Below are positions 1-64,000 of a stretch of DNA of 64,000 nucleotides, in pieces. The notes beneath the pieces were generated by a model. That model worked only from the letters and a program-made list of their open reading frames with translations. It did no database searches and had not been told where the DNA came from. The DNA comes from an uncultured SAR86 cluster bacterium (lineage in GTDB: Bacteria; Pseudomonadota; Gammaproteobacteria; Magnimaribacterales; AG-339-G14): the NCBI GenBank assembly GCA_902614235.1, contig CACMKG010000002.1, positions 17,354 to 81,353 on the forward strand, read 5' to 3'. Position numbers and translations under genes: made by a program. Each line of letters starts with the position of its first letter. Within the stretch, counting starts at the first letter, position 1.

Positions 1-166
1 GCAGCTTAGATAAGTTCAATGGCAGATCAAAATGTTTTTGCAAATAAGAAATAGCAGAAATTTTAGTATCGTTTGTGTATTTAATGATCAATTGGTTATG
101 ATCTTTCTCCAATAAAATTTGATTTTCTTTGCAATATTTGTAACTTAAATCGATTTCATTTTTCAT
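1..166 (-). CDS. gspE: Probable T2SS ATPase GspE, 5' fragment running off the window edge
   Basis: ATG at 166 follows the gspD stop. The open frame reads MKNEIDLSYKYCKENQILLEKDH... Identity rests on gspC-D-E gene order; no ATPase motif is visible in the fragment. Confidence 0.6.
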   Translation of the reverse strand, partial: MKNEIDLSYKYCKENQILLEKDHNQLIIKYTNDTKISAISYLQKHFDLPLNLSKL

Positions 167-173
167 CTGATTT

Positions 174-2066
174 TTAATTATTAATTAAGTCTTCTAATAC
201 CTTTAAATCAGGTGTGGGTCGCCCTCTTTTAGTTTTTAAAATTTGTTCAGCTTTTAAAAGGTTGTATTTCTCATTTGTAATCGTTTGCATGTCTGTTACA
301 TCTCGAACAATAGTTGGTTTCAAGAAGACAACTAAATTCTTTTTTGATCTTGAAGTCGTAGTAGATTTAAACAACCTACCTAATAAGGGAATATCTCCTA
401 ATAATGGGACTTTTCTCTCTGATTCCTGCACGTCATCGCTTATCAAACCACCCAAAACAATAATCTCACTATCTTCTACCATCACGGCCGTTTTAATTTC
501 TCTTTTATTTGTAGCTATTTCGGAAGCTCCAATCAACAAAGGTCCAAACACGCTTGATACTTCTTGTTCTATATCTAACCGAATGGAGTTTCCCTCATTA
601 ATTTGTGGTTTAACAAGTAACTTGACGCCAACTTCTTCTCTGCTGACCGTTCTAAAAGGATTTGTATTGTCAGAACCTAAAGATTCTCCAGTTGTGATTG
701 GTATTTCTTGGCCAACTATAATTGAGGATTCTTCGTTATCCATTGTGAGAATAGAAGGAGTTGATAACACATTAGAATCTGTATCTTTTCGAAGAACATT
801 AAGAATTGCAGCAAAACTTTTTCCATCCTTTTTATATTTTCCAACTCCAGCAGCGAATCCATCTAAGGTTAATAGTGATTGTGCTGAAATTGGAATAGAA
901 GATGAACCGGACGTAGTATCGTAAACTTCTCCTCCTACAATCGCAGTTAGATCAGGATTTGGGTTTCCAAATCGTTGAGAAACAATTGGGGTATCAGACC
1001 CATCGCCCGAGAAAAGGATTTGAACACCGAGCTCTTTTGCTAAAGTATCTGAAATTTCTACAATAATAGCCTCCACCAAAACTTGGGCTCTTTTGATATC
1101 TAAGCTTGCAATAACATCTTCAATTGCTGTCATTACTTCAGGGTCGGCAGAGATTACTAGTGAATTGGTACCTTCATGTGCTTCGATGCTAGTTGTTATT
1201 TTACTGGTACTTCTATCTTGTGCTGTTAAATTTTCTGATAAATTCTTTAAAATCTTTTCGAGAGACTTTGCATCGGCATATTTAAGATATTTCACTTTCA
1301 GGGTGCTTGAACCACTTTGCTCGGTATCTAAATTCTGTATGAGATTTTTCATCCTATCCACTATAGGTTCGTCTCCAACCAAAAGGATGCTATTGCTTCG
1401 ATCAATTGAATATGAAGTGAATTGATTGGGATTCATTCCTCCTGAATTATCATTGAAAATTTTATCAATTATCTTTGAGACTTCTTTTGAGGAAGAATAA
1501 TTAAGTTTGATAAACTCATATTTTTCACCAGGTGTTTTGTCAAGTTCATTAATAATGCCTCTTAACTTTTCTACATTTCCAGCTCGGTCTGCAATTATCA
1601 GCGAATTAGTCGGCTCATAAACTGCCAGATGACCCTGCGAAGAAATAATCGGCCTCAATAGTGAAATTAAAGAGTTCACTGAAGCAAATTTAGGTTTAAT
1701 AATATCTGTCACAAAGGAGTCAGCTGGGCTATTTGACCTAGGGAATGTATTAAAGGCTTGCCTTCCGATAATCTCAGGAACTATTTTAGTAGCGTTATCT
1801 TGTTCTACAGCAGCATATCCATGCACAGCTAAAACAGAGAGCATAACTTCATAGGCTTCATCAATGGATAAATCCTCACGAGAAATTATTGTTATTTTTG
1901 CATTTATTCTTGGGTCGACTATAAAAGTCTTACCCGTTAAAGATGAAATATCAGATATAAAAGCTCTGATATCAGCATCACGCATATTAATAGTAACGGC
2001 ATGGCTATATAGAGATAGTATAAGCGTCAGAGTCGCGCAAAATTTTAAGTAATTTCTTAAATACAT
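174..2066 (-). CDS. gspD: Type II secretion secretin GspD
   Basis: Signal peptide; N0 domain INMRDADIRAFI...GKTFIVDPRI; secretin motifs QVLVEAIIVE and KVPLLGDIPLLGRLFKS. Confidence 0.96.
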   Translation of the reverse strand: MYLRNYLKFCATLTLILSLYSHAVTINMRDADIRAFISDISSLTGKTFIVDPRINAKITIISREDLSIDEAYEVMLSVLAVHGYAAVEQDNATKIVPEIIGRQAFNTFPRSNSPADSFVTDIIKPKFASVNSLISLLRPIISSQGHLAVYEPTNSLIIADRAGNVEKLRGIINELDKTPGEKYEFIKLNYSSSKEVSKIIDKIFNDNSGGMNPNQFTSYSIDRSNSILLVGDEPIVDRMKNLIQNLDTEQSGSSTLKVKYLKYADAKSLEKILKNLSENLTAQDRSTSKITTSIEAHEGTNSLVISADPEVMTAIEDVIASLDIKRAQVLVEAIIVEISDTLAKELGVQILFSGDGSDTPIVSQRFGNPNPDLTAIVGGEVYDTTSGSSSIPISAQSLLTLDGFAAGVGKYKKDGKSFAAILNVLRKDTDSNVLSTPSILTMDNEESSIIVGQEIPITTGESLGSDNTNPFRTVSREEVGVKLLVKPQINEGNSIRLDIEQEVSSVFGPLLIGASEIATNKREIKTAVMVEDSEIIVLGGLISDDVQESERKVPLLGDIPLLGRLFKSTTTSRSKKNLVVFLKPTIVRDVTDMQTITNEKYNLLKAEQILKTKRGRPTPDLKVLEDLINN

Positions 2067-2073
2067 ATTTTGT

Positions 2074-2904
2074 TTAATTTACTTTTATACCGATTGAAAT
2101 TGGATTGTTATCTCTCAAAATCGAAAGATTAAGATCCCTGGCTTCACTGAAAAAAGTCTCTAGGTTTGAAAGGTAATTTTCATTTAGATCAGAGACTAGA
2201 GCACCATTTATTGAAACAAGAACATCTCCTGGCATAAGATCTAAGTTAACCAAAAAGTCTTTATTTTCTCCAGGATTGACTTCCAGTCCAGACAAAGTAC
2301 CGTTTGAAAAAATTGGAACAAAAGAAATCGCTTCAAGAATATTTTGATTTGATAACCACTCCGCAGAAATTATATTGTCATTTTTATTTGCAGGATTCTT
2401 TAAAATTTCAGTTTCTATTCCAGAAATTAGGTTCGGTTTATTAAATGAAAGACTCTCTGCAACCCCAGATCTATTGATCGTTACATAATCTTTATGTATC
2501 GACTCTAAAAAAACATTATCTAAGATGCGATCTCCTGTCTGATACTCTTTTTGATCTGATTTACTTAGGCCAATGATTGCAAAATTTTTATCCTCGGAGG
2601 AAGTCACGCCAAATAACTTCAAAGATAATGATGTTTCTGGAGCTTTGATAGCGTTTAAAAGAGCATTGGAATTTTCTTTAGATTCATAATTTGACAAGAA
2701 AGGATTTCGATCTATCTTTTTGATTTGGATCTTTGCGGCGGTGGACTGATTTAGAACGGGTGTGTCAGCAAAGATTATTTCTAAAACTACATTTGAAGTC
2801 TCAAAAGAAAATATTAAAACAACGATAGCAATAGCAATTGTTTTGGCCTTTTTAGAAACGAAATCAGCGATTTCATTGTAAATATTAAAAAAATTTATAT
2901 TCAT
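2074..2904 (-). CDS. gspC: Type II secretion protein GspC (TM, HR and PDZ domains)
   Basis: APETSLSLKLFGV HR motif, C-terminal PDZ-like LMPGDVLVSING, directly upstream of gspD. Confidence 0.88.
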   Translation of the reverse strand: MNINFFNIYNEIADFVSKKAKTIAIAIVVLIFSFETSNVVLEIIFADTPVLNQSTAAKIQIKKIDRNPFLSNYESKENSNALLNAIKAPETSLSLKLFGVTSSEDKNFAIIGLSKSDQKEYQTGDRILDNVFLESIHKDYVTINRSGVAESLSFNKPNLISGIETEILKNPANKNDNIISAEWLSNQNILEAISFVPIFSNGTLSGLEVNPGENKDFLVNLDLMPGDVLVSINGALVSDLNENYLSNLETFFSEARDLNLSILRDNNPISIGIKVN

Positions 2905-2965
2905 AATTTAAATATACTAGTTTGACCTTTAGCGGATATATTATCTACTAAATATGCGATTTTGA

Positions 2966-2983
2966 ATGACAATTAAGTGACAA
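2966..2983 (-). promoter_or_regulatory. Pho-box-like direct repeat between divergent gspC and the prepilin peptidase gene
   Basis: Minus strand TTGTCAC-TTAA-TTGTCAT with 11-bp period, close to the PhoB consensus CTGTCAT-N4-CTGTCAC. Confidence 0.7.
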
Positions 2984-3001
2984 TTTGAATATTATAATTT
3001 T

Positions 3002-3751
3002 ATGGAAATTTTATATGCTTTCTTGCTAGGACTTATATTTGGAAGCTTTCTCAATAGCTTGTCATATCGCATGCCTATTATCCTTAATTATCGTAATGCT
3101 TTGAAGGAGTTTCCAGATATGGGACTTTCTTTTCCCAGGTCGTTTTGTCCAAATTGCAAAACACCTTTATCAGTATTTTCGCTCATACCGGTTTTAAGTT
3201 TTTTTATTCAAATGGGCAAATGTAAATCTTGCAAACAAAGTATTTCAATCAGTTACCCTTTTTTCGAAATTTTGCTTGGAATTTTATTTGCTTTAATTTT
3301 GATCAAAGCAGGCTCGATAAATTATATCTTTCTTTTAGATTGTCTTTTTATTTTTACCTTAATCTTAATAGCTCGCTTGGACGAAATTTTTTTCAAAATT
3401 CCCTTCTCGCTTAATTTAATCGTTTTTTTTAATGGAATTCTTACCAATTTTTATTTCACTTCTTTAGGCCTAGGGTTTGTCTCTTTCTTGATATGCCTTG
3501 CCGTGTTATCTGCTATCAAATTTTTAGCAGACTATATATTGAAGAAAGATTCTTTTGGTTGGGGGGATATAATATTGATATCTAATCTATCTCTGTTTTT
3601 TGGTATCTACAATTTACCCTTTATTTTATTTGTCTCTTCTTTATCAGGAATAATTTGGTATTTTTTTAAAAAAAGAAATGTTTCAGAAAAAACTATTGCT
3701 TTTGGTCCGCACATTACTTTGTCTGGAATCTGGTTGTTATTTATTCTTTAA
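3002..3751 (+). CDS. gspO: Prepilin peptidase, A24 family (GspO/PilD-like)
   Basis: GSFLN...RMP, PRSFCPNC, GKCKSC Zn-binding cysteines, FGWGD catalytic motif, IAFGP. Confidence 0.9.
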   Translation: MEILYAFLLGLIFGSFLNSLSYRMPIILNYRNALKEFPDMGLSFPRSFCPNCKTPLSVFSLIPVLSFFIQMGKCKSCKQSISISYPFFEILLGILFALILIKAGSINYIFLLDCLFIFTLILIARLDEIFFKIPFSLNLIVFFNGILTNFYFTSLGLGFVSFLICLAVLSAIKFLADYILKKDSFGWGDIILISNLSLFFGIYNLPFILFVSSLSGIIWYFFKKRNVSEKTIAFGPHITLSGIWLLFIL

Positions 3752-3758
3752 ATTAATT

Positions 3759-5009
3759 TTATACACCAAAAATTATTCTTAATAAAATATAGAAGAGAAT
3801 TGTAAATGCCGCACCAGTAGGAATAGTTACTAACCAAGAAGCAATTATTCTCCTTATCGAAGCATAATCTAAGTGTTCTGCGCCTTTAGCTAGCCCAACG
3901 CCTATAACTCCACCGACCAGTGTATGTGTAGTTGAAATAGGAAACCCAAGATAAGTCGCAGCAACAACAGTAGACGCTGTAGCCATTTCCGCGGAGAAGC
4001 CAAGACTAGGTGTTAGAGCTGTAATTTTTTTTCCGACTGTTGAGATGACCCTAGAACCTAGAGTTGCTAAACCAAAAACGATCCCAATACCTCCAACAAG
4101 TAAAACCCATGGGCTGATCGAAGATTTAGATCCTATTTCGCCAGTATCCACTACACTTACAACTGCTGCCAAAGGTCCAATTGCATTTGCAACATCATTT
4201 GAACCATGAGCAAAAGCCATAGCGCTAGCAGAAACTATCATCAGCAATCCAAATGCAAATTCAATGCCGCCTTCTCTCATTATTTGATCTTTATTCCTTC
4301 TTAAAAAAAATGCTGTTCCAGTTGCAACAATAATGCTAAAAATTAAAATAAATAAATAAATTTCATTTTCTGAAAATTCTATTCCTACATGTTTAAGACC
4401 TTTCCTTGCTGTGACGAGTGAAATAACGACTGCTACTAGAAAACTATATAATGGAATAAAAGTGATAGCTGCTTTTCCAGGATTGGCTCTATCTAAAATT
4501 AATTTTTTTGCAGATATATAGAGTCCAAAAGCTAAAGTTCCAGAAAATAAAGGGGAAGTTACCCAACTCATTGCTATATTACCAACCTTGCCCCAAGATA
4601 CAGCATCTACTCCCTTAGAAATTAGTACGAAACCAATAATAGCTCCCACTATTGAGTGAGTAGTAGAAACAGGCCAGCCTCTTAAACTCGCGATAAACAA
4701 CCAAGTACCTCCTGCTAAAAGAGCAGATATCATGCCCATTACAAATATATTTACATCATTGGTATATAGATTTGGATCTACGATGCCTTTTCTAATTGTA
4801 GAAGTTACTTCTCCACCTGCTAAAAAAGCTCCTAAAAATTCAAAAATAGCCGCAATTATTACTGCTTGTTTAAGGGTTATAGCTTTGCTTCCTACAGAAG
4901 TCCCCATGGAGTTTGCAACATCGTTAGCACCAATGCCGAAAGCCATAAAAAAACCAATAAATCCTGCAATCAAAAGTATATTAAAAGGATCCAAAAACAA
5001 AGTTTCCAT
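3759..5009 (-). CDS. pit: Inorganic phosphate transporter, PiT family
   Basis: GANDVANSMGT and HGSNDVANAIGP signature repeats; PVSTTH and PISTTH motifs. Confidence 0.96.
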   Translation of the reverse strand: METLFLDPFNILLIAGFIGFFMAFGIGANDVANSMGTSVGSKAITLKQAVIIAAIFEFLGAFLAGGEVTSTIRKGIVDPNLYTNDVNIFVMGMISALLAGGTWLFIASLRGWPVSTTHSIVGAIIGFVLISKGVDAVSWGKVGNIAMSWVTSPLFSGTLAFGLYISAKKLILDRANPGKAAITFIPLYSFLVAVVISLVTARKGLKHVGIEFSENEIYLFILIFSIIVATGTAFFLRRNKDQIMREGGIEFAFGLLMIVSASAMAFAHGSNDVANAIGPLAAVVSVVDTGEIGSKSSISPWVLLVGGIGIVFGLATLGSRVISTVGKKITALTPSLGFSAEMATASTVVAATYLGFPISTTHTLVGGVIGVGLAKGAEHLDYASIRRIIASWLVTIPTGAAFTILFYILLRIIFGV

Positions 5010-5034
5010 ATTGAGAGTCTCTAAATTAAAAATA

Positions 5035-5079
5035 ATTTTACTACAAAATTGTTGAGAAACTGTTGCCTTAATGTGACTT
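5035..5079 (-). promoter_or_regulatory. Putative PhoB-dependent promoter of pit (degenerate boxes)
   Basis: Minus strand AAGTCAC-N4-AGGCAAC-N4-TCTCAAC, then 10 nt, then TAAAAT. Same spacing as the promoters at 9204 and 16455. Confidence 0.5.
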
Positions 5080-5178
5080 AATTTTAGATATAAAAGTAAA
5101 ATTTAGATGAAATAGTGAATAATTCAAATCCTTGCAATTTATGGATAAATTAAAAGACTTAGTTTTTTTCAGAAATAT

Positions 5179-5304
5179 TTATGAAAAATAAAGAACTGCC
5201 ACCAAAACTATCCATAAAGAAATAAAACCAAATATAATCATCTCTTGTAATTGAGACTTTGCAGGTATTAATCTTTGATCTTTAAGAACAGTTTTAGTAT
5301 TCAT
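5179..5304 (-). CDS. Small 41-aa single-pass membrane protein, missing from the ORF track
   Basis: MNTKTVLKDQRLIPAKSQLQEMIIFGFISLWIVLVAVLYFS*; C-terminal hydrophobic helix; Pho-like repeats immediately upstream. Confidence 0.55.
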   Translation of the reverse strand: MNTKTVLKDQRLIPAKSQLQEMIIFGFISLWIVLVAVLYFS

Positions 5305-5311
5305 ATCTTTT

Positions 5312-5340
5312 TTGTAACTTAAATGACACTTTTATGTCAC
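5312..5340. promoter_or_regulatory. Triple 11-bp-period Pho-box-like array
   Basis: Minus strand GTGACAT-AAAA-GTGTCAT-TTAA-GTTACAA, ending 7 nt before the ATG at 5304. Confidence 0.65.
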
Positions 5341-5545
5341 ATAATAGACACAATAGACTAATTTTATATAAAAAACTAGCATTTTTTTTAAAACTATAAA
5401 ATTTAAATATTTTAAAATTTAATTCAATTCCAATTTCAGTTTAGTCCTTAGGCTGATAAGAAATAGATTTATCCAGAACAATAAAAGGCAAAGGTAAGAA
5501 TTAATGGATATGAGTGTTTGAATTATTAGATATAAACTCTATAAG

Positions 5546-6667
5546 TTATCTAGGAACAGTTAAGGCATCAAGTACATCTTTGAAAGAGACAATTTTGAAG
5601 TTTTGTCTTTTAGTTTCATACCCATCTTTATTAAAACCATCTTGTGCAATCATAATACCTTCTGGATACTCATCACTCAGTTTAAAGTTGATTGTTTCTA
5701 TACCGTCAGTATCAGTAACATTATCTATACTTTTTGAAGAGCCTATTCTAAAACTGGTTATATAATCATATGGATAATTCCTATCATACAAATTAAATTT
5801 ACTATCTCCTTGGGAGGATAAAATTAAATAACCAGAATTGTTTGATGTTTTATATAAAGATACACCCTCTGGGTCGCCACCAATTTGACCTTCTCTAGAA
5901 TCGACAATATATGGCTCAGAGAAATCAAAACTATCATCGAGTCTATAAGCTTTTAAAACCCCTCTTACTTCTTCTTCTGATATAAAAAGAGTCCTATTGA
6001 AATCATCATAAACACACCCTTCCGATTCTCCACCATTATTAAAAGTTGTTATAAGATCGAGGCCATTTTCAGTCAGGTTCCATACTTCAACTCGCGGACC
6101 GGTGTCTTCTGTTAAAAAAGCAACTAATCCATACTTTGGATCGATTCCAGCGCATATACCGTATACGATAATATTTGATTTACCTCTAAATGATGGTTTT
6201 GATGGGACTTCCCATAAATTATTTTTAAGTTTTTGTCTTATTTTATTATCTTCAAATACCCATAAATCTACCGATCCTAATGTTCTATTAGACCCAAAAA
6301 GGAAAGTAAAATCAGAGACATTCTCATCGTCTCCAAGATTCATACTTCTTGTATCAACATTATTAATCCTACCAAGATTTGTATAGCTCAACTCTTGTCC
6401 TTGAAGATTGTAACTATAAATTCCGCTTTTTTTATCAGTTCCAAAGATAATTGAATTTGAAGGATTATTTTTATTTACCCATATTGCAGGATCATCAGCT
6501 GCATCTCCCTCAGTTATAACTGGCGGTGTCTCGTAAATTGCCTCAACCTCAACATAATCTGCAAAAGTAAAAGTAGAAAGGAAAAAGGCAAGTATGAAAC
6601 TTGCCTTTTTAGGGAGAATATAATTTTTAGTACTTATAAGTGAAACCAATTGTCGCACTTCTACCAT
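5546..6667 (-). CDS. Beta-propeller phytase (3-phytase, PhyC-type); start codon uncertain
   Basis: DAADDPAIWVN, GTDKKSG, NNVD, ESEGCVYDD, DPEG, SSQGD and TDGIE motifs; signal peptide KKASFILAFFLSTFTFA-D. The track start at 6727 lies deep inside the receptor gene; alternatives include ATG 6667 and TTG 6649. Confidence 0.9.
   Translation of the reverse strand: MVEVRQLVSLISTKNYILPKKASFILAFFLSTFTFADYVEVEAIYETPPVITEGDAADDPAIWVNKNNPSNSIIFGTDKKSGIYSYNLQGQELSYTNLGRINNVDTRSMNLGDDENVSDFTFLFGSNRTLGSVDLWVFEDNKIRQKLKNNLWEVPSKPSFRGKSNIIVYGICAGIDPKYGLVAFLTEDTGPRVEVWNLTENGLDLITTFNNGGESEGCVYDDFNRTLFISEEEVRGVLKAYRLDDSFDFSEPYIVDSREGQIGGDPEGVSLYKTSNNSGYLILSSQGDSKFNLYDRNYPYDYITSFRIGSSKSIDNVTDTDGIETINFKLSDEYPEGIMIAQDGFNKDGYETKRQNFKIVSFKDVLDALTVPR
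6582..6610 (-). terminator. Intrinsic terminator-like hairpin after the TonB receptor, inside the phytase signal-peptide codons
   Basis: Perfect 12-bp inverted repeat AAAAAGGCAAGT-N5-ACTTGCCTTTTT. Confidence 0.7.
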
Positions 6668-9179
6668 ATTCATCATATTGAGAAAGTCTTGAAGGATTGC
6701 CCCAATAATAGAATTCTGGTTCGTCATTTATATTAATTAAGTCTAATTTAAGAGTTAAATTATCATTCAAATAATATTTGGCTGTAAAGTCTATTTGCGA
6801 ATGATCGTCAGTAAATCTGATATTGTCATAATTTAGATTATCTACAGTAGTTTCTATATCATCATCAGCAAGATAATCTAAGTAATCGCTTCTTTGAGCT
6901 AACGAGAGTCTCATGTCAACTTTTCCTTTGTCGTACCCAATTGATAAATTTCTTGTGCTATCAGCGAGTTTTCTAAATGGAACGGTAAACACACCGGCAG
7001 CGCTAGGAACATCACTTTCAGCGTCAACTTCAGTTAAATTTAATGAGATGAATAAACCATCAAATGGTTCAGGAAGATTCACAAATTCACTGAAAAAATT
7101 GAATTCAATTCCATCAACTGTTGACTTTTCACTGTTAATGTATGTTTCTAATTCGCTAAAGTTAATCCCTCCAACAACACCTGCTGTAACTTGAGGATAA
7201 ATAGCATTTTTAACATCTTTCCTAAAATAACCTATTGATACTGCGCCATTTTCATAATATCTTTCAAAGCTAAGATCTAGATTTGTAGATTCATATGGTT
7301 CTAAGTCAGGATTACCCATTTCTCCCTTATAAATTGTACTTCCATCCGCTGCAGTTCCATCCGATTTAAAGTCTGCTACGGGAGCAGTTTCACCAAATCC
7401 AGGTCTAGATAAAGATCGAAAAATTGCACCACGAACTATTGTGTCGTCATTGACGAAGTATTTTACGTTTACACTTGGTGATACGAATGTGTAATTTTTA
7501 GAAGCTCTAATAGTAGAGTCATCTTCTTTATTGTATCCAAGTGTATCAAATGAAGTGTCCTCTGCCCTTAGACCAGCAATCACAACTGCATTTTCAAATT
7601 CCATTGTGCCCATTAAATAAAGTGCTGTGATATCTTCTTCAGAAACAAAATCTTTGTCAAAGTTAGGTTTTGCATAGTTATTTGTTAATGAACCAAATGT
7701 GCCCTGAAGAGCGAAGATTGTTGCAGGATCTGCCATGGGACCAAAAACATTTGGCCAAGGCCAGTTAACTGGTGTAGTAATTGGATTGTAATTTGATTGA
7801 GAAGTACCAGGATCCGAAGCGAAACCTGAAACAGTTTTTTCTTTTTCTCGAGTGCTATATTTGAAGCCAAATTTTAAAGTCGTTGGAACATCAGAAACCG
7901 TAAAACCTTCTTTTGTAAAATCAGCCTGAAATGATGATATTGTGTCATCAATTACAGAATCTTCCTCTTCAATCTCATCTACTCCCATGCTTGCTGGATC
8001 ATAAATATTTCCAGCCCCAGTAGTAATTGCAGTAGCTAGAGTCATACGTGGTATTTGAGGATTTGAATAATCAAAAGATCCGCAAGGTCCTCCACAAGCA
8101 GCTGCCTTAAAGGTACTACTTCTAAACTTTGCATCAACATTGTCTGTATCATCTTCTTCAGCAAAAGAATTCGAAAATGCGAACTCTGCATCCCAGCCGT
8201 TGACTATTGTGTTACCACCTAGAATGAATGTTCTGATTGTTCTAACTTCCTCCCTAACTCTTACTTCTGCATCTCTTCTTATTTCTGTAATAGTGCTTCC
8301 TGTAGCAGTAACATTACTGTTTTTTAACTTCCCGTACTCGTCTTTATACCTGAGCTCATCATCCACGTATTCATTCCATAAAATATTTGCATACATAGAT
8401 GATTCATCATTGATCCTATAGTCAATGTCGTAAGTAATACCTAATCTTTCTCTGGTTAAATCATAATATCTGCTTTCAAAATCATCATCTATTGCAAAGT
8501 TTCCACCAGTGGCAGCCCAAGCAGGAAAACCGGTTTCATTGTTGTAAGTAATTACTTGTTTTTTAGAATAAGTAAGACCAATTATATGTCCTGCATTTTC
8601 ACTAATCAGATCTCCGTAGGTAAGGGAGATTTTAGGATTATCATTATTATATGTTTGATCGTTGTATTGGGTATTTACTTTTAGTTTTAAATACGTGCCA
8701 TCCAAGTCTAGAGCGCTTTTCGTATTGAACTCAACTCTTCCGCCAATAGAATCAAGATCTTGATCAGGAGTTAAAGATTTGTATACTTCAATAGAATCTA
8801 GAAGTTCTGTTGGTAGACCGTCAAGCATCACTTTTCTTCCACCTTCTGGTGCTGGAATAGTTGCGCCATTGACAGAAATGTTGTTTAAGTCTCCAGAAAG
8901 ACCTCTAACGGTAACATAACGGCCCTCACCTTGGTCGTTTTCAACTGAAATACCTGAGATTCTTCTTAGAGCCTCTGCAGCGGTAGTATCTGGAAATTCA
9001 CCTAAGGCATCTGAATCTATAACAGATAAAATCTGATTGGAATCCCTTTGCTTTTCTATAGCAGAGATGATGCTAGCTTTTGTTCCAACTACCAACAATT
9101 CCTCAGTAATTTCTGAGTCTTCTTGTGAAAATACAAAAGGGTTTGCAAAAATTAAAATAAATAAATATATTTTTTTCAT
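6627..9179 (-). CDS. TonB-dependent receptor, phytase-associated
   Basis: Plug motifs DALGEFPDTTAAEALRRISGISVENDQGEGRYVTVRGL and IEVYKSLTPDQD; GNPDLEPY; aromatic C-terminus. Start set at MKKIYLF because the -10 at 9204-9209 excludes 9200. Confidence 0.95.
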   Translation of the reverse strand: MKKIYLFILIFANPFVFSQEDSEITEELLVVGTKASIISAIEKQRDSNQILSVIDSDALGEFPDTTAAEALRRISGISVENDQGEGRYVTVRGLSGDLNNISVNGATIPAPEGGRKVMLDGLPTELLDSIEVYKSLTPDQDLDSIGGRVEFNTKSALDLDGTYLKLKVNTQYNDQTYNNDNPKISLTYGDLISENAGHIIGLTYSKKQVITYNNETGFPAWAATGGNFAIDDDFESRYYDLTRERLGITYDIDYRINDESSMYANILWNEYVDDELRYKDEYGKLKNSNVTATGSTITEIRRDAEVRVREEVRTIRTFILGGNTIVNGWDAEFAFSNSFAEEDDTDNVDAKFRSSTFKAAACGGPCGSFDYSNPQIPRMTLATAITTGAGNIYDPASMGVDEIEEEDSVIDDTISSFQADFTKEGFTVSDVPTTLKFGFKYSTREKEKTVSGFASDPGTSQSNYNPITTPVNWPWPNVFGPMADPATIFALQGTFGSLTNNYAKPNFDKDFVSEEDITALYLMGTMEFENAVVIAGLRAEDTSFDTLGYNKEDDSTIRASKNYTFVSPSVNVKYFVNDDTIVRGAIFRSLSRPGFGETAPVADFKSDGTAADGSTIYKGEMGNPDLEPYESTNLDLSFERYYENGAVSIGYFRKDVKNAIYPQVTAGVVGGINFSELETYINSEKSTVDGIEFNFFSEFVNLPEPFDGLFISLNLTEVDAESDVPSAAGVFTVPFRKLADSTRNLSIGYDKGKVDMRLSLAQRSDYLDYLADDDIETTVDNLNYDNIRFTDDHSQIDFTAKYYLNDNLTLKLDLININDEPEFYYWGNPSRLSQYDEYGRSATIGFTYKY

Positions 9180-9203
9180 AGTAATAATCCTTAATTCCAT
9201 ATA

Positions 9204-9237
9204 AATTTACAGGAAGATTGTTACAGAGATGTTACGA
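9204..9237 (-). promoter_or_regulatory. PhoB-activated promoter of the receptor-phytase operon
   Basis: Minus strand TCGTAAC-ATCT-CTGTAAC, then 10 nt, then TAAATT: canonical Pho box to -10 spacing. Confidence 0.8.
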
Positions 9238-9268
9238 ATAAAAAAATTAATGAGTAAATTTTAGCTGG

Positions 9269-9372
9269 AAAGAAATTTAAAAATAAAGAATCCTTATTTT
9301 ATTTCTCTAAATTGAAAAATAATACACGACAAAATTGCTGTGAAACTATTGTCCCAGTGTGACTAAATTTAA
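9269..9372 (-). repeat. Diverged copy of the pit promoter and first codons (matches 4983-5086)
   Basis: Colinear at offset 4286, e.g. caaaattgctgtgaaactattgtcccagtgtgact versus caaaattgttgagaaactgttgccttaatgtgact. Confidence 0.8.
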
Positions 9373-9788
9373 ATGTAATGATTGATATTAAGAATGAAAT
9401 CAAGAATTTCATCCCTTACCCTTCTATAAATATTTAATATTTTTTTCTCATCATTTATATTTTCTGAGAGCTTAGGAGGATCTTCAAAACCTTTGTGTAT
9501 GGTCTTTCCTTTGAACAAGACTGGACAGTTTTCTTCAGCATCAGAACATAAAGTAAAAACATAATCAAAATCTTTGTCTTCCAATTCGTTTATGGTTTTA
9601 GAGAATTGATCAGATATATCAATTTTGACTTCTGACATTACTTTGATTGCATATGAATTTAAGTTAGATTTTCTAGTGCCAGCTGAATAAGCCTGAAAAC
9701 TAGTAAATTTTTTTGCAAAACCTTCAGCCATTTGCGATCTACAAGAATTTCCAGTGCAGAGAAATAATATTTTCTTCGATTCTCTCAT
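9369..9788 (-). CDS. arsC: Arsenate reductase, LMW-PTP (thioredoxin-coupled) family
   Basis: ILFLCTGNSCRSQMAEG P-loop, TLC...CP resolving cysteines, FEDP, RRVRDEI. Confidence 0.92.
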   Translation of the reverse strand: MRESKKILFLCTGNSCRSQMAEGFAKKFTSFQAYSAGTRKSNLNSYAIKVMSEVKIDISDQFSKTINELEDKDFDYVFTLCSDAEENCPVLFKGKTIHKGFEDPPKLSENINDEKKILNIYRRVRDEILDFILNINHYI

Positions 9789-10429
9789 CTTAAAAATTTA
9801 TAAATATACAAAGCAATGAACAAACCAATTAATTGGCCTGAAAAGAAATAAATAATCGACTCTGGTGAAATTCCAGTAAAGGTATCCGTAAATGTCCTAG
9901 CTAGAGTTACTGCTGGATTTGCGAATGAAGTAGACGATGTAAACCAATAACCTGCTGTAATAAATAAAGCCACTGAAATAGCTACATTAGACTTATTATT
10001 TTTTCTAACCATTAAGATAGTTAAAATTAATCCCAATGATGCAATTATTTCACTTAAAACCATGCTGATCCCCATCCTGGGTTTGGATGAGATTTGAAGC
10101 AAACTAAGTTCAAATATGAAATGGATTAATATTACTGCGAAAATTCCTGCAATGAATTGAATAACTAAATAGAAGAGTAAATCCTTTAAGTTGATCTCTT
10201 TTAAAAAATAAAAGACTATTGAGACAATTGGATTAAAGTGAGCTCCTGATAAATCTTCAAAAGATTTAATGATGACGTAAAGAATTGCTCCGGTTGCAAT
10301 CGTATTACCTAATAAAGCCACTGCCACGTTACCAGAAGATAAATTATCACCCATGATCCCGGAACCAATGACTGTAGCCACTAAGAAAAAGGTTCCTAAG
10401 AATTCAGCAATGTATTTTTTTATTTTCAT
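9785..10429 (-). CDS. MIP/aquaglyceroporin, arsenic-associated AqpS-like
   Basis: AEFLGT, SGAHFNPIVS, YWFTSSTSFANPAVT; 4-nt overlap with arsC. Confidence 0.9.
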   Translation of the reverse strand: MKIKKYIAEFLGTFFLVATVIGSGIMGDNLSSGNVAVALLGNTIATGAILYVIIKSFEDLSGAHFNPIVSIVFYFLKEINLKDLLFYLVIQFIAGIFAVILIHFIFELSLLQISSKPRMGISMVLSEIIASLGLILTILMVRKNNKSNVAISVALFITAGYWFTSSTSFANPAVTLARTFTDTFTGISPESIIYFFSGQLIGLFIALYIYKFLR

Positions 10430-10614
10430 TAATTCCTAAAATCAAACTTTTTTTCTTTAACTTAATATAAAAGCTCTCACAATTTCCCTGTTACTAATTC
10501 ATATTTTTACATCAATATTAAGGAAACTACTTCTTGTGTTTTATTTAAATTCATTTCGATAAGTAGCTCTCTTTGTCTTTAACAGTAATTAAATTAATTT
10601 AATGTTTATATTAG

Positions 10615-10642
10615 AAAAGGCCATATCTAAATATGGCCTTTT
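10615..10642. terminator. Intrinsic terminator downstream of the lipoprotein-receptor operon
   Basis: AAAAGGCCATAT-CTAA-ATATGGCCTTTT perfect 12-bp stem. Confidence 0.85.
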
Positions 10643-10708
10643 TGAAGTGTTTTTATTATAAACAGAGAAAAAACAAAAACTTAACTTCGATTCATAGAAA
10701 TAAACCTC

Positions 10709-13336
10709 CTATTTAAAGGAGAATTTAAATCCTAATGAAGCTGATTGACCAAGATCATATTGATCGTATATTGCAATATTTCTCATAGAAGCATAATACT
10801 CCTCGTCAAGTAAATTTCTTAATTCAAGCGACAATTTCAAATCGTAATTAGGGTAAGCTAAAACTCTTGAATATGTAAAATCAACCAATAATGGAGGTTC
10901 TTCAATAATATCTGGTAAAACATCAATACCTCTAGCCCTTACTCTATCACTAACATAGTTAAAGATTAGGGTAGCTTCAGATTGATCTTGTAAATTATCT
11001 AAACCAATTTGAAAGTTTGCAATTGAATCTGATTGACCCTGTAATCTGGTATCTCTTCCATTCGCTAGAAGAGTTTGAGCATTTACTGAAGTACCAAGAT
11101 TATTTATATAAGTATCTCCAGGATTCACAATTACTTCAGAGTCAGTATCCGTATAATTGAACTTAACGATTAAGTCGTTTTTAGAGTCCATTATCGCCTC
11201 AAATATTTGTTCATATTCAATTTCAAAACCAGTGATTTCAGCCGTAGGAACGTTTTGGTATGAAGTAATAATTAAATCACCTGACTCATTAACAGTTTCT
11301 TCGATGGGATTAAGAATATCCTTATAAAAAATTCCAGCTGTTAAAAATTGATTTAAACCAAAATAGTATTCAGCTCTTAAATCAATATTGTCAATCTCAC
11401 TATCTTGCAAATATAGTGAACCAGCTATTACTCTGTCAGTATCAACATCTATAAATAGTGTCGGAGAAAGCTCTCTGAAGGTTGGCCTAGCAATTGTCTG
11501 AGAAAGACCCAATCTAAATTGAAGGTTTTCATCAAATTCAGGAAGATAAGTTAATGTCATTGAAGGTAGCGTGTAATCTTCTTCTATTGATTTATCAATA
11601 GTAGAGTCAACGCCTGTAAATAAATCAAATGTATTAACTTGCTGAAGGCCGTCTTCTTGCCTAATTCCAGCAGTAATTTCAAAATTATCTCCAATTTTAG
11701 ATTCAAAGCTGATATACGCTGCATCAACTTCCAACAATCCTAAGTACCCAGCTGGCGATGAACTTGCCGTATTCTCAATTACCATCAATCTATTAGGATC
11801 AAAATTTTGATCAGCAAAAATATAATCTATTCTATTATCTAGACCATCTCGAGGTATGGGACCGCCAGCAGCCAGAAATCTATAACTTCTAACTTCAGCC
11901 GATCTGTCATTTTCAAGACTTTCAACTCCAGCTCTTAAAAATGTTGAAGAACCAAAGGGTATCTCTAAAGGTATTTCTAAATCTATAACAACATTTGTAG
12001 TTTGATCTTCGACCATACTAAACTGGGTTTGGTTCCTACCTGTATTAACATCGTATAAGTAAACTCCGTCACTGTTTCCATCTTCATAGAAAGCAACTCT
12101 TTCATAAGGAGAATCTCTCTCTGCCTCTCCATCACTCAAACCTACATTTAAATTCCAGCCATTTTCAAAAGTCTTATTAAAATTTAACTGATGATTTGTT
12201 AATTCTCTTTCGTAAAATTCTAGAAAATCTTCTCGAACATTAGCCGAATCACTTGAGTCATACCCTTGCAAGATACGAGCTTCTTTTGATCCTTTATGAA
12301 TATATAATCCGGTGTATTTTAATTCAGATAAATCCGTTTCAACCCCAAGAACAGCCATTGCATATGCTGTAATGTCATTCGTTGTGCTTCTAAAAGTTTT
12401 GTTATTTTGAACTACTACATTAACAATACCGCCCAGACTTTGTAAATCACCGGTTTGTCTGATTCCTTCTTGTGTATCCCAAGAATTTTTGTAACCTCCT
12501 GTAACCATAAATCCCATTGTTGCACTTGGAATATTAATGATTTGATCAATTCCTAAACCGTCAAGACTATCTCCATAAGTCAAACTATAAGATTCATCTA
12601 GAGGAACCTCTCCTGATTGTATGACCCATAGCTTTGAATTTTCAAACTCTCGACCAAAGTTAGCCAATTGTGTGGTATTAAAGTTAGATCTATCAAGTTT
12701 AAGTCTGCTATTGATAGCGTCCTGAACACTGCTTGGAATTGATCTGATCCCGTCATCGTACCCAAAACTATCCTCTCCGCCGTCGTACATTAACCCATCA
12801 TCTTTTAACGAAGTAGCGGAGTTGAAACTTGCTGAAGCTGAAAATTCAAAGATTCTATCTAAAGGCACAGCCTTTGTTTTTATCTCAACCATACCTCCGC
12901 CAAACTCACCAGGCATGTCAGCTGAATAAGTTTTTTGTACTACAGACGATTCAATGATGCTTGTTGGAAAAAGATCAAGTGGTACAACTCTTTTGAGTGG
13001 TTCTGGGCTTGGAAGATTAAGGCCGTTTAGTGAAGCAGATGAATATCTATCACCTAAACCTCTTACATATACGTATTTACCTCGCACTAGGCTGAGACCC
13101 GCAAGTCTTGTAAGGGCGATAGCAATATTGTCATCACCAGCTCTTTCGATACTTGATGAATCTAATATTGCAGAAATCTCAGATGTATTCCTTTTTGCGT
13201 CTGGTATAAAAGATCCACTTACAACCAACTCTTCATCAGCTTCCTGAGCATTAATAATTAATGGGAAAACTATTATGAAAGGTAAAGCAAACTTTAAAAA
13301 ACCCATGATTTTGTTTATTTTTTTTGTAGATTTCAT
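10709..13336 (-). CDS. TonB-dependent receptor partnered with the surface lipoprotein
   Basis: YVYVRGLGDRYS, LPSPEPLKRVVPLDLFP and KTYSADMPGEFGGG plug motifs; barrel motif SQTIARPTFRELSP; GGAG RBS. Confidence 0.95.
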   Translation of the reverse strand: MKSTKKINKIMGFLKFALPFIIVFPLIINAQEADEELVVSGSFIPDAKRNTSEISAILDSSSIERAGDDNIAIALTRLAGLSLVRGKYVYVRGLGDRYSSASLNGLNLPSPEPLKRVVPLDLFPTSIIESSVVQKTYSADMPGEFGGGMVEIKTKAVPLDRIFEFSASASFNSATSLKDDGLMYDGGEDSFGYDDGIRSIPSSVQDAINSRLKLDRSNFNTTQLANFGREFENSKLWVIQSGEVPLDESYSLTYGDSLDGLGIDQIINIPSATMGFMVTGGYKNSWDTQEGIRQTGDLQSLGGIVNVVVQNNKTFRSTTNDITAYAMAVLGVETDLSELKYTGLYIHKGSKEARILQGYDSSDSANVREDFLEFYERELTNHQLNFNKTFENGWNLNVGLSDGEAERDSPYERVAFYEDGNSDGVYLYDVNTGRNQTQFSMVEDQTTNVVIDLEIPLEIPFGSSTFLRAGVESLENDRSAEVRSYRFLAAGGPIPRDGLDNRIDYIFADQNFDPNRLMVIENTASSSPAGYLGLLEVDAAYISFESKIGDNFEITAGIRQEDGLQQVNTFDLFTGVDSTIDKSIEEDYTLPSMTLTYLPEFDENLQFRLGLSQTIARPTFRELSPTLFIDVDTDRVIAGSLYLQDSEIDNIDLRAEYYFGLNQFLTAGIFYKDILNPIEETVNESGDLIITSYQNVPTAEITGFEIEYEQIFEAIMDSKNDLIVKFNYTDTDSEVIVNPGDTYINNLGTSVNAQTLLANGRDTRLQGQSDSIANFQIGLDNLQDQSEATLIFNYVSDRVRARGIDVLPDIIEEPPLLVDFTYSRVLAYPNYDLKLSLELRNLLDEEYYASMRNIAIYDQYDLGQSASLGFKFSFK

Positions 13337-13365
13337 TTTGACTCCAAAATAGGTTTTAAAAGGTG

Positions 13366-16300
13366 TTAGTTAAGTTTAATTGATCCAGGTACTGTCCATA
13401 CTTTGTACCAGTCATCAGTAGCTCCACTAACTGCACCTATATGTGTAGTAGTGTCAAAAAATCCATCGGCATTGTATGTTGAAGGAATAGCTGTCACAGT
13501 AGCTGCGGTCTCAGCAGGACCGTTTATAGCTACACCGTTACCGCTGTATACAAGTGCATTGCTACTATTGAGCTCTTTTCCTAAATTATTTACATAATTA
13601 CCACCGCCAGAATTAGCTCCATAGAGATTATTTGATCCTGCCTTAACGATCGTTTCTACATCTGAAGCTGTTTTACCTCCTGCTGTGTCTGAATCTACAG
13701 TGACAAAACTAGGACAATCAAATGCAACGGAATTAAAGGAGAAATTAGGAGTGGTTGCTCCATCAGCAATAGTTTGCGCCGTGTATGTTGTTTCAATGCA
13801 ACCCTTTGTTAAGCCAGAAGCTGCGTTAAGGACTGCAGCAACTCCATTGTAATATTGACCCGATACACCCTCTTTTAACTTGAATACCTCGTCATGGCCT
13901 CTACTTATGAAAGTAAAGTTAGCAACAATGGGGTTTGATCTAGGCTCTGTTAGGTAGACTACTCCAGCTCTAGTATCAGAGTTTGTGTTGTCTGATTCCA
14001 CAATGTGATCACCTGTATCGTTGGACTGTTGAATTAATACGTGTTGAAGTCTTCCTTGATAACCCCAATCAATGTCCAAGTTATCATCACCCGCTCCAGT
14101 ACATATCAAACGTTTCACATCGACTGTTCCACCAAAGAACTCAACGCAATCGTCAGCATTGTTATGCACTTGAACATATTCAACCGAAGTACCGTTTCCA
14201 ACACCACCAAAAGTAATTCCATTTAGCTCATTACCTGGAAATATTTCATATCCTGCATACTGAACTCTTACATATTTGAGTGATCCACTGCTGTCAGCAG
14301 GTATTTCACCACCCATTACATCTCCAGCTGATCCCTCAACCTCTTTTTGACAAGGGACAGCTTTTGCTCCTGCTGTGTATGTACACTTATTAATAGGTGC
14401 TTGACCAAGGATGACTAATCCACCCCAAAGACCTCGTGTTGAGTTAACATCTGCTTGACCAAGAATATCTTGTTTTCCAGTCATTATAATTGGAGCTGAT
14501 TTTGTTCCAACAGCATTAATATCGGACCCTCTCATAACAACTAAATAGTCATTACCTGATTCACCAAAAATTGTAACGCCAGGGTTAACAGTTAGTGTAG
14601 CTGTATCACCGTTTGTAGCAGTGCCATCTGCTCCTACATCAACACCGATTTGAACTTTACCATCAAGCTTATAATAGTTTCCTGCAACTAGAGTTAGGTC
14701 ATCTTTAACAATTCCGCTTAAGTCACAGACTTTTCTACCTTGGAGAATTCCTGATTCAAGGGTTCCAGCTGGACATGCAGGATCGGCAAATAAACCAATT
14801 GTCCAACCTGCAGCCCAGTTATTTTCTACATCAGATCCAGGTGCAAATGCACCAATATAATTTGTAGCAGAGAAGAATGTATCGACTGCATAAGTATAGT
14901 CGGGAGTGTTTGTGTCAGAAACGTCTGTTCCTGCACCACACAATCCTGATTTTGGTGCAGCACCGGCTGCATGAGTTCCAACTTCACACATAGCGTTCTT
15001 TTGTCCTGTGGCGAAAGCGCTAGGAACAGCAGACTCTGCATTACCCAAGAAATATGTATCCACCAAAGTATTGGTTCCAACGGTTAAATTAGTTGATCTT
15101 GAATTAAGTGATGTAGCAAAAGCTGGTTTAGTTACTGAGGTATCATCTCCATACGTTACTAGTGTCGCATCTAACGCTGTAGGTTGTCCTGTCTCAGCTG
15201 AATCAAAAAATATGGAATGATGGGCAATTTTATCTGTTAATGCACCATCTTGGATAGTTTCTGCAAAAGTACCGTCTATGAGATCTTTTGCTGTTTGGTT
15301 TACAACAATACCATTGATATAAATTCCAGATACACCTTCTTTATACTTAAGTGGTTCGTCAACCCCACCACCAATAAAGGTAAAATTAGCAACCATTGGT
15401 TGTGATCTAGGTTCTGTTAGGTAGCCTACTGATGCATCAGAGTTTGTGTTGTCTGATTCCACAATGTGATCACCTGTGCCAACCTTTTGTTTAACAACAA
15501 CAAATTGCATTTTTCCTTGATAACCCCAATCAATGTCAAGATTATCATCGCCTGCATTCGTGCAAACTAAATGTTTGACATTTACAGTTCCACCGAAAAA
15601 CTCTACGCAATCATCTTGGTTGTTATGAACTTGAACGTAATCTACTGAGGTACCAGAACCAACGCCACCAAAAGTAATACCATTTAATTCGTTGCCTGGG
15701 AATATTTCTTTACCAGCATATTCAACTCTTACAAAGTTTAAAACACCAGAGTTATCAGTTGGAGTAGCTCCACCCATAATAGCAGTAGTCGAACCCTCAA
15801 CCACTCTTTCACAATCAGCAGTGTTTAAATTAGCAGCAGCACACTTATTAATTGGTGCTTTTCCTAAAATTACTATTCCTCCCCATAGACCAGATGCAGT
15901 ATCCGGATTAGTTAAAGATCCATCAATTGCAGAAGCTGCAGTAAATCTGATAGGTTGAGATCTTGTTCCATTAGCAATAATTTTTGAACCTCTTTGAACA
16001 ACAAGGTAATCATCAGGTGTTTTTTGAGCAAGCGTTACACCGGCTGGAATCGTTAATGTTGCTGAAACTCCTCCAGCTTTTTGACCGTTTCCGCCCATAT
16101 CCTTTCCAACATCAACCAAACCAGATAAACGATACATTACATCAGTTGTCAAAGTAAGATCTGAAGTAATTGGTCCCGTGATTGCACATAATGTGTTACC
16201 ACCAAGAGTTGCATTATCAGAAATAAACGGAGAAGAAGGACACGTTCCTGTTAATAAGGTGCTAGTAGTAGCTCCAAAATTATCAGTGCCACTTGGGGCT

Positions 16301-16416
16301 GTTAGTGGTGCTAGTTCACCAGGCGATGCAACATTGGTATCACCTGAACCGCCACAAGAAACTACAACGAAGATTGAAAGAACTGACAATAAGTATTTAA
16401 TTGATTTTGGGTTCAT
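13366..16416 (-). CDS. Large outer-membrane lipoprotein with two tandem parallel beta-helix-like domains (ElpS-like, inferred)
   Basis: Lipobox VVSC-GG; AGAGG RBS; duplicated motifs GLWGG(I/L)VILGxAPINKC, GNELNGITFGGVG, DDCVEFFGGTV, GDDNLDIDWGYQG and GDHIVESDN. Confidence 0.85.
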   Translation of the reverse strand: MNPKSIKYLLSVLSIFVVVSCGGSGDTNVASPGELAPLTAPSGTDNFGATTSTLLTGTCPSSPFISDNATLGGNTLCAITGPITSDLTLTTDVMYRLSGLVDVGKDMGGNGQKAGGVSATLTIPAGVTLAQKTPDDYLVVQRGSKIIANGTRSQPIRFTAASAIDGSLTNPDTASGLWGGIVILGKAPINKCAAANLNTADCERVVEGSTTAIMGGATPTDNSGVLNFVRVEYAGKEIFPGNELNGITFGGVGSGTSVDYVQVHNNQDDCVEFFGGTVNVKHLVCTNAGDDNLDIDWGYQGKMQFVVVKQKVGTGDHIVESDNTNSDASVGYLTEPRSQPMVANFTFIGGGVDEPLKYKEGVSGIYINGIVVNQTAKDLIDGTFAETIQDGALTDKIAHHSIFFDSAETGQPTALDATLVTYGDDTSVTKPAFATSLNSRSTNLTVGTNTLVDTYFLGNAESAVPSAFATGQKNAMCEVGTHAAGAAPKSGLCGAGTDVSDTNTPDYTYAVDTFFSATNYIGAFAPGSDVENNWAAGWTIGLFADPACPAGTLESGILQGRKVCDLSGIVKDDLTLVAGNYYKLDGKVQIGVDVGADGTATNGDTATLTVNPGVTIFGESGNDYLVVMRGSDINAVGTKSAPIIMTGKQDILGQADVNSTRGLWGGLVILGQAPINKCTYTAGAKAVPCQKEVEGSAGDVMGGEIPADSSGSLKYVRVQYAGYEIFPGNELNGITFGGVGNGTSVEYVQVHNNADDCVEFFGGTVDVKRLICTGAGDDNLDIDWGYQGRLQHVLIQQSNDTGDHIVESDNTNSDTRAGVVYLTEPRSNPIVANFTFISRGHDEVFKLKEGVSGQYYNGVAAVLNAASGLTKGCIETTYTAQTIADGATTPNFSFNSVAFDCPSFVTVDSDTAGGKTASDVETIVKAGSNNLYGANSGGGNYVNNLGKELNSSNALVYSGNGVAINGPAETAATVTAIPSTYNADGFFDTTTHIGAVSGATDDWYKVWTVPGSIKLN
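13975..15537. repeat. Identical DNA blocks shared by the two lipoprotein domains
   Basis: 42 bp identical at 13975-14016 and 15436-15477; 25 bp identical at 14052-14076 and 15513-15537; both at offset 1461. Confidence 0.9.
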
Positions 16417-16454
16417 AAGATTTCCTCTTTAACTAATAAAAAAATAGTAGAGCA

Positions 16455-16499
16455 ACTTTACGCAGAGATAGTTACAGAAATATTACGAAACCGTTACGT
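16455..16499 (-). promoter_or_regulatory. PhoB-activated promoter of the lipoprotein-receptor operon
   Basis: Minus strand ACGTAAC-GGTT-TCGTAAT-ATTT-CTGTAAC, then 10 nt, then TAAAGT. Near-identical architecture to 9204-9237. Confidence 0.82.
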
Positions 16500-16605
16500 C
16501 TTTTTAAAGATAATGAAAATTATTACAAAAAAAAGTCAAAAAAAAATTTTGTTTTGAAATAAGAGATTTAGTTACGGTTTAAAACTTTAACTAAAAAGTT
16601 CTAAT

Positions 16606-16665
16606 TTGACATAAATGTTACATATATGTTACATTTATGTAAATTATGTTACGTTTATGTTACAT
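16606..16665. promoter_or_regulatory. Extended Pho-box-like array (5-6 half-sites) overlapping a sigma70-like promoter
   Basis: TTGACATAAAT GTTACATATAT GTTACATTTAT GTAAATTAT GTTACGTTTAT GTTACAT, with TTGACA at 16606. Confidence 0.75.
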
Positions 16666-16685
16666 TTAAAAGAGGGAGAATTGTT

Positions 16686-17111
16686 ATGAAATACTTTAAA
16701 AATATTATTTTTTTATCAATCATTTTAGCTAGTACAACTGTCATGGCTAATAAAGTAATTTTTGAAAGTGCTAAAAAACATTTAAATTTAGACTCAAAAT
16801 ATATAGAGATTGAATATGATTTAAATCTAGTTAAAGACTTTTGTCCAAAACAATCAGTAGGCTGCTATATATCTGCTGACATGGGTAGAATATTTGTAGA
16901 AAATGATTTATCGAAAACGTATCATGATGTTGTGATTTTTGGTCTATATAGCGATTATCTTCAACATTCAAATATTGGATTAATAGATAGTTCTTTGACT
17001 TGTGATTTAAAAGTTAACTATCTAATAGAGGAAAAGCAAAATGATCTCGCAGATCTTTTTTCTAATCATTGTAACGATATTAAACGAAATAAATTCTTGG
17101 CATTTAATTAA
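16686..17111 (+). CDS. Secreted hypothetical protein, 141 aa, four cysteines
   Basis: AGAGGGAG RBS at 16671-16678; signal peptide MKYFKNIIFLSIILASTTVMA; own terminator. Confidence 0.8.
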   Translation: MKYFKNIIFLSIILASTTVMANKVIFESAKKHLNLDSKYIEIEYDLNLVKDFCPKQSVGCYISADMGRIFVENDLSKTYHDVVIFGLYSDYLQHSNIGLIDSSLTCDLKVNYLIEEKQNDLADLFSNHCNDIKRNKFLAFN

Positions 17112-17126
17112 TAGATATGAGTAAGT

Positions 17127-17157
17127 TATAAAAGGGCAAAGTTTTAGCCCTTTTATA
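17127..17157. terminator. Bidirectional intrinsic terminator
   Basis: TATAAAAGGGC-N9-GCCCTTTTATA. Confidence 0.85.
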
Positions 17158-17159
17158 TA

Positions 17160-17451
17160 CATGAGATCTTTTCAAACTTAGTCCGTTACAACACCGTTGG
17201 AATTTTTTACTTCATCTCATACATGACCATCGGTAAGATCTAATTCTTATTGAACTTAGTAAATTTTAGTCAATCCGTCAAAACCCAAAATTCCTTTATC
17301 TCCTTATCTAGGTGCATTGATAAAATAATTACCAGTGCCATTACCGTCATTAGCAGCCATATTTATTTGGCCATAAACATTTAGAATAGCTTATGAATTA
17401 GTGTTAAGAAGCGCAAATAAAATTGTTTACAATAAAAATTTAATCTTCCAT
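17160..17451 (-). pseudogene. Decayed 5' part of a Gram-negative trimeric porin gene
   Basis: One frame reads KIKFLL*TILFALLNTNS*AILNVYGQINMAANDGNGTGNYFINAPR*GDKGILGFDGLTKIY*VQ*ELDLTDG, matching the porin pattern VYG.IN...NASRLGxKG....GLxAIYQxEyE.D..DG, with many in-frame stops. Confidence 0.75.
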
Positions 17452-17487
17452 AAAAACTTAGCTAGAATAGGTCCTCGCCAAAAAAAC

Positions 17488-18321
17488 ATGATTGAATTTG
17501 ATATACCAAACTACAGGAGAATTGATTCTAAGCTTTATGATAAAGAAAAGAGAAAGCTTTTAATTGAACTCGTCAAACTTCAGAATTGGATCATACAAGA
17601 GAAAAAAAAGATTGCCGTAGTATTTGAAGGAAGGGACACAGCTGGCAAGACTGGGAGTATTTCTGTTTTATCTAAATACTTAATACCAAAACACTGTCGT
17701 CTAGTTAAATTAGGGATTCCTACTGCAAGAGAATCAAAAAACTGGTTTCAAAGATATGAGAAACAGTTACCAGATGTAGGTGAATTAGTTTTTTTTGATC
17801 GATCTTGGTATACCAGAGCTTTAGTTGAATCAACCATGGGCTATTGTACAAAGGGACAATACAAATCTTTTATGAAAAAAGTTGTGCCCTGGGAAAAAAA
17901 ACTTAGAGAAAATGGTACAGAAATACTTAAGTTTTATTTATCCATAGAAAAAGGAACTCAAAAAATGAGAATAGAAAAACGCAAAAATAGTCCTTTGGTA
18001 TATTGGAAAATAAGTGAAAACGATTTAAAAGGTTTAGACAGATGGGATATTTTTACCCTGTATAAAGAGCAAATGTTTAAAAATACTTCCTATTCTGAAG
18101 CACCTTGGATAGTTTTAAATGCAAACGATAAAAAGATAGCGGTGCTGCACGCATTACGCTATATCCTAGGAAGATTTGATTATCCTGATAAAAAATTACC
18201 AAAGCCAAAGGTTTGGACAGAGAATATTAATGATTACTCTCTAAAGATAAATAAAGTTCCTTTTGATAACTTAAGTTATCAGCAATACAAGGTATTAAAA
18301 GTTATGGCAGATGCAGAATAA
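17488..18321 (+). CDS. ppk2: Polyphosphate kinase 2
   Basis: ELVKLQNW, FEGRDTAGK Walker A, WFQRY, FFDRSWY, WKIS, APW. Start moved from GTG 17401 to ATG 17488. Confidence 0.93.
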   Translation: MIEFDIPNYRRIDSKLYDKEKRKLLIELVKLQNWIIQEKKKIAVVFEGRDTAGKTGSISVLSKYLIPKHCRLVKLGIPTARESKNWFQRYEKQLPDVGELVFFDRSWYTRALVESTMGYCTKGQYKSFMKKVVPWEKKLRENGTEILKFYLSIEKGTQKMRIEKRKNSPLVYWKISENDLKGLDRWDIFTLYKEQMFKNTSYSEAPWIVLNANDKKIAVLHALRYILGRFDYPDKKLPKPKVWTENINDYSLKINKVPFDNLSYQQYKVLKVMADAE

Positions 18322-19201
18322 AACTCAACGCTTAGCTTGTATTGATATTGGTTCAAACGCAATTAAATATCGTCAATATCGTATATCAAAACAAAAAAGT
18401 ACAAATTTTACTGAGCTAGATACTTTTAAAAGAATTTCAGTGAGACTTGGAACCGATGCATTTAAATTTAAAAAAATTTCTTCTGAAACTGAACAGAAAT
18501 TATTAAAAAGCATAATGAAACTCAAAGTTAAGGCCGATAAAAAAGATGTAAAAATAATTACTGGGGTAGCTACCTCTGCAATGAGAACAGCTTCAAATGG
18601 ACATAAAATTTGTAAAAAAATAAGAAAAAAAACCGATATAGAAATAAAAATCTTATCCGGAAATGAAGAAGCGCAGCTGCTAAATTTTTTTAATTACAAA
18701 GATTTTAATAAAGAAGAAACCTTGGTCGTGGATATTGGTGGTGGCAGTACCGAGTTGTTCCATCGAGGAAACGGCAAACATCTTGCAAAGTCTTTTCCGC
18801 TTGGTGCAGTGCGAATTTTAGAAGGAAAAGACTCACCCAAGCATTGGAATAATTTAAAAGAATGGCTAACAAAAGTTCCATCTGAAAATATAAGAAATAT
18901 AGTTGGTGTTGGTGGAAACGCTAGACTCATCAATGAAATTATCAACAGACAAGATAGAAAATCATCCTTAGAGGAATTAAAAGTTTTAAAAAAAGAACTA
19001 GAGAACAAGAATTTTGAAGAAAAAGTATCATTTTATTCTCTACCCGAGGATAGAGCCGATATTCTTGAACATGCTATAGCTATTTTTATAGAAATCATTG
19101 GATTTTTTCCTAACTCTTTCTTATTCGATAGTTCTTGGAATATTGCTGACGCAGTGATAGAAAAAGAACTACAGGAAAACAAGAATATTCAAGCAGCTTG
19201 A
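18311..19201 (+). CDS. ppx: Exopolyphosphatase, Ppx/GppA family (short form)
   Basis: IDIGSNAIK, VATSAMR, ILSGNEEA, VDIGGGSTE and DRADI motifs. Confidence 0.92.
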   Translation: MQNKTQRLACIDIGSNAIKYRQYRISKQKSTNFTELDTFKRISVRLGTDAFKFKKISSETEQKLLKSIMKLKVKADKKDVKIITGVATSAMRTASNGHKICKKIRKKTDIEIKILSGNEEAQLLNFFNYKDFNKEETLVVDIGGGSTELFHRGNGKHLAKSFPLGAVRILEGKDSPKHWNNLKEWLTKVPSENIRNIVGVGGNARLINEIINRQDRKSSLEELKVLKKELENKNFEEKVSFYSLPEDRADILEHAIAIFIEIIGFFPNSFLFDSSWNIADAVIEKELQENKNIQAA

Positions 19202-20541
19202 ATTGATTTTTCTTCATCGATTTTTACATCGATAAAGAAAGTTGCACCTTTAGGCTTATTCGATCCAATTCCTAAGGAATACCCCATCATCAAAGCTAAA
19301 TTTTTACTGATCGAAAGGCCTAAACCTGTACCGCCTATTTTTGTCGATCGACCTTTGTCTATTCTGTAAAATCTTTCAAAAATTCTTTCTCTGTATTTTT
19401 TTGGTACGCCTTTACCTTGATCTGATACGGATAGTCTTATAAAACCCTTAGAAGAGTATGATTCTTCTATGTTTATGAGGCTTTTTTTAGGCGAATGTTT
19501 GATAGCATTACTTAAGAAATTTGTCAGGATAATGTTCAAAGCAGCTGCATCAGCCATTACCCTAGTTTGTTTGTTCAAATTATTTTGCACAGTTAATTTT
19601 TTCTCTTCTAAATTGGATTTAAATCCTTCAATTAAGTTATTGACAATTGAAAATGAATCTAAAGACTCAATTGAGATCGGATATTCCCCTGCTTCCATGC
19701 TTGAAATTTTAAGCAAATCATTAACAATTACTTTCATACGTTCTGATTGAGAAGATATTGCTTCCGTGAAGAACTTAGCGTTTTCATCATCTTTAATTAA
19801 TTTATTGTTAATCAAAGTTTCAGCATTAGCTTTGATAACACTAATTGGTGTTCTCAATTCATGAGAGACGTTTCCAATAAAATCTTCTCTCATTTTTTCA
19901 AGGTTTTTAGATTTGGATATGTCACTAAAAACAATCAACAATTCATCTCTGATGTCATCTTTTTTAGCACTTACCAGATAAACAGTCTTTATAGATTTAG
20001 GGCCTGAAATCTCTCTAACCAAGTCTTCTTTAAACCAGGCTTTTTCAATAAATTTTTTTAATTGAGGGTAACTAACTTTTTGAAAGAGCTTATCGCCAAT
20101 TTTTAAGTCAGACCAAAATTCTGAATTAATAGTCTTATTCGCAAACAATACTTGATGGTTTCTATCGACTAAAATAACTCCTTGTCCCATTTTTGATAAC
20201 ACAGAGCTAAATTGTTCAGTTTGTTGAGAGTAATTAACTAGCTCATCTTTAACTTGCCTAGATTCCTTAAGAAGGTTATCAAAAATTTCTTCAGAAGCCA
20301 CTGAAGGATGATCCATATTATTTTTGGCGATAAACTGAGCTGCTGAATTTAATAGTCTTTTAAAATATTGATAAATTAAATAGGTTGCGACAATTGTGAT
20401 AAGCAATAATAAACCGATGCCTACGATTAGGTTTTCATTCAGAGAGATATCCTCTCTATAAAATATAGATGCAACCAAGCTTACTGAAGATACAAGTATT
20501 AATATCAACAGAAACAGTCTCAATTTTACCGAAAATTTCAT
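19189..20541 (-). CDS. phoR: Phosphate regulon sensor histidine kinase
   Basis: Two TM helices, PAS-like region, H-box FIGNVSHELRTP, NAIKHS, FERFYRIDKGRS...GGTGLGL; follows phoB. Confidence 0.9.
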   Translation of the reverse strand: MKFSVKLRLFLLILILVSSVSLVASIFYREDISLNENLIVGIGLLLLITIVATYLIYQYFKRLLNSAAQFIAKNNMDHPSVASEEIFDNLLKESRQVKDELVNYSQQTEQFSSVLSKMGQGVILVDRNHQVLFANKTINSEFWSDLKIGDKLFQKVSYPQLKKFIEKAWFKEDLVREISGPKSIKTVYLVSAKKDDIRDELLIVFSDISKSKNLEKMREDFIGNVSHELRTPISVIKANAETLINNKLIKDDENAKFFTEAISSQSERMKVIVNDLLKISSMEAGEYPISIESLDSFSIVNNLIEGFKSNLEEKKLTVQNNLNKQTRVMADAAALNIILTNFLSNAIKHSPKKSLINIEESYSSKGFIRLSVSDQGKGVPKKYRERIFERFYRIDKGRSTKIGGTGLGLSISKNLALMMGYSLGIGSNKPKGATFFIDVKIDEEKSIQAA

Positions 20542-21240
20542 TTATTCTGATTTATTAAAGAGATATCCTTCTCCTCTGACTGTTTCTATTTTGTCACCGT
20601 ATTTTCCAATTTTTGATCTCAATCTTTTAATATGCGTATCGACAGTTCTGGTTGTGACATCCTGGTCATAGCCCCATACTTTATTTAGTAGATTGTCTCT
20701 AGTTTGAACTTTGTCAGCTTTGGATAAGAGATGTTTGAGAAGTTTGAACTCTTTTGAGGTTAAAGATATTTTTTTATCGAATAAGTAAACTTTATGCTTA
20801 TTGGTATCTATTTTTAGGTTTTCAAAAATAAGCACTTCTTTATCGCTTTCTTCTTTTTCTTTCGAGGATCTTTTAAGCATGCCACTAACTCTAAGCAATA
20901 ACTCTCTGACACTATAAGGCTTAACAACGTAATCATCTGCCCCTACTTCAAAACCTACCACCCTATCTACTTCTTCTCCTTTGGCAGTGACCATAATAAC
21001 CAAGAGATTTTTTAGGTCGTTTTTATTTCTAATGTGTCGACAAATATCTAAACCGCTGGTATCTGGCAGCATTAGATCAAGAATAACTAGAGCTATAGAA
21101 TCATTTTTCTCAAGCACCTTCATGGCCTCTTTGCCATTCAATGCTTTTGAAACTTTGTAGCCTTCACTTTCAAAATTAAAAGAAAGAGTCTGAAGCAAAT
21201 CAGGTTCGTCTTCTACCAATAAAATGTGTTCTTTACTCAT
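20542..21240 (-). CDS. phoB: Phosphate regulon response regulator (OmpR/PhoB family)
   Basis: LVEDE, LDLMLP, TAKGEEVDRVVGFEVGADDYVVKP, TRTVDTHIKRLR; located in a phosphate-gene cluster. Confidence 0.9.
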   Translation of the reverse strand: MSKEHILLVEDEPDLLQTLSFNFESEGYKVSKALNGKEAMKVLEKNDSIALVILDLMLPDTSGLDICRHIRNKNDLKNLLVIMVTAKGEEVDRVVGFEVGADDYVVKPYSVRELLLRVSGMLKRSSKEKEESDKEVLIFENLKIDTNKHKVYLFDKKISLTSKEFKLLKHLLSKADKVQTRDNLLNKVWGYDQDVTTRTVDTHIKRLRSKIGKYGDKIETVRGEGYLFNKSE

Positions 21241-21326
21241 ACTCTAATTTTACTAGAAATAATTTTTTCTTGTTAGAAAAACAATTTAATTTGCAATCTT
21301 ATAAAGCTGTCTTACTAGTTTAACAC

Positions 21327-21794
21327 TCAGGTTAGCTCTTTTGGGCTTTTAATAAAATTAAGCTCTCCAGATAGAGTATCCGGCTCTACTAGATTTATCT
21401 GACAGATTGAGCAAGTTTTTAGATTAACATATTTGGTTTTCAACATCTCTTCAGCGACCTGAGAAATTGTAGGATTGTGTCCAAAAATAACAATATGCTT
21501 CTCACTGTTGTTTTCTAAAATTAAACTTTCATAATCTTGTAAATTTGCATGATAGAGATCATCAACAATATTAAATTTTATTGGGGTCAATACCTTTTCA
21601 AAACATTTCGCCGTTGATAAGGCTCGATTGGCTGGACTAGAAAAAAGAATGGGTCTCTCTTGAGTATTCTCAGAAAACCATTGAGCCATTTTTGGCGCAT
21701 CTCTGTTACCCCTTTCATTTAATGGTCTATCAAAATCGTCTAGAGAAAGATCTGACCAAGAAGATTTGGCATGACGTATCAGGGTCAAAATCAT
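21327..21794 (-). CDS. sixA: Phosphohistidine phosphatase, SixA family
   Basis: RHAKSSW, DFDRPLNERG, SSPANRA and GHNP motifs. Confidence 0.9.
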   Translation of the reverse strand: MILTLIRHAKSSWSDLSLDDFDRPLNERGNRDAPKMAQWFSENTQERPILFSSPANRALSTAKCFEKVLTPIKFNIVDDLYHANLQDYESLILENNSEKHIVIFGHNPTISQVAEEMLKTKYVNLKTCSICQINLVEPDTLSGELNFIKSPKELT

Positions 21795-21933
21795 TAATAA
21801 ATATAATCAATTACATAACTAATCACTGCTAAAAAAACTGTGACTGAGACCAATAAAATGATAAGCCCCCATAAGTTAAATTGTTTATCTTTTTCTTGAT
21901 CTGGCATAATAATTTTTTTTACAACAATAACAT

Positions 21934-22152
21934 ATGGCAAAAGAAGATTTAATAGAAATGGAAGGTGAAGTCATAGATACAATGCCTAATACTACTTTCA
22001 AAGTTAAATTAGAAAACGATCATGTAATCACTGCTCATATATCTGGAAAGATGAGAAAAAATTACATAAGAATTCTGACTGGAGACAAAGTGAAAGTCGA
22101 AATGACCCCTTACGATCTATCAAAAGGAAGAATAACGTTTCGTTCTAAATAG
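21934..22152 (+). CDS. infA: Translation initiation factor IF-1
   Basis: [11 protein letters not shown]...[20 protein letters not shown]. Confidence 0.99.
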
Positions 22153-22155
22153 TTT

Positions 22156-24417
22156 TTACTTATCAGCTTTTACTTCTTCTTCTGAAGATTCAAGTTCAAA
22201 CGAAATCACTAAGTCGTCTTTTTTTTCTGAAACAAGCACCACTCCACCCTTTTTAGAAAGATCTCCAAATAAGATTGATTCCGCAAGATTCTTTTTAATT
22301 TTATCTTGAATCAAGCGTTGCATTGGTCTAGCGCCCATTTTTTCATCGTAACCATTTTTAACGAGCCAAGCTCTAGCTTTGTCATCGACTTCAAGCGTGA
22401 CTTTCTTCTCATCCAATTGAGCTTGCAACTCAGTTAGGAATTTATCAAGGACCGTATGAATGACTTCTTCACTTAACGAATCAAACTGAACTATGGCATC
22501 AAGTCTATTTCTAAACTCTGGTGTGAAAGTTTTTTTGATTACTTCGGAACCATCAGTGGTGTTGTCTTGCTTTTGAAAGCCCATAGACTCTCTAGCCATT
22601 TCTTGTGCACCGGAGTTTGTCGTCATGACCAACACACAATTTCTGAAACTTGCCTTTCTACCATTGTTATCAGTCAAGGTTCCATGGTCCATTACCTGCA
22701 ACAAAACGTTGAAGACTTCTGGGTGCGCTTTTTCTATTTCATCTAAGAGAATTACAGAGTGAGGATTTTTAGTGATGGCCTCTGTTAACAGTCCCCCTTC
22801 ATCGTAACCAACGTATCCTGGAGGTGCCCCAATCAAACGTGAAACAGTATGTCTTTCCATATATTCAGACATATCAAATCTTATCAATTCGACTCCTAAT
22901 AATTGAGCCAGTTGTCTTGAAACTTCAGTTTTACCAACTCCTGTAGGTCCAGAGAATAGAAAAGAGCCCATCGGCTTTTCATCGTTACCCAATCCTGCTC
23001 GAGACATCATTATCGAGCTCGCTAGTTTATTGATTGCTTGATCTTGTCCAAAAATGACTCTCTTTAAATCTTCTTCGAGTTTTCCTAAAGAAACTCTGTC
23101 TTTGACTGAGATGCTCTTCTCAGGAATTTTTGCTATCTGTGAAATAACTTTTTGAATGTCCTGTTCTCCCACAGTTTTTCTTTTTTTGTCAGAAGAAAGC
23201 CTAATTCTTGCGCCCGCCTCATCAATCACATCAATTGCTTTGTCTGGTAAATATTTATCGTTAATATGCTTTGCTGAAAGTTCAGCTGCTGCTTTTAAAG
23301 CCGATTGCGAATATTTCAATTCATGATGCTCTTCGAATCTAGACTTGAGACCTTCTAAAATTTTTACAGTTTCCTCAATGCTAGGTTCGTCTAAATCAAC
23401 TTTTTGAAATCTTCTAGCCAAAGCTCGATCTTTTTCAAAAACAGTTCTGTATTCTTTAAAAGTTGTAGAGCCAATGAATTTAATAGGACTTTTGCCAAGA
23501 ATTGGTTTGAGCAAATTCGAAGCATCCATAACACCGCCAGAAGTTGCTCCAGCGCCAATAATCGTGTGAATTTCGTCAATAAATAATATGGCGTTATCTA
23601 TTTTTGAAAGATCTTTTAAGATCACTTTCAATCTTTTTTCAAAATCGCCTCTGTATTTTGTACCCGCAAGAAGTGATCCCATATCAAGAGAGAATATTTG
23701 TGCATTGGCTAAAGTTTCTGGAACTTTTTTGTCAATAATATTTTTTGCTAAGCCCTCGATTAAAGCAGTTTTTCCAACTCCTGATTCACCTACTAAAATT
23801 GGATTATTTTTAGATCTACGAGCAAGAATTTGTGTGATTCTTACCAGTTCGCTCTCACGACCTATGACAGGGTCAATACGTCCTTGAAGAGCTTCTTCAT
23901 TTAAGTTCAAAGCAAACTTAGAAATGTTTGAATCGGTTTTGCTTTCCACTTCCTTTTCTTCAGTAAACTCTGAAAAACTTTCATCTTCTAATTTTTTTTC
24001 GCCGTGACTTAGAAATGCAACCGCATCCAATCTATTCATACCTTGTTTTTTTAGTAAGAAAACGCTTTGACTTTCTTTTTCACTAAAAAGCGCTACCAAA
24101 ACATTGGCACCCGTTACTTCTCCGGCGCCAGTCGACTGCACATGAAAAACTGCTCTTTGAATTACTCTTTGGTAGCTTAAAGTTGGTTGAATTTCTTTGG
24201 CTTCGTCTTGAGTCAAAGGCGTGTTGTCTTCTATAAATTTTGTCAGTTCAGTTCTTAGCGTTTCGATATTAACGTTGCATGAAGTCAAAACTTTAATCGA
24301 CTCATCGTTATCTAGGATGGATAAAAGCAAATGCTCAGTGGTTACGAATTCATGTTTCTTAGAGTGAGCATATTTGAATGAATTATTCAGGCAGGTTTCA
24401 AGGTTTTTTTCTAACAT
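22156..24417 (-). CDS. clpA: ATP-dependent Clp protease ATP-binding subunit ClpA
   Basis: Two AAA+ modules (GESGVGKT, GPTGVGKT), RFDMSEYMERHTVSRLIGAPPGYVG; follows clpS. Confidence 0.98.
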   Translation of the reverse strand: MLEKNLETCLNNSFKYAHSKKHEFVTTEHLLLSILDNDESIKVLTSCNVNIETLRTELTKFIEDNTPLTQDEAKEIQPTLSYQRVIQRAVFHVQSTGAGEVTGANVLVALFSEKESQSVFLLKKQGMNRLDAVAFLSHGEKKLEDESFSEFTEEKEVESKTDSNISKFALNLNEEALQGRIDPVIGRESELVRITQILARRSKNNPILVGESGVGKTALIEGLAKNIIDKKVPETLANAQIFSLDMGSLLAGTKYRGDFEKRLKVILKDLSKIDNAILFIDEIHTIIGAGATSGGVMDASNLLKPILGKSPIKFIGSTTFKEYRTVFEKDRALARRFQKVDLDEPSIEETVKILEGLKSRFEEHHELKYSQSALKAAAELSAKHINDKYLPDKAIDVIDEAGARIRLSSDKKRKTVGEQDIQKVISQIAKIPEKSISVKDRVSLGKLEEDLKRVIFGQDQAINKLASSIMMSRAGLGNDEKPMGSFLFSGPTGVGKTEVSRQLAQLLGVELIRFDMSEYMERHTVSRLIGAPPGYVGYDEGGLLTEAITKNPHSVILLDEIEKAHPEVFNVLLQVMDHGTLTDNNGRKASFRNCVLVMTTNSGAQEMARESMGFQKQDNTTDGSEVIKKTFTPEFRNRLDAIVQFDSLSEEVIHTVLDKFLTELQAQLDEKKVTLEVDDKARAWLVKNGYDEKMGARPMQRLIQDKIKKNLAESILFGDLSKKGGVVLVSEKKDDLVISFELESSEEEVKADK

Positions 24418-24767
24418 TATTCGTCCTCTGCTGGTTCAATCTCACTAATTAAAGGGTGTTCATTTTGTTGGGCAAAATTGTTAATGTGCATTGATTTTGT
24501 CTCAGCCACTTCCCTAGTAAAAACTCCACATATGCCTTTGCCTTTGGTATGAACGGACAACATGATTTGCGTTGCCTTTTCTTTATCGAATCCAAAGAAC
24601 GATTGTAAAACATAAATTACAAATTCCATGGGAGTGTAATCATCGTTCAATAATACTACATGATACAAAGGGGGTCTTTTAAGGATTGGGTCTGAAGGTT
24701 TGACTAAAACTGATGAGTTATCATCAAATTCGTTGGCATTATTATTTTTCAAATAATTGTGTGACAT
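24417..24767 (-). CDS. clpS: ClpAP adaptor ClpS
   Basis: [34 protein letters not shown]. Confidence 0.97.
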
Positions 24768-24776
24768 TTTTTAATT

Positions 24777-26096
24777 TTATATTTCGTCTTTCACTAATTT
24801 AATCTTAGGCTCCTCATTAGCATCTGTTTTATCTATTATTTCCATACCAGAAATTATTGATTCACCGAACTCTGAACATTTTAATAAAGTTGCACCATCC
24901 ATCAATCTATCTAAATCATAAGTTACTAGCTTAGATTGAATGGACCAACTAATACCTTTGAGAACGTAATCAGCTGCCTCTTGCCAACCTAGGTGTTCTA
25001 ACATCATGTGTGCAGAAAGGATCAATGAGGAAGGATTTATTTTGTCTTTACCAGCATACTTTGGCGCTGTGCCATGCGTTGCTTCGAATAAAGCCACTGA
25101 ATCTCCTATATTTGCTCCTGGTGCTAATCCTAAGCCTCCGACTTTTGCAGCCAAGGCATCCGATATAAAATCTCCGTTCAAGTTCATCGTTGCAATCACA
25201 TCGTAATCTACTGGTCTAATAAGAATTTGTTGCAGAAAATTATCGGTAATAACGTCTTTAATTATGATCGGCCTATTTGTTTTTGGGTTTCTAATTTCCA
25301 TCCACTCTCCACCATCCAAACTAGAAGCCTCGAATTCTTTTTCTGCTAGGCTGTAGCCCCATTCCTTAAAAGAACCTTCAGTGAATTTCATGATATTACC
25401 TTTGTGAACCAGTGTGACAGAGGATCTATCATGATCAATTGCATATTCAATTGCTTTTCTTACCAATCTCTCAGAGCCTTCTTTTGAAATATTTTTGACT
25501 CCAATTCCACAATTTTGCTCAAAGCGAATGTTTTCAACTTTCATCTCTTCAACTAAAAATTTGATAACCTTTTCAGCTTCTTCGCTTCCAGCTTGAAATT
25601 CAATGCCAGTGTAGATATCTTCAGAATTTTCACGAAAGACAGTCATATCAGTGAGTTCTGGTTTTAGTACTGGAGTTGGCACGCCCTCAAAGTATCGAAT
25701 GGGGCGTTGACACAGAAAAAGGTCTAATTTCTGTCTCAAAGCAACGTTTAGAGATCTTATCCCTCCTCCGATTGGAGTTGTTAATGGACCTTTTATACCT
25801 ACTGAAAACTCTTTTAAAGCATCAATGGTTTCTTCCGGAAGCCATTCGTCATCGCCGTATACTTTCAAAGATTTTTCTCCGCAATAAACTTCCATCCAAT
25901 TAATTTTCTTTTTGCCGCCATATGCTTTTTGTACGGCATGATCGATAACCTTGAGCATAACTGGGGTGATGTCTGTTCCAATGCCATCTCCCTCTATGAA
26001 AGGAATGATTGGATTGTCAGGGACAATCAAGTTTCCCTTGTAATCATGAGTTATTTTTTCCCCACTTTCTGGGACTGTAATATTTTTAAATTCCAT
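24777..26096 (-). CDS. icd: NADP-dependent isocitrate dehydrogenase (dimeric)
   Basis: [51 protein letters not shown]. Confidence 0.97.
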
Positions 26097-26156
26097 ATAA
26101 ACGATTTAGAATTGCAAATCTTTTAACTATTATAACATTTTTTAAAGGTCAAAGTT

Positions 26157-27224
26157 ATGGCAAATAAAGTACTGGTGGGTGTCTCAGGAGGAGTTGATTC
26201 TTCGGTTTCTGCTGCAATTTTAAAAGATAAAGGTTTTGAAGTAACTGGTGCTTTCATGAAAAATTGGGAAGACGACGATGGTACTCCCTATTGCAGTGTG
26301 AAAGAAGATTTTTTTGACGCTGCTCGAGTTTGCGATAAATTAGGTATCGAGCTCATTCAACTCAACTTTGCAAAAGAATACAAAAAGAAAGTTTTTGAAT
26401 ATTTTTTAGATAGCTTGAAAAATGGAAAAACTCCTAATCCGGATATATTTTGCAACAAATTTATAAAATTTGATGCTTTTTACGATTACGCAATTGAGAA
26501 CAATTTTGATCAGATTGCCACTGGTCACTATTGTCAAGTTGAACAAAAAGAACCCTCATGTTTACTAAAAAAGTCTCACGATCAATCGAAAGATCAAACT
26601 TACTTCTTAAATGACATAAATAAAGAGGTTTTAAATAAATGTTTATTTCCTATTGGCGATATAGAAAAAAGCCAAGTTAGAGAAATAGCTAAAAGTAGAG
26701 ATCTGGTTACTTATGACAAAAAAGATAGCACCGGCATTTGTTTTATTGGAGAAAGACCATTTCCAGAATTTTTATCTAATTATTTACCCATAAAAAAAGG
26801 AGATATTTATGATGAAAACCAAAATTTAATTGGTGAACATAATGGTGTTTATTTTTATACTCTTGGTCAAAGACAAGGACTTGGAATTGGAGGCATCAAA
26901 GGGTCTTTAGAACAACCCTGGTATGTCGCAGCTAAAGATAATCAAAAAAATTCTCTGACTGTTGTACAAGATAATAATCACCCTTTGCTTTTTAAATCTG
27001 AGTTAACTGTAAAAAAAATAAATTGGCTAGTTGAAACTATCCCTAATCTAAAAAATATAACTGCAAAAATTCGATACCGACAAAAAGAGCAAGCTTGTAC
27101 TCTACAAGAAACAGCTAGTGGCTGGAGTGTTAAATTTGATATACCGCAACGTGCTATTACTCCGGGGCAATCTGTAGTTTTATACTCTGGAGATATCTGT
27201 TTGGGTGGAGGCGAAATTGAATAA
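26157..27224 (+). CDS. mnmA: tRNA 2-thiouridylase
   Basis: SGGVDSSV, TPNPDIFCN, ATGHY, KDQTYFL, DSTGICFIG, TPGQS. Confidence 0.97.
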   Translation: MANKVLVGVSGGVDSSVSAAILKDKGFEVTGAFMKNWEDDDGTPYCSVKEDFFDAARVCDKLGIELIQLNFAKEYKKKVFEYFLDSLKNGKTPNPDIFCNKFIKFDAFYDYAIENNFDQIATGHYCQVEQKEPSCLLKKSHDQSKDQTYFLNDINKEVLNKCLFPIGDIEKSQVREIAKSRDLVTYDKKDSTGICFIGERPFPEFLSNYLPIKKGDIYDENQNLIGEHNGVYFYTLGQRQGLGIGGIKGSLEQPWYVAAKDNQKNSLTVVQDNNHPLLFKSELTVKKINWLVETIPNLKNITAKIRYRQKEQACTLQETASGWSVKFDIPQRAITPGQSVVLYSGDICLGGGEIE

Positions 27225-27261
27225 TATATCGACGATTTAATGTATAATTATTCAGCTTCTC

Positions 27262-28626
27262 ATGCTGAAAAATACTCTTAATTCAATCTCTCCTTTAGAT
27301 GGAAGATACGCAACTAAGTTAAGGGATCTGGAACAACATTTCAGCGAATTTGCCTTAATAAAAAATAGAGTTCTTGTTGAAATCAACTGGCTTATTTTTA
27401 TGTCTCGCACTAAAAGTTTGCGTTTTATTCCTGCATTGTCTAAAAACAAAGAAACTTCATTATTGAAAATAATTAATGAGTTTTCTGTGAAAGATGCCGA
27501 GCAGATAAAAAAAATAGAAGCTAAAACTAATCATGATGTTAAAGCGGTAGAAATATTTATTGGGAAAAAGTTAGAAAGTCTTAATCTTAAAAAATACTCA
27601 GAATTTGTGCATTTATTTTGTACTTCTGAAGATATCAATAACCTGTCTTACAATTTAATGCTAAAAGGTTATCTAGACAATGAATTCAAAGAAATAAATT
27701 CATTGCTTTTGAAAGATTTAAAATCTAAATCTAAAAAGTGGTCTAAGTTATCCATGTTATCTTTTACTCATGGTCAAACTGCATCACCTACAACTTTGGG
27801 TAAAGAAATTGCAAATTTTCATGAGAGAGTTAAATACCATTTGAATCTTTTAAAATTTTTAAATCCTAGCGGAAAATTTAATGGTGCAGTAGGTAATTAT
27901 AATGCACATGTAATTACTGATGATAAGGTGAATTGGCAATCTTTATCTGAAAAGTTTGTAAAATCCCTTGGCTTGAATTGGTCCAAATACTCAACCCAGA
28001 TCGAATTGAAAGATGAAATGGTAACTATCATTTCGACAATGGAAAATCTTAATAACGTTCTGTTAGATCTATCGAAAGATTGTTGGTTGTATATTTCGAA
28101 AGGATATTTAAAACAATCAATTGTTGCTGGAGAGGTAGGCTCATCAACTATGCCTCATAAGGTAAATCCTATAGATTTTGAAAATGCAGAAGGAAACTTG
28201 ACTATTTCAAACTCTATTTCTTCAGCTATAAGAGATAAGATTCAAATTTCAAGGTTGCAAAGAGATTTATCCGATTCGACAACATTAAGAAATTTGGGCT
28301 CTGCTTTTGGATATTCCTATTTAGCATACAAATCTTTACTTAAAGGATTTTCTAAAATTGAGGCAAATAAAAAACAAATTAAAGAGGATTTAGAAAATAG
28401 CTGGGAGGTTCTTGCTGAGCCGCTTCAAACGATAATGAGAAAAAATAAAATTGCCAATAGTTATGACTTGATTAAAAAGATTTCAAGAGGAAAACCGTTT
28501 GATAAAAAAATCTATTTAGATATCATAGCAGCCTTGGATATTAGTGAAAAAGATAAAGCTAAACTTTCTCAGTTAACTCCATTAAAATATACCGGCCTGG
28601 CTGAGAAATTAGCCAAAGAGATTTAA
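27262..28626 (+). CDS. purB: Adenylosuccinate lyase
   Basis: ISPLDGRY, TNHDVKAVE, GSSTMPHKVNPIDFEN, SRLQRDL. Confidence 0.97.
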   Translation: MLKNTLNSISPLDGRYATKLRDLEQHFSEFALIKNRVLVEINWLIFMSRTKSLRFIPALSKNKETSLLKIINEFSVKDAEQIKKIEAKTNHDVKAVEIFIGKKLESLNLKKYSEFVHLFCTSEDINNLSYNLMLKGYLDNEFKEINSLLLKDLKSKSKKWSKLSMLSFTHGQTASPTTLGKEIANFHERVKYHLNLLKFLNPSGKFNGAVGNYNAHVITDDKVNWQSLSEKFVKSLGLNWSKYSTQIELKDEMVTIISTMENLNNVLLDLSKDCWLYISKGYLKQSIVAGEVGSSTMPHKVNPIDFENAEGNLTISNSISSAIRDKIQISRLQRDLSDSTTLRNLGSAFGYSYLAYKSLLKGFSKIEANKKQIKEDLENSWEVLAEPLQTIMRKNKIANSYDLIKKISRGKPFDKKIYLDIIAALDISEKDKAKLSQLTPLKYTGLAEKLAKEI

Positions 28627-28655
28627 AACTTACAAATACAATTTAGGGGAACTCC

Positions 28656-30260
28656 ATGTTGAAATACAAAGAAATGCTTGATCATTACACTGATCTCAGA
28701 GAGAAAGAACCTAATCTTCTTAAGCATATCAACGCTGAAAGTGCTGCAAGAATGAGACTTCAAAACAGATTTCATTCGGGCTTAGATATTGCTAGGTACA
28801 CCGCCGATATCATGCATGCTGACATGAAAGATTACGATGGAGATTCCTCAAAATATACTCAATCTCTTGGTTGTTGGCATGGTTTTACAGCCCAACAAAT
28901 GATGATGGAGATAAAAAAATCTCAAAAAACCACGGCAAAATCATATGTCTACCTGAGTGGTTGGATGGTTGCAGCATTAAGATCTGAATTCGGTCCTCTG
29001 CCTGACCAAAGCATGCATGAAAAAACAACCGTGCCAAATCTAATTAAAGAAATTTACACTTTTTTAAAAAGAGCCGATTCAGTTCAACTTCAACATCTAT
29101 TCAATGAATTAGATGAAGCTTACAAGAGTGGTTCTAAAACAGATGAAATCATTTCTAGAATAGATAATTTTGAAACTCATGTCGTACCTATTATTGCTGA
29201 CATTGATGCCGGTTTTGGAAATGAAGAAGCAACTTATTTATTGGCTAAAAAAATGATTCAAGCAGGTGCGTGTTGCATTCAAATAGAAAATCAGGTGTCA
29301 GATGAAAAACAATGTGGTCACCAAGATGGAAAAGTTACCGTTCCGCATGAAGATTTTCTTTCGAAAATAAATGCTGTTCGTTATGCTTTTTTGGAATTGG
29401 GAGTTGAAAATGGAATTATTGTTGCAAGAACAGATTCCTTAGGTGCTGGACTTACTCAAAAAGTTCCTGTTTCGAAGGAACCGGGAGATTTAGCCGATCA
29501 ATACAATTCTTTTCTTGAAACTGAAGAAATTCAAGATTTAAATCAGTTAAATGAAAATGACATTACGATTCATCAAAATGGTATTTTAGTTAAGCCTGTC
29601 AGATTAGCTAATGGATTGTATAAATTTAGAGATGGTACTGGTTTCGACCGAGTGGTTTTAGACTGTATAACAAGTCTTCAAAACGGGGCGGATCTGCTAT
29701 GGATAGAAACTGAAAAACCCAATGTCGCTCAAATTGCCGAGATGGTTAACAAAATAAGAGAAACTGAACCAAGTGCTAAGCTTGTTTACAACAACTCACC
29801 TTCTTTCAACTGGACTTTATCTTTCAGAGAACAAGTCTATGGAGAATGGGTAGCTGCTGGAAAAGACGTAAGCAATTATCCAGATCCAGCTAAAGCTCCA
29901 AGAGGTCTTATGGATGTAAAATTTGACGATAGTGAGTTAGCGGCAGAGGCCGATCAATTAATACAAAATTTTCAAAAGGATGCGGCCAGAGAAGCTGGAA
30001 TATTCCACCACCTCATTACTTTGCCTACTTATCATGAAACAGCTCTAGGAACAGCTGTTCTATCGGAAGGTTATTTTGGTGATAAAGGCATGTTGGCTTA
30101 CGTGAAAGAAATTCAAAGAGCAGAAATCAGACGAGAAATGTCTTCAGTTAAACACCAGGATTTGGCTGGTTCAACTGTTGGTGATACTCACAAAGAATAT
30201 TTCTCTGGTGAAAATGCATTGAAAGCTGGTGGTGCAGATAACACCATGAATCAGTTTTAA
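28656..30260 (+). CDS. aceA: Isocitrate lyase (long Pseudomonas-type)
   Basis: YLSGWMVAALRS, IIADIDAGFG, catalytic KQCGHQDGK, YNNSPSFNW. Confidence 0.97.
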   Translation: MLKYKEMLDHYTDLREKEPNLLKHINAESAARMRLQNRFHSGLDIARYTADIMHADMKDYDGDSSKYTQSLGCWHGFTAQQMMMEIKKSQKTTAKSYVYLSGWMVAALRSEFGPLPDQSMHEKTTVPNLIKEIYTFLKRADSVQLQHLFNELDEAYKSGSKTDEIISRIDNFETHVVPIIADIDAGFGNEEATYLLAKKMIQAGACCIQIENQVSDEKQCGHQDGKVTVPHEDFLSKINAVRYAFLELGVENGIIVARTDSLGAGLTQKVPVSKEPGDLADQYNSFLETEEIQDLNQLNENDITIHQNGILVKPVRLANGLYKFRDGTGFDRVVLDCITSLQNGADLLWIETEKPNVAQIAEMVNKIRETEPSAKLVYNNSPSFNWTLSFREQVYGEWVAAGKDVSNYPDPAKAPRGLMDVKFDDSELAAEADQLIQNFQKDAAREAGIFHHLITLPTYHETALGTAVLSEGYFGDKGMLAYVKEIQRAEIRREMSSVKHQDLAGSTVGDTHKEYFSGENALKAGGADNTMNQF

Positions 30261-30415
30261 TCTTTTACTTTACCGCAAATACTGCAAGTATCTCCCTTTT
30301 CAAGGTAGATTCCTCCGCAGCTAGGCTGTAAGGGTTTTTTGTTTAAAATCAAGCCAATTGCCATGCCTCCTATAGACAAAGCAACTACTATTAATGCAAA
30401 AACCACTGTAGCCAT
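30257..30415 (-). CDS. nqrM: Na+-NQR maturation protein NqrM (DUF539), 52 aa, missing from the ORF track
   Basis: MATVVFALIVVALSIGGMAIGLILNKKPLQPSCGGIYLEKGDTCSICGKVKD*; TM helix plus SCGG...CxxC; follows apbE in the nqr operon. Confidence 0.85.
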   Translation of the reverse strand: MATVVFALIVVALSIGGMAIGLILNKKPLQPSCGGIYLEKGDTCSICGKVKD

Positions 30416-30419
30416 GAAT

Positions 30420-31241
30420 TTATTCTACCAACTCAAACCACTTAGAAGTAGCGATAATTTTAACTTTTTCTTCTTCTCCATATATAAAATAAGCATTTAA
30501 GTTGTTTTGCTTAGCCAAATTTAGCCAGTCATCGCTTTGTGAAGCATAAAGAGCAGTAGCCCAGGCATCTGCAAGAGTTGTTGAGTTCTCATCAATCACT
30601 GTGACACTTAATAAGTTTGTCTTGGAAGGTTTATAAGTATTTGGATCGAGTATATGTCCTGGATTTCTATAATTTCCTGAAGATGCGATTGATAGATTTT
30701 TTAAAACAGAAAACTTTTTATGAATAGTTTTAGATAAAGATGGATCTTCAATTGCAAAAGACCAAGGTTTGGATTTGTTCAGACCTTCAAACCTTAATTC
30801 TCCCCCTATCTCAACCATAAAATTATTAATGTTATTGGCTTTTAAAAGATCAGAAACTTTATCTACAGCATATCCTTTCGCAAAAGAATTAAAGTCATAA
30901 TTACCCGTAATTTTATGATTAAAGTAACCTTTTGATTTGCTGTGAACATTCCATCCAAGTTGATCTAATTTTTTCCATTCCTCATTTGCTTCTCTAAAAT
31001 CAATCTCGTTATTATTTATAAGGGAAGTCAGTGAATCGTCTTTATAATGAGAAAAGAGGTCATCAATTCTATTCAACTCCTCGGTTATGATTGCTTCTAC
31101 AGGAACTTCATTATTTTCAGAAAAGTACTTTAACTGCCAAGTGGTACCATAAATCTCTCCTTGAATTATTTTTTGGCTAGACTCGTTTGAACAACTTAAT
31201 ACGAAGAAACTAAAAAAAAGAAAGAGAAAGATTTTTGGCAT
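30420..31241 (-). CDS. apbE: FAD:protein FMN transferase ApbE (lipoprotein)
   Basis: Lipobox VLSC, GTTW, AKGYAVD, EIGGE, ASSGNYR, HILDP, ADAWATA; follows nqrF. Confidence 0.92.
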   Translation of the reverse strand: MPKIFLFLFFSFFVLSCSNESSQKIIQGEIYGTTWQLKYFSENNEVPVEAIITEELNRIDDLFSHYKDDSLTSLINNNEIDFREANEEWKKLDQLGWNVHSKSKGYFNHKITGNYDFNSFAKGYAVDKVSDLLKANNINNFMVEIGGELRFEGLNKSKPWSFAIEDPSLSKTIHKKFSVLKNLSIASSGNYRNPGHILDPNTYKPSKTNLLSVTVIDENSTTLADAWATALYASQSDDWLNLAKQNNLNAYFIYGEEEKVKIIATSKWFELVE

Positions 31242-31243
31242 TA

Positions 31244-32476
31244 CTAGCCGCCGAAATCATCAAACATGATGTTTTCAGGCTCAACCCCAAGACTATCAAG
31301 CATTTTGAATGCTGCATCCATCATCATAGGTGGTCCACACATATAGTACTCGCAATCTTCAGGTGTTGGGTGATTAACCAAATAATTATCATGGAGAACG
31401 TGGCTTATGAAACCTGTATAACCGCTCCAACTATCTTCCGGAAGTGGGTCGGATAAGGCAGTATGATAAGAGAAATTTTCGTATTTTTTTTCAAGTTCTC
31501 TAAATTCTTCATCATAAAACATCTCTTTGAGACTTCTTGCCCCATACCAGAATGATATTTTTCTTGAGGAATCTAATCGTAAAAGCTGGTCAAAAATATG
31601 GGATCTCATTGGTGCCATACCTGCTCCACCGCCAATGAATACCATTTCATTTTGAGTATCCTTAGCCATGAATTCTCCAAATGGTCCAAAAATGGTTAAT
31701 TTATCGCCTTTTTTTAGATTGAATAAATATGATGATGCTTCACCAGGGGGAAAATCTGTTCCTGGAGGGGGGCTAGCAATTCTGATATTGAATTTCATAA
31801 TACCCTTCTCCTCAGGGTAATTTGCCATTGAATAAGCTCTTATTACAGGTTCTTTTACAATGGACTTATTTTCAAGAACTTTAAATTTTTCCCAGTCTTC
31901 TAAGTACTCTTTTTCAATTTCAAAGTTTTTATAATCAGCCTCATAGGCAGGAATTTCCATTTGAACATAACCTCCTGCGTCAAAGCCTACAGCTTCTCCT
32001 TCAGGCAGTTCTAATATTAGTTCTTTAATAAAAGTGGCAACATTTTCGTTTGATTTGACAGTGGTTTCCCATTTTTTGGCTCCAAAAACTTCATCGGGTA
32101 CGGTGATTTTCATATCACTTTTAACAGGAACCTGACATGACAATCGCCAAAAATCTTTCTTTTCTCTATTATTAAAATGCGCTTCTTCCGTCGCTAAAAT
32201 TGAGCCTCCACCATCAAAAACCTGACATCTGCATTGGGCACAAGTTCCGCCACCACCACAAGCTGAAGATAAAAATAAATCTTGTTCTGCGAGCGTTTGA
32301 AGTAATTTGCCACCTGCTGGCACCGTAATAGTTTTTTCAGGGTCACCGTTGATCTCAACTGTCACGTCTCCTGTGGAAACTAATCTAGTTCTAGCAAACA
32401 AAATAACGAAAATCATCATGTTTACTATTAATGTGAATGCTACGATGCCCAGTGCTATTTCAATCATATCAACCAT
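31244..32476 (-). CDS. nqrF: Na+-translocating NADH:quinone reductase subunit F
   Basis: [12 protein letters not shown] 2Fe-2S motif, [21 protein letters not shown], terminal FDDFGG. Start adjusted to abut the nqrE stop. Confidence 0.97.
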
Positions 32477-33087
32477 TAAATACTTATACCCCCAAAAGAC
32501 ATAAATCCAAAGCACATCAAACCAACAGTTATAAAGGTAATACCTAATCCTTGTAAACCATCGGGAATATCGCTGTATTTAAGCTTTTCTCTAATTCCTG
32601 CAAGCATAGCAATTGCAAGGGCCCAACCAACTCCAGCACCTAATCCGTATACAACACTTTCTCCAAAAGCTAGACTCTTCTCGACCATGAATAAAGAGGC
32701 ACCCAAAATTGCACAATTAACTGTAATTAATGGTAGAAAAATTCCCAGGGCGTTGTATAACACTGGCACATATCTATCTAAAAACATTTCTAAAATTTGA
32801 ACGGTAGCCGCTATGACGCCTATATAACTTATAAGTCCAACAAACTCTAAGGAAACTTCTGGGAAACCCAACCAAGCCAATGCGCCTTCTTTAAGAATGT
32901 ATGTATAAATTAAATTATTTAAAGGAACTGTGATTCCAATAATTACTATGACAGCTATTCCAAGACCGATTGCAGCATCTATTTTTTTTGAAATTGCAAT
33001 AAAGGTGCACATTCCAAGAAAAACCGAAAGCGCGATATTCTCTATAAAAACAGCATTGATAAATATACTTAAATAACTCTCAAGCAT
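32476..33087 (-). CDS. nqrE: Na+-NQR subunit E
   Basis: [35 protein letters not shown]. Confidence 0.97.
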
Positions 33088-33751
33088 GATCTGCCTTCAC
33101 TTCTTTAGGTGCGTTCTTGCTCATTTTAAATTCAGCTGGCTCTACTTGTTCGGTCTTCCAAGATCTTAAAAACCATATAAATAATCCAATTATCAAAAAA
33201 GAGCTTGGTGGCAATAGAAAAAAATTATTACTTACGTACCATCCACCTTCAGAGACTAATGGAAGAATTTGTACCCCTAATAATTGTCCGCTTCCTATCA
33301 ACTCTCTTATAGAACCAACGATAATCAAAATCACGCTATAACCCAAACCATTTCCAAAGCCATCGACCATACTCATGTAAGGACCATTTTGCATGGCATA
33401 AGCTTCAGCACGTCCCATGACAATACAATTGGTGATAATTAAACCTACAAATACTGAAAGAGTTTTACTCGTCTCGTAATCATAAGCTTTCAAAAGCTGA
33501 TCAACGATAATTACTAAAGAAGAAATAATTGTCATTTGAACGATAATCCTTATGTTGCTCGGGACTATGTTTCTTATTAATGAAATAAAAAAATTGGATA
33601 ACGTAATAGTCGCAGTTAAGGCGACACACATAATTAAAGTTGGATAGAGCTTGCTAGTTACTGCCAAAGCAGAACAGATACCCAAAACTTGCAATGCAAT
33701 TGGGTTGTCTTTGAATATCGGAGATAACAATACTTCCGAAGTTTTAGCCAT
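33080..33751 (-). CDS. nqrD: Na+-NQR subunit D
   Basis: [33 protein letters not shown]. Confidence 0.97.
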
Positions 33752-34520
33752 TTATATTTTCCTGTTTTAAATTATTTAAAAACTTTTTGAAACCACTATC
33801 ACCCAACCAGTAAGCCAATAAATTAGATACCCCGTTGCTGGTTAAAGTTGCTCCAGATAAACCATCTACCTCATAAGTGGACATATCACTATTATTATCC
33901 ACTTTTCCCTTTACAACTTTAATAAGAATTTCACCGTTTTCGTCATAAATCTTTTTCCCTCTCCAAAGAGCCTTCCATTTGGGATTATCTACCTCAGCTC
34001 CAAGACCAGGAGTTTCTTTATGTTGATAGAATTCGAGACCGACGATCGTATTTAAATCGCTAGAAATTGCTAAATATCCGTATAGAATTCCCCACAATCC
34101 ATACCCTCTAACAGGCAGAATCACTGTATTTAATTGATCTTCACGGTATTCAAGGAACACTTTTGAAAAATTTTCTCTTTTCTTAATGGTGGCAATGTCC
34201 TCTATGGAGCTTAGCGCTATATAGCGAGATGGATCTTTCAATTCCTTAGAAAGATCGTATTTTTCGGTTGAAAGATCAGTAATAAGCCCTCCTTCTATAT
34301 CAATAATTTTTTCTTCTATAGAGTCAAAAGCAGATTCTGTAGTACCATAAAAACCTTTTAAGTCTGCTGCTGCAACAATTTTTTTTTGTTGATCTAATAT
34401 GGCATTACTCTTTTGGAGTTCCTTTAAGCCTACAGCTATGACTGAAATGACAGCGGCGCAAATTAAACAAAGTCCAATTCCAATGAGCAAAGTGTTTTTA
34501 ATGCTATCTTTATTCTGCAT
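33744..34520 (-). CDS. nqrC: Na+-NQR subunit C
   Basis: [20 protein letters not shown] site [10 protein letters not shown]. Confidence 0.97.
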
Positions 34521-35727
34521 TGAGCACTCTCACTCTTTGTTTAATATTTCTTGAAACAAAATAATGATCTATGAGAGGAGAAAGTAAATTTCCAAATAAA
34601 ATAGCAAGCATCATACCCTCTGGGTAAGCAGGATTAAGAACTCTAATCATAATTACCATGAAACCGATTACAAACCCATAGACCCATCTTCCTTGGTTGG
34701 TGTGTGAACCTGAAACTGGTTCTGTTGCCATAAAGACTAGGCCAAACATATAACCACCCATGACCATATGCCACCAAAAAGGAATAGCAAACATTGGATT
34801 AGTATCGCTGCCAGCCAAGTTAAATAGCGTGGCTGTAAACATTGTACCCAAGACAACACCTGCGACGATCCTCCATGAAGCTATCTTTGTATATAACAAA
34901 ATAGCCAGTCCTATTAATATTGCTACAACTGATGTTTCGCCGATTGATCCAGGAATAAAACCTAAAAAAGCATCACTCCATGTATAAGACATGTTCATAT
35001 ATGATTCTTGAGCTGACATTCCTAACATTGTTGCTGCTGTATAGCCATCGACTGCCACCCAAGCCATATCACCTGACCATGATGCTGGGTATGCAAAATA
35101 TAAAAATGCTCTTCCCGTTAAAGCTGGATTTAAGAAATTCTTTCCGGTACCACCGAATATTTCTTTACCTATTACCAAGCCGACACTGATACCTAAAGCT
35201 ACTTGCCACAGAGGCGCATCCGGTGGGCAAGATAGAGCAAAGAGAATGGTTGTAACAAAAGCACCTTCGCTTATTTCATGTTTTCTGATGACAGCGAAAA
35301 TCATCTCCCAACCTATTCCGACAATAAAAGTGACTAAGTAAATTGGTATGAAATAAACCGCCCCATAACTAATACAATCTAGAAGATTGTTTGGGTTCAA
35401 ACCTGAAACAAGTTGTATTATTGGCCAATGCCAGTCTGTTTCAAAGACTCCTCCATTGAGGTTTATTTCCTCCAATGCAGATAAAGCTTGGAACCCTACG
35501 TTATACATCCCAAAAAAAGCAGCAGGAAAAGTTGCCAACCAAACCACTACCATGATCCTTTGAATGTCGCTGCCGTCTCTTATGTGAGTGAGTCCTGAGG
35601 TTTTTCGATCAGAAGAATAAAAAAGGTTTTCAAATACATCGAAAAGAGGAAAATACTTCGCTAGTTTTCCTGAGCCTTGAAAAGATGGCTTTAATTTATC
35701 AAAGAAATTTCTTAGAGGATCTGACAT
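34510..35727 (-). CDS. nqrB: Na+-NQR subunit B
   Basis: KEIFGGTGKNFLNPAL, FMN site VDGYTAAT, IPGSIGETS, FMATEPVS. Confidence 0.97.
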   Translation of the reverse strand: MSDPLRNFFDKLKPSFQGSGKLAKYFPLFDVFENLFYSSDRKTSGLTHIRDGSDIQRIMVVVWLATFPAAFFGMYNVGFQALSALEEINLNGGVFETDWHWPIIQLVSGLNPNNLLDCISYGAVYFIPIYLVTFIVGIGWEMIFAVIRKHEISEGAFVTTILFALSCPPDAPLWQVALGISVGLVIGKEIFGGTGKNFLNPALTGRAFLYFAYPASWSGDMAWVAVDGYTAATMLGMSAQESYMNMSYTWSDAFLGFIPGSIGETSVVAILIGLAILLYTKIASWRIVAGVVLGTMFTATLFNLAGSDTNPMFAIPFWWHMVMGGYMFGLVFMATEPVSGSHTNQGRWVYGFVIGFMVIMIRVLNPAYPEGMMLAILFGNLLSPLIDHYFVSRNIKQRVRVLNAE

Positions 35728-35729
35728 TA

Positions 35730-37085
35730 TTAACCTTCCTCCTCTATCTTGGTTAACATTTCTCTTAAGAGCGATCCGTAATCATATTTACTAGGGCAAG
35801 CATAAGTACATAGAGCTAAATCTTCTTCATCTAATTCTAAAATGCCAAGTTTTTGTGCTAATTCAGTATCGCCAATGACAATACTTTTAAGAAGCTGAGT
35901 AACCATAATATTATAAGGAAATATATCTTCAAAAATGCCAATAGGAACTATTGCTCTGTCTGCGCCATTCATCGCAGTTGTATAATTGAGTTTTAAAAAT
36001 TTTTCTTTTAATTTGGTTAAGAAAACAGGAAGAACAGAATGTTTTTCTAATCCTGGTCTTAAAAAATTTAAAAATTCTCTATCATCTTTTTCAACCTCTC
36101 TTAAAACTGAAATTTGTGAGTTATACCTTCCCAAGTAATTTGTATAACTATTAGCCTCTCTCCCACATAAAACTGATCCTGATATAAATCTATTATTTCC
36201 TTGAAGTGTCTTACCTGCCGAAACCTCTGATATTGATGCACCAATTTCAGTTTCTATGAGACATGGGGTTTCAACTTGTGGACCGCATAAAGCTACCATT
36301 CTAGTTGTGTCTAGCGATCCTGTTTTAAATAGTCTACCTATCATAGCTACGTCTTGATAATTTATTGTCCATACAGTTCTGTTTAAACTTACCGGTGAAA
36401 TTCTATGAATTTGAGTGCCAACCAATCCAACAGGATGAATTCCATCAAACTCATGATATTGAATTTTATCAGACGTAATTTTCGAAAAGTTACTAGTGCT
36501 AGAAGTTGAAATATGTACACAATTTTTTGGAATATATGAAATCACTTCTAATCCAAAGTTAAAATCGTCTGCCTTATGATAAAGGTAATCATCGGGGTTT
36601 AAGCTCAAAGGATCAGAGCTAATTAAAGAAATAAATATTTCTTCGGGAATTGTGTCTATTTTTGGAATTTTAGAAAAAGGTCTTGTTTTAAATGATGTCC
36701 AAGTTCCTGACTCTATCAAGTTTTTAACTACTGAATCTTTCGATAACTCAGAAGAATCCTGAAAAGACTCAAATTTAACTTCTGAAGTACTATTTAAATT
36801 TTTTTCAATAACCATAGAAAGGAATGATCTTCGCTCTCCTCTATTTATCTCAACAATTTTTCCAGAAACTGGAGAGGTGAACTTTACTCCAGGATTTTTT
36901 TTATCTTCAAATAAATTCTGTCCTTTAATGACAACATTGCCTTCTTTCACCAACATCGTTGGTTTCAAACCATGGTAATCCTCTCCTAATAGAGCAACAT
37001 TTCTTACAGAAACAGAATTCTTTTTATCAGGGTTTATGTTTCCACTGATCGGTATATTCAAACCTTTTGAAACTTTAAACTTCAT
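35730..37085 (-). CDS. nqrA: Na+-NQR subunit A
   Basis: KGLNIPISG, EDKKNPGVKFTSP, LELDEEDLALCTYACPSK. Confidence 0.97.
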   Translation of the reverse strand: MKFKVSKGLNIPISGNINPDKKNSVSVRNVALLGEDYHGLKPTMLVKEGNVVIKGQNLFEDKKNPGVKFTSPVSGKIVEINRGERRSFLSMVIEKNLNSTSEVKFESFQDSSELSKDSVVKNLIESGTWTSFKTRPFSKIPKIDTIPEEIFISLISSDPLSLNPDDYLYHKADDFNFGLEVISYIPKNCVHISTSSTSNFSKITSDKIQYHEFDGIHPVGLVGTQIHRISPVSLNRTVWTINYQDVAMIGRLFKTGSLDTTRMVALCGPQVETPCLIETEIGASISEVSAGKTLQGNNRFISGSVLCGREANSYTNYLGRYNSQISVLREVEKDDREFLNFLRPGLEKHSVLPVFLTKLKEKFLKLNYTTAMNGADRAIVPIGIFEDIFPYNIMVTQLLKSIVIGDTELAQKLGILELDEEDLALCTYACPSKYDYGSLLREMLTKIEEEG

Positions 37086-37109
37086 TAATAGAGGAGATAT
37101 TCAATATTT

Positions 37110-38594
37110 TTATAAAAAATTAGGTAACTTTCTATACTGTATTCCTGACATTTTTTTAATTACTTTTAATAATTGAGCACAGTAACCGAATTCATTATCG
37201 TACCAAACATAAACTACCGCATTTCTGTCTTTTATAATTGTCGATTGACCATCTATTACAGCCGCATATTTACTTCCTACAAAATCAGAAGAAACATTTT
37301 CTGTTGAAATTGAAAAATCAATTTGATCCTTTAATAAACTGTGAAAGGCTGTTTGTTTTAAAAACTCATTGAATTTTTCTAGCTCCGTAGGTTTTTCTAA
37401 ATATAATTTTAAGATTGCTAAAGAAACATTAGGTGTTGGGACTCGAATTGCATTTGCAGATATCTTTCCTTCTAAATTAGGTAAAACTTGAGAAACTGCA
37501 CTTGCGGCTCCAGTTTCTGTTAAGACCATGTTAAGAGCTGCTGCTCTTCCTCTCCTATTTTTACTGTGATAATTATCAATGAGGTTTTGATCGTTAGTAT
37601 AAGCATGAACTGTTTCGACGTGTCCATTATCAATTTTAAACTCTTTATCAATAGCGCTTAGGACAGGAACGATTGCATTAGTGGTACAAGATGCTGCACC
37701 AATGATTTTATCTGTATCTTGAATATCGTCATGATTTACGCCATAAACAATATTTTTTAAAACACCTTTTACAGGAGCAGTTAATAAAACTTTTTTGATT
37801 TCTTTATTTTTTAAGTGCGCAGACAAACCTTTTTCATCTGAGACTATTCCAGTATTATCAATTAATAATGCGTCTTTAATTCCATATTTAGAATAATCAA
37901 CATCACTTGGATCTTCGGCATTTATGAATTTAACTGTATTACCATTCATTATTAAGGCGTTTTGTTCTTCGTCTACCCTTATGGTTCCTTTAAAACGACC
38001 ATGTACTGAATCTTTTCTAATTAGTTCTGCTCTCTTGAGTAAATCATTGCTAGATTTTTGTCTGGTTACTACTGCTTTGAGATTCAGAGTTTCGCCTGCA
38101 CCGCTATCTTCTAGCAACAATCTCGTGATCAATCTACCTATGCGCCCAAATCCAAATAAAACTAAATCTTGTGGGCTATCCAAAATTGGGTCATGCGCTC
38201 CAATTACGTCTTTTATTTGACTATGAACAAATTCATCAATATTTAGTCCATTATCATCAAACATAAAACCAGCTGCTAGAATGCCAATGTCTATCTGACA
38301 TGGGCCAACGTCAACTTTATCTATTGCTGCCAGTACTAAAGAGGTTTCATATTCACTAAGTTCATTTGCCTCAACTTCACGAACCTTCCTGTGAAGTTGC
38401 ATAATTTCAATCACTGACAGGTTCATCAGCGGATTGCCATAAAGAAGAATTCTTACGTTATTTCTGTGCCATTTTCCAATGACTGGAATCATAGATTCAA
38501 CTAAGGATTGCCTTTCAATCCAATTTTCTAAGTAGTTTTCTGGTTTTGCCCTAGATCTCTTATCAGGGTTATTATCCGAATCGGTTGGGACCAT
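37110..38594 (-). CDS. gap: Glyceraldehyde-3-phosphate dehydrogenase with long N-terminal extension
   Basis: GFGRIGR, ASCTTN, HAYTNDQ, RVPTPNVS, WYDNEFGY; about 140 extra N-terminal residues as in the nqr-linked gammaproteobacterial form. Confidence 0.94.
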   Translation of the reverse strand: MVPTDSDNNPDKRSRAKPENYLENWIERQSLVESMIPVIGKWHRNNVRILLYGNPLMNLSVIEIMQLHRKVREVEANELSEYETSLVLAAIDKVDVGPCQIDIGILAAGFMFDDNGLNIDEFVHSQIKDVIGAHDPILDSPQDLVLFGFGRIGRLITRLLLEDSGAGETLNLKAVVTRQKSSNDLLKRAELIRKDSVHGRFKGTIRVDEEQNALIMNGNTVKFINAEDPSDVDYSKYGIKDALLIDNTGIVSDEKGLSAHLKNKEIKKVLLTAPVKGVLKNIVYGVNHDDIQDTDKIIGAASCTTNAIVPVLSAIDKEFKIDNGHVETVHAYTNDQNLIDNYHSKNRRGRAAALNMVLTETGAASAVSQVLPNLEGKISANAIRVPTPNVSLAILKLYLEKPTELEKFNEFLKQTAFHSLLKDQIDFSISTENVSSDFVGSKYAAVIDGQSTIIKDRNAVVYVWYDNEFGYCAQLLKVIKKMSGIQYRKLPNFL

Positions 38595-38598
38595 TTTC

Positions 38599-39726
38599 TT
38601 ATAAGGAAGAATATTTTTTTAGATGATAGTCTGCGTTTCCAAAAATAGTTCTTATCGTAGTTAATCTCTTAAAGTAATGACCAATGCTCATTTCTTCTGT
38701 AACTCCCATTCCGCCATGCAATTGAATAGCTTCTTCCCCGATCAATTTAGCTGCATTTCCTACTTGATATTTTAGGGCCGAAATCGATTTCACTGCATCT
38801 TCTGATTTATCGTTCATTTTAGCTGCTGCCATTAGGAGCAAAGATTTAGTTTGCTCATGTACCATGAAGGTATCAACCATTCTGTGCTGAAGAGCTTGAA
38901 ATTGGCTAAGCGCTTGACCAAATTGTTCTCTAGTTTTTGTATATTCTAAAGTTAACTCATTCATTTTTTGCATAATACCAATTGCTTCGGCAGATATAGC
39001 TAAAGTTGCAAGATTTACAACCTCTTCAATGGTTGAAAATGCCTTATCTTGTTTACCAAGAAGCGCGTCTTTAGTTAAGACAACATCCTCTAGTGTAAGT
39101 TCAGAAGCTTTTGAACCATCAACATTAGAGTAGTCTCTTAAAGATAATCCCTTAGTCTCTCTGTCAACTATAAATAAACTGATACCATTTTCATCTAGTT
39201 GAGATCCTGCAGTTCTAGCAGAGACAATCAACTTATCTGCAGCAGGTCCGTTCATGACCACACACTTATAGCCATTGAGTTTATATCCATCTCCATCTTT
39301 TTCAGCAGCAGTAGTCACATCGTTCAAATTAAACCTACTTTGAGGCTCAGAAAAAGCAAAAGCTAATTGCATGTCACCATTTAATAAATTTGGAAGAATA
39401 GCGTCTTTTTGATCTTTAGAGCCCAGCTTGCTGACAAGATTTCCAGAAAGCACAATATTTGGAATATAAGGCTCGACAATCAAACCGGTTCCAAATGCCT
39501 CAAGTATGATCATTATATCTACTGGACCACCATTAAACCCTCCATCCTCTTCTGAGAAAGGCATTGCTAAAAGACCAAATTGAGAGAAAGTTTTCCAGAA
39601 ATCTTTACTAAATCCTTCTTCTGTCTTGACCAGCTTTTCTCTGACATCAAAGGGATAGTCTTTTTGAATAAACTGGTGAATTAAGTCTTGAAGCTGTTTT
39701 TGCTCGTCGGAGATTAAAAAATCCAT
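38599..39726 (-). CDS. Acyl-CoA dehydrogenase (small-subunit/PimD-like partner)
   Basis: AFSEP, TREQFGQALSQFQALQHR, IQLHGGMGVTEE. Confidence 0.9.
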   Translation of the reverse strand: MDFLISDEQKQLQDLIHQFIQKDYPFDVREKLVKTEEGFSKDFWKTFSQFGLLAMPFSEEDGGFNGGPVDIMIILEAFGTGLIVEPYIPNIVLSGNLVSKLGSKDQKDAILPNLLNGDMQLAFAFSEPQSRFNLNDVTTAAEKDGDGYKLNGYKCVVMNGPAADKLIVSARTAGSQLDENGISLFIVDRETKGLSLRDYSNVDGSKASELTLEDVVLTKDALLGKQDKAFSTIEEVVNLATLAISAEAIGIMQKMNELTLEYTKTREQFGQALSQFQALQHRMVDTFMVHEQTKSLLLMAAAKMNDKSEDAVKSISALKYQVGNAAKLIGEEAIQLHGGMGVTEEMSIGHYFKRLTTIRTIFGNADYHLKKYSSL

Positions 39727-39744
39727 AACTTACACCCAGCGGTT

Positions 39745-40938
39745 TTAAAGGCCTAAAACAGCTTTTGCAATAACATTCCTTTGAACTTCATTACTTCCAC
39801 CATAGATAGATACTTTTCTATAATTTAGATAATGAGGCATGACATTAGCTGCAAAATCAGGACCTATTCTTTTTTCATTTGATTTTAAATCTTCCTCGCT
39901 CATGAAAGGATGAGCATAATAACCTAATGCTTCAACATAAAGATCGGATAAAGATTGTTGTAAATCTGTTCCTCCGATTTTTAAAATAGAAGATTCAGGA
40001 CCAGGATGACCTCCTGCAGATATAGAAGCTAATGTTCTTAGTTCTGTAAACTCTGCTGACAACAAATCAATCTCAACTTTGTTCAGTTTATCCATAAATA
40101 GTTGATCGTCCTTTAAAAAACCTTCGTTTAAAGGAAGTTCTTCTGTAATCTGTCTCAACCTTCTAATTTCTCTTTTGAGATGGGGGATACCACCGATACC
40201 AGTTCTTTCATGAGCAAGTAAAAACTTGGCTATGCTCCATCCGGCACCTTCCTCACCAATTAAGTTTTCAGCAGGAACTTCAACATTATCAAGATAAACC
40301 ATATTTACTTCATGAGAACCATCGATTGTTATTATTGGTTTTACTTCTACACCAGGAGATTTCATGTCTATCAATAAGAAACTTATTCCTTGTTGTTTAA
40401 TTCCTGAAGAGTCAGTTCTGACTAAACAGAAAATCCAATCTGCATGTTGTGCCATAGTTGTCCAAGTCTTGGTGCCGTTAACTATGTATTTATCTCCTTT
40501 TTTTTCTGCTTTTGTCTTCAAAGACGCTAAATCAGATCCTGATCCAGGTTCAGAATAGCCCTGACACCACCAAACATTGTTATCTCTGATATCAGGTAAG
40601 AATCTCTCTTTTTGTTCTTCTGTTCCAAATGTGTAAATTACTGGTCCACACATACTTACTCCAAAAGGAACGATATTAGGGGTGTTGGCTTCAGCCAACT
40701 CATTTTGAAAAATAAATTTTTGAGTTACAGACCAGCCTGAGCCGCCATGTTCTTCAGGCCAATTGATCGCAAACCAGCCTTTCTTGCTGAGAATTTTTTG
40801 CCAAGTAACAATGTCATCTTTAGATACTGGCACACCATTATCCATTTTTTCTTTGATTTCAGATGGGTAGTTTTCTTTAATAAACGATCGAACTTCTGAT
40901 TGAAATTTTAAGTCTTCTTCTGAAAAAGATAAGTTCAT
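39745..40938 (-). CDS. Acyl-CoA dehydrogenase (large-subunit/PimC-like partner)
   Basis: WCQGYSEPGSGSDLASL, KTWTT, SIYGGSNEVQRNVIAK. Confidence 0.92.
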   Translation of the reverse strand: MNLSFSEEDLKFQSEVRSFIKENYPSEIKEKMDNGVPVSKDDIVTWQKILSKKGWFAINWPEEHGGSGWSVTQKFIFQNELAEANTPNIVPFGVSMCGPVIYTFGTEEQKERFLPDIRDNNVWWCQGYSEPGSGSDLASLKTKAEKKGDKYIVNGTKTWTTMAQHADWIFCLVRTDSSGIKQQGISFLLIDMKSPGVEVKPIITIDGSHEVNMVYLDNVEVPAENLIGEEGAGWSIAKFLLAHERTGIGGIPHLKREIRRLRQITEELPLNEGFLKDDQLFMDKLNKVEIDLLSAEFTELRTLASISAGGHPGPESSILKIGGTDLQQSLSDLYVEALGYYAHPFMSEEDLKSNEKRIGPDFAANVMPHYLNYRKVSIYGGSNEVQRNVIAKAVLGL

Positions 40939-41025
40939 AATTAACCTCTATAAAGTATTTGATTTGTATCTGAGGTAGGTATTATACACACAGAATTAAA
41001 CTTCAAAAGGTGTAAAGACACTCAT

Positions 41026-43962
41026 ATGCATAGAATTTTAGGACATCAAAAATCTCTAGTAATTTGTGAGAATCAATTTTTTTTAAATGATTTTGCTAAC
41101 TTTTTGGAAGATAAGAAAATCAATGATTATTTTATTTTAAATGACCTTGAAGTTTTGCCTTATGATCTTTTTTCACCTCATCCAGAAAAATTATCTACGC
41201 GTCTTGAAACAATGGCAAAAATTACAAGTGAAGATGAAATTATTGTTCTTGCGACCATAAATTCACTAATTCAACCCTATTTTGATAAGAATTCCTTTAA
41301 TAGATTTTCGTATGAATTTAGCGAAGGAGATTTGTTAGATAGAAATCATCTTATAAATTCGTTATCAAAATCTGGCTATAAAGCATCTGAAATAGTATCT
41401 GAGCGATCTGAATATGCTATCAGAGGCTCTGTCATAGATATTTTTCCCGCAAACTCTAATTTGCCTCTTAGAATTGACCTTGATGACGAAAAGATAGAAT
41501 CCATTAGAATTTTCGACAAAGATTCTCAAATTTCATTTCAAACGATCAATAAATACAAATGTAGGCCCAGCAAAGGTTTTGAATTGGATAAAGAAGCAAT
41601 AGCGTTGTTTAAGAAAAATTGGCGGAGAGAGTTTAATGAAGATGGAGATTTTTTTGATCAAATATCTAAAGGCAAATTTCCTGAAGGAATTGAATCTTAC
41701 TTCCCATTGTTTTATGAAAAAAAACCCGCTTTCGAAGATTTTTTTTCACTTTTCTCTATTTTCTCCTACGGAAAAGTAGATAGTGGTGCAGAAAAATATT
41801 GGGAATTAATAAATAGAAGGTTTGAAGATTTTATTTCTGATAAAAATCGTCCTCCTCTCAAACCTAAATTATTATATAACGACCCAGCAGAAGTTTTAAA
41901 AAATCATGAAATTTTACCTGTCAAAAAAGAAATTGAGACAACTAGTGGAGTTAATAAAGAAGCAGAAGTAGAGAAGAATTTAAATCAAAATCAAACCACC
42001 ATTGATGATTTTAACGAATTTACAATTGATAAAAAAATAGTTCACTCTAATTATGGTATTGGAATTTATAAAGGTCTAAAAAATCTTAACAACACTGAGT
42101 GTTTTGTTATTGAATATGAGGGTGAAGAAATTTTATATATCCCGGTTGATTCAATAAATGTTTTGACTCCATATGTTGGAAACCAAGATATAAAACTCGA
42201 TTCTCTAAGTAAAAATAATTGGAAACTTAAAAAAGAAAAATCTGAGAAAAAGGCCTACGATATAGCTACCGAATTACTTGAAGCTGAAGCAAAAAGAAAA
42301 ATTGAGAAATCAGAACAATTAATTATCCCTGATCAAGACAAGTACCAAGCTTTTAAAGATGGTTTTGGATTCTCGGAGACGCCAGATCAAGCGATTACAA
42401 TTTCTCAGGTTATAGATGATTTATCTATATCGAAACCTCAAGATCGTTTAATTTGTGGAGAAGTTGGATTTGGAAAAACTGAAATTGCACTAAGAGCATC
42501 TTACGTTTGTTCAGAAAATTTAAAACAAGTTTGTATTCTTGCCCCAACAACTCTTTTAGCCAGACAACATTATGAGTTATTTAAAGAAAGATTCAAAAAT
42601 TTCAATGTCAAAGTTGATTTTTTATCCAGAGAAAGAAGTCAAAAAGAAAAGAAAATAATTATTGATGAATTAAAGAGTGGCGACATCTCTATTATTATCG
42701 GTACTCATTCTCTGCTAGGAGATTCTATAACTTTTGCTGATCTTGGGTTATTAGTTATTGATGAAGAACATAGGTTTGGAGTGAGACAAAAAGAAAAATT
42801 AAGAAATTTAAAAAAAGGGGTAAATGTGATCTATCTTTCCGCAACTCCAATTCCTAGATCACTAAATTTGGCTCTATCTAAAGTCAGAGATATTTCCATC
42901 ATTTCATCTCCTCCTCCAGGAAGGAAAACAGTGGAAACAATAGTTTCTAGGTATTCAAATGCGTTGATTAAAGAAGCTCTTGAAAGAGAATTTCATAGAT
43001 CAGGACAATCTTTCTACTTACTCAATAGCGTCTCTAACTTGAACTTTAAAGTTGAGGAAATTAGAAAAATACTTCCTGATGCAATCGTTTCATCGGCTCA
43101 TGGTCAAATGTCGCCCAAAGATCTAAAAGAAATCATGATCAAATTCCACAATAAAGAAATAGATATCTTGGTTTGTACAACCATCATAGAGAGCGGCCTA
43201 GACATTCCTAACGCAAATACTTTAATAGTTGAAAGTGCTGAGAACTTTGGATTGTCTCAGCTCCATCAAATAAGAGGCAGAGTCGGAAGATCAAAAAGGC
43301 AAGCATATGCATATTTTTTAACTTCAGAAGATAAAAATCTTTCAAAAAACGCTGTTTCAAGAATTGATGCTCTTAAATTTGGAGATTCTCTTAATTCAGG
43401 TTTTAACCTAGCAATGAGAGATCTAGAAATTAGAGGAGCAGGAGAATTATTAGGAGAAAAACAAAGTGGAATGATTGATTTTGTTGGCTTAACTCTTTTT
43501 ACTTCTTTGATTGATAAATCAATAAAACTTCTTAAAGGAGATCTTGAAACTAGTCTTGATGAAATTGAAATTAAGTTAGGAGTAAATGGATATATCACAG
43601 AGGAATCGATCCCCCAACCTGAAGTAAGATTATCTCTCTACAAAAAAATGACTTCGTTCAAAGAAGAAAAAGATTTATTTGAGTTAAAAAAAGAACTGGA
43701 GGATAGATTTGGAAAACTTCCCGAAGAAACAGAAAATTTAATAAAAATAGCAAGAATAAGAATCTTGAGTAGCAAGCTATCAATTTATAAGATTTTGTCA
43801 GAACAAGATCGAATCTTTCTTTTCTTGAATTCTAAAAGCCCTCTGAAACCAAAAGATTCTAACCTAGAAAAAATATTTCTTAACTATTCAACTAAAGAAG
43901 TAGATAAAATAGATTTTGTCTTAGATAAACTAGTTTCTTTTGATGAACAAAATAAATCTTAA
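41026..43962 (+). CDS. mfd: Transcription-repair coupling factor (compact)
   Basis: EVLPYD, RGSVIDIFP, RID VHSNYGIG, CGEVGFGKT, DEEHRFG, QIRGRVGR, RDLEIRGAG. Confidence 0.95.
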   Translation: MHRILGHQKSLVICENQFFLNDFANFLEDKKINDYFILNDLEVLPYDLFSPHPEKLSTRLETMAKITSEDEIIVLATINSLIQPYFDKNSFNRFSYEFSEGDLLDRNHLINSLSKSGYKASEIVSERSEYAIRGSVIDIFPANSNLPLRIDLDDEKIESIRIFDKDSQISFQTINKYKCRPSKGFELDKEAIALFKKNWRREFNEDGDFFDQISKGKFPEGIESYFPLFYEKKPAFEDFFSLFSIFSYGKVDSGAEKYWELINRRFEDFISDKNRPPLKPKLLYNDPAEVLKNHEILPVKKEIETTSGVNKEAEVEKNLNQNQTTIDDFNEFTIDKKIVHSNYGIGIYKGLKNLNNTECFVIEYEGEEILYIPVDSINVLTPYVGNQDIKLDSLSKNNWKLKKEKSEKKAYDIATELLEAEAKRKIEKSEQLIIPDQDKYQAFKDGFGFSETPDQAITISQVIDDLSISKPQDRLICGEVGFGKTEIALRASYVCSENLKQVCILAPTTLLARQHYELFKERFKNFNVKVDFLSRERSQKEKKIIIDELKSGDISIIIGTHSLLGDSITFADLGLLVIDEEHRFGVRQKEKLRNLKKGVNVIYLSATPIPRSLNLALSKVRDISIISSPPPGRKTVETIVSRYSNALIKEALEREFHRSGQSFYLLNSVSNLNFKVEEIRKILPDAIVSSAHGQMSPKDLKEIMIKFHNKEIDILVCTTIIESGLDIPNANTLIVESAENFGLSQLHQIRGRVGRSKRQAYAYFLTSEDKNLSKNAVSRIDALKFGDSLNSGFNLAMRDLEIRGAGELLGEKQSGMIDFVGLTLFTSLIDKSIKLLKGDLETSLDEIEIKLGVNGYITEESIPQPEVRLSLYKKMTSFKEEKDLFELKKELEDRFGKLPEETENLIKIARIRILSSKLSIYKILSEQDRIFLFLNSKSPLKPKDSNLEKIFLNYSTKEVDKIDFVLDKLVSFDEQNKS

Positions 43963-44749
43963 TTTAATCGTTATTTTCAGCTCTATTGTTTTTTCGAATT
44001 TCTCTTTTTCAGATGAGAGTATTTATAGAATTGACTATATTATTTTTAAATTTTTGCCAGACATTGCTTCCAAGGAAAAATTCGAAGCTCCTGAAATAAC
44101 TTTTTCTGATGAGTTAATAAATATCACCGACTTAAAATATCCTGAATTTAATAAGCCAGATTCTTTAAATAATAATTTACCTTATCAGGAATTATTTCAG
44201 GATATTTCAATTTCAAGAGTAATAAATCAATCAAATCTTCAGGAAGAAAGTACTGAAGATCAAGTTCGAATGTCTAAAAATCAGGTTTTTTTTCAAAATG
44301 ATTCTGGTGTCGACTTTGCAATGGAAGAAATTGTTCAGAAATTAAAAAGAAGCAAAAATTATAGAGTAATTGACCAGAATTCATGGTTTCAAGAAATAAA
44401 AGATCAGTCTCAAGCACCAGCAGTTTTAATAAAAACTAAAATAGATGATGGAGATATTGTTGTCGGAGAAATCAAAGCCTATAAAAAAAGATTTTTACAT
44501 TTACATGCAAATCTTTATTTTGCTGAAGAATCTATAAACCCTGCTTCATTTGAAAAAATAGTTATACTTAAAGAGCAATTCAAGAAAGGAGAATTTGTAA
44601 TCAATCAAATAAATCTCTTTGAAAATGAAGAATTAGAATTTTTGTATCAAATTAACCATTCTAGAAAGGTAAGATCTAAAGAACTGCATTACATAGACCA
44701 TCCAAAATTCGGTGTTATTTTTCAGATATCGCCAACTAAGAATATATAG
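43940..44749 (+). CDS. csiV: Peptidoglycan-binding protein, CsiV family
   Basis: Signal peptide, YRIDYIIF, RFLHLHANL, RKVRSKELHYIDHPKFGV; follows mfd. Confidence 0.8.
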   Translation: MMNKINLNLIVIFSSIVFSNFSFSDESIYRIDYIIFKFLPDIASKEKFEAPEITFSDELINITDLKYPEFNKPDSLNNNLPYQELFQDISISRVINQSNLQEESTEDQVRMSKNQVFFQNDSGVDFAMEEIVQKLKRSKNYRVIDQNSWFQEIKDQSQAPAVLIKTKIDDGDIVVGEIKAYKKRFLHLHANLYFAEESINPASFEKIVILKEQFKKGEFVINQINLFENEELEFLYQINHSRKVRSKELHYIDHPKFGVIFQISPTKNI

Positions 44750-46151
44750 ATTTCTTTTCTTTGTAGTGATCGAGAAGTTTTTCTAAAATTTCTACATCCT
44801 CTTCTGAATTTTCCTCAGTCAGAGACGTTTCAGCTTCTATAATGGCTTGATCTAAAGTTTGTCCTCGATCCTTAAGCCAAGGTCCCTTTGAAAAGAGTCT
44901 TGTCTTTACAAAAGACTCAAATCTATCAATCATTTCTTTAGAAGCAAATTCTGGCTTTTGATAACAAACAATCCTCTCAGCTAATTCTCGATATCTTTCA
45001 TCTTCGAAGCCCTCAATCAATTTAGCTTTTTCAGCCCATGGCGCTAATTCAAACCTTTCCCTCCATAATTTATCAGCCTCCGAAGGAAAGCCATCATAGA
45101 TCCTTTGCTCAACAATTTCTTGTGCTGGCCAATTAAATTGAGTTTCTCCTAAGACATTAGAAATTCTTTCTTGAAAATCTATATTTTCTTTTACTAACTT
45201 TGCTCTTTCTTCTAATTGCTTTTCTGGGACGTCTAAAAATTCAAACAAATTAGGTATGTTTTTTGCGTTAATAAGAGGAATAGTTTTATTGATTGCTATC
45301 TTTTTAAATGCACCTGATCTACCAAATTGTCCCTTTAGTTCGCTATCTTTCATTTCAAAAAGCTCCTTGGGATCAAAATACAGATCAAGAAGGATTATTT
45401 CGTTTTTATTGTTGGGATTTTGGCCACATGGCACAACAGGATAGGTAAATTTTTTACCGCCATATAACTCTCCTTGCATACAAAAAGGTTCTGAATTAAG
45501 TAGCTTCATACAACCTTCTTTAGATGATGCTGATACTGCAGAGGACCAAACTTCAGGAATTTTTTCTTTGATGACTCTTAGAAGGTTAATCATTAAATAA
45601 CAGTCAACTACAGCATCATGTGCATTTTGAGCAGAAATTCCATTTTCTTCTGCAAGCAGTTCTAACTTATATTTTATTTTTCCTTCATCATCCGTAGGAA
45701 AAAGAATTTGATCGGAATAAAAATTAGCAATTATCATCATCACCACCATTAAATCTATTCGACTAGCGCCATTTGTGTTGGTCATATAGGGGTCATAGAG
45801 ATTCCAATAAAATTGTCTTCGTAATAACTCTTCATCAAATTTCATTCCATTGTAAGTTACATGAATTAAATTCTTTTCTTTGCTCCATAGTGACCATTTG
45901 TCTTTTAAAGTAGTCATCATATCAAGATGAGACATATTGCTATTTAAGCTATCTAGCTGTTTGTGAACTTTATATGCTCCTACTGTAGGAACAACCCAAG
46001 GCAAAACCTTTGAAGAAATATCCAATTCTTCTAAAACTTCAAAGTTTTCATCACTTAGAACAGATCCAATTTGAATAATTTGGGAAAACCAAGTATTCAA
46101 ACCGGTGGTTTCCGTATCATTAAATACGTAGAGTTTATTTTCGTCGCTCAT
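44736..46151 (-). CDS. sbcB: Exodeoxyribonuclease I (DnaQ-like)
   Basis: DTETTG, YNGMKFDEE, KLELLA...NAHDAVVD, IYDGF, D.RY.ELA.R. Confidence 0.85.
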   Translation of the reverse strand: MSDENKLYVFNDTETTGLNTWFSQIIQIGSVLSDENFEVLEELDISSKVLPWVVPTVGAYKVHKQLDSLNSNMSHLDMMTTLKDKWSLWSKEKNLIHVTYNGMKFDEELLRRQFYWNLYDPYMTNTNGASRIDLMVVMMIIANFYSDQILFPTDDEGKIKYKLELLAEENGISAQNAHDAVVDCYLMINLLRVIKEKIPEVWSSAVSASSKEGCMKLLNSEPFCMQGELYGGKKFTYPVVPCGQNPNNKNEIILLDLYFDPKELFEMKDSELKGQFGRSGAFKKIAINKTIPLINAKNIPNLFEFLDVPEKQLEERAKLVKENIDFQERISNVLGETQFNWPAQEIVEQRIYDGFPSEADKLWRERFELAPWAEKAKLIEGFEDERYRELAERIVCYQKPEFASKEMIDRFESFVKTRLFSKGPWLKDRGQTLDQAIIEAETSLTEENSEEDVEILEKLLDHYKEKKSIYS

Positions 46152-46199
46152 TAATTTAATTATATTAAATAATTACGACAGATAGTGTCCAATGAAAGA

Positions 46200-46778
46200 C
46201 TATTTATAATAAGCGTTTTCTCTTTGAGAGTGATCGGTAGAGTCTACTATTTCGGTTAATTCAGGAATATTATCTTTAAGAGTTTTTTCTACGCCGTCTC
46301 TGAGCGTTAAATCAACCATGCCACAACCTTGACATCCTCCACCGAACCTTAAGACTGCTTTAGAATTTTCAATAACCTCGACTAAATGGACCTCTCCTCC
46401 GTGAGAAGCTAAAGAAGGATTTACCTCGCTGTATAGATAGTAATTAATTTTATCTTCAATCGAGCTATCTTCTTTTAAATTCGGCGTCTTAGCGTTTGGC
46501 GCTCTTATTGTTAACTGACCCCCAAACTTATCGGGATTGTAATCAACTTTAGTATCCTCTAAAAAAGGCAAGCTTAGATTTTCTAAATAAACTTTTATTT
46601 TTTTTAATTTTAAAAGTTTGTCATCTTTTTCCTGCTCCCCTTCTTTACAATAAACGATGCAAGTTTCTGCAGAAGGCATTCCTGGGTCTGTTACAAAAAT
46701 TTTAATATTTATATTATTTTCATCTTGCTTAGAAAGTAAGTCAGCTAAATAATCTTCAGCTGATTCAGAGATAAAAAT
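46200..46778 (-). CDS. nfuA: Fe/S biogenesis protein NfuA; start appears non-canonical
   Basis: [39 protein letters not shown]. Homologous N-terminus [15 protein letters not shown] extends upstream of the first ATG at 46679. Confidence 0.92.
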
Positions 46779-46789
46779 ATTTGGTAAAC

Positions 46790-47719
46790 TTATATTTTTG
46801 ATTCTAACTCCGGCATCGCTTCAAATAAATCAGCAACCAATCCATAATCAGCAACTTGAAATATGGGTGCGTCCTCATCTTTATTGATTGCTACAATAAC
46901 TTTGCTGTCTTTCATGCCAGCAAGATGTTGAATTGCCCCTGAAATTCCTACAGCAATGTATAAGTCCGGAGCAACAATTTTTCCAGTTTGTCCTACTTGG
47001 TAATCATTTGGCACAAATCCAGAATCGACAGCAGCCCTTGAGGCACCTATAGCCGCTCCTAATTTATCAGCGATACCTTCTAAAATAGAAAAATTATCTC
47101 CGTTTTGCATGCCTCGTCCTCCTGAAATAATGACATCCGCTGCCGTTAACTCAGGCCTATCTGATTCAGCGATTTCTTCTTTGACAAATTTTGAAATGCC
47201 TGCATCATTTATCTCTTCTAAAGTAATTATTTCAGCACTACCACCGGATGCAGCTGCTGCATCAAAAGCAGTATTTCTAACAGTTATAATCTTTTTAGAA
47301 TCTTTGCTTTTAACAGTAGCGATACAATTTCCAGCATAAATCGGTCTCTGGAAGGTATCAGAACTTTCTATCGCTGAAATATCTGAAATTTGACTAACAT
47401 CTTGAAGAGCAGCGACTCTTGGCATTACATTTTTACCATTAGTTGTGGTTGGTGCAAGAATATAATCATAATCGCCTGAAATGTTAGACACCAATGTAGC
47501 AATGTTTTCAGCTAGGAAATTCTCGTAAGCGCCAGATTCGACTAAAAGTACTTTGGCTACTCCAGAAACCTTGGCAGCTTCTTCAGCCACAGCTGAACAA
47601 GCATTTCCTGCAATTAATACGTGGACTTCTTGATCTAGTCCTAAGGCCGCCGTAACTGTGTTTAAAGTAACTGGTTTGAGTTCTTGGTTGTTATGTTCTG
47701 CTACTACTAATGCTGTCAT
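46790..47719 (-). CDS. etfA: Electron transfer flavoprotein alpha subunit
   Basis: [35 protein letters not shown]. Confidence 0.98.
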
Positions 47720-48468
47720 GAAATCACCTTTGCTTCGTTTTTAAGTTTATCTATTAATTCGTCGACCGTTTCAACAATTACTCCAGCTTCTCTTTCAGCC
47801 GGTAAAGTTACTTTTATAGTTTCAAGCCTTGGAGAAATATCCACTCCGAGGTCTGCTGCAGGAATAACATCTAGTGGCTTAGATTTAGCTTTCATAATAT
47901 TAGGAAGAGAAGCATATCTTGGCTCATTTAATCTTAAATCTGTTGTGACAATTGCTGGCAAATTTATATCTAAAGTTTGTAAACCCCCATCAATTTCTCT
48001 GGTTACAGAAAGACTGTCACCCTCTAAATTTACTTCAGAAGCAAATGTTGCTTGGGAAAAGCCAGTCAAGGCACCAAGCATCTGCCCAGTTTGGTTATTG
48101 TCACCATCTATCGCTTGTTTTCCCAAAATAATAAGATCAGGAGATTCTTTATCAACGATGGATTTTAGTAATTTAGAAATTCCTAGGGGTTCAGCTTCAA
48201 CTTCAGTTTCAACTAAAATGGCTCTATCAGCTCCTAAAGCAAGAGCCGTTCTAAGTTGTTCTTGAGACGAGCTAGCTCCAATAGTAACAGCAATAATTTC
48301 TTCTGCTTTTCCAGCTTCTTTGAGTCTTACCGCCTCTTCAACAGCAATTTCACAAAATGGATTCATAGCCATTTTTACATTATTTAGATCTACTCCAGTT
48401 TCGTCTGATTTAGGTCTAACTTTAACGTTGTAATCTACAACTCTTTTAATTGGTACTAAAATTTTCAT
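47716..48468 (-). CDS. etfB: Electron transfer flavoprotein beta subunit
   Basis: [37 protein letters not shown]. Confidence 0.98.
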
Positions 48469-48649
48469 AAAATTAATGATCTATTGGTCTTGAACGGAAA
48501 TATTTTAATTGATATCAGTTATTCAAGCAAAGACTTGAAGGCATAAGTTTATATGAATATTTGAAAAAAGTTATTAAAAGAGGCATTTTTTTATGCTTAT
48601 TTGCTATAAAACAACTTGATTATAGGTTTTTAAACTACAATATAAGTAA

Positions 48650-50314
48650 ATGGAAGTTACTACAGAAGAAGTGTCAAGAGACGTTATGGAATATGACGTT
48701 GTTATTGTTGGTGCAGGACCATCTGGTCTCTCCTCAGCCATAAGATTAAAACAGCTGGCAGCAAAAAATAATTCTGATTTGAGTGTTTGCGTCATTGAAA
48801 AAGGTTCTGAAGTTGGAGCTCATATTTTATCTGGTAATTGTTTCGAGCCGAGAGCTTTAAACGAATTAATTCCTGATTGGAAAGAAAAAGGTGCACCTCT
48901 TAATAGCCCTGCTAAAAAAGATGTAATCAAGGTTCTCTTGAATGAAAAACTATCATTCAATGTTCCTTTCCCTTCCTTTTTCCTCCCAAATTTTAATAAT
49001 CATGGAAACTACGTTATGAGCTTGGCTAACCTTTGCCGATGGCTTGCGACACAAGCCGAAGGTCTAGGTGTTGAAATATTTCCAGGTTTTACTGCTTCTG
49101 AAGTTATTTTTGAAGATAACGTTGTCAAAGGAATTCTTACTGGAGAGATGGGAATTTCCAAGGAAGGCGAGAAAAAAGCCTCTTATCAGCCATCAATGGA
49201 ATTAAGAGGAAAATACACAATTTTTGCCGAAGGTTGTCGCGGGCATTTAGGAAAGCAACTCATTTCAAAATACGAATTAGATGCTGAATGTGACCCTCAA
49301 CATTACGGTATTGGTTTCAAAGAAGTTTGGGATGTGCCTGAAGAATTGCATTCTGAGGGAACAGTCATGCACACTTTAGGTTGGCCTAGTATGGAATCTA
49401 AAGCGGGCTCTTATTTTTACCATGGTGAAAATAATCAAGTTTATTTAGGAATTGTAGTTCCATTGGATTATTCAAATCCTCATTTAAGTCCGTTTGATGA
49501 ATTTCAACAGTGGAAACAACACAAAGATATCAAGAAAATATTAGAAAAAGGTACTCGAGTTGCTTATGGGGCTAGAGCTCTCACTAAGGGTGGATATAGC
49601 TCCAGACCTAAAATGACTTTCCCTGGTGGGCTATTAGTAGGTTGTGATGCAGGTTTAATGGTTTTCACCAAAATTAAGGGATCTCATACTGCTATGAAAT
49701 CTGGAATGCTGGCTGCAGAGTCAACTTTTGAAGCAATCTCTGATAACAAAGTAGGTGAAGATTTATTAGATTTCGAAGAAAAATTTCAAGCATCTTGGAT
49801 TCAAAATGATTTATATAAATCAAGAAATATGGGAGCTCTTTTCCACAAATACGGTATTGCCTTGGGTGGATTGATATTAGGTATCGAACAATTTCTTTTC
49901 AGAGGAAAAATGCCTTTTACTTGGAGACATAAGACTCCTGATTATGCTTGTATGAAGAAAGCTAAAGAAGCAAAAAAAATAGATTATCCTAAGCCGGACG
50001 GTGTCGTAAGTTTTGACAAACTTTCATCAGTTTTTTTATCAAATACAAATCATGAAGAAGATCAACCTTGTCACTTAACTCTTAAAGACGCATCTATTCC
50101 GATTGCAGTTAACCTGCCTGAATATGATGAGCCCGCTCAGAGATATTGTCCTGCTGGAGTGTATGAAGTCGTAGAAAAAGAAGGTGAAAAAAAGTTTCAG
50201 ATTAATGCTCAAAATTGTGTGCATTGTAAAACTTGCGACATTAAAGATCCAAGTCAAAATATAGTTTGGGTAACTCCTGAAGGAATGGGTGGCCCTAATT
50301 ATCCAAACATGTAA
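48650..50314 (+). CDS. ETF-ubiquinone oxidoreductase
   Basis: VGAGPSG, EKGSEVGAHILSG, KIKGSHTAMKSG, 4Fe-4S CPAGVYE...NCVHCKTCDIKDP. Confidence 0.97.
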   Translation: MEVTTEEVSRDVMEYDVVIVGAGPSGLSSAIRLKQLAAKNNSDLSVCVIEKGSEVGAHILSGNCFEPRALNELIPDWKEKGAPLNSPAKKDVIKVLLNEKLSFNVPFPSFFLPNFNNHGNYVMSLANLCRWLATQAEGLGVEIFPGFTASEVIFEDNVVKGILTGEMGISKEGEKKASYQPSMELRGKYTIFAEGCRGHLGKQLISKYELDAECDPQHYGIGFKEVWDVPEELHSEGTVMHTLGWPSMESKAGSYFYHGENNQVYLGIVVPLDYSNPHLSPFDEFQQWKQHKDIKKILEKGTRVAYGARALTKGGYSSRPKMTFPGGLLVGCDAGLMVFTKIKGSHTAMKSGMLAAESTFEAISDNKVGEDLLDFEEKFQASWIQNDLYKSRNMGALFHKYGIALGGLILGIEQFLFRGKMPFTWRHKTPDYACMKKAKEAKKIDYPKPDGVVSFDKLSSVFLSNTNHEEDQPCHLTLKDASIPIAVNLPEYDEPAQRYCPAGVYEVVEKEGEKKFQINAQNCVHCKTCDIKDPSQNIVWVTPEGMGGPNYPNM

Positions 50315-50323
50315 ATTTAAGAA

Positions 50324-50902
50324 TTATTCTATTTTTCCTAAAGAAAAATCTATCCCTGAACTTTCAATAATTAATTCCTTTGAGTTTCTATCTAGTGCAG
50401 CTTCCTGAACCAACTGGTAAAAAACATTTCTTGAAATCAATCCTTCTAAATTTTTTCTAACCAAAAGATAAGGAGATGGCTCATTAGTAGCTTCGGAAAA
50501 CTCAATCCTTAATGGGTGAGAAGAATTCAAAGGCACAACATCGCCAACATTAGTTTGAAAAAAGAATGTTTCCTGATCATCAATTATTTCCTTATCGTAA
50601 GTAACTATAACGAATGGTTTATCAGCGACTTCTATTTTGATTTTTTCAACTGGAGTAACTAAGTAATAAAAACCATCCTCATCTAGCCTTAATACTGAAC
50701 TAAATAGTTTAACCATTTTTTCTCTTCCGATTAGCGAGCCCATAAAAAACCATTTACCATCCTTTGAAATTTTCATTTCCACATTTTCACAAAGAGGTGG
50801 ATTCCATTTATCTACTGGCGGTAATTCTCCAGATGTTTTTTGAGCCTCTAGAATATCTTTTAGTATGCTTGCAGTATTAACTTCTCTATTCATTGTCAGC
50901 AA
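50324..50902 (-). CDS. DUF1285 family protein
   Basis: LPPVDKWNPPLC, GKWFFMGS, YYLVTPVEK, FQTNVGD, PYLLVR. Confidence 0.88.
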   Translation of the reverse strand: MLTMNREVNTASILKDILEAQKTSGELPPVDKWNPPLCENVEMKISKDGKWFFMGSLIGREKMVKLFSSVLRLDEDGFYYLVTPVEKIKIEVADKPFVIVTYDKEIIDDQETFFFQTNVGDVVPLNSSHPLRIEFSEATNEPSPYLLVRKNLEGLISRNVFYQLVQEAALDRNSKELIIESSGIDFSLGKIE

Positions 50903-51882
50903 AGTATTGAAGGTTCATATTCCAAAATAATTCCAAACTTATCTTTTATTATATCTATAACCTCTGAAGAATAAGACAAAAGAAAATCTGAAGTTTCAGA
51001 ATAATTATAAAAAACAAGGGCATGTTTTTTGGATATACCACAATCTCCTTTTTTTGAACCCTTTAAACCTGCATTTTCTATTAACCAAGCAGCCGAAACT
51101 TTGAAGTTTTTATCCTCAAATAAATAGTATTTAATATCGGGAAAATCAAGAACTAGTCTTCTGAGTTGAGTTCCTGAGATTATTGGATTTTTAAAAAAGC
51201 TCCCTACATTAGGAATTTTTTGATGATCGGGTAATTTTTGAGATCGAATATTTAAAATATTTTTCCTCTGCTCTTTAGCGTTCTTAACTATTTTTGGCAA
51301 AGCCTCATAATGTATATTGGGTTTAAATTCTTGGCTTAGATCAAGACAAATTTTGGTGACCATCAAACAAGGATTGTCTTTAAAAATACTATCTCGATAT
51401 GAAAAGTTACAAGCTTTGTTAGAAAATACCTCAAAACAACCTTTATTAAAATTAAAAGTTTCTACATAGTTCACAAAATTTGATATTTCAGATCCGTATG
51501 CGCCAATGTTTTGAATTGGTGTGGCTCCAACAGAACCAGGAATACCTGATAAATTCTCTAATCCATATAAATTTTTATTTAATGACTCAAATACTATGTC
51601 GTCCCAAATTTCTCCTGCACCGACTATTAAAGAATTTCCATTGACTGAAAATCCTTTTAAATTATTTTTAATAACTAGTCCTTTTAAATTATTTTTTAAA
51701 ATGACATTAGTCCCGTCTCCAAAAATCCAATATTTAATTTTTTTTTCTTCCAGAAAGTCGTAAATTAAGAAAAGATCTTTTTCAGAGTTACAAGACACAA
51801 AGTAGTCAGAGGCATAATTCAACTTAAGCGAATTATTTTCTTTTAAACTATAATTTGTATTAAAATTTTTTGGCAATTTCAT
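50896..51882 (-). CDS. murB: UDP-N-acetylenolpyruvoylglucosamine reductase
   Basis: GLENLSGIPGSVGATPIQNIGAYG, FSYRDSIFK, GSFFKNP, AAWLIE. Confidence 0.96.
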   Translation of the reverse strand: MKLPKNFNTNYSLKENNSLKLNYASDYFVSCNSEKDLFLIYDFLEEKKIKYWIFGDGTNVILKNNLKGLVIKNNLKGFSVNGNSLIVGAGEIWDDIVFESLNKNLYGLENLSGIPGSVGATPIQNIGAYGSEISNFVNYVETFNFNKGCFEVFSNKACNFSYRDSIFKDNPCLMVTKICLDLSQEFKPNIHYEALPKIVKNAKEQRKNILNIRSQKLPDHQKIPNVGSFFKNPIISGTQLRRLVLDFPDIKYYLFEDKNFKVSAAWLIENAGLKGSKKGDCGISKKHALVFYNYSETSDFLLSYSSEVIDIIKDKFGIILEYEPSILC

Positions 51883-52609
51883 TTGCTTCTATTAAATCTT
51901 TTTCTGTATCAACGCTAAGATGAAATAATGACTTTGATGGTAAAGCTTTAATCAAGACACCATTATCTAATGCGCGTAATTGCTCTAATTTAAACTCTAA
52001 TTCCCGTTTAGATTGCTGCCATTTTACAAAATTCTTTAAACATTTAAATTTGTAACCATAGATACCGAGATGAATAAACCAATCTGAAGTATCGCCCTCA
52101 ACTTCTCTAGAAAAGTCTAATGAAATGCATTCATCAACTTTAATTTTTACTTCGTTAAAATTATTTTTAGTCGGTAATGTTTCATGTGCTGAGTAAAGGG
52201 TAGTCATTTCATGATCTAAAATATTTTCTAATTTAGAAGGAAGATTATTTTCAACATCCAAAAAAGAATTGAAAATATTATTTATATCAACTGGGTCAAT
52301 GAAAGGTTCATCTCCTTGCACATTAATTACAATATCTTCATCTTGTAAATCGAGATTATTAGCAACTTCAAATATTCTATCAGTTCCAGTTTGGTGCTGA
52401 TCAGATGTTAAAACTACGTTTCCTTCAAATTCCTCCACTACTTTTTTAATTTTATTTGAATCAGTAGCAACAATAATCTCATCAGCTATAGAATTTTTTG
52501 CAGCTTGGTAAGTCCATTCAATCATGGGTTTCTTATCAATTAATTTTAAAGGTTTTTCAGGTAAACGCTCAGAATCTAATCTTGCTGGAATGATAACTAT
52601 TTTTTTCAA
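51860..52609 (-). CDS. kdsB: CMP-KDO synthetase
   Basis: IIPARLDSERLPEKPL, HQTGTDR, NVQGDEP, HLGIYGY, LEQLRAL. Confidence 0.96.
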   Translation of the reverse strand: MKKIVIIPARLDSERLPEKPLKLIDKKPMIEWTYQAAKNSIADEIIVATDSNKIKKVVEEFEGNVVLTSDQHQTGTDRIFEVANNLDLQDEDIVINVQGDEPFIDPVDINNIFNSFLDVENNLPSKLENILDHEMTTLYSAHETLPTKNNFNEVKIKVDECISLDFSREVEGDTSDWFIHLGIYGYKFKCLKNFVKWQQSKRELEFKLEQLRALDNGVLIKALPSKSLFHLSVDTEKDLIEANEIAKKF

Positions 52610-55380
52610 GATATAATTTCTTTATAAATTTTATCGGCAAAATCCTCGGATAATTTTGCTTCTATCTTAAGATACCAAAAATTACCTTTAAAATTTTTAC
52701 ACTTTATTGCATCTTTTTCGGTCATTATTATCGGTAAATCTTCAAGTCCAATAAAATCAGCCTTGTTATAAATATGATGATCAGGAAAAGAATTTTCAAT
52801 AACTTCAAATCCTAGATTTCTAAGTGTAGAAAAAAAATTATTTGGATTTGCAATACCTGCAACTGCATATACTAATTTTTCGTGGGGCCAATCTTCAATT
52901 TTTCTTTCTTCCCCAGAGGTTAATCTGACCCAAGAAACTGGTTCGTACGTCATTAATATATCTTTATCAGATAAATTTTCTTCTTCAGCATAAAATTTAT
53001 TTGTATTTATAATGTAATTTACTTCTCTCAATCTTTTTAGAGGCTCTCTCAACGGGCCAGCAGGAAAAGTAAACCCATTGCCAAATTTTCTAAAGCCATC
53101 AACTAATGCTACTTCTAAATCCCTATTAAGCTTATAGTGCTGCATTCCGTCATCACTTATTACTACATCGCAATTATGTTTTTTTAAAAGAAATTTTACC
53201 GCTTCCACTCTGTCAGGAGAGATTACAGTAGGACAACGAGTCTGATTAAAAATAAGCTTCGGTTCGTCACCAGATGCATTTACGTTAGTTTGCTCATTAA
53301 CATCTAGTGGAAATTTAGAAGACGAGCTTTTGTATCCTCTTGAGACAATTCCAGGTTTAAGTCCTTTATTTTTTAGAAGGTTAGCAAGCCATATCACAAA
53401 AGGAGTTTTACCGTTCCCTCCCACACTCAAATTTCCTACTACTATTACTTTTTGGTCGGGTTTCCATGCTTTCTTTTTTTGTCTACTTTTTCTTATCGTG
53501 GTTAGAATATTAAATATCCAAGATAGAGGTAACATAAATTTTATCCATGATTTATTTTCATACCAAGCCTTCTCTATCATTCCTTGTGGAGATTTTTCTT
53601 CAATTTTTATAGGAGGAAGAATTATTTTAGATTCTTCTGGAGCTTTTAAATCTTTATCAGAAAATTGATTCTTATACAGTTCAAAATATTCTCCTTCTAG
53701 AGATAGCAAATCTTTGTGATTTCCCTTTTCAACAATCTTCCCTTTTTTTATTACAATTATTTCATTGGCGTTTTCAACAGTAGATAATCGATGAGCTATG
53801 ACTATTGTAGTTTTGCCAATTTTTAATTTTTCTATTGCATCCTGCACAAGTTTTTCAGATTCAGAGTCCAGTGCTGATGTCGCTTCATCTAAAAGCAAGA
53901 TTGAGCATTTTTTTAAAAAAGCTCGAGCGATTGCAATTCTTTGTCTTTGCCCACCAGATAAAAGGGTTCCATCATTACCAATTAGAGTTTCATATTTATT
54001 TGGAAGTTCTGAAATAAATTCATGGGCATGAGCTTGCTTGGATGCTTCGATTATTTCCTCTTCGGAAGCTTCGGGATTGGCATATTTAATGTTATTAAAA
54101 ACGGTATCATTGAATAAAACGGTTGTTTGTCCTACTGCTGATATATTTTCTCTTAAATTTGAAAGTTCTATTTCATTTAAAGAATAGTCATCAATTAAAA
54201 TTTCGCCGCTAGATACTTCATAAAACCTTGGAATTAAATTTATTATAGTTGACTTCCCTGCCCCTGAAGAACCAACTATTGCAAGAGTTTCACTTGGCGA
54301 AGCATTAAATGATAAGTTATCTAATGTAACATCGTTAGAGTTAGCATAACTAAATGAGACGTCTTTAAATTCTAACTTTCCCTTGCACTCATTTAATATG
54401 ATATCCCCATTGTCTTGTTCGGGTAACTCGTCAAGTTGATCAAAAATTGTTTCAGATGCTGCAACTCCTCTTTGTACCATTGCGTTTACTTGAGTTAATT
54501 GTCTTATAGGCTTGGCCAACATTCCTGCTGCACCAAAGAATGCAATGAAAGTTCCAGCAGTCATCACCTCCAATACATTTGAATCTAAAGCAATCCAAGT
54601 TATCAAAGCAAGTGCAAGAGATAGAATGATTTGTATTAAAGGAGATGAAATTGCATTGGTTGATTCAAATTTTAAATAAGCGATAGTATTATCCATACTT
54701 GCTTTTTTGAATCTCATATTTTCAGCTTCTTGTTGATTGAATAATTTTATTTCTTTATTTGCATTAATTGATTCAGAGCTAACATGGGTTACATCTCCCA
54801 TAGCGTTTTGTAGTCTAGTACTTACTCTTTTAAGCCTTCTTGCTGCTAAATATATAATCCCGCTTATAAAAGGCGCAGTTATTAAAAATACTAATGAAAG
54901 TTTCCAATTGAGGTACAAAAGATAACTTAGAAGACCTAATGCAATTAAGCCCTCTCTAAATAAAATCTTAATTGCTTCGCTACCAGAATCCCTTACTTGG
55001 CCTACATTAAAAGTAATCCTTGATAAAAGATGGCCTCTATTATTTTCGTCATAATACTTTGATGGAAGAAAAACTAATGATTTAAAGAGTTCAGATCTTA
55101 AATCGTGAACTAGATTCAAAGATACGTAATGCATGAAAAAATGACCCAAATAAGAGCCAATTCCCCTAAATGCTGCTAATCCTACTAAAGCTAAAGGTAG
55201 AAAAAGTGACTTTGATTTGTCAGGTGCAGCAATGTAGTCAACAATTTGTTTAAACCACTCAGCTATTGCAACTTGAGTAGATGCAAAAATTGCAAATCCA
55301 AAGAAGCTTATTAAAAAATAACCATAATAAGGTTTTACATAAGAAAGTAGTCTGAGATAGTAAGATTTTTTCTTAGACAT
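52606..55380 (-). CDS. msbA-lpxK: Fused lipid A flippase MsbA and tetraacyldisaccharide 4'-kinase LpxK
   Basis: ABC TM domain, GSSGAGKST, LSGGQRQR, LDEATSALD, then in frame VGNLSVGGNGKTP, SRGY, GDEP, SDDGMQHY, PAGPLRE, FPDHH, MTEKDAIK. Start set at MSKKKSY, just after the exbD stop. Confidence 0.93.
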   Translation of the reverse strand: MSKKKSYYLRLLSYVKPYYGYFLISFFGFAIFASTQVAIAEWFKQIVDYIAAPDKSKSLFLPLALVGLAAFRGIGSYLGHFFMHYVSLNLVHDLRSELFKSLVFLPSKYYDENNRGHLLSRITFNVGQVRDSGSEAIKILFREGLIALGLLSYLLYLNWKLSLVFLITAPFISGIIYLAARRLKRVSTRLQNAMGDVTHVSSESINANKEIKLFNQQEAENMRFKKASMDNTIAYLKFESTNAISSPLIQIILSLALALITWIALDSNVLEVMTAGTFIAFFGAAGMLAKPIRQLTQVNAMVQRGVAASETIFDQLDELPEQDNGDIILNECKGKLEFKDVSFSYANSNDVTLDNLSFNASPSETLAIVGSSGAGKSTIINLIPRFYEVSSGEILIDDYSLNEIELSNLRENISAVGQTTVLFNDTVFNNIKYANPEASEEEIIEASKQAHAHEFISELPNKYETLIGNDGTLLSGGQRQRIAIARAFLKKCSILLLDEATSALDSESEKLVQDAIEKLKIGKTTIVIAHRLSTVENANEIIVIKKGKIVEKGNHKDLLSLEGEYFELYKNQFSDKDLKAPEESKIILPPIKIEEKSPQGMIEKAWYENKSWIKFMLPLSWIFNILTTIRKSRQKKKAWKPDQKVIVVGNLSVGGNGKTPFVIWLANLLKNKGLKPGIVSRGYKSSSSKFPLDVNEQTNVNASGDEPKLIFNQTRCPTVISPDRVEAVKFLLKKHNCDVVISDDGMQHYKLNRDLEVALVDGFRKFGNGFTFPAGPLREPLKRLREVNYIINTNKFYAEEENLSDKDILMTYEPVSWVRLTSGEERKIEDWPHEKLVYAVAGIANPNNFFSTLRNLGFEVIENSFPDHHIYNKADFIGLEDLPIIMTEKDAIKCKNFKGNFWYLKIEAKLSEDFADKIYKEIIS

Positions 55381-55381
55381 A

Positions 55382-55795
55382 TCAATTTGCCTGTGAAACT
55401 CCATTAATTTGAATATTTTTAAAGCCGTTTCTATTCAAAGATTCCATGATAGTAACTAAATATTGATATTTTGTATCTGAATCTGCAGAAATAGTGGCTG
55501 TTTTTATATCAGGAGAAATAGCTCTGAGCTCTTCATTTAATGCCTTGATAGAAAAATTATCTAAAATTATATTATTGATCAAGACCTCTCCTTCTTTAGA
55601 TATCTCTATTTTGACTCTTTTTTCCGGCAGATTACTCATTGTTTTTTTATCAATAGTTGGCAAATCGATGGACATGGTTTTTAAATCTATAAACTGTGTA
55701 CTCAACACAAAGAATATGAGTAATAAAAAAATAACATCCACCAAAGGGGTAATTTCTAAATTAATTTCAGGAGATTTTTTTTTCTTAAATTTCAA
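55382..55795 (-). CDS. exbD: Biopolymer transport protein ExbD/TolR
   Basis: ITPLVDVIFLLLIFF and ISADSD; TTG start overlaps the exbB stop. Confidence 0.9.
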   Translation of the reverse strand: MKFKKKKSPEINLEITPLVDVIFLLLIFFVLSTQFIDLKTMSIDLPTIDKKTMSNLPEKRVKIEISKEGEVLINNIILDNFSIKALNEELRAISPDIKTATISADSDTKYQYLVTIMESLNRNGFKNIQINGVSQAN

Positions 55796-56394
55796 TTTTT
55801 TGATAAGTAATTAATTAATTTATTGGATTCTTCTTCAAGCTCTAGCGAATAATTTTCTATTGTCCTATTAAAAGATCTATAGAAAATAAGACTTGGAATA
55901 GCAACTATTAGTCCAGCAGCAGTTGTAACCAGGGCTTCTGCTATTCCCCCGGCCAGCGGCCCAATTGAATTAGTCCCTGAAACTAACAAATTACTGAATA
56001 TAGAAATCATTCCAGTTACTGTTCCTAAAAGTCCTAAAATGGGAGAAACAGAAGCAATTGTTCCTAACAACGTCAAAAATTTTTCAAGTCTATTTATTTC
56101 AAATCTTCCTATTTCTTCGGCGCGAAGCCTTAAATTAGTTTTACTTTTCAATTTTTCTTCCATAAGTCCAAGAAAAATATTTCCTTGAATAGAGTCACTA
56201 GCCATTTTTTCTTTCATACTGTTAGTTAAAGATTTTTTTTCAATTTGAGATATAACGTCTTTGGTTAAATCCTTTGGTAAAACTGCATCTCTCGCTAAGT
56301 TCCATGATTTTTCAATGACGATTGCTAAAGAAATAATCGAAAGTAGGATTATTGGCCAAATTATAAAACCGCCTGAAAGAATTATGTAAGACAT
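55792..56394 (-). CDS. exbB: MotA/TolQ/ExbB proton channel protein
   Basis: LGTIASVSPILGLLGTVTGMI, GIAEALVTTAAGL. Confidence 0.9.
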   Translation of the reverse strand: MSYIILSGGFIIWPIILLSIISLAIVIEKSWNLARDAVLPKDLTKDVISQIEKKSLTNSMKEKMASDSIQGNIFLGLMEEKLKSKTNLRLRAEEIGRFEINRLEKFLTLLGTIASVSPILGLLGTVTGMISIFSNLLVSGTNSIGPLAGGIAEALVTTAAGLIVAIPSLIFYRSFNRTIENYSLELEEESNKLINYLSKN

Positions 56395-56413
56395 ATAAAG
56401 AATACTTTAGTGT

Positions 56414-57088
56414 TCATATAAAAGAACCTGAGTCCATTGTCTTCTGAAAATCAGAAATTTCTTCAAAACTTCTATCATGAGTAGCTATTATTAAGGAAGA
56501 TTTAGAATTTATCATAAAATCTTTTAACATTTCTCTAACTTCTTGGGCAGTTTCACGATCTAGATCCCCTGTAGGCTCATCTAACAAAACAAACTTTGGA
56601 TCATGTATTAGAGCTCTTGCAATAGCTACACGTTGCCTTTCTCCCCCGGATAATTGATTAGGCTTGTGGAATAATCTTTTTTCAAGTCCAAATTTAGTAA
56701 GTATTTGTCTTGATTTTTCATAAGCAACTTCTTTTGAGTGACCGTTAAGCAAGAGAGGAAATGCCGCATTATCAATTGCTTTAAATTCAGGAATTAAATG
56801 ATGAAATTGATAAACAAATCCAATATTTGTCCTCCTTATTGATGCCAATTCATCAAGTGTCAAATCTTGGAAAGTGTAATTTTCAAATTTTATTTGCCCA
56901 CTAGTGATAATTTCTAACCCAGCTAACAAATGAAGAAGTGTCGATTTACCTGAGCCGGAACGTCCAAAGACAATCATTATATCGGATTCATTAACTGAGA
57001 AACTGACCTCGTTTACTGCTTTTATAATGTTTGAATTATCAGAAAAGTTTTTCTTTAAATCTTTTACATCAATAACTTTATTACTCAT
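56414..57088 (-). CDS. lolD: Lipoprotein-releasing ABC ATPase
   Basis: [35 protein letters not shown]. Confidence 0.93.
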
Positions 57089-58325
57089 TTCTCAAAACCT
57101 CTGCTGGAACAATTTTGGAGGCGACTCTGGCGGGATATAAACAAACCAAAAGAGTGAGAATAATCGTAGAAAATAAGATAAAAAAGACCCAAGAAAACCT
57201 TATATCTATTGGAAAGTAATTTATAAAATAAGTATCTTGCATCAAAGAATTTATCACTTTTTCAAAAAATCTTGATGAAAGCAAATAGGTAATTAATATA
57301 CCTAATCCAAGACCAACCAAAGAACCAATCAAAGAAATCATTGCCCCAAGATAAATAAATATTTTTCTAATTTCATATTTCGACATACCCATGGTTTTGA
57401 AAATTGCCAATTGAGCTTTTTTGTCGTTAATCATCATAATTAACATCGAGACAATATTAAAAGCCGCAACTATAACTATCAAAAATACCAAAATTCCAAC
57501 TAATGTTTTTTCCATCATTATTGCTTCAAATAAAGGCCCATAGGTTACTGTCCAATTTTCAGAAATTAATATCTGATCGCTGTAATCCTCTACATCCATC
57601 AGTACTTCCCATGATAAGTAATTAGCATCAAACAAATCATCAAACTTAATTCTAAAACCCTGAATTTGATCTTTGATTGATAGCAAATTTGCTGCGTGAA
57701 CAATATTTATGTAAGCAACTCCTTCGTCAATGTCAGGCGCTCCAACTCTAAAAATTCCTGTTACTTTGAAGTTTTTGATTTTTGGAAAATAGCCAGAAAA
57801 TGAAGCTTTGGTATCTGGGAGCATTAAAGACACCTGATTACCAATATCTAAATTTAACTTTCTTGCTAACAGCTCTCCTATAATTATATTATTTCCGTTT
57901 TCATTTAAAGAGTCGTAACTACCTTTTATAATAAAATTAGAAACGACAGATACGTTTTTTTCAGAATCTGGAACTATTCCTATTAAATTAGATCCATATA
58001 CTTCGTCTGAACTTCCAATCAACATTTGAGATTGAACAAAAGGAGAAACTCCCATCACTTTAGGATGCTTTTCCAATACATCGTACATATCACTCCAATT
58101 TGAAATTGGAACAACTCCCATTATTGAGGCATGAGGAATAACATTAAGTATCCTGTCACGAAGTTCTTTTTCAAAACCATTCATAACCGAAGAAACTATT
58201 ATCAAAACAGCTACTCCAATTGCAACGCATGCATAGGCTAAAGAAGAAACAAAAGAAGTGGCTCCCTTGGTTTTCGATCTTAGATATTCAAAAGCAATGG
58301 ATAGAGATATATCTTTAGTTTCCAT
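57081..58325 (-). CDS. lolE: Lipoprotein-releasing ABC permease LolE/LolC (single copy here)
   Basis: IGVAVLIIVSSVMNGFEKEL, VAAFNIVSML, LYPARVA...PAEVLR. Confidence 0.9.
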   Translation of the reverse strand: METKDISLSIAFEYLRSKTKGATSFVSSLAYACVAIGVAVLIIVSSVMNGFEKELRDRILNVIPHASIMGVVPISNWSDMYDVLEKHPKVMGVSPFVQSQMLIGSSDEVYGSNLIGIVPDSEKNVSVVSNFIIKGSYDSLNENGNNIIIGELLARKLNLDIGNQVSLMLPDTKASFSGYFPKIKNFKVTGIFRVGAPDIDEGVAYINIVHAANLLSIKDQIQGFRIKFDDLFDANYLSWEVLMDVEDYSDQILISENWTVTYGPLFEAIMMEKTLVGILVFLIVIVAAFNIVSMLIMMINDKKAQLAIFKTMGMSKYEIRKIFIYLGAMISLIGSLVGLGLGILITYLLSSRFFEKVINSLMQDTYFINYFPIDIRFSWVFFILFSTIILTLLVCLYPARVASKIVPAEVLRNE

Positions 58326-58349
58326 AAGATATAAAACTATACAGAAAAA

Positions 58350-59801
58350 TTATTTCAATACTGAGTCTTTAGTTGAATCGAATTGCTTTCCTTTATAGGG
58401 AGGCATCATTGGGGCTAAAAGGTCAGCCGAAAATTGTTTATAAATTGCTTTTGCATGGCTAAAGTTTTTAAAACCATCGAAGCCATGATAATTTCCAGTG
58501 CCACTTGGTCCAACCCCTCCAAAAGGGATGTCTTCTTGACCTATATGCCAAATAACATCATTGAGAGTCACTCCGCCCGAAATAGTGTTATTTAAAACGT
58601 CATTTTCTCTTTTTTTATCATTCCCAAAATAGTACAAACCTAGAGGCCTATCTTTGGAATTTACATAACCTATTGTCTCTTGAAAATCATCATATTCTTT
58701 AACTGGCAATAAAGGGCCAAATATTTCCTCTTTCATAATATCCATATCGTCCGTAGGATTTAATACCAAGGTTGGTGGAATTTTATGAACTTCTTGTTGA
58801 CTGAAATCCTCATCAGCGGGATTTATTACTCTTATGTCTGCGCCTTTTTCTTTAGCATCTTCAATTAAACTATTTAAGCGATCATAATGTTTTTCATTAA
58901 TCACTGAAGTATAACTCTGGTTATATTTTAAATTTTCATACATTGACTTAACTGCATTTTCCGATTCTTTTACAAAATCCTCAGATTTTCCCTTCGGCAC
59001 CATTACATAATCAGGAGCTAAACAGATTTGTCCCGCATTCATTGTCTTCCCTCTCATAACTTTAGTAGCAGTATTTTTTAGATCAGCATTTTCATCAACT
59101 ATTACAGGTGATTTTCCACCCAGCTCCAAAGTTACTGGGACCAAATTTTCTGACGCTGATTTCATAACTAATTTTCCAGTTTGAGTACTTCCTGTGAAAA
59201 GTAAGTGATCGAAAGGCAAAGCACTAAATGCTGCTGCCACATCTGGTCCCCCAGTGAAAACGGCAGCTTCTGAAGGATCAAAAAACTCTTTGAACATTTT
59301 TTCTGTTAAATCAGAAGTCGCTGGTGTAAATTCAGATGGTTTAATCATAACTCTATTACCCGCGGCGAAAATTGTCCCTAATGGAGATAGAACAAGATTA
59401 ATTGGAAAATTCCATGGACTTATTACACCAACTGTTCCTAAAGGCTGGTATTTAATCCATGATTTCGCTCCAAATAAAGACATAACTGTCCTTATTGCAA
59501 AAGGTTGAGAAGGATTGCTTTTCCTTTTTTCATCTTTCATCCATTTTCTTACATTTTCTTTAGCATGATTAATAGAACCAATCGTGGACATAATTTCTGA
59601 TATAAAACCTGCTTTATAATCTCTGTTACCAAAATCTTCTTGAATAGCATCTAGAATTTCAACATTATATTTCTTGAGCATTTCAACACATCTGTTTAGT
59701 CTGTCTTCCCTTAATTCTAGACTTGGAGTTTCTTCTTCAATATATAATTTTTTTTGAAGTTTAAGGATCTTTTCCATTTCCTGTATTTTTTCGTTAGACA
59801 T
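58350..59801 (-). CDS. Aldehyde dehydrogenase (coniferyl/fatty aldehyde type)
   Basis: PWNFP, KPSE, FTGS, LELGGKSP, NAGQICLAPDY, EEIFGP. Confidence 0.92.
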   Translation of the reverse strand: MSNEKIQEMEKILKLQKKLYIEEETPSLELREDRLNRCVEMLKKYNVEILDAIQEDFGNRDYKAGFISEIMSTIGSINHAKENVRKWMKDEKRKSNPSQPFAIRTVMSLFGAKSWIKYQPLGTVGVISPWNFPINLVLSPLGTIFAAGNRVMIKPSEFTPATSDLTEKMFKEFFDPSEAAVFTGGPDVAAAFSALPFDHLLFTGSTQTGKLVMKSASENLVPVTLELGGKSPVIVDENADLKNTATKVMRGKTMNAGQICLAPDYVMVPKGKSEDFVKESENAVKSMYENLKYNQSYTSVINEKHYDRLNSLIEDAKEKGADIRVINPADEDFSQQEVHKIPPTLVLNPTDDMDIMKEEIFGPLLPVKEYDDFQETIGYVNSKDRPLGLYYFGNDKKRENDVLNNTISGGVTLNDVIWHIGQEDIPFGGVGPSGTGNYHGFDGFKNFSHAKAIYKQFSADLLAPMMPPYKGKQFDSTKDSVLK

Positions 59802-59819
59802 ATCTTCTCCCGTTTATTT

Positions 59820-60713
59820 TTATTTAGTATTTCTTAAATTCTTATCTTTCTCATTACTTTTCTTAATAGTATCTCTTATATTCGTCCAATCTTCATCTTT
59901 AAGTTTACCTAAACTTGCAAAGGTTCCTCCAGCAGAAAGATAAGCCGCTCCATCAATTGCAATAGTTTGTCCTGTCAAATAATCGCATCCATCAGCCATC
60001 AAAAAAGTTGCAAGGTTACCCAGTTCACTCATTTCTCCTACTCTACCCATTGGATTTGACGACATAGAACTTTGATCCAATGCACCTTTATTATCTTCTG
60101 TTTCAGGACTCAGTCTAGACCATGCACCTTCGGTAGGGAATGGCCCAGGGGCAATGCAATTTAATCTAATATTATGTGGACCCCATTCTACCGCTAACGA
60201 TTTTGTCATTGCATTTATTCCTGATTTAGACATTGCCGAAGGAACAACAAATGGAGACCCTGTCCATACCCAGGTCGTTGTAATCGAAAGAATATTTCCA
60301 GGTTTATTTTGTTCTATCCATTTTTTTCCAACTGTATTTGTCATATTAAATGTTCCATGAAAAACAATTGAAGCGATAGCATTGAAAGCATTTGGTGATA
60401 AATCTTTGGTCCTGCTTATAAAATTACCGGCAGCATTATTTACTAATCCATCAAGACCGCCATTAGCAAAAACTGTATCAATAGCTTCTTCAATTGCTAA
60501 AGAATCTCTAATATCCAAACTAAAAGAAGAAATTTTTCCATTGGTAGTTTCTGCTAACTCCTTTTCTGTTTCTTTTAAAACTGAATCTCTTCTTCCACAG
60601 ATAATTACTTCGGCGCCATGAGATAAAAAATGTTTTGCCATTTCTTTTCCTAAACCGCTGCCTCCACCTGTGACTAAAATTCTTTTTCCTTCTAATGCAT
60701 CTTCTTTGAACAT
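59820..60713 (-). CDS. SDR oxidoreductase, 2,4-dienoyl-CoA reductase-like
   Basis: TGGGSGLG, NNAAGNF, LSPNAF, IAPGP. Confidence 0.88.
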   Translation of the reverse strand: MFKEDALEGKRILVTGGGSGLGKEMAKHFLSHGAEVIICGRRDSVLKETEKELAETTNGKISSFSLDIRDSLAIEEAIDTVFANGGLDGLVNNAAGNFISRTKDLSPNAFNAIASIVFHGTFNMTNTVGKKWIEQNKPGNILSITTTWVWTGSPFVVPSAMSKSGINAMTKSLAVEWGPHNIRLNCIAPGPFPTEGAWSRLSPETEDNKGALDQSSMSSNPMGRVGEMSELGNLATFLMADGCDYLTGQTIAIDGAAYLSAGGTFASLGKLKDEDWTNIRDTIKKSNEKDKNLRNTK

Positions 60714-60725
60714 AATTTTTGAATC

Positions 60726-61943
60726 TTAATAATAAAAATATTTTTTTTGATTTAAAAGTATAAATACTATTAGTAATAAAGCCAAAAAACTAATGGCTAA
60801 GTACGGTAAATTTGGACTCAACATATAAAGAGGCATTATCGTAAAAGGCGTTATTAGATGTCCGATTGGGAAAACTGTACCCATCCAACCGCTTGCAGCA
60901 CCCTGTTCCTTCGGACTAACAGACAATGAAAGGATAGTTATGTTTCCAGGTCTTATGAGGCCTGAACCCAGCCCAAAAATAATCAATGATAAATATAAAT
61001 TAGATATCGAATTAGCATTAGCTAAAAATAAATAACTGAACAAAATTAAAGTACATCCCCATTTAATAAGATTCAGAGGTCTAATTTTAAATTTATCAAC
61101 GATAAACAAATTAGCAAACATTCCTGACATAGCTACCAATGAAAAGCCAATAGCTATTACTGCATAAACACTTTCTCCACTGGTTACTATTACATCTTTT
61201 GTGTAAAGAGCAGATGTTAAAACCAAACATGCATTCGAAATTCCCATAAATGATGCAACTAGCAATGAGGGCCAAACCCTTGAGTCATAAAATTTAAGTT
61301 TTGTTAATTTTTCAGATTCTGAAAATCCATCAGCTTCGTTCATATTTTTATAGTTATAAAATCCAATCAACAAACCTATCAAGGCTATGAATAAAAAAGG
61401 AGCTAAAAGATTTTCATTGAAAATAGATAAAAGGATACCTACAACAATAGGTCCTATCACAACTCCAAATTGCCAGCCAGCATCAAATCGTGCAAATCCT
61501 GCCGTTCTAGTTGTTGGCGAAGTTAAATCAGCTATTCTTCCTCCAGCAGCAGGTCTAACAGCACTTCCTAAGAGTCCATTTATTAATCTCGTTAAAACTA
61601 ATAAAGGAAAAACTAGTGCTAAAGGCAAAAAAAGGTTTTGAGCAGAAATTAATATTGCTGCAAAAGAAGCCATGGAAAGTGCGAATCCGATCATTCCGAT
61701 TAAAAAAATAGACCCCCTGCCAAACCTATCACTTAGTCTTCCCCAAAAAGGACTGAATATCATCCATGCTAAAGCAGATATTGAAAAAATTAGTCCAACC
61801 TCAAATTCACTAAACCCAAGACCTCTTACTTCTGATGGAATAAGAATGAACACTGTTGATTGACCAGCGCCTACACAAGCTAAAGCAGCAGAAAGAAACC
61901 AGATAGACTTATGGGGTTTTTCTTGCTCATTAATCATATGCAA
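60726..61943 (-). CDS. MFS transporter
   Basis: Motif A WGRLSDRFGR and about 12 hydrophobic segments. Confidence 0.9.
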   Translation of the reverse strand: MHMINEQEKPHKSIWFLSAALACVGAGQSTVFILIPSEVRGLGFSEFEVGLIFSISALAWMIFSPFWGRLSDRFGRGSIFLIGMIGFALSMASFAAILISAQNLFLPLALVFPLLVLTRLINGLLGSAVRPAAGGRIADLTSPTTRTAGFARFDAGWQFGVVIGPIVVGILLSIFNENLLAPFLFIALIGLLIGFYNYKNMNEADGFSESEKLTKLKFYDSRVWPSLLVASFMGISNACLVLTSALYTKDVIVTSGESVYAVIAIGFSLVAMSGMFANLFIVDKFKIRPLNLIKWGCTLILFSYLFLANANSISNLYLSLIIFGLGSGLIRPGNITILSLSVSPKEQGAASGWMGTVFPIGHLITPFTIMPLYMLSPNLPYLAISFLALLLIVFILLNQKKYFYY

Positions 61944-62490
61944 GAATTATAGAAAAGCATTCGTTTGCTTCTAGAGAAAATATAACAAATTCATGATATT
62001 CATTTAATGCATGAGACCATTCATGTTCAAATTTTATTTGGTTTTTTTTATCATTTATTGACCTATTTAAAAAAAAACAAATAGTTTTTCTGTTTAAAAT
62101 TATGTCGATAAAATATTTGAATCTTGTCAAAACTTGTTCAGAAATTTCAGGAGTGTTTGTTCTAGTTTTCCTTAAAACCTCCAATAATCTTTTTTCAATT
62201 TTTTTACCATCTAATTCTTCAAAATCTTTATTAGATAATAATTTAGTAGAAAATGGGCCATGAAAGCCTGGCGCTCTTAAAAACATAAAATCTGTCAATT
62301 GAAAATTATTAAAATCTTCAGATAAATACTTATCAATTATAAAAGGAAAGCCGTGCTTTTCTATTGGGTGGGAGCATCTTGATCTTGAAATGATTCCCTG
62401 CCCATGTTTATGAAGTCTCATAAACTCTAACCCTAAAAACTCAAAATTAATATTTTTTGGATAAATTAAGAGGTTTTTTTTATTTTTCAT
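61930..62490 (-). CDS. Hypothetical protein
   Basis: 186-aa ORF overlapping both neighbours in the same orientation; no motif recognised. Confidence 0.6.
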   Translation of the reverse strand: MKNKKNLLIYPKNINFEFLGLEFMRLHKHGQGIISRSRCSHPIEKHGFPFIIDKYLSEDFNNFQLTDFMFLRAPGFHGPFSTKLLSNKDFEELDGKKIEKRLLEVLRKTRTNTPEISEQVLTRFKYFIDIILNRKTICFFLNRSINDKKNQIKFEHEWSHALNEYHEFVIFSLEANECFSIILAYD

Positions 62491-63487
62491 CTAAGGGCTT
62501 TATTCCTATTTTGTTTCTTACATCAATAAGTTTTTTTTCTGCGAGAAGAGAAGCTTGAATTTCCCCTTTTTTTAAAATAGCTTCAACCTCATTAGCATTG
62601 TTAAGAAAATAAAAGTAATTTTCTCTTGAGTCTTTCAATTCGGTATTAATTAAATTGAATAAATCAGATTTTAATTCACCCCAACCTTTACCATTAGAAA
62701 ACATTTTATTTACTTCTTCTAAATATGTTTCAGTAGCAAATGCTTGAAAATAATTATACAAAACTGAATTCTTTGTTTCCTTTGGCTCTCCAGGCATAAG
62801 AGAATCAGTAACGATTTGATTTAGAGATTTCTTTAAGGCTTCTTCTTCAGAAAATAGTTCGATATAGTTTTTATACGATTTGCTCATTTTTCTTCCGTCT
62901 GTTCCTAGCAAGAGAGGTATATTTTTAGAAATTTGTGCTTCTGGAATTTTAAGTGTTTCTCCATATAAATGATTAAACCGTGCCGCAATATCTCTGGTCA
63001 TTTCAATGTGTTGCTTTTGATCGCTTCCTACTGGAACGATATCAGCATCAAATATTAAAATATCAGCAGCCATCAGTACTGGATAATTAAATAAACCAGC
63101 CGTTATACCTTTATCTAAGTCTTTTACTTTTTTTTCAGAATTTAAATCTTGAGCAGCTTTATAGGCATGCGCTCTATTGAGAAGTCCTTTTGAGGTCGCA
63201 TTGGATAAGATCCAATTCAACTCCATAATCTGAGGAACCTTTGATTGTCTGTAGAAACAAGTTTTTTTAGGATCTAATCCACAAGCCAACCAAGCAGAAG
63301 CAATTTCCAAACTAGATTTATGAGTTAGCAAAGGATCTTGCTGTTTAATTAATGAATGATAGTCGGCTAAAAATAAAAAAGATTTTTTTGATTTTTTTAT
63401 TTTCTCAAGAGCAGGTCTTATGGCTCCCACATAATTACCCAAATGCGGGGTTCCGCTAGTTGTTATGCCAGTTAAGATGGAGGACAT
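62480..63487 (-). CDS. trpS: Tryptophanyl-tRNA synthetase
   Basis: PHLGNYVGA, ADYH, YPVLMAADIL, VPVGSDQKQH, KMSKS. Confidence 0.98.
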   Translation of the reverse strand: MSSILTGITTSGTPHLGNYVGAIRPALEKIKKSKKSFLFLADYHSLIKQQDPLLTHKSSLEIASAWLACGLDPKKTCFYRQSKVPQIMELNWILSNATSKGLLNRAHAYKAAQDLNSEKKVKDLDKGITAGLFNYPVLMAADILIFDADIVPVGSDQKQHIEMTRDIAARFNHLYGETLKIPEAQISKNIPLLLGTDGRKMSKSYKNYIELFSEEEALKKSLNQIVTDSLMPGEPKETKNSVLYNYFQAFATETYLEEVNKMFSNGKGWGELKSDLFNLINTELKDSRENYFYFLNNANEVEAILKKGEIQASLLAEKKLIDVRNKIGIKPLDEK

Positions 63488-63498
63488 GAGTTTAGTAT

Positions 63499-63526
63499 AA
63501 AAAAAAACACCACAAAGTGATGTTTT
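63499..63526 (-). terminator. Intrinsic terminator
   Basis: Minus strand AAAACATCAC-TTT-GTGGTGTTTT followed by a U-tract. Confidence 0.8.
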
Positions 63527-63684
63527 ATTTATCGAAGTTGAAGGGGTCTAGCGGGTTATCTAGTGCAAGCGAGTTACCCTTTCCTTGCATGTGGCGAAAT
63601 TTCTTTCGTCTTCTCACCCTTCTTCTTCTACTCCTTAGCTTCTTTCTTTCCGTCTCGAGTTGTAAAGCTTCCCACTAAGTTATG
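63500..63684 (-). other. Unannotated transcription unit of about 185 nt (sRNA or Arg-rich micropeptide)
   Basis: Bounded by a sigma70-like promoter and a terminator; purine-rich and more GC-rich than its flanks. Confidence 0.55.
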
Positions 63685-63689
63685 CCTTT

Positions 63690-63718
63690 ATGTTAGAGAA
63701 AATAAAAAGAATTTACAA
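63690..63718 (-). promoter_or_regulatory. Sigma70-like promoter
   Basis: TTGTAA, 17-nt spacer, TAACAT. Confidence 0.65.
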
Positions 63719-63795
63719 CACCTAATTTGACGTTTTTTAGACTAAGTTTGAATTAAAAAAAAATTTTTTATTATTAAAGGATTTTAAAAATTAAA

Positions 63796-63999
63796 TTATA
63801 AAACTTTATCGAGATAATCGAACATAATTTCCTTAAATTCTTCTTTTTTTGATAGTTTTTTTAAGTGATTGGTTGCTTTGGGAAATTCTTTTTCGAAATT
63901 TTTTGAAATAACTTCGTATCCTTGTTCATTAATGATTTTTTCTTTATCTCTTTCACGCAAAAATTGAGCAACATCACAAACAAAAGATATATCGGCGAT
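63796..63999 (-). CDS. 3' end of a probable glutathione S-transferase family protein
   Basis: IADISFVCDVAQF...FPKATNHLKKL...F resembles the GST C-terminal N-cap and helices; truncated by the window edge. Confidence 0.55.
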   Translation of the reverse strand: MADISFVCDVAQFLRERDKEKIINEQGYEVISKNFEKEFPKATNHLKKLSKKEEFKEIMFDYLDKVL

Positions 64000-64000
64000 T

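Follow-up and report, generated by a model that had tools for sequence, protein, structure and literature searches.

A putative Pho locus with exchangeable phosphorus-acquisition cassettes in a SAR86 genome with no detected Pst or PhoU

How can the sensor kinase PhoR be controlled in a bacterium in which neither the PstSCAB transporter nor PhoU is found? The question is raised by the first 21,794 nucleotides of a 64,000-nucleotide stretch of DNA (the window) from an uncultured SAR86 bacterium, which an earlier note described as a self-contained, PhoB-wired phosphorus island. The island as observed, in its genes and its 11-bp-phased repeats, is confirmed, and every gene named in that description is present according to Pfam and NCBIfam profile matches; the interpretation placed on it is partly supported. 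The explanation that we consider best, and regard as reasonably probable, is a Pho locus made of a frame and a cassette slot, with PhoB boxes and with PhoU-independent sensing by the PAS domain of PhoR. On this view the region would serve the response to phosphate starvation in a marine gammaproteobacterium with a streamlined genome.

Gene content, frame and cassettes

The frame, consisting of clpA, sixA-phoB-phoR and ppx-ppk2 on one side and pilD and gspC-N on the other, is conserved. Synteny and cassette maps of relatives reveal that sm41-PiT or porin-PstSCAB, phytase-TonB-dependent receptor, and lipoprotein-TonB-dependent receptor units are swappable, and the slot inside the frame appears to be where close relatives exchange phosphorus-acquisition cassettes. 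The genes are as follows.

1..173, minus strand: 5′ end of gspE (5′-open ORF L037:16152-17351; T2SSE, 445.6 bits)
174..2066, minus strand: gspD secretin (TIGR02517, 546.6 bits, over the cut-off of 351)
2074..2904, minus strand: gspC (PF11356, 60.7 bits)
3002..3751, plus strand: prepilin peptidase (A24; GspO/PilD type; PF06750, 93.4 bits; PF01478, 31.5 bits)
3759..5009, minus strand: PiT (PHO4 family) phosphate transporter (371.7 bits)
5179..5304, minus strand: sm41, a 41-aa ORF just upstream of PiT
5546..6727, minus strand: beta-propeller phytase (PF02333, 183.8 bits)
6627..9200, minus strand: TonB-dependent receptor 1, paired with the phytase (TIGR01782, 484 bits)
9369..9788, minus strand: arsenate reductase (ArsC), thioredoxin (LMWP) type (TIGR02691, 126.7 bits, under the cut-off of 174; PF01451, 62.7)
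9785..10429, minus strand: MIP-family channel (PF00230, 79.3 bits)
10709..13336, minus strand: TonB-dependent receptor 2, paired with the lipoprotein (TIGR01782, 189.8 bits, under cut-off; Plug domain)
13366..16416, minus strand: Lipo1016, a 1016-aa lipoprotein of family PF28492 (lipobox VVSC)
16686..17111, plus strand: sec141, a 141-aa protein with a signal peptide
17184..17453, minus strand: remnant of a phosphate-island porin, residues 1-90 of 323 only (tblastn with the G005 porin)
17401..18321, plus strand: PPK2 (PF03976, 237.8 bits)
18311..19201, plus strand: short exopolyphosphatase, Ppx/GppA family (Pfam, 99 bits; TIGR03706, 153.4 bits, under cut-off)
19189..20541, minus strand: PhoR-like histidine kinase (TIGR02966, 243.8 bits over residues 105-437, under the cut-off of 334)
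20542..21240, minus strand: PhoB-like OmpR-family response regulator (TIGR02154, 238.2 bits, under the cut-off of 296)
21327..21794, minus strand: SixA-like phosphohistidine-phosphatase-fold protein (His_Phos_1; TIGR00249, 49.5 bits, under the cut-off of 74.5)

The locus is less complete than the word self-contained implied. The T2SS operon, gspC to gspN, extends about 7 kb to the left beyond the window, where its remainder (gspE-F-G-pseudopilins-K-L?-M-N) occupies G000:C2:10274-17353, with T2SSF, G, J, K, M and N downstream of the gspE ORF, and a PhoD phosphatase is encoded on another contig, outside the island and without a box. A Pho-regulated T2SS is known from Pseudomonas aeruginosa, where Hxc secretes a phosphatase under phosphate limitation. 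Both cases combine a T2SS operon bearing a Pho-box-like site with neighbouring secreted or surface phosphorus-scavenging proteins; unlike Hxc, the T2SS here is apparently general and the only visible one, and its box occurs in genera g1 and g2 only. Its probable exports are the phytase and Lipo1016.

In aquatic bacteria, beta-propeller phytases are found paired with TonB-dependent receptors, and aqpS-arsC is an arsenic detoxification unit of Sinorhizobium; the pairs and their order are shared with the present locus, where both are cassettes of a Pho island. The phytase-receptor cassette, presumably directed at phytate, is missing in G001, a genome of the same genus. Because the phytase ORF and the receptor gene share 100 bp, the true start of the phytase probably lies 3′ of the first ATG, and a signal-peptide-like stretch is seen near residues 40-56. 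Receptor 1 likely starts at Met8 (position 9179), the residue at which the G009 match begins. The MIP channel is probably for arsenite or glycerol, and the mip-arsC cassette may deal with arsenate that comes in together with phosphate. The pairing of receptor 2 with the lipoprotein, presumably a surface protein, is kept in G001, G009, G014, G038 and G043, and its substrate would be a polymer, probably an anionic one. Lipo1016, which had no match in the local Pfam copy, is modelled as two tandem parallel beta-helix modules of about 500 aa each (pTM 0.79), with Z scores of 15-21.5 to tailspikes, alginate epimerases and lyases, and pectate lyases.

The remaining part of the slot holds sec141, for which no Pfam, PDB or Atlas match was found; it shares an invariant CPKQSVGCY with 72 relatives of at least 49% identity, and the family is known only in the lineage of the window. 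A longer version of 161 aa from position 16626 is less likely, as its start falls inside a repeat array and the likely ATG, at 16686, follows a GAGGGAG ribosome-binding site. The porin remnant is 58% identical to the G005 porin (E 1.5e-24), and intact porins stand in its place in G005, G010, G016, G021, G025, G027 and G033. The phosphate cassette, sm41-PiT or porin-PstSCAB, is present here in its PiT version, and the porin has been lost. The true start of PPK2 is probably near 17488, judging from relatives that align from residue 12 to 30.

Variable phosphorus-acquisition islands are also known from Prochlorococcus and SAR11. There, likewise, phosphorus genes occupy a variable region whose content differs among close relatives; unlike those islands, the SAR86 slot is framed by the regulator pair and the T2SS and takes PiT and Pst as alternatives.

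Phased repeats and putative PhoB promoters

The Pho-like 11-bp repeats had been reported in six places, and TGTnAC half-sites at 11-bp spacing were found in all six. The elements are listed below, with one further copy next to arsC.

2965..2982, minus strand: two Pho-box-like half-sites, TGTCAC-N5-TGTCAT, in the gspC-pilD interval
5052..5086, plus strand: three phased half-sites (TGTTGAG/TGTTGCC/TGTGACT) in the PiT leader, opposite in orientation to the gene
5313..5352, minus strand: four phased Pho-box-like half-sites, ending 8 nt before the sm41 ATG
9219..9236, plus strand: Pho-box-like pair TGTTAC-N5-TGTTAC upstream of receptor 1 (0 mismatches)
9338..9372, plus strand: second three-half-site element of about 35 bp, just downstream of arsC
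16470..16498, plus strand: three phased half-sites (AGTTACA/TATTACG/CGTTACG) upstream of Lipo1016 (8/10)
16605..16664, plus strand: six TGTTACA-type half-sites directly upstream of sec141, period 11 with one gap of 9

Counts of the motif are partly circular because the pattern was taken from the island's own sites, but with one mismatch or none TGTNAC-N5-TGTNAC has 16 matches in the 64-kb window against 1.58 ± 1.24 expected (0 of 100 shuffles reach 16), all of them at or below 20670 and hence within the island, while positions with at least 9 of the 10 core bases number 27 genome-wide, with 12 in the island (2% of the genome), and intergenic ones number 10 in the island and 2 elsewhere. Independent support comes from relatives. 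The pair at 2965..2982 is identical in G001, and G009 has a different 10/10 site in the same place; the four half-sites before sm41 are conserved in G001, G009, G027, G016 and G033; those upstream of Lipo1016 are conserved in G009 and one unit longer in G001. Pst-type relatives (G010, G040, G005) also have the phased motif ahead of pstS, the porin gene and mip, and members of other families (G014, G043, G042) have it ahead of receptor or lipoprotein genes. The gspC-pilD interval of G016, G014, G010 and G040 yielded nothing scoring 8 of 10 core bases or better, and no box precedes PiT in G014, G043, G042 or G038, the four genomes read from lineages with a long PhoR.

These observations point to PhoB, the only OmpR-type winged helix found in the assembly (tblastn gave no second copy), as the most likely protein to bind the tandem TGTnAC(A) half-sites, which are spaced by 11 bp. 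Boxes stand at five promoters only, those of gspC/pilD, sm41-PiT, receptor 1-phytase, Lipo1016-receptor 2, and sec141; mip-arsC, ppk2-ppx and sixA-phoBR have none. No site with at least 8/10 core bases lies upstream of mip-arsC (the MIP channel thus has no box in the present genome), phoB or sixA, and the one site between sec141 and ppk2 (17184, 8/10) is inside the porin remnant; autoregulation of phoB and control of the polyP enzymes are therefore without box support. As TGTnACA is close to a palindrome, the orientation of sites is ambiguous. The arrays before sm41 and sec141 lie right next to the start codons, and the sec141 array overlaps a promoter-like, near-consensus sigma-70 sequence, TTGACA-18-TACATT; repression fits this arrangement as well as activation.

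It could be argued that the repeats bind another protein, or are remains of cassette recombination, and that the cluster is a synteny block rather than a regulon. The half-site, besides being nearly palindromic, differs from the enterobacterial CTGTCAT, the arrays are unusually near start codons, no box precedes phoBR, and the element of about 35 bp occurs exactly twice in the genome (5052 and 9338, 26 of 35 bases identical), at cassette borders; it is also present after arsC in G001. Tandem direct repeats spaced by 11 bp are, however, the binding signature of the OmpR/PhoB family, of which PhoB is the only member found here. The motif also precedes pstS and the porin in relatives and is kept at orthologous promoters despite differing surroundings, as at gspC in G009. 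Taken together, we regard the alternative as improbable and retain PhoB as the likely ligand.

E. coli PiT is constitutive; the PiT gene described here has boxes. Nearly the entire predicted regulon occupies one locus, unlike in enterobacteria, and the half-site is TGTnAC(A). The enterobacterial Pho regulon (E. coli, Salmonella), in the available part of its description, likewise has 11-bp-phased tandem boxes with a TGTCA-like core, uptake and scavenging genes, and an OmpR-type PhoB (PMC13577022). For SAR86 itself, pit transcripts were higher in P-depleted than in P-amended mesocosms, according to the portion of the study available (PMC12981677).

Missing Pst and PhoU

The search of the whole assembly (90.04% complete, 13 contigs) found no PstSCAB, PhoU, DUF47/PitR, NptA or PPK1, absence of PstB and PstS meaning no match over cut-off in the genome, and PiT is the only recognisable Pi importer (one PHO4 match; no Pst, no NptA). 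Pst, PhoU and DUF47 are likewise absent in the near-complete relatives G001 (2 contigs, 96%) and G009 (1 contig, 97%). The order is represented by 61 genomes, of which 37 reach 90% completeness or more and several consist of 1-3 contigs. In this set PiT was found in 46, a full-length PhoB-like match (E ≤ 1e-69) in 46, PstC over cut-off in 9, DUF47 in 3, and PhoU over cut-off in none, Pst-bearing genomes included. Lack of PhoU is therefore a lineage-wide trait, rather than a peculiarity of the island, and within the class a genome with PhoB but no PhoU is no rarity.

That PiT is core in SAR86 and Pst patchy is already published. The available text of PMC11582366 reports pit across the order (Magnimaribacterales) and Pst only in a RedeBAC7D11 subset and the isolate, the same pattern as our counts; agreement extends to the number of families (four), the genome sizes and the GC content, on which the probable assignment of the order to SAR86 also draws. 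In its main text the words phoU, phoB, phoR, two-component and polyphosphate are absent, and the island, its either/or cassettes, boxes and PhoR variants are not described there.

Could pstSCAB-phoU simply sit in the unassembled tenth of the genome, with signalling canonical and the absence an assembly artefact? Besides the incompleteness and fragmentation of this assembly, 7 of the 37 genomes in the window's own family have neither PiT nor Pst, so gaps do occur in such assemblies. In the same family, Pst occurs in 7 of 37 genomes and PiT in 23 of 37, and the two are mutually exclusive (none of the 7 Pst genomes has PiT). Where pstC is present it lies in the island, at most 8 kb from phoB (9 of 9 genomes), and here that slot is contiguous, filled by other genes and unbroken within a 213-kb contig, which weakens the worry over the missing 10%; the count of 0 of 61 for PhoU, with 37 genomes at least 90% complete, also argues against it. 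An artefact is thus extremely improbable.

With no Pst or PhoU in the genome, PhoR needs a control route that uses neither, as the earlier note proposed, and this is borne out by the same absence in the near-complete relatives. The PhoU-PAS-PstB relay is impossible in a genome without PhoU and PstSCAB, in which SAR86 differs from enterobacteria. PhoR must read phosphorus status otherwise than by the E. coli textbook route. Other phosphate two-component systems also work without a PhoU relay, with a cytoplasmic PAS as the likely input: in Bacillus subtilis, which has no PhoU, the PhoR PAS senses wall-teichoic-acid intermediates, and in Caulobacter PhoU is dispensable for restraining PhoR. A B. 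subtilis control genome likewise gave no PhoU match. The SAR86 bacterium, being Gram-negative, has no teichoic acids, and unlike Caulobacter it also lacks Pst. The accessory scheme described for Staphylococcus aureus and in a survey of 926 genomes comprises PhoU-Pst, PitR-PitA and a PhoU domain on NptA, an accessory regulator being found in 89% of genomes in the part of the source available (PMC13170248); a PhoPR/PhoBR system with a PitA importer is common to S. aureus and SAR86, and none of the three accessory families is found here.

PhoR and the sensing of phosphate

PhoR has membrane helices at about 7-27 and 39-60 separated by a loop of about 10 aa, a PAS domain at about 105-210, DHp and CA, and no periplasmic domain. 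The enterobacterial PhoR, in the available text, likewise has two membrane helices and a cytoplasmic PAS without a periplasmic domain (PMC13577022). A periplasmic sCache domain is lacking from PhoR of genera g1-g3, and the PhoR of G040 is soluble (358 aa).

The PhoR tree tracks genus, not transporter: the PhoR proteins of G025 (Pst) and G033 (PiT) are 97.8% identical, those of G021 (Pst) and G027 (PiT) 95.6%. Between genera g1/g2 and g3, identity is 30% in the membrane part, 29% in the linker, 59% in PAS, 77% in DHp and 52% in CA. Because near-identical PhoR proteins stand beside either transporter, there is no periplasmic domain, and PAS is conserved where the membrane part is not, we favour cytoplasmic sensing independent of the transporter, with phosphorus status most likely read by the PAS domain whichever transporter is present; the argument for PAS is one of exclusion, and a partner common to both transporter types would still be compatible with the swap.

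Alternatively, sensing may be PhoU-less and coupled to transport, a working importer (PiT here) holding PhoR in its phosphatase state by direct contact, possibly via sm41, which would then replace PitR or PhoU. This small protein is basic at its N-terminus and carries a single membrane helix at its C-terminal end; its 41-aa ORF is kept at 48-95% identity in G001, G009, G027, G016 and G033, and its relatives form 17 clusters, all from the SAR86 lineage of the window. It is conserved in length, occurs only beside PiT, in genera g1-g3, whose PhoR lacks sCache, and is preceded by four Pho-box half-sites. In the portion of PMC13170248 available, each PhoU-type accessory pairs with one importer family, and 25 of 45 PitR-less PitA genomes carry a small membrane protein (SCO1846) beside pitA. 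Predictions of a PiT-sm41 complex weakly suggest docking, with runs at 0.62, 0.58 and 0.56 (median 0.58 against 0.00 for the best control), partner pLDDT of at least 77 and contact agreement of at least 84%. In calibration, 58 of 80 solved complexes and 2 of 110 mismatched pairs attained the mark, but at scores of 0.60 or below only 7 of the 80 did so, and both passing mismatches fell there. The prediction covers PiT and sm41, not PhoR, and a lone membrane helix is easily placed against a membrane protein. The membrane part is moreover the least conserved region of PhoR (30%), and in the island loci read PhoR is 96-98% identical where Pst is present without PiT or sm41. We therefore consider coupling to the importer rather unlikely.

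Of the routes named in the earlier note, PiT is unlikely as an obligatory partner, since 96-98% identical PhoR proteins serve Pst-type and PiT-type genomes, and sm41 accompanies PiT, not PhoR; PAS-based sensing remains the preferred reading. No evidence was found for control by SixA or polyP, and PTS-Ntr EIIA, the known route linking SixA to PhoR, was not found in the search. The sixA gene itself adjoins phoB in genera g1 and g2 and lies about 3 kb away in G010, G014, G040 and G043.

Extent and gene content of the locus

Pfam and NCBIfam searches confirmed every gene identity that the earlier note had assigned to the phosphate-starvation locus at the left end of the window (the island): gspD, gspC, a prepilin peptidase, PiT, a beta-propeller phytase, two TonB-dependent receptors (receptor 1, paired with the phytase, and receptor 2, paired with the 1016-aa lipoprotein Lipo1016), a thioredoxin-type arsC, a MIP channel, PPK2, a short PPX, a PhoR-like kinase, a PhoB-like regulator and a SixA-like protein. 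Its proposed extent of 22 kb did not hold, as the T2SS operon runs past the left edge of the window with gspE, F, G, pseudopilins, K, M and N, and the whole locus therefore spans about 29 kb. The T2SS core set (C, D, E, F, G, minor pseudopilins, K, L, M and the prepilin peptidase) is present, with a 378-aa ORF at the GspL position that has no Pfam match. The phytase scores 183.8 bits against PF02333 (cut-off 21) over profile positions 30-357 of 375, a full-length match, and the SixA-like protein scores 49.5 bits against TIGR00249, under the cut-off of 74.5. No Rfam family reached its gathering score over positions 1-24500. About 4 kb past the end of the T2SS operon lies a gene for a calcineurin-like metallophosphoesterase (L037:5661-6371, plus strand, L037 being a stretch extracted from contig C2 of the genome under study, G000; the window itself is G000:C2:17354-81353). 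Features referred to by position are the following:

5052-5086 and 9338-9372: the two copies of an element of about 35 bp
5179-5304: sm41, a 41-aa ORF upstream of PiT
6582-6610, minus strand: a strong hairpin with a T-run, directly past the receptor 1 stop
16686-17111, plus strand: sec141, a 141-aa secreted protein
17184-17453, minus strand: a porin remnant of 270 bp

The hairpin lies within the codons for KKASFILAFF, in the signal peptide of the phytase, and could terminate or attenuate transcription between the two genes, or be a chance structure.

Lipo1016 and a 161-aa ORF had no match in the local family libraries. Lipo1016 carries the lipobox VVSC and a duplicated module of about 500 aa that belongs to family PF28492, the precomputed annotation of the matches listed; lipobox and modeled right-handed parallel beta-helix agree with this family. 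Proteins with the module in single copy, all annotated as hypothetical, occur commonly in Sphingomonas, Caulobacter and Hyphomonas. Residues 1-520 were modeled (pTM 0.79) as a right-handed parallel beta-helix, and a VIA search with this model returned Z scores of 15-21.5 over 250-290 residues (up to 21.5, over 274 residues with an rmsd of 3.5 Å), the matches being tailspike depolymerases, alginate epimerases and lyases, pectate lyases, and autotransporter passengers. The clear fold came from the VIA search only, with no match to the PDB by sequence or profile and nothing from Foldseek at E ≤ 1e-3, and a shared fold does not give function. The 161-aa ORF probably starts at 16686, yielding the shorter sec141 with a signal peptide. 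The sec141 family comprises 72 matches at 49% identity or more, from close relatives only, with the invariant motifs CPKQSVGCY and HHDVV.GLYSDY.QH.N.GLID..LTC; sec141 had no PDB match by profile, no Atlas match and no Pfam match, and its structure model (mean pLDDT 46) was too poor for a fold search.

Phased half-sites as a putative Pho box

All six repeat sites listed in the earlier note exist, with a TGTnAC(A) half-site as the unit and an 11-bp period. Counts of this motif are partly circular, because the search pattern was taken from the sites of the island itself: with at most one mismatch, TGTNAC-N5-TGTNAC matched 16 times in the 64-kb window, always within the island (16/16), against an expectation of 1.58 ± 1.24 and with 16 reached in 0/100 shuffles; in the whole genome, 12 of the 27 distinct positions with at least 9/10 core bases fall in the island (2% of the genome); and the intergenic positions at that threshold number 10 in the island vs. 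2 elsewhere. Independent support comes from relatives. The same phased motif precedes pstS, the porin and mip in the Pst-carrying relatives G010, G040 and G005, and in G014, G043 and G042, which belong to other families, it lies upstream of the genes for the receptor or the lipoprotein; orthologous promoters in G001 and G009 retain it. Tandem 11-bp direct-repeat boxes stand at phosphorus-acquisition promoters, with TGTnAC(A) as a variant consensus. The PhoB-like regulator, whose best model is TIGR02154 (238.2 bits, below the cut-off of 296.2), is the only OmpR-type winged-helix protein found in the assembly by tblastn. Because the motif is kept in relatives and PhoB is the sole candidate of its type, we infer from sequence that TGTnAC(A) is this order's putative Pho box. 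Five promoters carry boxes:

gspC/pilD
sm41-PiT
receptor 1-phytase
Lipo1016-receptor 2
sec141

No site with at least 8/10 core bases was found upstream of mip-arsC, phoB, sixA or the PhoD gene on contig C6, and the sole such site in the sec141-ppk2 interval, at 17184 (8/10), lies within the porin remnant. The half-site is nearly palindromic, and two box arrays end 8-20 nt from a start codon. The array of sec141, the densest in the genome, overlaps a promoter-like site (TTGACA-18-TACATT), a placement that would suit repression; the promoter scan returned 65 promoter-like sites, fewer than the 80.5 in shuffles, and was used only for this site. Eighteen seawater metatranscriptome runs contain 0.39-0.48 of the sampled words of window:3700-13400, a share that was not counted as evidence.

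The sole perfect 10/10 site outside the island, G000:C1:324303 (about position 1304 of the extracted stretch L036), directly follows a 151-aa ORF with a weak Hjc match (PF01870, 20 bits, below cut-off) and lies 250 bp upstream of a Kdo-kinase-like gene of 699 aa. Intergenic sites beyond the island number two, one preceding a Kdo-kinase-like gene and one preceding a gene without a Pfam match; both were rejected as phosphorus sites, having no clear phosphorus link. The element of about 35 bp comprises three phased half-sites and occurs in exactly two copies in the genome, identical at 26/35 bases, one between sm41 and PiT and the other directly after arsC; both are also present in G001. Its half-sites could be PhoB sites in reverse orientation; alternatively, the element might act as a roadblock or mark the junction of a cassette.

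Exchangeable transporter cassettes and the absence of PhoU

SAR86 bacteria are among the most abundant in the surface ocean, where phosphate is often nanomolar, and the textbook view attributes phosphate sensing as well as high-affinity uptake to PstSCAB-PhoU. A genome search for pst and phoU, proposed in the earlier note as a test, found none in the assembly, as had been predicted. A profile search that matched 13/14 control genomes gave 0 PhoU matches in G000; PstC and PstA had no match in the assembly, the best PstB match reached 124.9 bits (cut-off 343.2), and for PstS the PBP_like_2 score was 20.9 bits (cut-off 27). Both the PhoU and the PstSCAB components of a canonical PstSCAB-PhoU-PhoR complex are therefore missing from G000. 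DUF47/PitR, NptA, PPK1, PhoX and PTS EIIA-Ntr were not found in the assembly either; G000 has a single PiT and, with no DUF47/PhoU_div gene in the genome, no PitR (DUF47)-PitA pair. Control by SixA through PTS-Ntr was dropped because no EIIA-Ntr was found in G000; a hybrid kinase on contig C4 is a possible SixA substrate, and sixA directly adjoins phoB in genera g1 and g2 only. Outside the island there is one PhoD phosphatase (326.8 bits; G000:C6:23066-24160, L063:1087-2682), of 531 aa with a twin-arginine signal, whose gene follows a stretch resembling a tRNA gene.

The assembly (1.09 Mb in 13 contigs, about 33% GC) is 90% complete. Incompleteness is an unlikely cause of the missing genes, since PhoU was over its cut-off in 0/61 genomes of the order (four families, 14 genera), PstC was over cut-off in 9/61 and in all nine lay within 8 kb of phoB, the slot near phoB in G000 is one unbroken stretch, and neither PhoU nor Pst occurs in G001 (2 contigs, 96% complete) or in G009 (1 contig, 97% complete). 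The absence of PhoU is an order-wide phenomenon, partly published, and is not tied to PiT, SixA or polyP, to which PhoU-less sensing had been linked.

As tblastn maps and Pfam scans of relatives showed, the cassettes change from genome to genome within a frame that is conserved. To this frame belong sixA-phoB-phoR, ppx-ppk2 in the opposite orientation, and pilD together with gspC-D and the remaining T2SS genes. The island of G009 contains all that G000 has, and that of G001, from the same genus, is without receptor 1 and the phytase. G010, G025, G021 and G005 have a porin, mip-arsC and pstS in place of sm41-PiT, together with pstC, pstA and pstB to the extent that the locus covers them, and no PhoU after pstB in these loci. 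In G040 a porin, pstSCAB, DUF47 and PiT occur together, the DUF47 gene directly preceding PiT; DUF47 was found in 3/61 genomes of the order, all in family f2. Among the 37 genomes of the window's own family, Pst is present in 7, PiT in none of those 7 but in 23 of the 37, and neither in 7/37. Between sec141 and ppk2, the porin remnant of G000 covers residues 1-90 of 323 with 58% identity to the G005 porin, and the PiT-type island of G000 therefore descends from a porin-bearing form. Since the annotated GTG start of PPK2 (17401) falls inside the remnant, the true start is probably near 17488. We hold it highly probable that the locus is a Pho island whose cassettes can be swapped, in a lineage that has no PhoU. 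Most members of the lineage rely on a PiT that appears Pho-controlled, with PiT and Pst exchanged as cassettes under the same PhoR, and the either/or cassette would make it simple to tell phosphorus ecotypes apart in metagenomes by a genomic marker.

The Pst-type island of G005 (L022 = G005:C26:1-12000), a genome of the window's own genus, is diverged, with identities of 63.5% for PhoR, 74% for PhoB and 62% for MIP, vs. 89.6% for the flanking clpA; as the island genes are far more diverged than clpA, this suggests recombinational exchange of the island as a whole. The Pst-type relatives have long forms of PstC and PstA (435-458 aa; L025:11330-13997, L028:7788-10452) that carry DUF3708 and DUF3333 domains at the N-terminus, and in G010 no gene stands between pstB and pilD.

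Parts of this picture are already in print, which tempers its novelty. The accessible part of PMC11582366 describes pit as core and Pst as patchy in SAR86 (Magnimaribacterales), with the same four families and pit/pst pattern as in the genomes counted here, and with matching genome sizes and GC content, by which the order studied is probably SAR86; its main text, to the same extent, does not mention phoU, phoB, phoR, two-component systems or polyphosphate. In the accessible part of PMC13170248, which surveyed 926 genomes, a PhoU-family accessory is reported in 89%. Our class sample of 121 genomes, one per family and at least 90% complete (including the unpublished G097 and G174, both positive for PhoU and PhoB), had PhoU in 77/121 and a PhoB-like match (E ≤ 1e-60) in 89/121. 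At least 11 other genomes in the sample combine a strong match to PhoB (E ≤ 1e-82) with the absence of PhoU, so that a PhoB lacking PhoU is not rare in the class, and is understudied rather than new. Among the papers listed by a literature search, none was found to describe a PhoU-less SAR86 Pho system, on which the supplements (PMC11582366 Table S5, PMC13170248 Data S1) could bear. Nor did the search find descriptions of PhoU absence across the order even where Pst is present, of either/or PiT and Pst cassettes under one PhoR, of a TGTnAC box with a predicted regulon concentrated in one locus, of three PhoR input architectures, or of sm41; some of the genes concerned may already be listed in the supplementary tables. 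A lineage that keeps PhoBR without PhoU anywhere would be a natural system for PhoR sensing without the relay.

PhoR input and the small protein sm41

PhoR of G000 (450 aa) has two membrane helices at about 7-27 and 39-60 separated by a loop of about 10 aa, no periplasmic domain, and then PAS-DHp-CA, the same topology, without a periplasmic sensor, as E. coli PhoR; it matches TIGR02966 over residues 105-437 (243.8 bits, below the cut-off of 334.2). Three PhoR input architectures occur in the one order (L027:4655-6424, L034:4735-6468, L030:17253-19025, L032:17394-19157, L028:4438-5514). A short PhoR with a membrane hairpin is found in genera g1-g3; a long PhoR (577-590 aa) with a periplasmic sCache-like domain of about 130 aa is found in g4 and families f2-f4 (for G014, sCache_like 33.3 bits vs. 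a cut-off of 27); and the PhoR of G040 is soluble, at 358 aa.

If PhoR were matched to the importer, it would be expected to co-vary with transporter type. This was rejected on the PhoR tree, which groups by genus and not by transporter, and on identities of 97.8% between G025 (Pst) and G033 (PiT) and 95.6% between G021 (Pst) and G027 (PiT), only the G005 island being divergent. Between g1/g2 and g3, PhoR is best conserved in DHp (77% identity), followed by PAS (59%) and CA (52%), with the membrane part (30%) and the linker (29%) lowest. Topology, tree, near-identity across transporters and domain conservation, taken together, favor input through the cytoplasmic PAS domain, independent of the particular importer, a reading argued by exclusion to which we give even weight for and against. 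A PhoU-PAS model is set out in the accessible part of PMC13577022.

The 41-aa sm41 has a basic N-terminus and one membrane helix, and sits between four box half-sites and PiT. Its length and frame are kept in G001, G009, G027, G016 and G033 (48-95% identity), and its relatives form 17 clusters, every one from this lineage. In G014, G043, G042 and G038, sm41 is absent, PiT directly abuts ppk2, and no box was found at the PiT promoter. A predicted complex of PiT and sm41 had a median score of 0.58 vs. 0.00 for the best control, with a partner pLDDT of at least 77 and a contact agreement between runs of 84% or more; it weakly supports docking of sm41 on PiT. In calibration, 58/80 solved complexes and 2/110 mismatched pairs reached the mark, but only 7 of the 80 solved complexes passed at ≤0.60, where both passing mismatches also fell. 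Because Pst-type genomes have the same PhoR without sm41, it is not taken as a PhoR sensor and is a probable PiT accessory. The accessible part of PMC13170248 reports PitA genomes without PitR that have a small membrane protein adjoining pitA.

A more far-reaching scheme, which we consider doubtful, is that short-PhoR SAR86 have lost sCache, have no PhoU-family protein and read intracellular phosphorus through PAS whichever importer is present, with PiT under PhoB and sm41 docking on and tuning PiT. If true, one of the most abundant bacteria in the ocean would sense phosphate with a minimal circuit and, at nanomolar concentrations, would import it through a PiT alone, induced by starvation. 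The one hint at induction by phosphate starvation is that SAR86 pit transcripts were higher in P-depleted mesocosms, according to the accessible part of PMC12981677.

Follow-up and report, generated by a model that had tools for sequence, protein, structure and literature searches.

A tandem ElpS-family lipoprotein and its TonB-dependent receptor in a phosphate island of a SAR86 bacterium

To date, the closest described counterpart of the locus considered here is the lipoprotein ElpS (cc0170/CCNA_00169) of Caulobacter crescentus, whose pairing with the TonB-dependent receptor cc0171 was noted in 2010 (PMC2996285). According to that report, ElpS is a palmitoylated protein of the outer membrane that is induced by phosphate starvation and can be attacked by proteinase K. 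In the experiments described there, neither refolded ElpS from E. coli nor immunoprecipitated extracellular ElpS had phosphatase activity toward pNPP, and deletion of elpS left the phosphatase activity of the supernatant unchanged. Overexpression of elpS raised the alkaline phosphatase activity of the supernatant, and ElpS was cleaved off the cell. The receptor cc0171 was reported to be constitutive, unlike elpS (data not shown in PMC2996285), so that joint regulation of lipoprotein and receptor is not universal.

Comparable pairs are known from Bacteroidota. BT4056/BT4055 of Bacteroides thetaiotaomicron and Fjoh_0546/Fjoh_0545 of Flavobacterium johnsoniae combine a lipoprotein of the same family, assigned to the pectin-lyase superfamily, with a non-SusC transporter (bioRxiv 10.1101/2023.03.17.533168; PMC8115612). 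This combination of a TonB-dependent transporter and a 'lid' lipoprotein is stated to be conserved in 621 genera, and in an AlphaFold-Multimer model BT4056 sits against the extracellular side of BT4055 with few high-confidence contacts (bioRxiv 10.1101/2023.03.17.533168). The region of the PhoBR operon includes Fjoh_0545/0546, which respond with log2FC values of 8-10 to phosphate depletion only; like the SAR86 stretch described below, F. johnsoniae encodes a transporter associated with a phytase (PMC8115612; bioRxiv 10.1101/2023.03.17.533168). In both Caulobacter and Flavobacterium, few outer-membrane systems are induced as strongly by phosphate starvation as the ElpS–receptor module.

The DNA analysed here (the window) is a stretch of 64,000 nt from SAR86 contig CACMKG010000002.1 (positions 17,354 to 81,353, forward strand). 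It encodes P0001, an ElpS-family lipoprotein of 1016 aa (13366-16416, minus strand, from the ORF and its translation). The translation begins MNPKSIKYLLSVLSIFVVVSC, followed by GG, and comprises a signal peptide and lipobox (residues 1-21, both read by eye, with VVSC at 18-21), a low-confidence linker to about residue 53, and two tandem domains predicted to be right-handed parallel β-helices. Domain 1 spans residues 59-545 (14782-16242, minus strand), and the paralogous domain 2 spans residues 546-1016 (13369-14781, minus strand). A glycine occupies position +2 of the lipobox, where no residue for inner-membrane retention was seen by eye, in line with the ElpS family. Aligned with each other, the halves are 56% identical across 356 aa (E 2e-127), and each carries the acidic motifs DDCVEFFGG (residues 268-276 and 755-763), GDDNLDID (289-296 and 776-783) and GDHIVESDN (315-323 and 802-810). 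A two-domain lipoprotein with such motifs in each domain had been proposed from the letters alone, and the ORF coordinates, the identity between the halves and both motif sets confirm it.

The suggested kinship with ElpS was confirmed as well. Caulobacter spp. database proteins, used in place of the CB15 ElpS sequence, are lipoproteins of about 487 aa (P0318, P0345, P0315) that match both halves of P0001 end to end, with 37% and 34% identity (E 2e-73 and 5e-71). They share with P0001 the homologous domain, the lipobox, the stretch VASPGE after the cysteine and the C-terminal pattern YIGA...W..GWT, and the synteny of lipoprotein, receptor and T2SS resembles that of cc0170/cc0171/gspC-N as given in PMC2996285, including the phosphate-starvation setting. 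Yet, several differences are present: P0001 has two tandem domains instead of one; of GDHIVESDN, the Caulobacter proteins preserve just a part, with the Glu retained and the Asp lost; and the SAR86 T2SS lies 8 kb away, separated from the receptor by PHO4, a phytase with a second receptor, and an arsC-aquaporin pair. A Xanthomonas arboricola locus (L050) that matches P0001 at 2e-68 contains lipoprotein, receptor and gspD in the gene order of the xcs clusters with the ElpS homologue XAC0692 (PMC7777525). Bacteroidota relatives score lower, with 28-33% identity.

Neither the local Pfam release, which lacks the PF28492 model, nor NCBIfam gave a match for P0001. PF28492.1 is annotated on a database protein 99% identical to P0001 and on all 120 relatives listed, and in the Atlas, where it is named Beta_helix_4, it is carried by 100% of the members of the clusters. 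By homology, P0001 is a two-domain member of the ElpS/BT4056/Fjoh_0546 family, annotated as PF28492 in its relatives; the family is very widespread, with 5590 representative clusters counted. Some relatives are labelled 'trimeric autotransporter adhesin' in one source; this label was rejected because the translocator domain is missing and a lipobox is present. A full-text literature search for PF28492 found no paper that names it, and a search on SAR86 with TonB, phosphate limitation and phytase found nothing relevant. To our knowledge, no ElpS-family member has a known substrate, metal or activity. The sequence-only reading had announced a new system; since the ElpS–receptor pair has already been described, the SAR86 pair is not new in kind but a member of a known family, preceded by ElpS/cc0171 (PMC2996285), the Bacteroides and Flavobacterium pairs (bioRxiv 10.1101/2023.03.17.533168; PMC8115612) and PF28492 itself.

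The receptor gene P0002 (875 aa, 10709-13336, minus strand) starts 29 bp after the lipoprotein stop codon, and its product is a cc0171-type partner with Plug and OMP β-barrel domains in Pfam. Its score against TIGR01782 of NCBIfam is 189.8 bits, below the cut-off of 310 bits. Neither P0001 nor P0002 has a SusD- or SusC-specific match in Pfam or NCBIfam; hence, the locus is not of the SusC/SusD type by these models. Among 80 loci from other genomes, a similar receptor was found at 150 bits or more in 76, and in 66 it lies directly downstream of the lipoprotein on the same strand, in agreement with the earlier claim of a dedicated receptor. It is upstream rather than downstream in four loci. Homologues scoring 500-580 bits stand beside a lipoprotein homologue in Xanthomonas, Asticcacaulis and Brevundimonas, and the receptor adjoins the lipoprotein in every locus of the SAR86 order with room for it.

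The pair is embedded in a phosphate island. On one side, ppk2 (17401-18321) and ppx (18311-19201), both on the plus strand, are 1 kb from the lipoprotein locus, and phoR (19189-20541) and phoB (20542-21240), both on the minus strand, are 2.8 kb from it. On the other side, the minus strand carries an aquaporin (9785-10429), an ArsC-like phosphatase (9369-9788), a second TonB receptor (6627-9200) with GTAAC-N6-GTAAC at 9220-9235, a β-propeller phytase (5546-6727), and a PHO4 phosphate transporter (3759-5009) preceded by four Pho boxes spaced by 11 bp (5314-5351). The T2SS follows, with a prepilin peptidase (3002-3751, plus strand), gspC (2074-2904) and gspD (174-2066) on the minus strand, and gspE and gspG just past the left edge of the window. 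It is the only T2SS found in the genome, where one GspE exceeds the Pfam cut-off; it is linked to the pair, as in the ElpS family, though not adjacent to it. The ppk2-ppx and T2SS neighbours named from sequence were all identified. PhoD is encoded in the genome, whereas the searches detected neither PhoX nor PhoA, and PstS-like proteins appeared below the cut-off only; as the genome is 90% complete, these negatives mean 'not found' and not 'absent'.

Elsewhere in the family, gspD (at least 200 bits) occurs in 24 of 80 loci and phoB (at least 140 bits) in 16, none of which has both. Family neighbours include a kinase with a PhoR domain, PstS-like, Ppx and PstB-like proteins, and a PhoR-like kinase is located immediately upstream in two loci (L089 and L090). 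Together with phoBR and the GTAAY motif in the window, these neighbours bear out the suggested link to phosphate regulation. The wider linkage to ppk2, ppx and phoBR, which had been put forward for survey, stood for phoB but not for the other two: ppk2 is a neighbour in one of the 80 loci and ppx in four (tblastn) or six (clustering), although ppk2 was seen near the lipoprotein in the five closest orthologous loci. In the neighbourhood clustering, 20 of the top clusters were annotated. Those left out were L051:9935-11530(-), present in 8 loci and probably antisense to the lipoprotein, L069:21568-21942 (7 loci) and L020:21522-22031 (6 loci).

Upstream of the lipoprotein gene, a proximal Pho-box-like element of three GTAAY half-sites with 11-bp spacing (16471-16497, minus strand) lies 55-81 nt before the ATG. 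A distal array of TGTAACAT-type repeats with the same spacing (16606-16663, minus strand) is located between the lipoprotein gene and a divergent small gene. The GTAAY motif is kept in 6 of 10 orthologous loci, and the proximal element in the six closest ones (L083-L088). In the window, GTAAY-N6-GTAAY was observed six times against 0.36 expected. Genome-wide there are 18 matches, six of them intergenic, and five of these six fall in the phosphate island; the sixth (C1:324304) precedes a 699-aa protein that matches no Pfam family and, by eye, lacks a signal peptide. With three mismatches allowed, the E. coli Pho-box consensus is not enriched in the window (two matches vs 5.1 expected), and one of its two matches is the array upstream of PHO4. 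A strict triple GTNWC pattern found, in the whole genome, the PHO4 upstream site only (shuffles, 0-2), and the lipoprotein repeats miss it because one half-site ends in T. The GTAAC repeats are called Pho-box-like; that they act as the Pho boxes of SAR86 is our own reading of the motif, under which the locus would be Pho-regulated in this bacterium.

No terminator-like site was detected in the 29-bp gap between the two genes, and a terminator-like hairpin follows the receptor gene (10614-10643), with a second at 10705-10722 overlapping the stop codon. Contigs from seawater RNA libraries of four studies, which carry no phosphate metadata, overlap 27-28 of the 30 bins examined. They bridge the lipoprotein–receptor junction in three of four runs, which does not prove a single transcript, and the two genes are presumably co-transcribed from a Pho promoter. 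No contig from the four runs falls within 16456-16700 and several end at 16425-16433, which is not evidence for a transcript start.

Structure prediction gave a model of whole P0001 with a pLDDT of 87.1 and a pTM of 0.82; domain 1 alone reached a pLDDT of 78.7. Residues 1-53 form a low-confidence linker in the model and are compatible with a tether and cleavage site. Whole-model Foldseek yielded three matches with E ≤ 0.001, each of them a PL6 alginate lyase at a TM-score of about 0.2, and domain 1 alone yielded none at that threshold. The best whole-model matches (E 1e-4 to 3e-2) are the PL6 alginate lyase AlyGC (5gkd) and GH55 β-1,3-glucanases (3eqn, 5m5z), which are tandem right-handed β-helices like P0001, but the TM-scores are low (0.16-0.25), identity is about 10%, and there is no sequence-level relation. 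VIA-align superimposed domain 1 on β-helix glycan lyases, hydrolases and epimerases with Z values of 15-21 over 250-310 residues. Among these are the single β-helix glycan-active proteins CBA120 TSP2 tailspike (6w4q), an alginate epimerase/lyase (8ja4), AlgE4 (2pyg), NosD (7o0y) and Pel9A (1ru4), with Z of 17-21 and rmsd of 3-4.3 Å for 257-296 residues. Since Z falls smoothly from 21 to 15 across 50 unrelated families, no PDB family is singled out; the closeness is generic and is brought out by VIA-align only. Sequence searches of the PDB with P0001 and with a profile of 46 sequences (alignment A1) gave chance-level rows only (E ≥ 0.47). The expected β-helix fold is thus supported by the models, Foldseek and VIA-align, the suggested comparison with pectate-lyase-like β-helices having matched β-helix enzymes with PL6 best for the whole model. 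P0001 is predicted to share the right-handed β-helix of glycan depolymerases, a fold that by itself reveals no function.

The acidic motifs form a ladder of side chains, whose carboxylates would sit on three successive β-helix coils. It consists of H264, D268, D269, E272, D290, D291, D294, E320 and D322 in domain 1 (nt 15448-15627, minus strand) and of D755, D756, E759, D777, D778, D781 and E807 in domain 2 (nt 13987-14166, minus strand). Every one of the 46 sequences of A1 has D268, D269, E272, D290, D291, D294 and E320 together with the domain-2 counterparts, and these columns do not vary in any of the 28 sequences of a second alignment (A2) that includes single-domain forms. The ladder was compared with Ca2+-dependent β-helix lyases of PL1, PL6 and PL9. 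In Pel9A, the catalytic Ca2+ is held by Asp residues including a DDxxD-like stretch, which resembles DD(S/N)xD of P0001. Neither A1 nor A2 has an invariant or nearly invariant Lys, and the sole invariant Arg, in a VxRGS motif, precedes the ladder by about 125 residues; hence, the usual base for β-elimination is not evident.

We consider it probable, at roughly 60%, that the locus is a PhoBR-controlled, phosphate-starvation outer-membrane module of the ElpS type acting on a P-bearing polymer or complex. By analogy with ElpS, P0001 would be held by its lipid at the cell surface, on the outside of the outer membrane, and its ladder would hold Ca2+ or another divalent cation. The cation-loaded ladder would bind, and probably cleave, an anionic P-bearing extracellular polymer or complex, whose products would be handed to the cc0171-type receptor for import; periplasmic phosphatases such as PhoD and the PHO4 transporter would then complete phosphate use. 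That P0001 is exposed at the surface, binds a metal and acts as a catalyst, and on what kind of substrate, is what we infer here, and Ca binding or polyanion cleavage by P0001 is plausible. An acidic site repels phosphate unless a cation bridges the two, which counts against this explanation.

It is possible, though we would not expect it, that P0001 is instead a non-catalytic lid or binding partner on the outer face of the receptor, like SusD or BtuG, and captures a small P-containing ligand. The strict pairing, with the receptor directly downstream in 66 of 80 loci, would suit such a role, as would the modelled BT4056–BT4055 complex, the proximity in 621 genera (bioRxiv 10.1101/2023.03.17.533168) and the reported lack of pNPP phosphatase activity in ElpS (PMC2996285). 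However, relatives contain 1-5 domain copies per protein, a poor fit to a 1:1 lid, and P0001 keeps the full ladder in both domains of a fold used by polymer-active enzymes. Shed ElpS, moreover, still raises the phosphatase activity of the supernatant when overproduced (PMC2996285).

That last effect underlies the model of Le Blastier, which we regard as unlikely here: the protein would be shed by a T2SS-secreted protease and would activate or stabilise another phosphatase, the receptor being a mere neighbour. The raised activity on overexpression and the inactivity of purified ElpS (PMC2996285), the T2SS linkage in 24 of 80 loci and in the SAR86 island, and the PhoD gene accord with it. It leaves the near-universal receptor pairing unexplained, which loci lacking a T2SS show as well; loss of elpS did not alter phosphatase activity (PMC2996285); and PhoX and PhoA were not found in the 90%-complete genome.

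Uptake of extracellular polyP, bound or cut by the β-helices and imported by the receptor for Ppx and Ppk2, had been guessed from the adjacent genes and now appears very improbable. In principle, polyP might attach to an acidic site through a bridging cation, and ppk2-ppx lies 1 kb away, with ppk2 also in the five closest orthologous loci. Across the family, the single ppk2 locus among 80 leaves the guess nearly without support, ppx being rare too, and both enzymes are cytoplasmic, ordinary Pho-regulon members beside phoBR. A polysaccharide depolymerase and receptor for carbon acquisition, with coincidental phosphate neighbours, is hardly credible: most structural neighbours are alginate or pectate lyases, polygalacturonases and tailspike depolymerases and the receptor belongs to a TIGR01782-like group, but linkage to phoBR, PstS-like and Ppx genes recurs independently across phyla, induction in Caulobacter and Flavobacterium is specific to phosphate depletion (PMC2996285; PMC8115612), and the island showed no further carbohydrate-active genes.

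A bolder version of the preferred module, which we offer tentatively and think doubtful, is that ElpS-family domains are cation-dependent surface depolymerases or phosphodiesterases for P-bearing anionic polymers, and that the ElpS–receptor pair is a very widespread SusD-independent 'phosphate utilisation locus'. Polymers that could be named for such an activity include teichoic-acid-like phosphoglycans, phosphorylated or phosphonylated marine polysaccharides, nucleic acid and polyP. If so, such a locus would be active in the abundant ocean SAR86, and domain duplication or homogenisation would reflect selection for at least two near-identical catalytic units per anchor.

What the SAR86 locus adds to the known family is the upstream Pho-box-like GTAAC repeat, the RNA-library contigs over the gene, and the relationship of the domains, the N and C domains being exclusive sisters in 38 of 46 proteins. 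This sister relationship indicates recurrent duplication or homogenisation, and such duplication or concerted evolution is a further clue to the mode of action of the protein, while the invariant ladder offers concrete residues for mutagenesis. A tandem ElpS version now stands in the compact Pho island of a streamlined SAR86, and with the matching seawater RNA contigs this suggests that the family is relevant to marine dissolved organic phosphorus cycling. The lipoprotein gene was found in 16 of 31 related genomes and is thus accessory.

The divergent small protein (141 aa, 16686-17111, plus strand, likely MKYF start) has an N-terminal signal-like segment by eye; its mechanical ORF begins at 16626 (16626-17111, plus strand, 161 aa). 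It had been counted as a secreted component of the system, which did not hold for the family: local Pfam and NCBIfam gave no family and the Atlas no usable match, and among its 72 homologues none has a Pfam family and the few named ones are uninformative. From these searches, it appears to be an orphan limited to the SAR86 lineage, where it is adjacent to and divergent from the lipoprotein gene in six of the six closest genomes.

Three genes form the lipoprotein-receptor locus. The window has a G+C content of ~33% over its whole length, and SAR86 cluster bacterium is the label on the closest protein relatives among the matches listed. ORF calling places a TonB-dependent receptor gene (875 aa, 10709–13336) and a lipoprotein gene (1016 aa, 13366–16416) on the minus strand and a small divergent ORF (161 aa, 16626–17111) on the plus strand. 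The signal peptide of the 1016-aa protein ends in VVSC followed by GG, which was taken, by eye, as a lipobox. Its two halves share 56% identity over 356 residues (E 2e-127), and both contain DDCVEFFGG, GDDNLDID, and GDHIVESDN. The 875-aa protein consists of Plug and OMP beta-barrel domains (Pfam); its nearest NCBIfam model is TIGR01782, with a score under the cut-off of that model. ORFs, self-alignment, and Pfam thus agree with the sequence-only reading of a lipoprotein with two homologous domains, shared acidic motifs, and a TonB receptor next door. The receptor gene starts 29 bp past the lipoprotein stop, no terminator-like site was found between the two genes, and hairpins are located 3′ of the receptor stop.

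The minus-strand gene order is phoB, phoR, ppx and ppk2 (both plus strand), the small gene (plus strand), lipoprotein, receptor, aquaporin, ArsC-like phosphatase, second TonB receptor, beta-propeller phytase, PHO4 transporter, prepilin peptidase (plus strand), gspC, and gspD, with gspE and gspG immediately outside the window edge. Neighbor annotation therefore recovers the phosphate and type II secretion (T2SS) genes named earlier and adds further ones. The 1.09-Mb, 90%-complete genome contains a single GspE above the Pfam cut-off.

The lipoprotein had no match in the local Pfam and NCBIfam collections; PF28492 (Atlas name Beta_helix_4) is assigned to 120 of 120 database relatives among the matches listed. 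One domain used as query retrieved 5590 representative clusters at E ≤ 0.001 and 1904 at E ≤ 1e-30, and most of the best 150 of these clusters contain two matched stretches (range 1–5). Eighty loci were taken from named genomes, followed by a search with an Asticcacaulis single-domain member, which retrieved ~487-aa lipoproteins of several Caulobacter species. One of these, P0318, aligns with the two halves of the window lipoprotein at 37% and 34% identity (E 2e-73 and 5e-71), in both cases starting at the linker behind the lipobox and ending at the C-terminal YIGA...W..GWT motif. ElpS (cc0170), a lipoprotein of ~50 kDa whose lipobox is LAGC, has its gene directly 5′ of the TonB receptor gene cc0171 and gspC-N, and the same arrangement has been described for its homologs in Xanthomonas, Sphingomonas, and Hyphomonas (PMC2996285); according to a review, the ElpS homolog XAC0692 belongs to the Xanthomonas xcs clusters (PMC7777525). 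At the X. arboricola locus, the lipoprotein is followed by the receptor and then gspD, an order matching that described for the xcs clusters. Since the halves align end to end with Caulobacter lipoproteins and the gene order matches, the likeness to ElpS is homology, the comparison being with proteins of Caulobacter spp. and not with CB15 ElpS itself.

Directly after the lipobox cysteine lies a G(A)D.VASPGEG motif (residues 22–35 of the 1016-aa protein; columns ~177–192 of the 28-sequence alignment), kept from SAR86 to Caulobacter and sphingomonads, which may be a surface-sorting or cleavage signal; cleavage of ElpS occurs before residue 38 (PMC2996285). Some single-domain members (L061, L062, L066, L077, and L080) have an ordinary signal peptide and no lipobox, and L061, L066, and L077 carry an extra N-terminal domain of ~150 residues. 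Lipid anchoring is not universal among family members.

To date, several such pairs have been reported. One preprint, which names BT4056 as an ElpS homolog within the pectin-lyase superfamily, counts BT4055/BT4056 among the TonB transporters that have putative lipoprotein ‘lids’ and reports proximity of the pair in 621 genera (bioRxiv 10.1101/2023.03.17.533168). In F. johnsoniae, the PhoBR operon region contains Fjoh_0545 (transporter) and Fjoh_0546 (hypothetical lipoprotein, IPR011050), both with a log2FC of about 8–10 upon phosphate depletion, and the phosphate-deplete exoproteome is rich in such hypothetical lipoproteins (Lidbury et al., PMC8115612). A separate phytase-linked transporter, Fjoh_1368, is also present there (PMC8115612), mirroring the phytase with its own receptor in the window. 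ElpS was inactive as a phosphatase on pNPP, and its suggested role is to activate some phosphatase (PMC2996285). Because these three pairs are already in print, the system is known at the genomic and omics level and the claim of novelty finds no support; the locus adds a new member, tandem and marine, to a Pho-linked lipoprotein-receptor family that is already known and widespread.

The neighborhood is conserved in other genomes. With cut-offs of at least 150 bits (receptor), 200 bits (gspD), 140 bits (phoB), and 110 bits (phoR), a receptor homolog was found in 76 of 80 loci: directly downstream on the same strand in 66, and on the same strand within ~6 kb in 10 further ones (4 upstream, 6 downstream). 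It is missing in three loci with room on both sides, and one further contig is too short to judge. gspD follows in 24/80 loci; the proposed survey of phoBR linkage gave phoB nearby in 16/80 and phoR in 14/80. gspD and phoB never share a locus, and 40/80 loci contain one of the two. Clustering of the 1151 ORFs from the 80 loci, with Pfam run on 20 cluster representatives, revealed further neighbors (number of loci in parentheses): T2SS components (GspE 20, GspF 16, GspC 16, GspG 10), an OmpR-type regulator (15), a kinase with a PhoR domain (13), ExbB/ExbD/TonB (6–9), a 2OG-Fe(II) oxygenase (9), an ABC ATPase (8), a porin (7), Ppx (6), and a PstS-like protein (6). Within the window's own order, 16 of 31 genomes have a lipoprotein match, 10 of them a full-length two-domain ortholog, and the receptor always adjoins the lipoprotein wherever the locus has room. 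The upstream neighbor there is ppk2 with the small gene (five loci), a PhoR-like kinase (L089, L090), or aquaporin/PHO4. The lipoprotein gene is accessory, as a match was found in only two of eight further genomes of the window's genus.

An AlphaFold2 model of the lipoprotein, built from the alignment of 46 two-domain proteins (pLDDT 87.1, pTM 0.82), predicts a disordered N-terminal stretch of 53 residues followed by two beta-helix domains, a confident model that supports the fold named beforehand. Foldseek matched the whole model best, with low TM, to the two-domain beta-helix enzymes PL6 AlyGC and GH55. Domain 1 modeled alone (pLDDT 78.7) superposes at Z 15–21 on phage tailspike depolymerases, alginate lyases/epimerases, polygalacturonases, pectate lyases, and NosD; since Z falls off smoothly, no beta-helix family is singled out. 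Sequence profiles revealed no solved relative. D268, D269, E272, D290, D291, D294, and E320 and their domain-2 equivalents are identical in 46/46 two-domain proteins, and the same columns are identical in 28/28 sequences including single-domain and non-lipoprotein members; H264 is nearly invariant. A 22-residue spacing stacks D268/D269/E272 directly above D290/D291/D294 on consecutive coils, forming a carboxylate ladder. Ladders of this kind hold Ca2+ in beta-helix lyases or supply catalytic acids in GH28-type hydrolases. The alignments contain no conserved Lys, and the sole invariant Arg (VxRGS) is far from the ladder in sequence.

The lipoprotein probably serves surface capture and processing: the lipid-anchored protein would bind an anionic P-bearing polymer or complex via ladder-held cations and would probably cleave it, the cognate receptor would import the product, and PhoD and PHO4 would finish phosphate uptake. 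Alternatively, the lipoprotein could be a pure lid on the receptor, as suggested by the lack of an evident lyase base and by an AlphaFold-Multimer model in which BT4056 sits on the outer face of the barrel, with few confident contacts (bioRxiv 10.1101/2023.03.17.533168). However, every domain copy retains the ladder, proteins carry one to five such copies, the fold is that of depolymerases, and ElpS still has an effect once released from the cell; predicted substrate cleavage is probably the better account. Extracellular polyP uptake, suggested solely from the ppk2-ppx adjacency, finds no backing, as ppk2 occurs in 1/80 loci and ppx in 4–6/80, and the adjacency tracks phoBR, not the lipoprotein.

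The 46 two-domain proteins were split into N and C domains and placed in a tree with single-domain members. In 38/46 proteins, the two domains are exclusive sisters (median support 1.0), and one protein is ambiguous. The seven SAR86-clade proteins group in a single clade, their N domains in one subclade and their C domains in another, and therefore share one duplication predating their divergence. Single-domain forms are nested among two-domain clades; together with the sister pairs, this means that the doubled architecture does not go back to one ancient fusion. The tree indicates either its repeated origin or gene conversion that keeps the two domains similar (concerted evolution), and the number of domains (1–5) is labile in the family. 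No mention of this pattern was found in the consulted passages of the ElpS-family literature.

The lipoprotein gene and the divergent small gene are separated by a 270-bp spacer that contains TGTAAC/CGTAAC repeats with an 11-bp period. GTAAY-N6-GTAAY occurs six times in the window (0.36 expected) and 18 times genome-wide; five of the six intergenic matches lie in this island, two before the lipoprotein (16471–16497), two in a distal array (16606–16663), and one before the phytase-linked receptor (9220–9235). The six closest orthologous loci retain the proximal element, in some cases with the sequence CGTCAC, and more distant loci have TGTAAC or TGTCAC words in its place. Upstream of PHO4 (5314–5351) are four repeats at 11-bp spacing, GTGTC/GTGAC/GTGTC/GTTAC, two of them similar to the E. 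coli Pho box, although the canonical E. coli consensus is not enriched in the window. These repeats support PhoB control, short of proof. RNA-library contigs from four seawater studies cover 27–28 of 30 bins of the stretch, and the lipoprotein-receptor junction is bridged by a contig in three of four runs; such contigs can derive from DNA and are no proof of a single transcript.

The small gene, with a likely start at 16686 (MKYF...), shares the repeat-rich spacer with the lipoprotein gene and may be co-regulated with it. Its product has no family in Pfam, NCBIfam, or the Atlas; its 72 homologs, all at least 49% identical, have no Pfam family, and the few that are named have uninformative names. 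In the six closest genomes, though not in more distant ones, the gene lies divergently next to the lipoprotein gene; it is no component of the family-wide module.

The genome encodes PhoD (C6:23066–24160); PhoX, PhoA, and, at the Pfam cut-off, any PstS-type binding protein were not found in its 90%-complete assembly, so phosphate import may depend mainly on PHO4. Outside the island, a single intergenic GTAAY-N6-GTAAY pair exists, located before the gene of a 699-aa protein (G000:C1:324304–326655; L081 2505–4856) that matches no Pfam family and shows no signal peptide by eye. The beta-propeller phytase is preceded by its own TonB-dependent receptor (5546–9235, minus strand), with GTAAC-N6-GTAAC immediately upstream; because the two mechanical ORFs overlap by ~100 nt, translation of the phytase probably begins at a later codon. 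The repeats upstream of PHO4 are followed by an ORF of ~41 codons (5180–5351, minus strand), itself upstream of PHO4; its product has a hydrophobic tail and may be a leader peptide or small membrane protein. Between the two receptor operons lie the ArsC-like low-molecular-weight phosphatase and the aquaporin (MIP) (9369–10429, minus strand), consistent with detoxification of arsenate alongside phosphate scavenging; L092 and L093 likewise have an aquaporin next to the lipoprotein.
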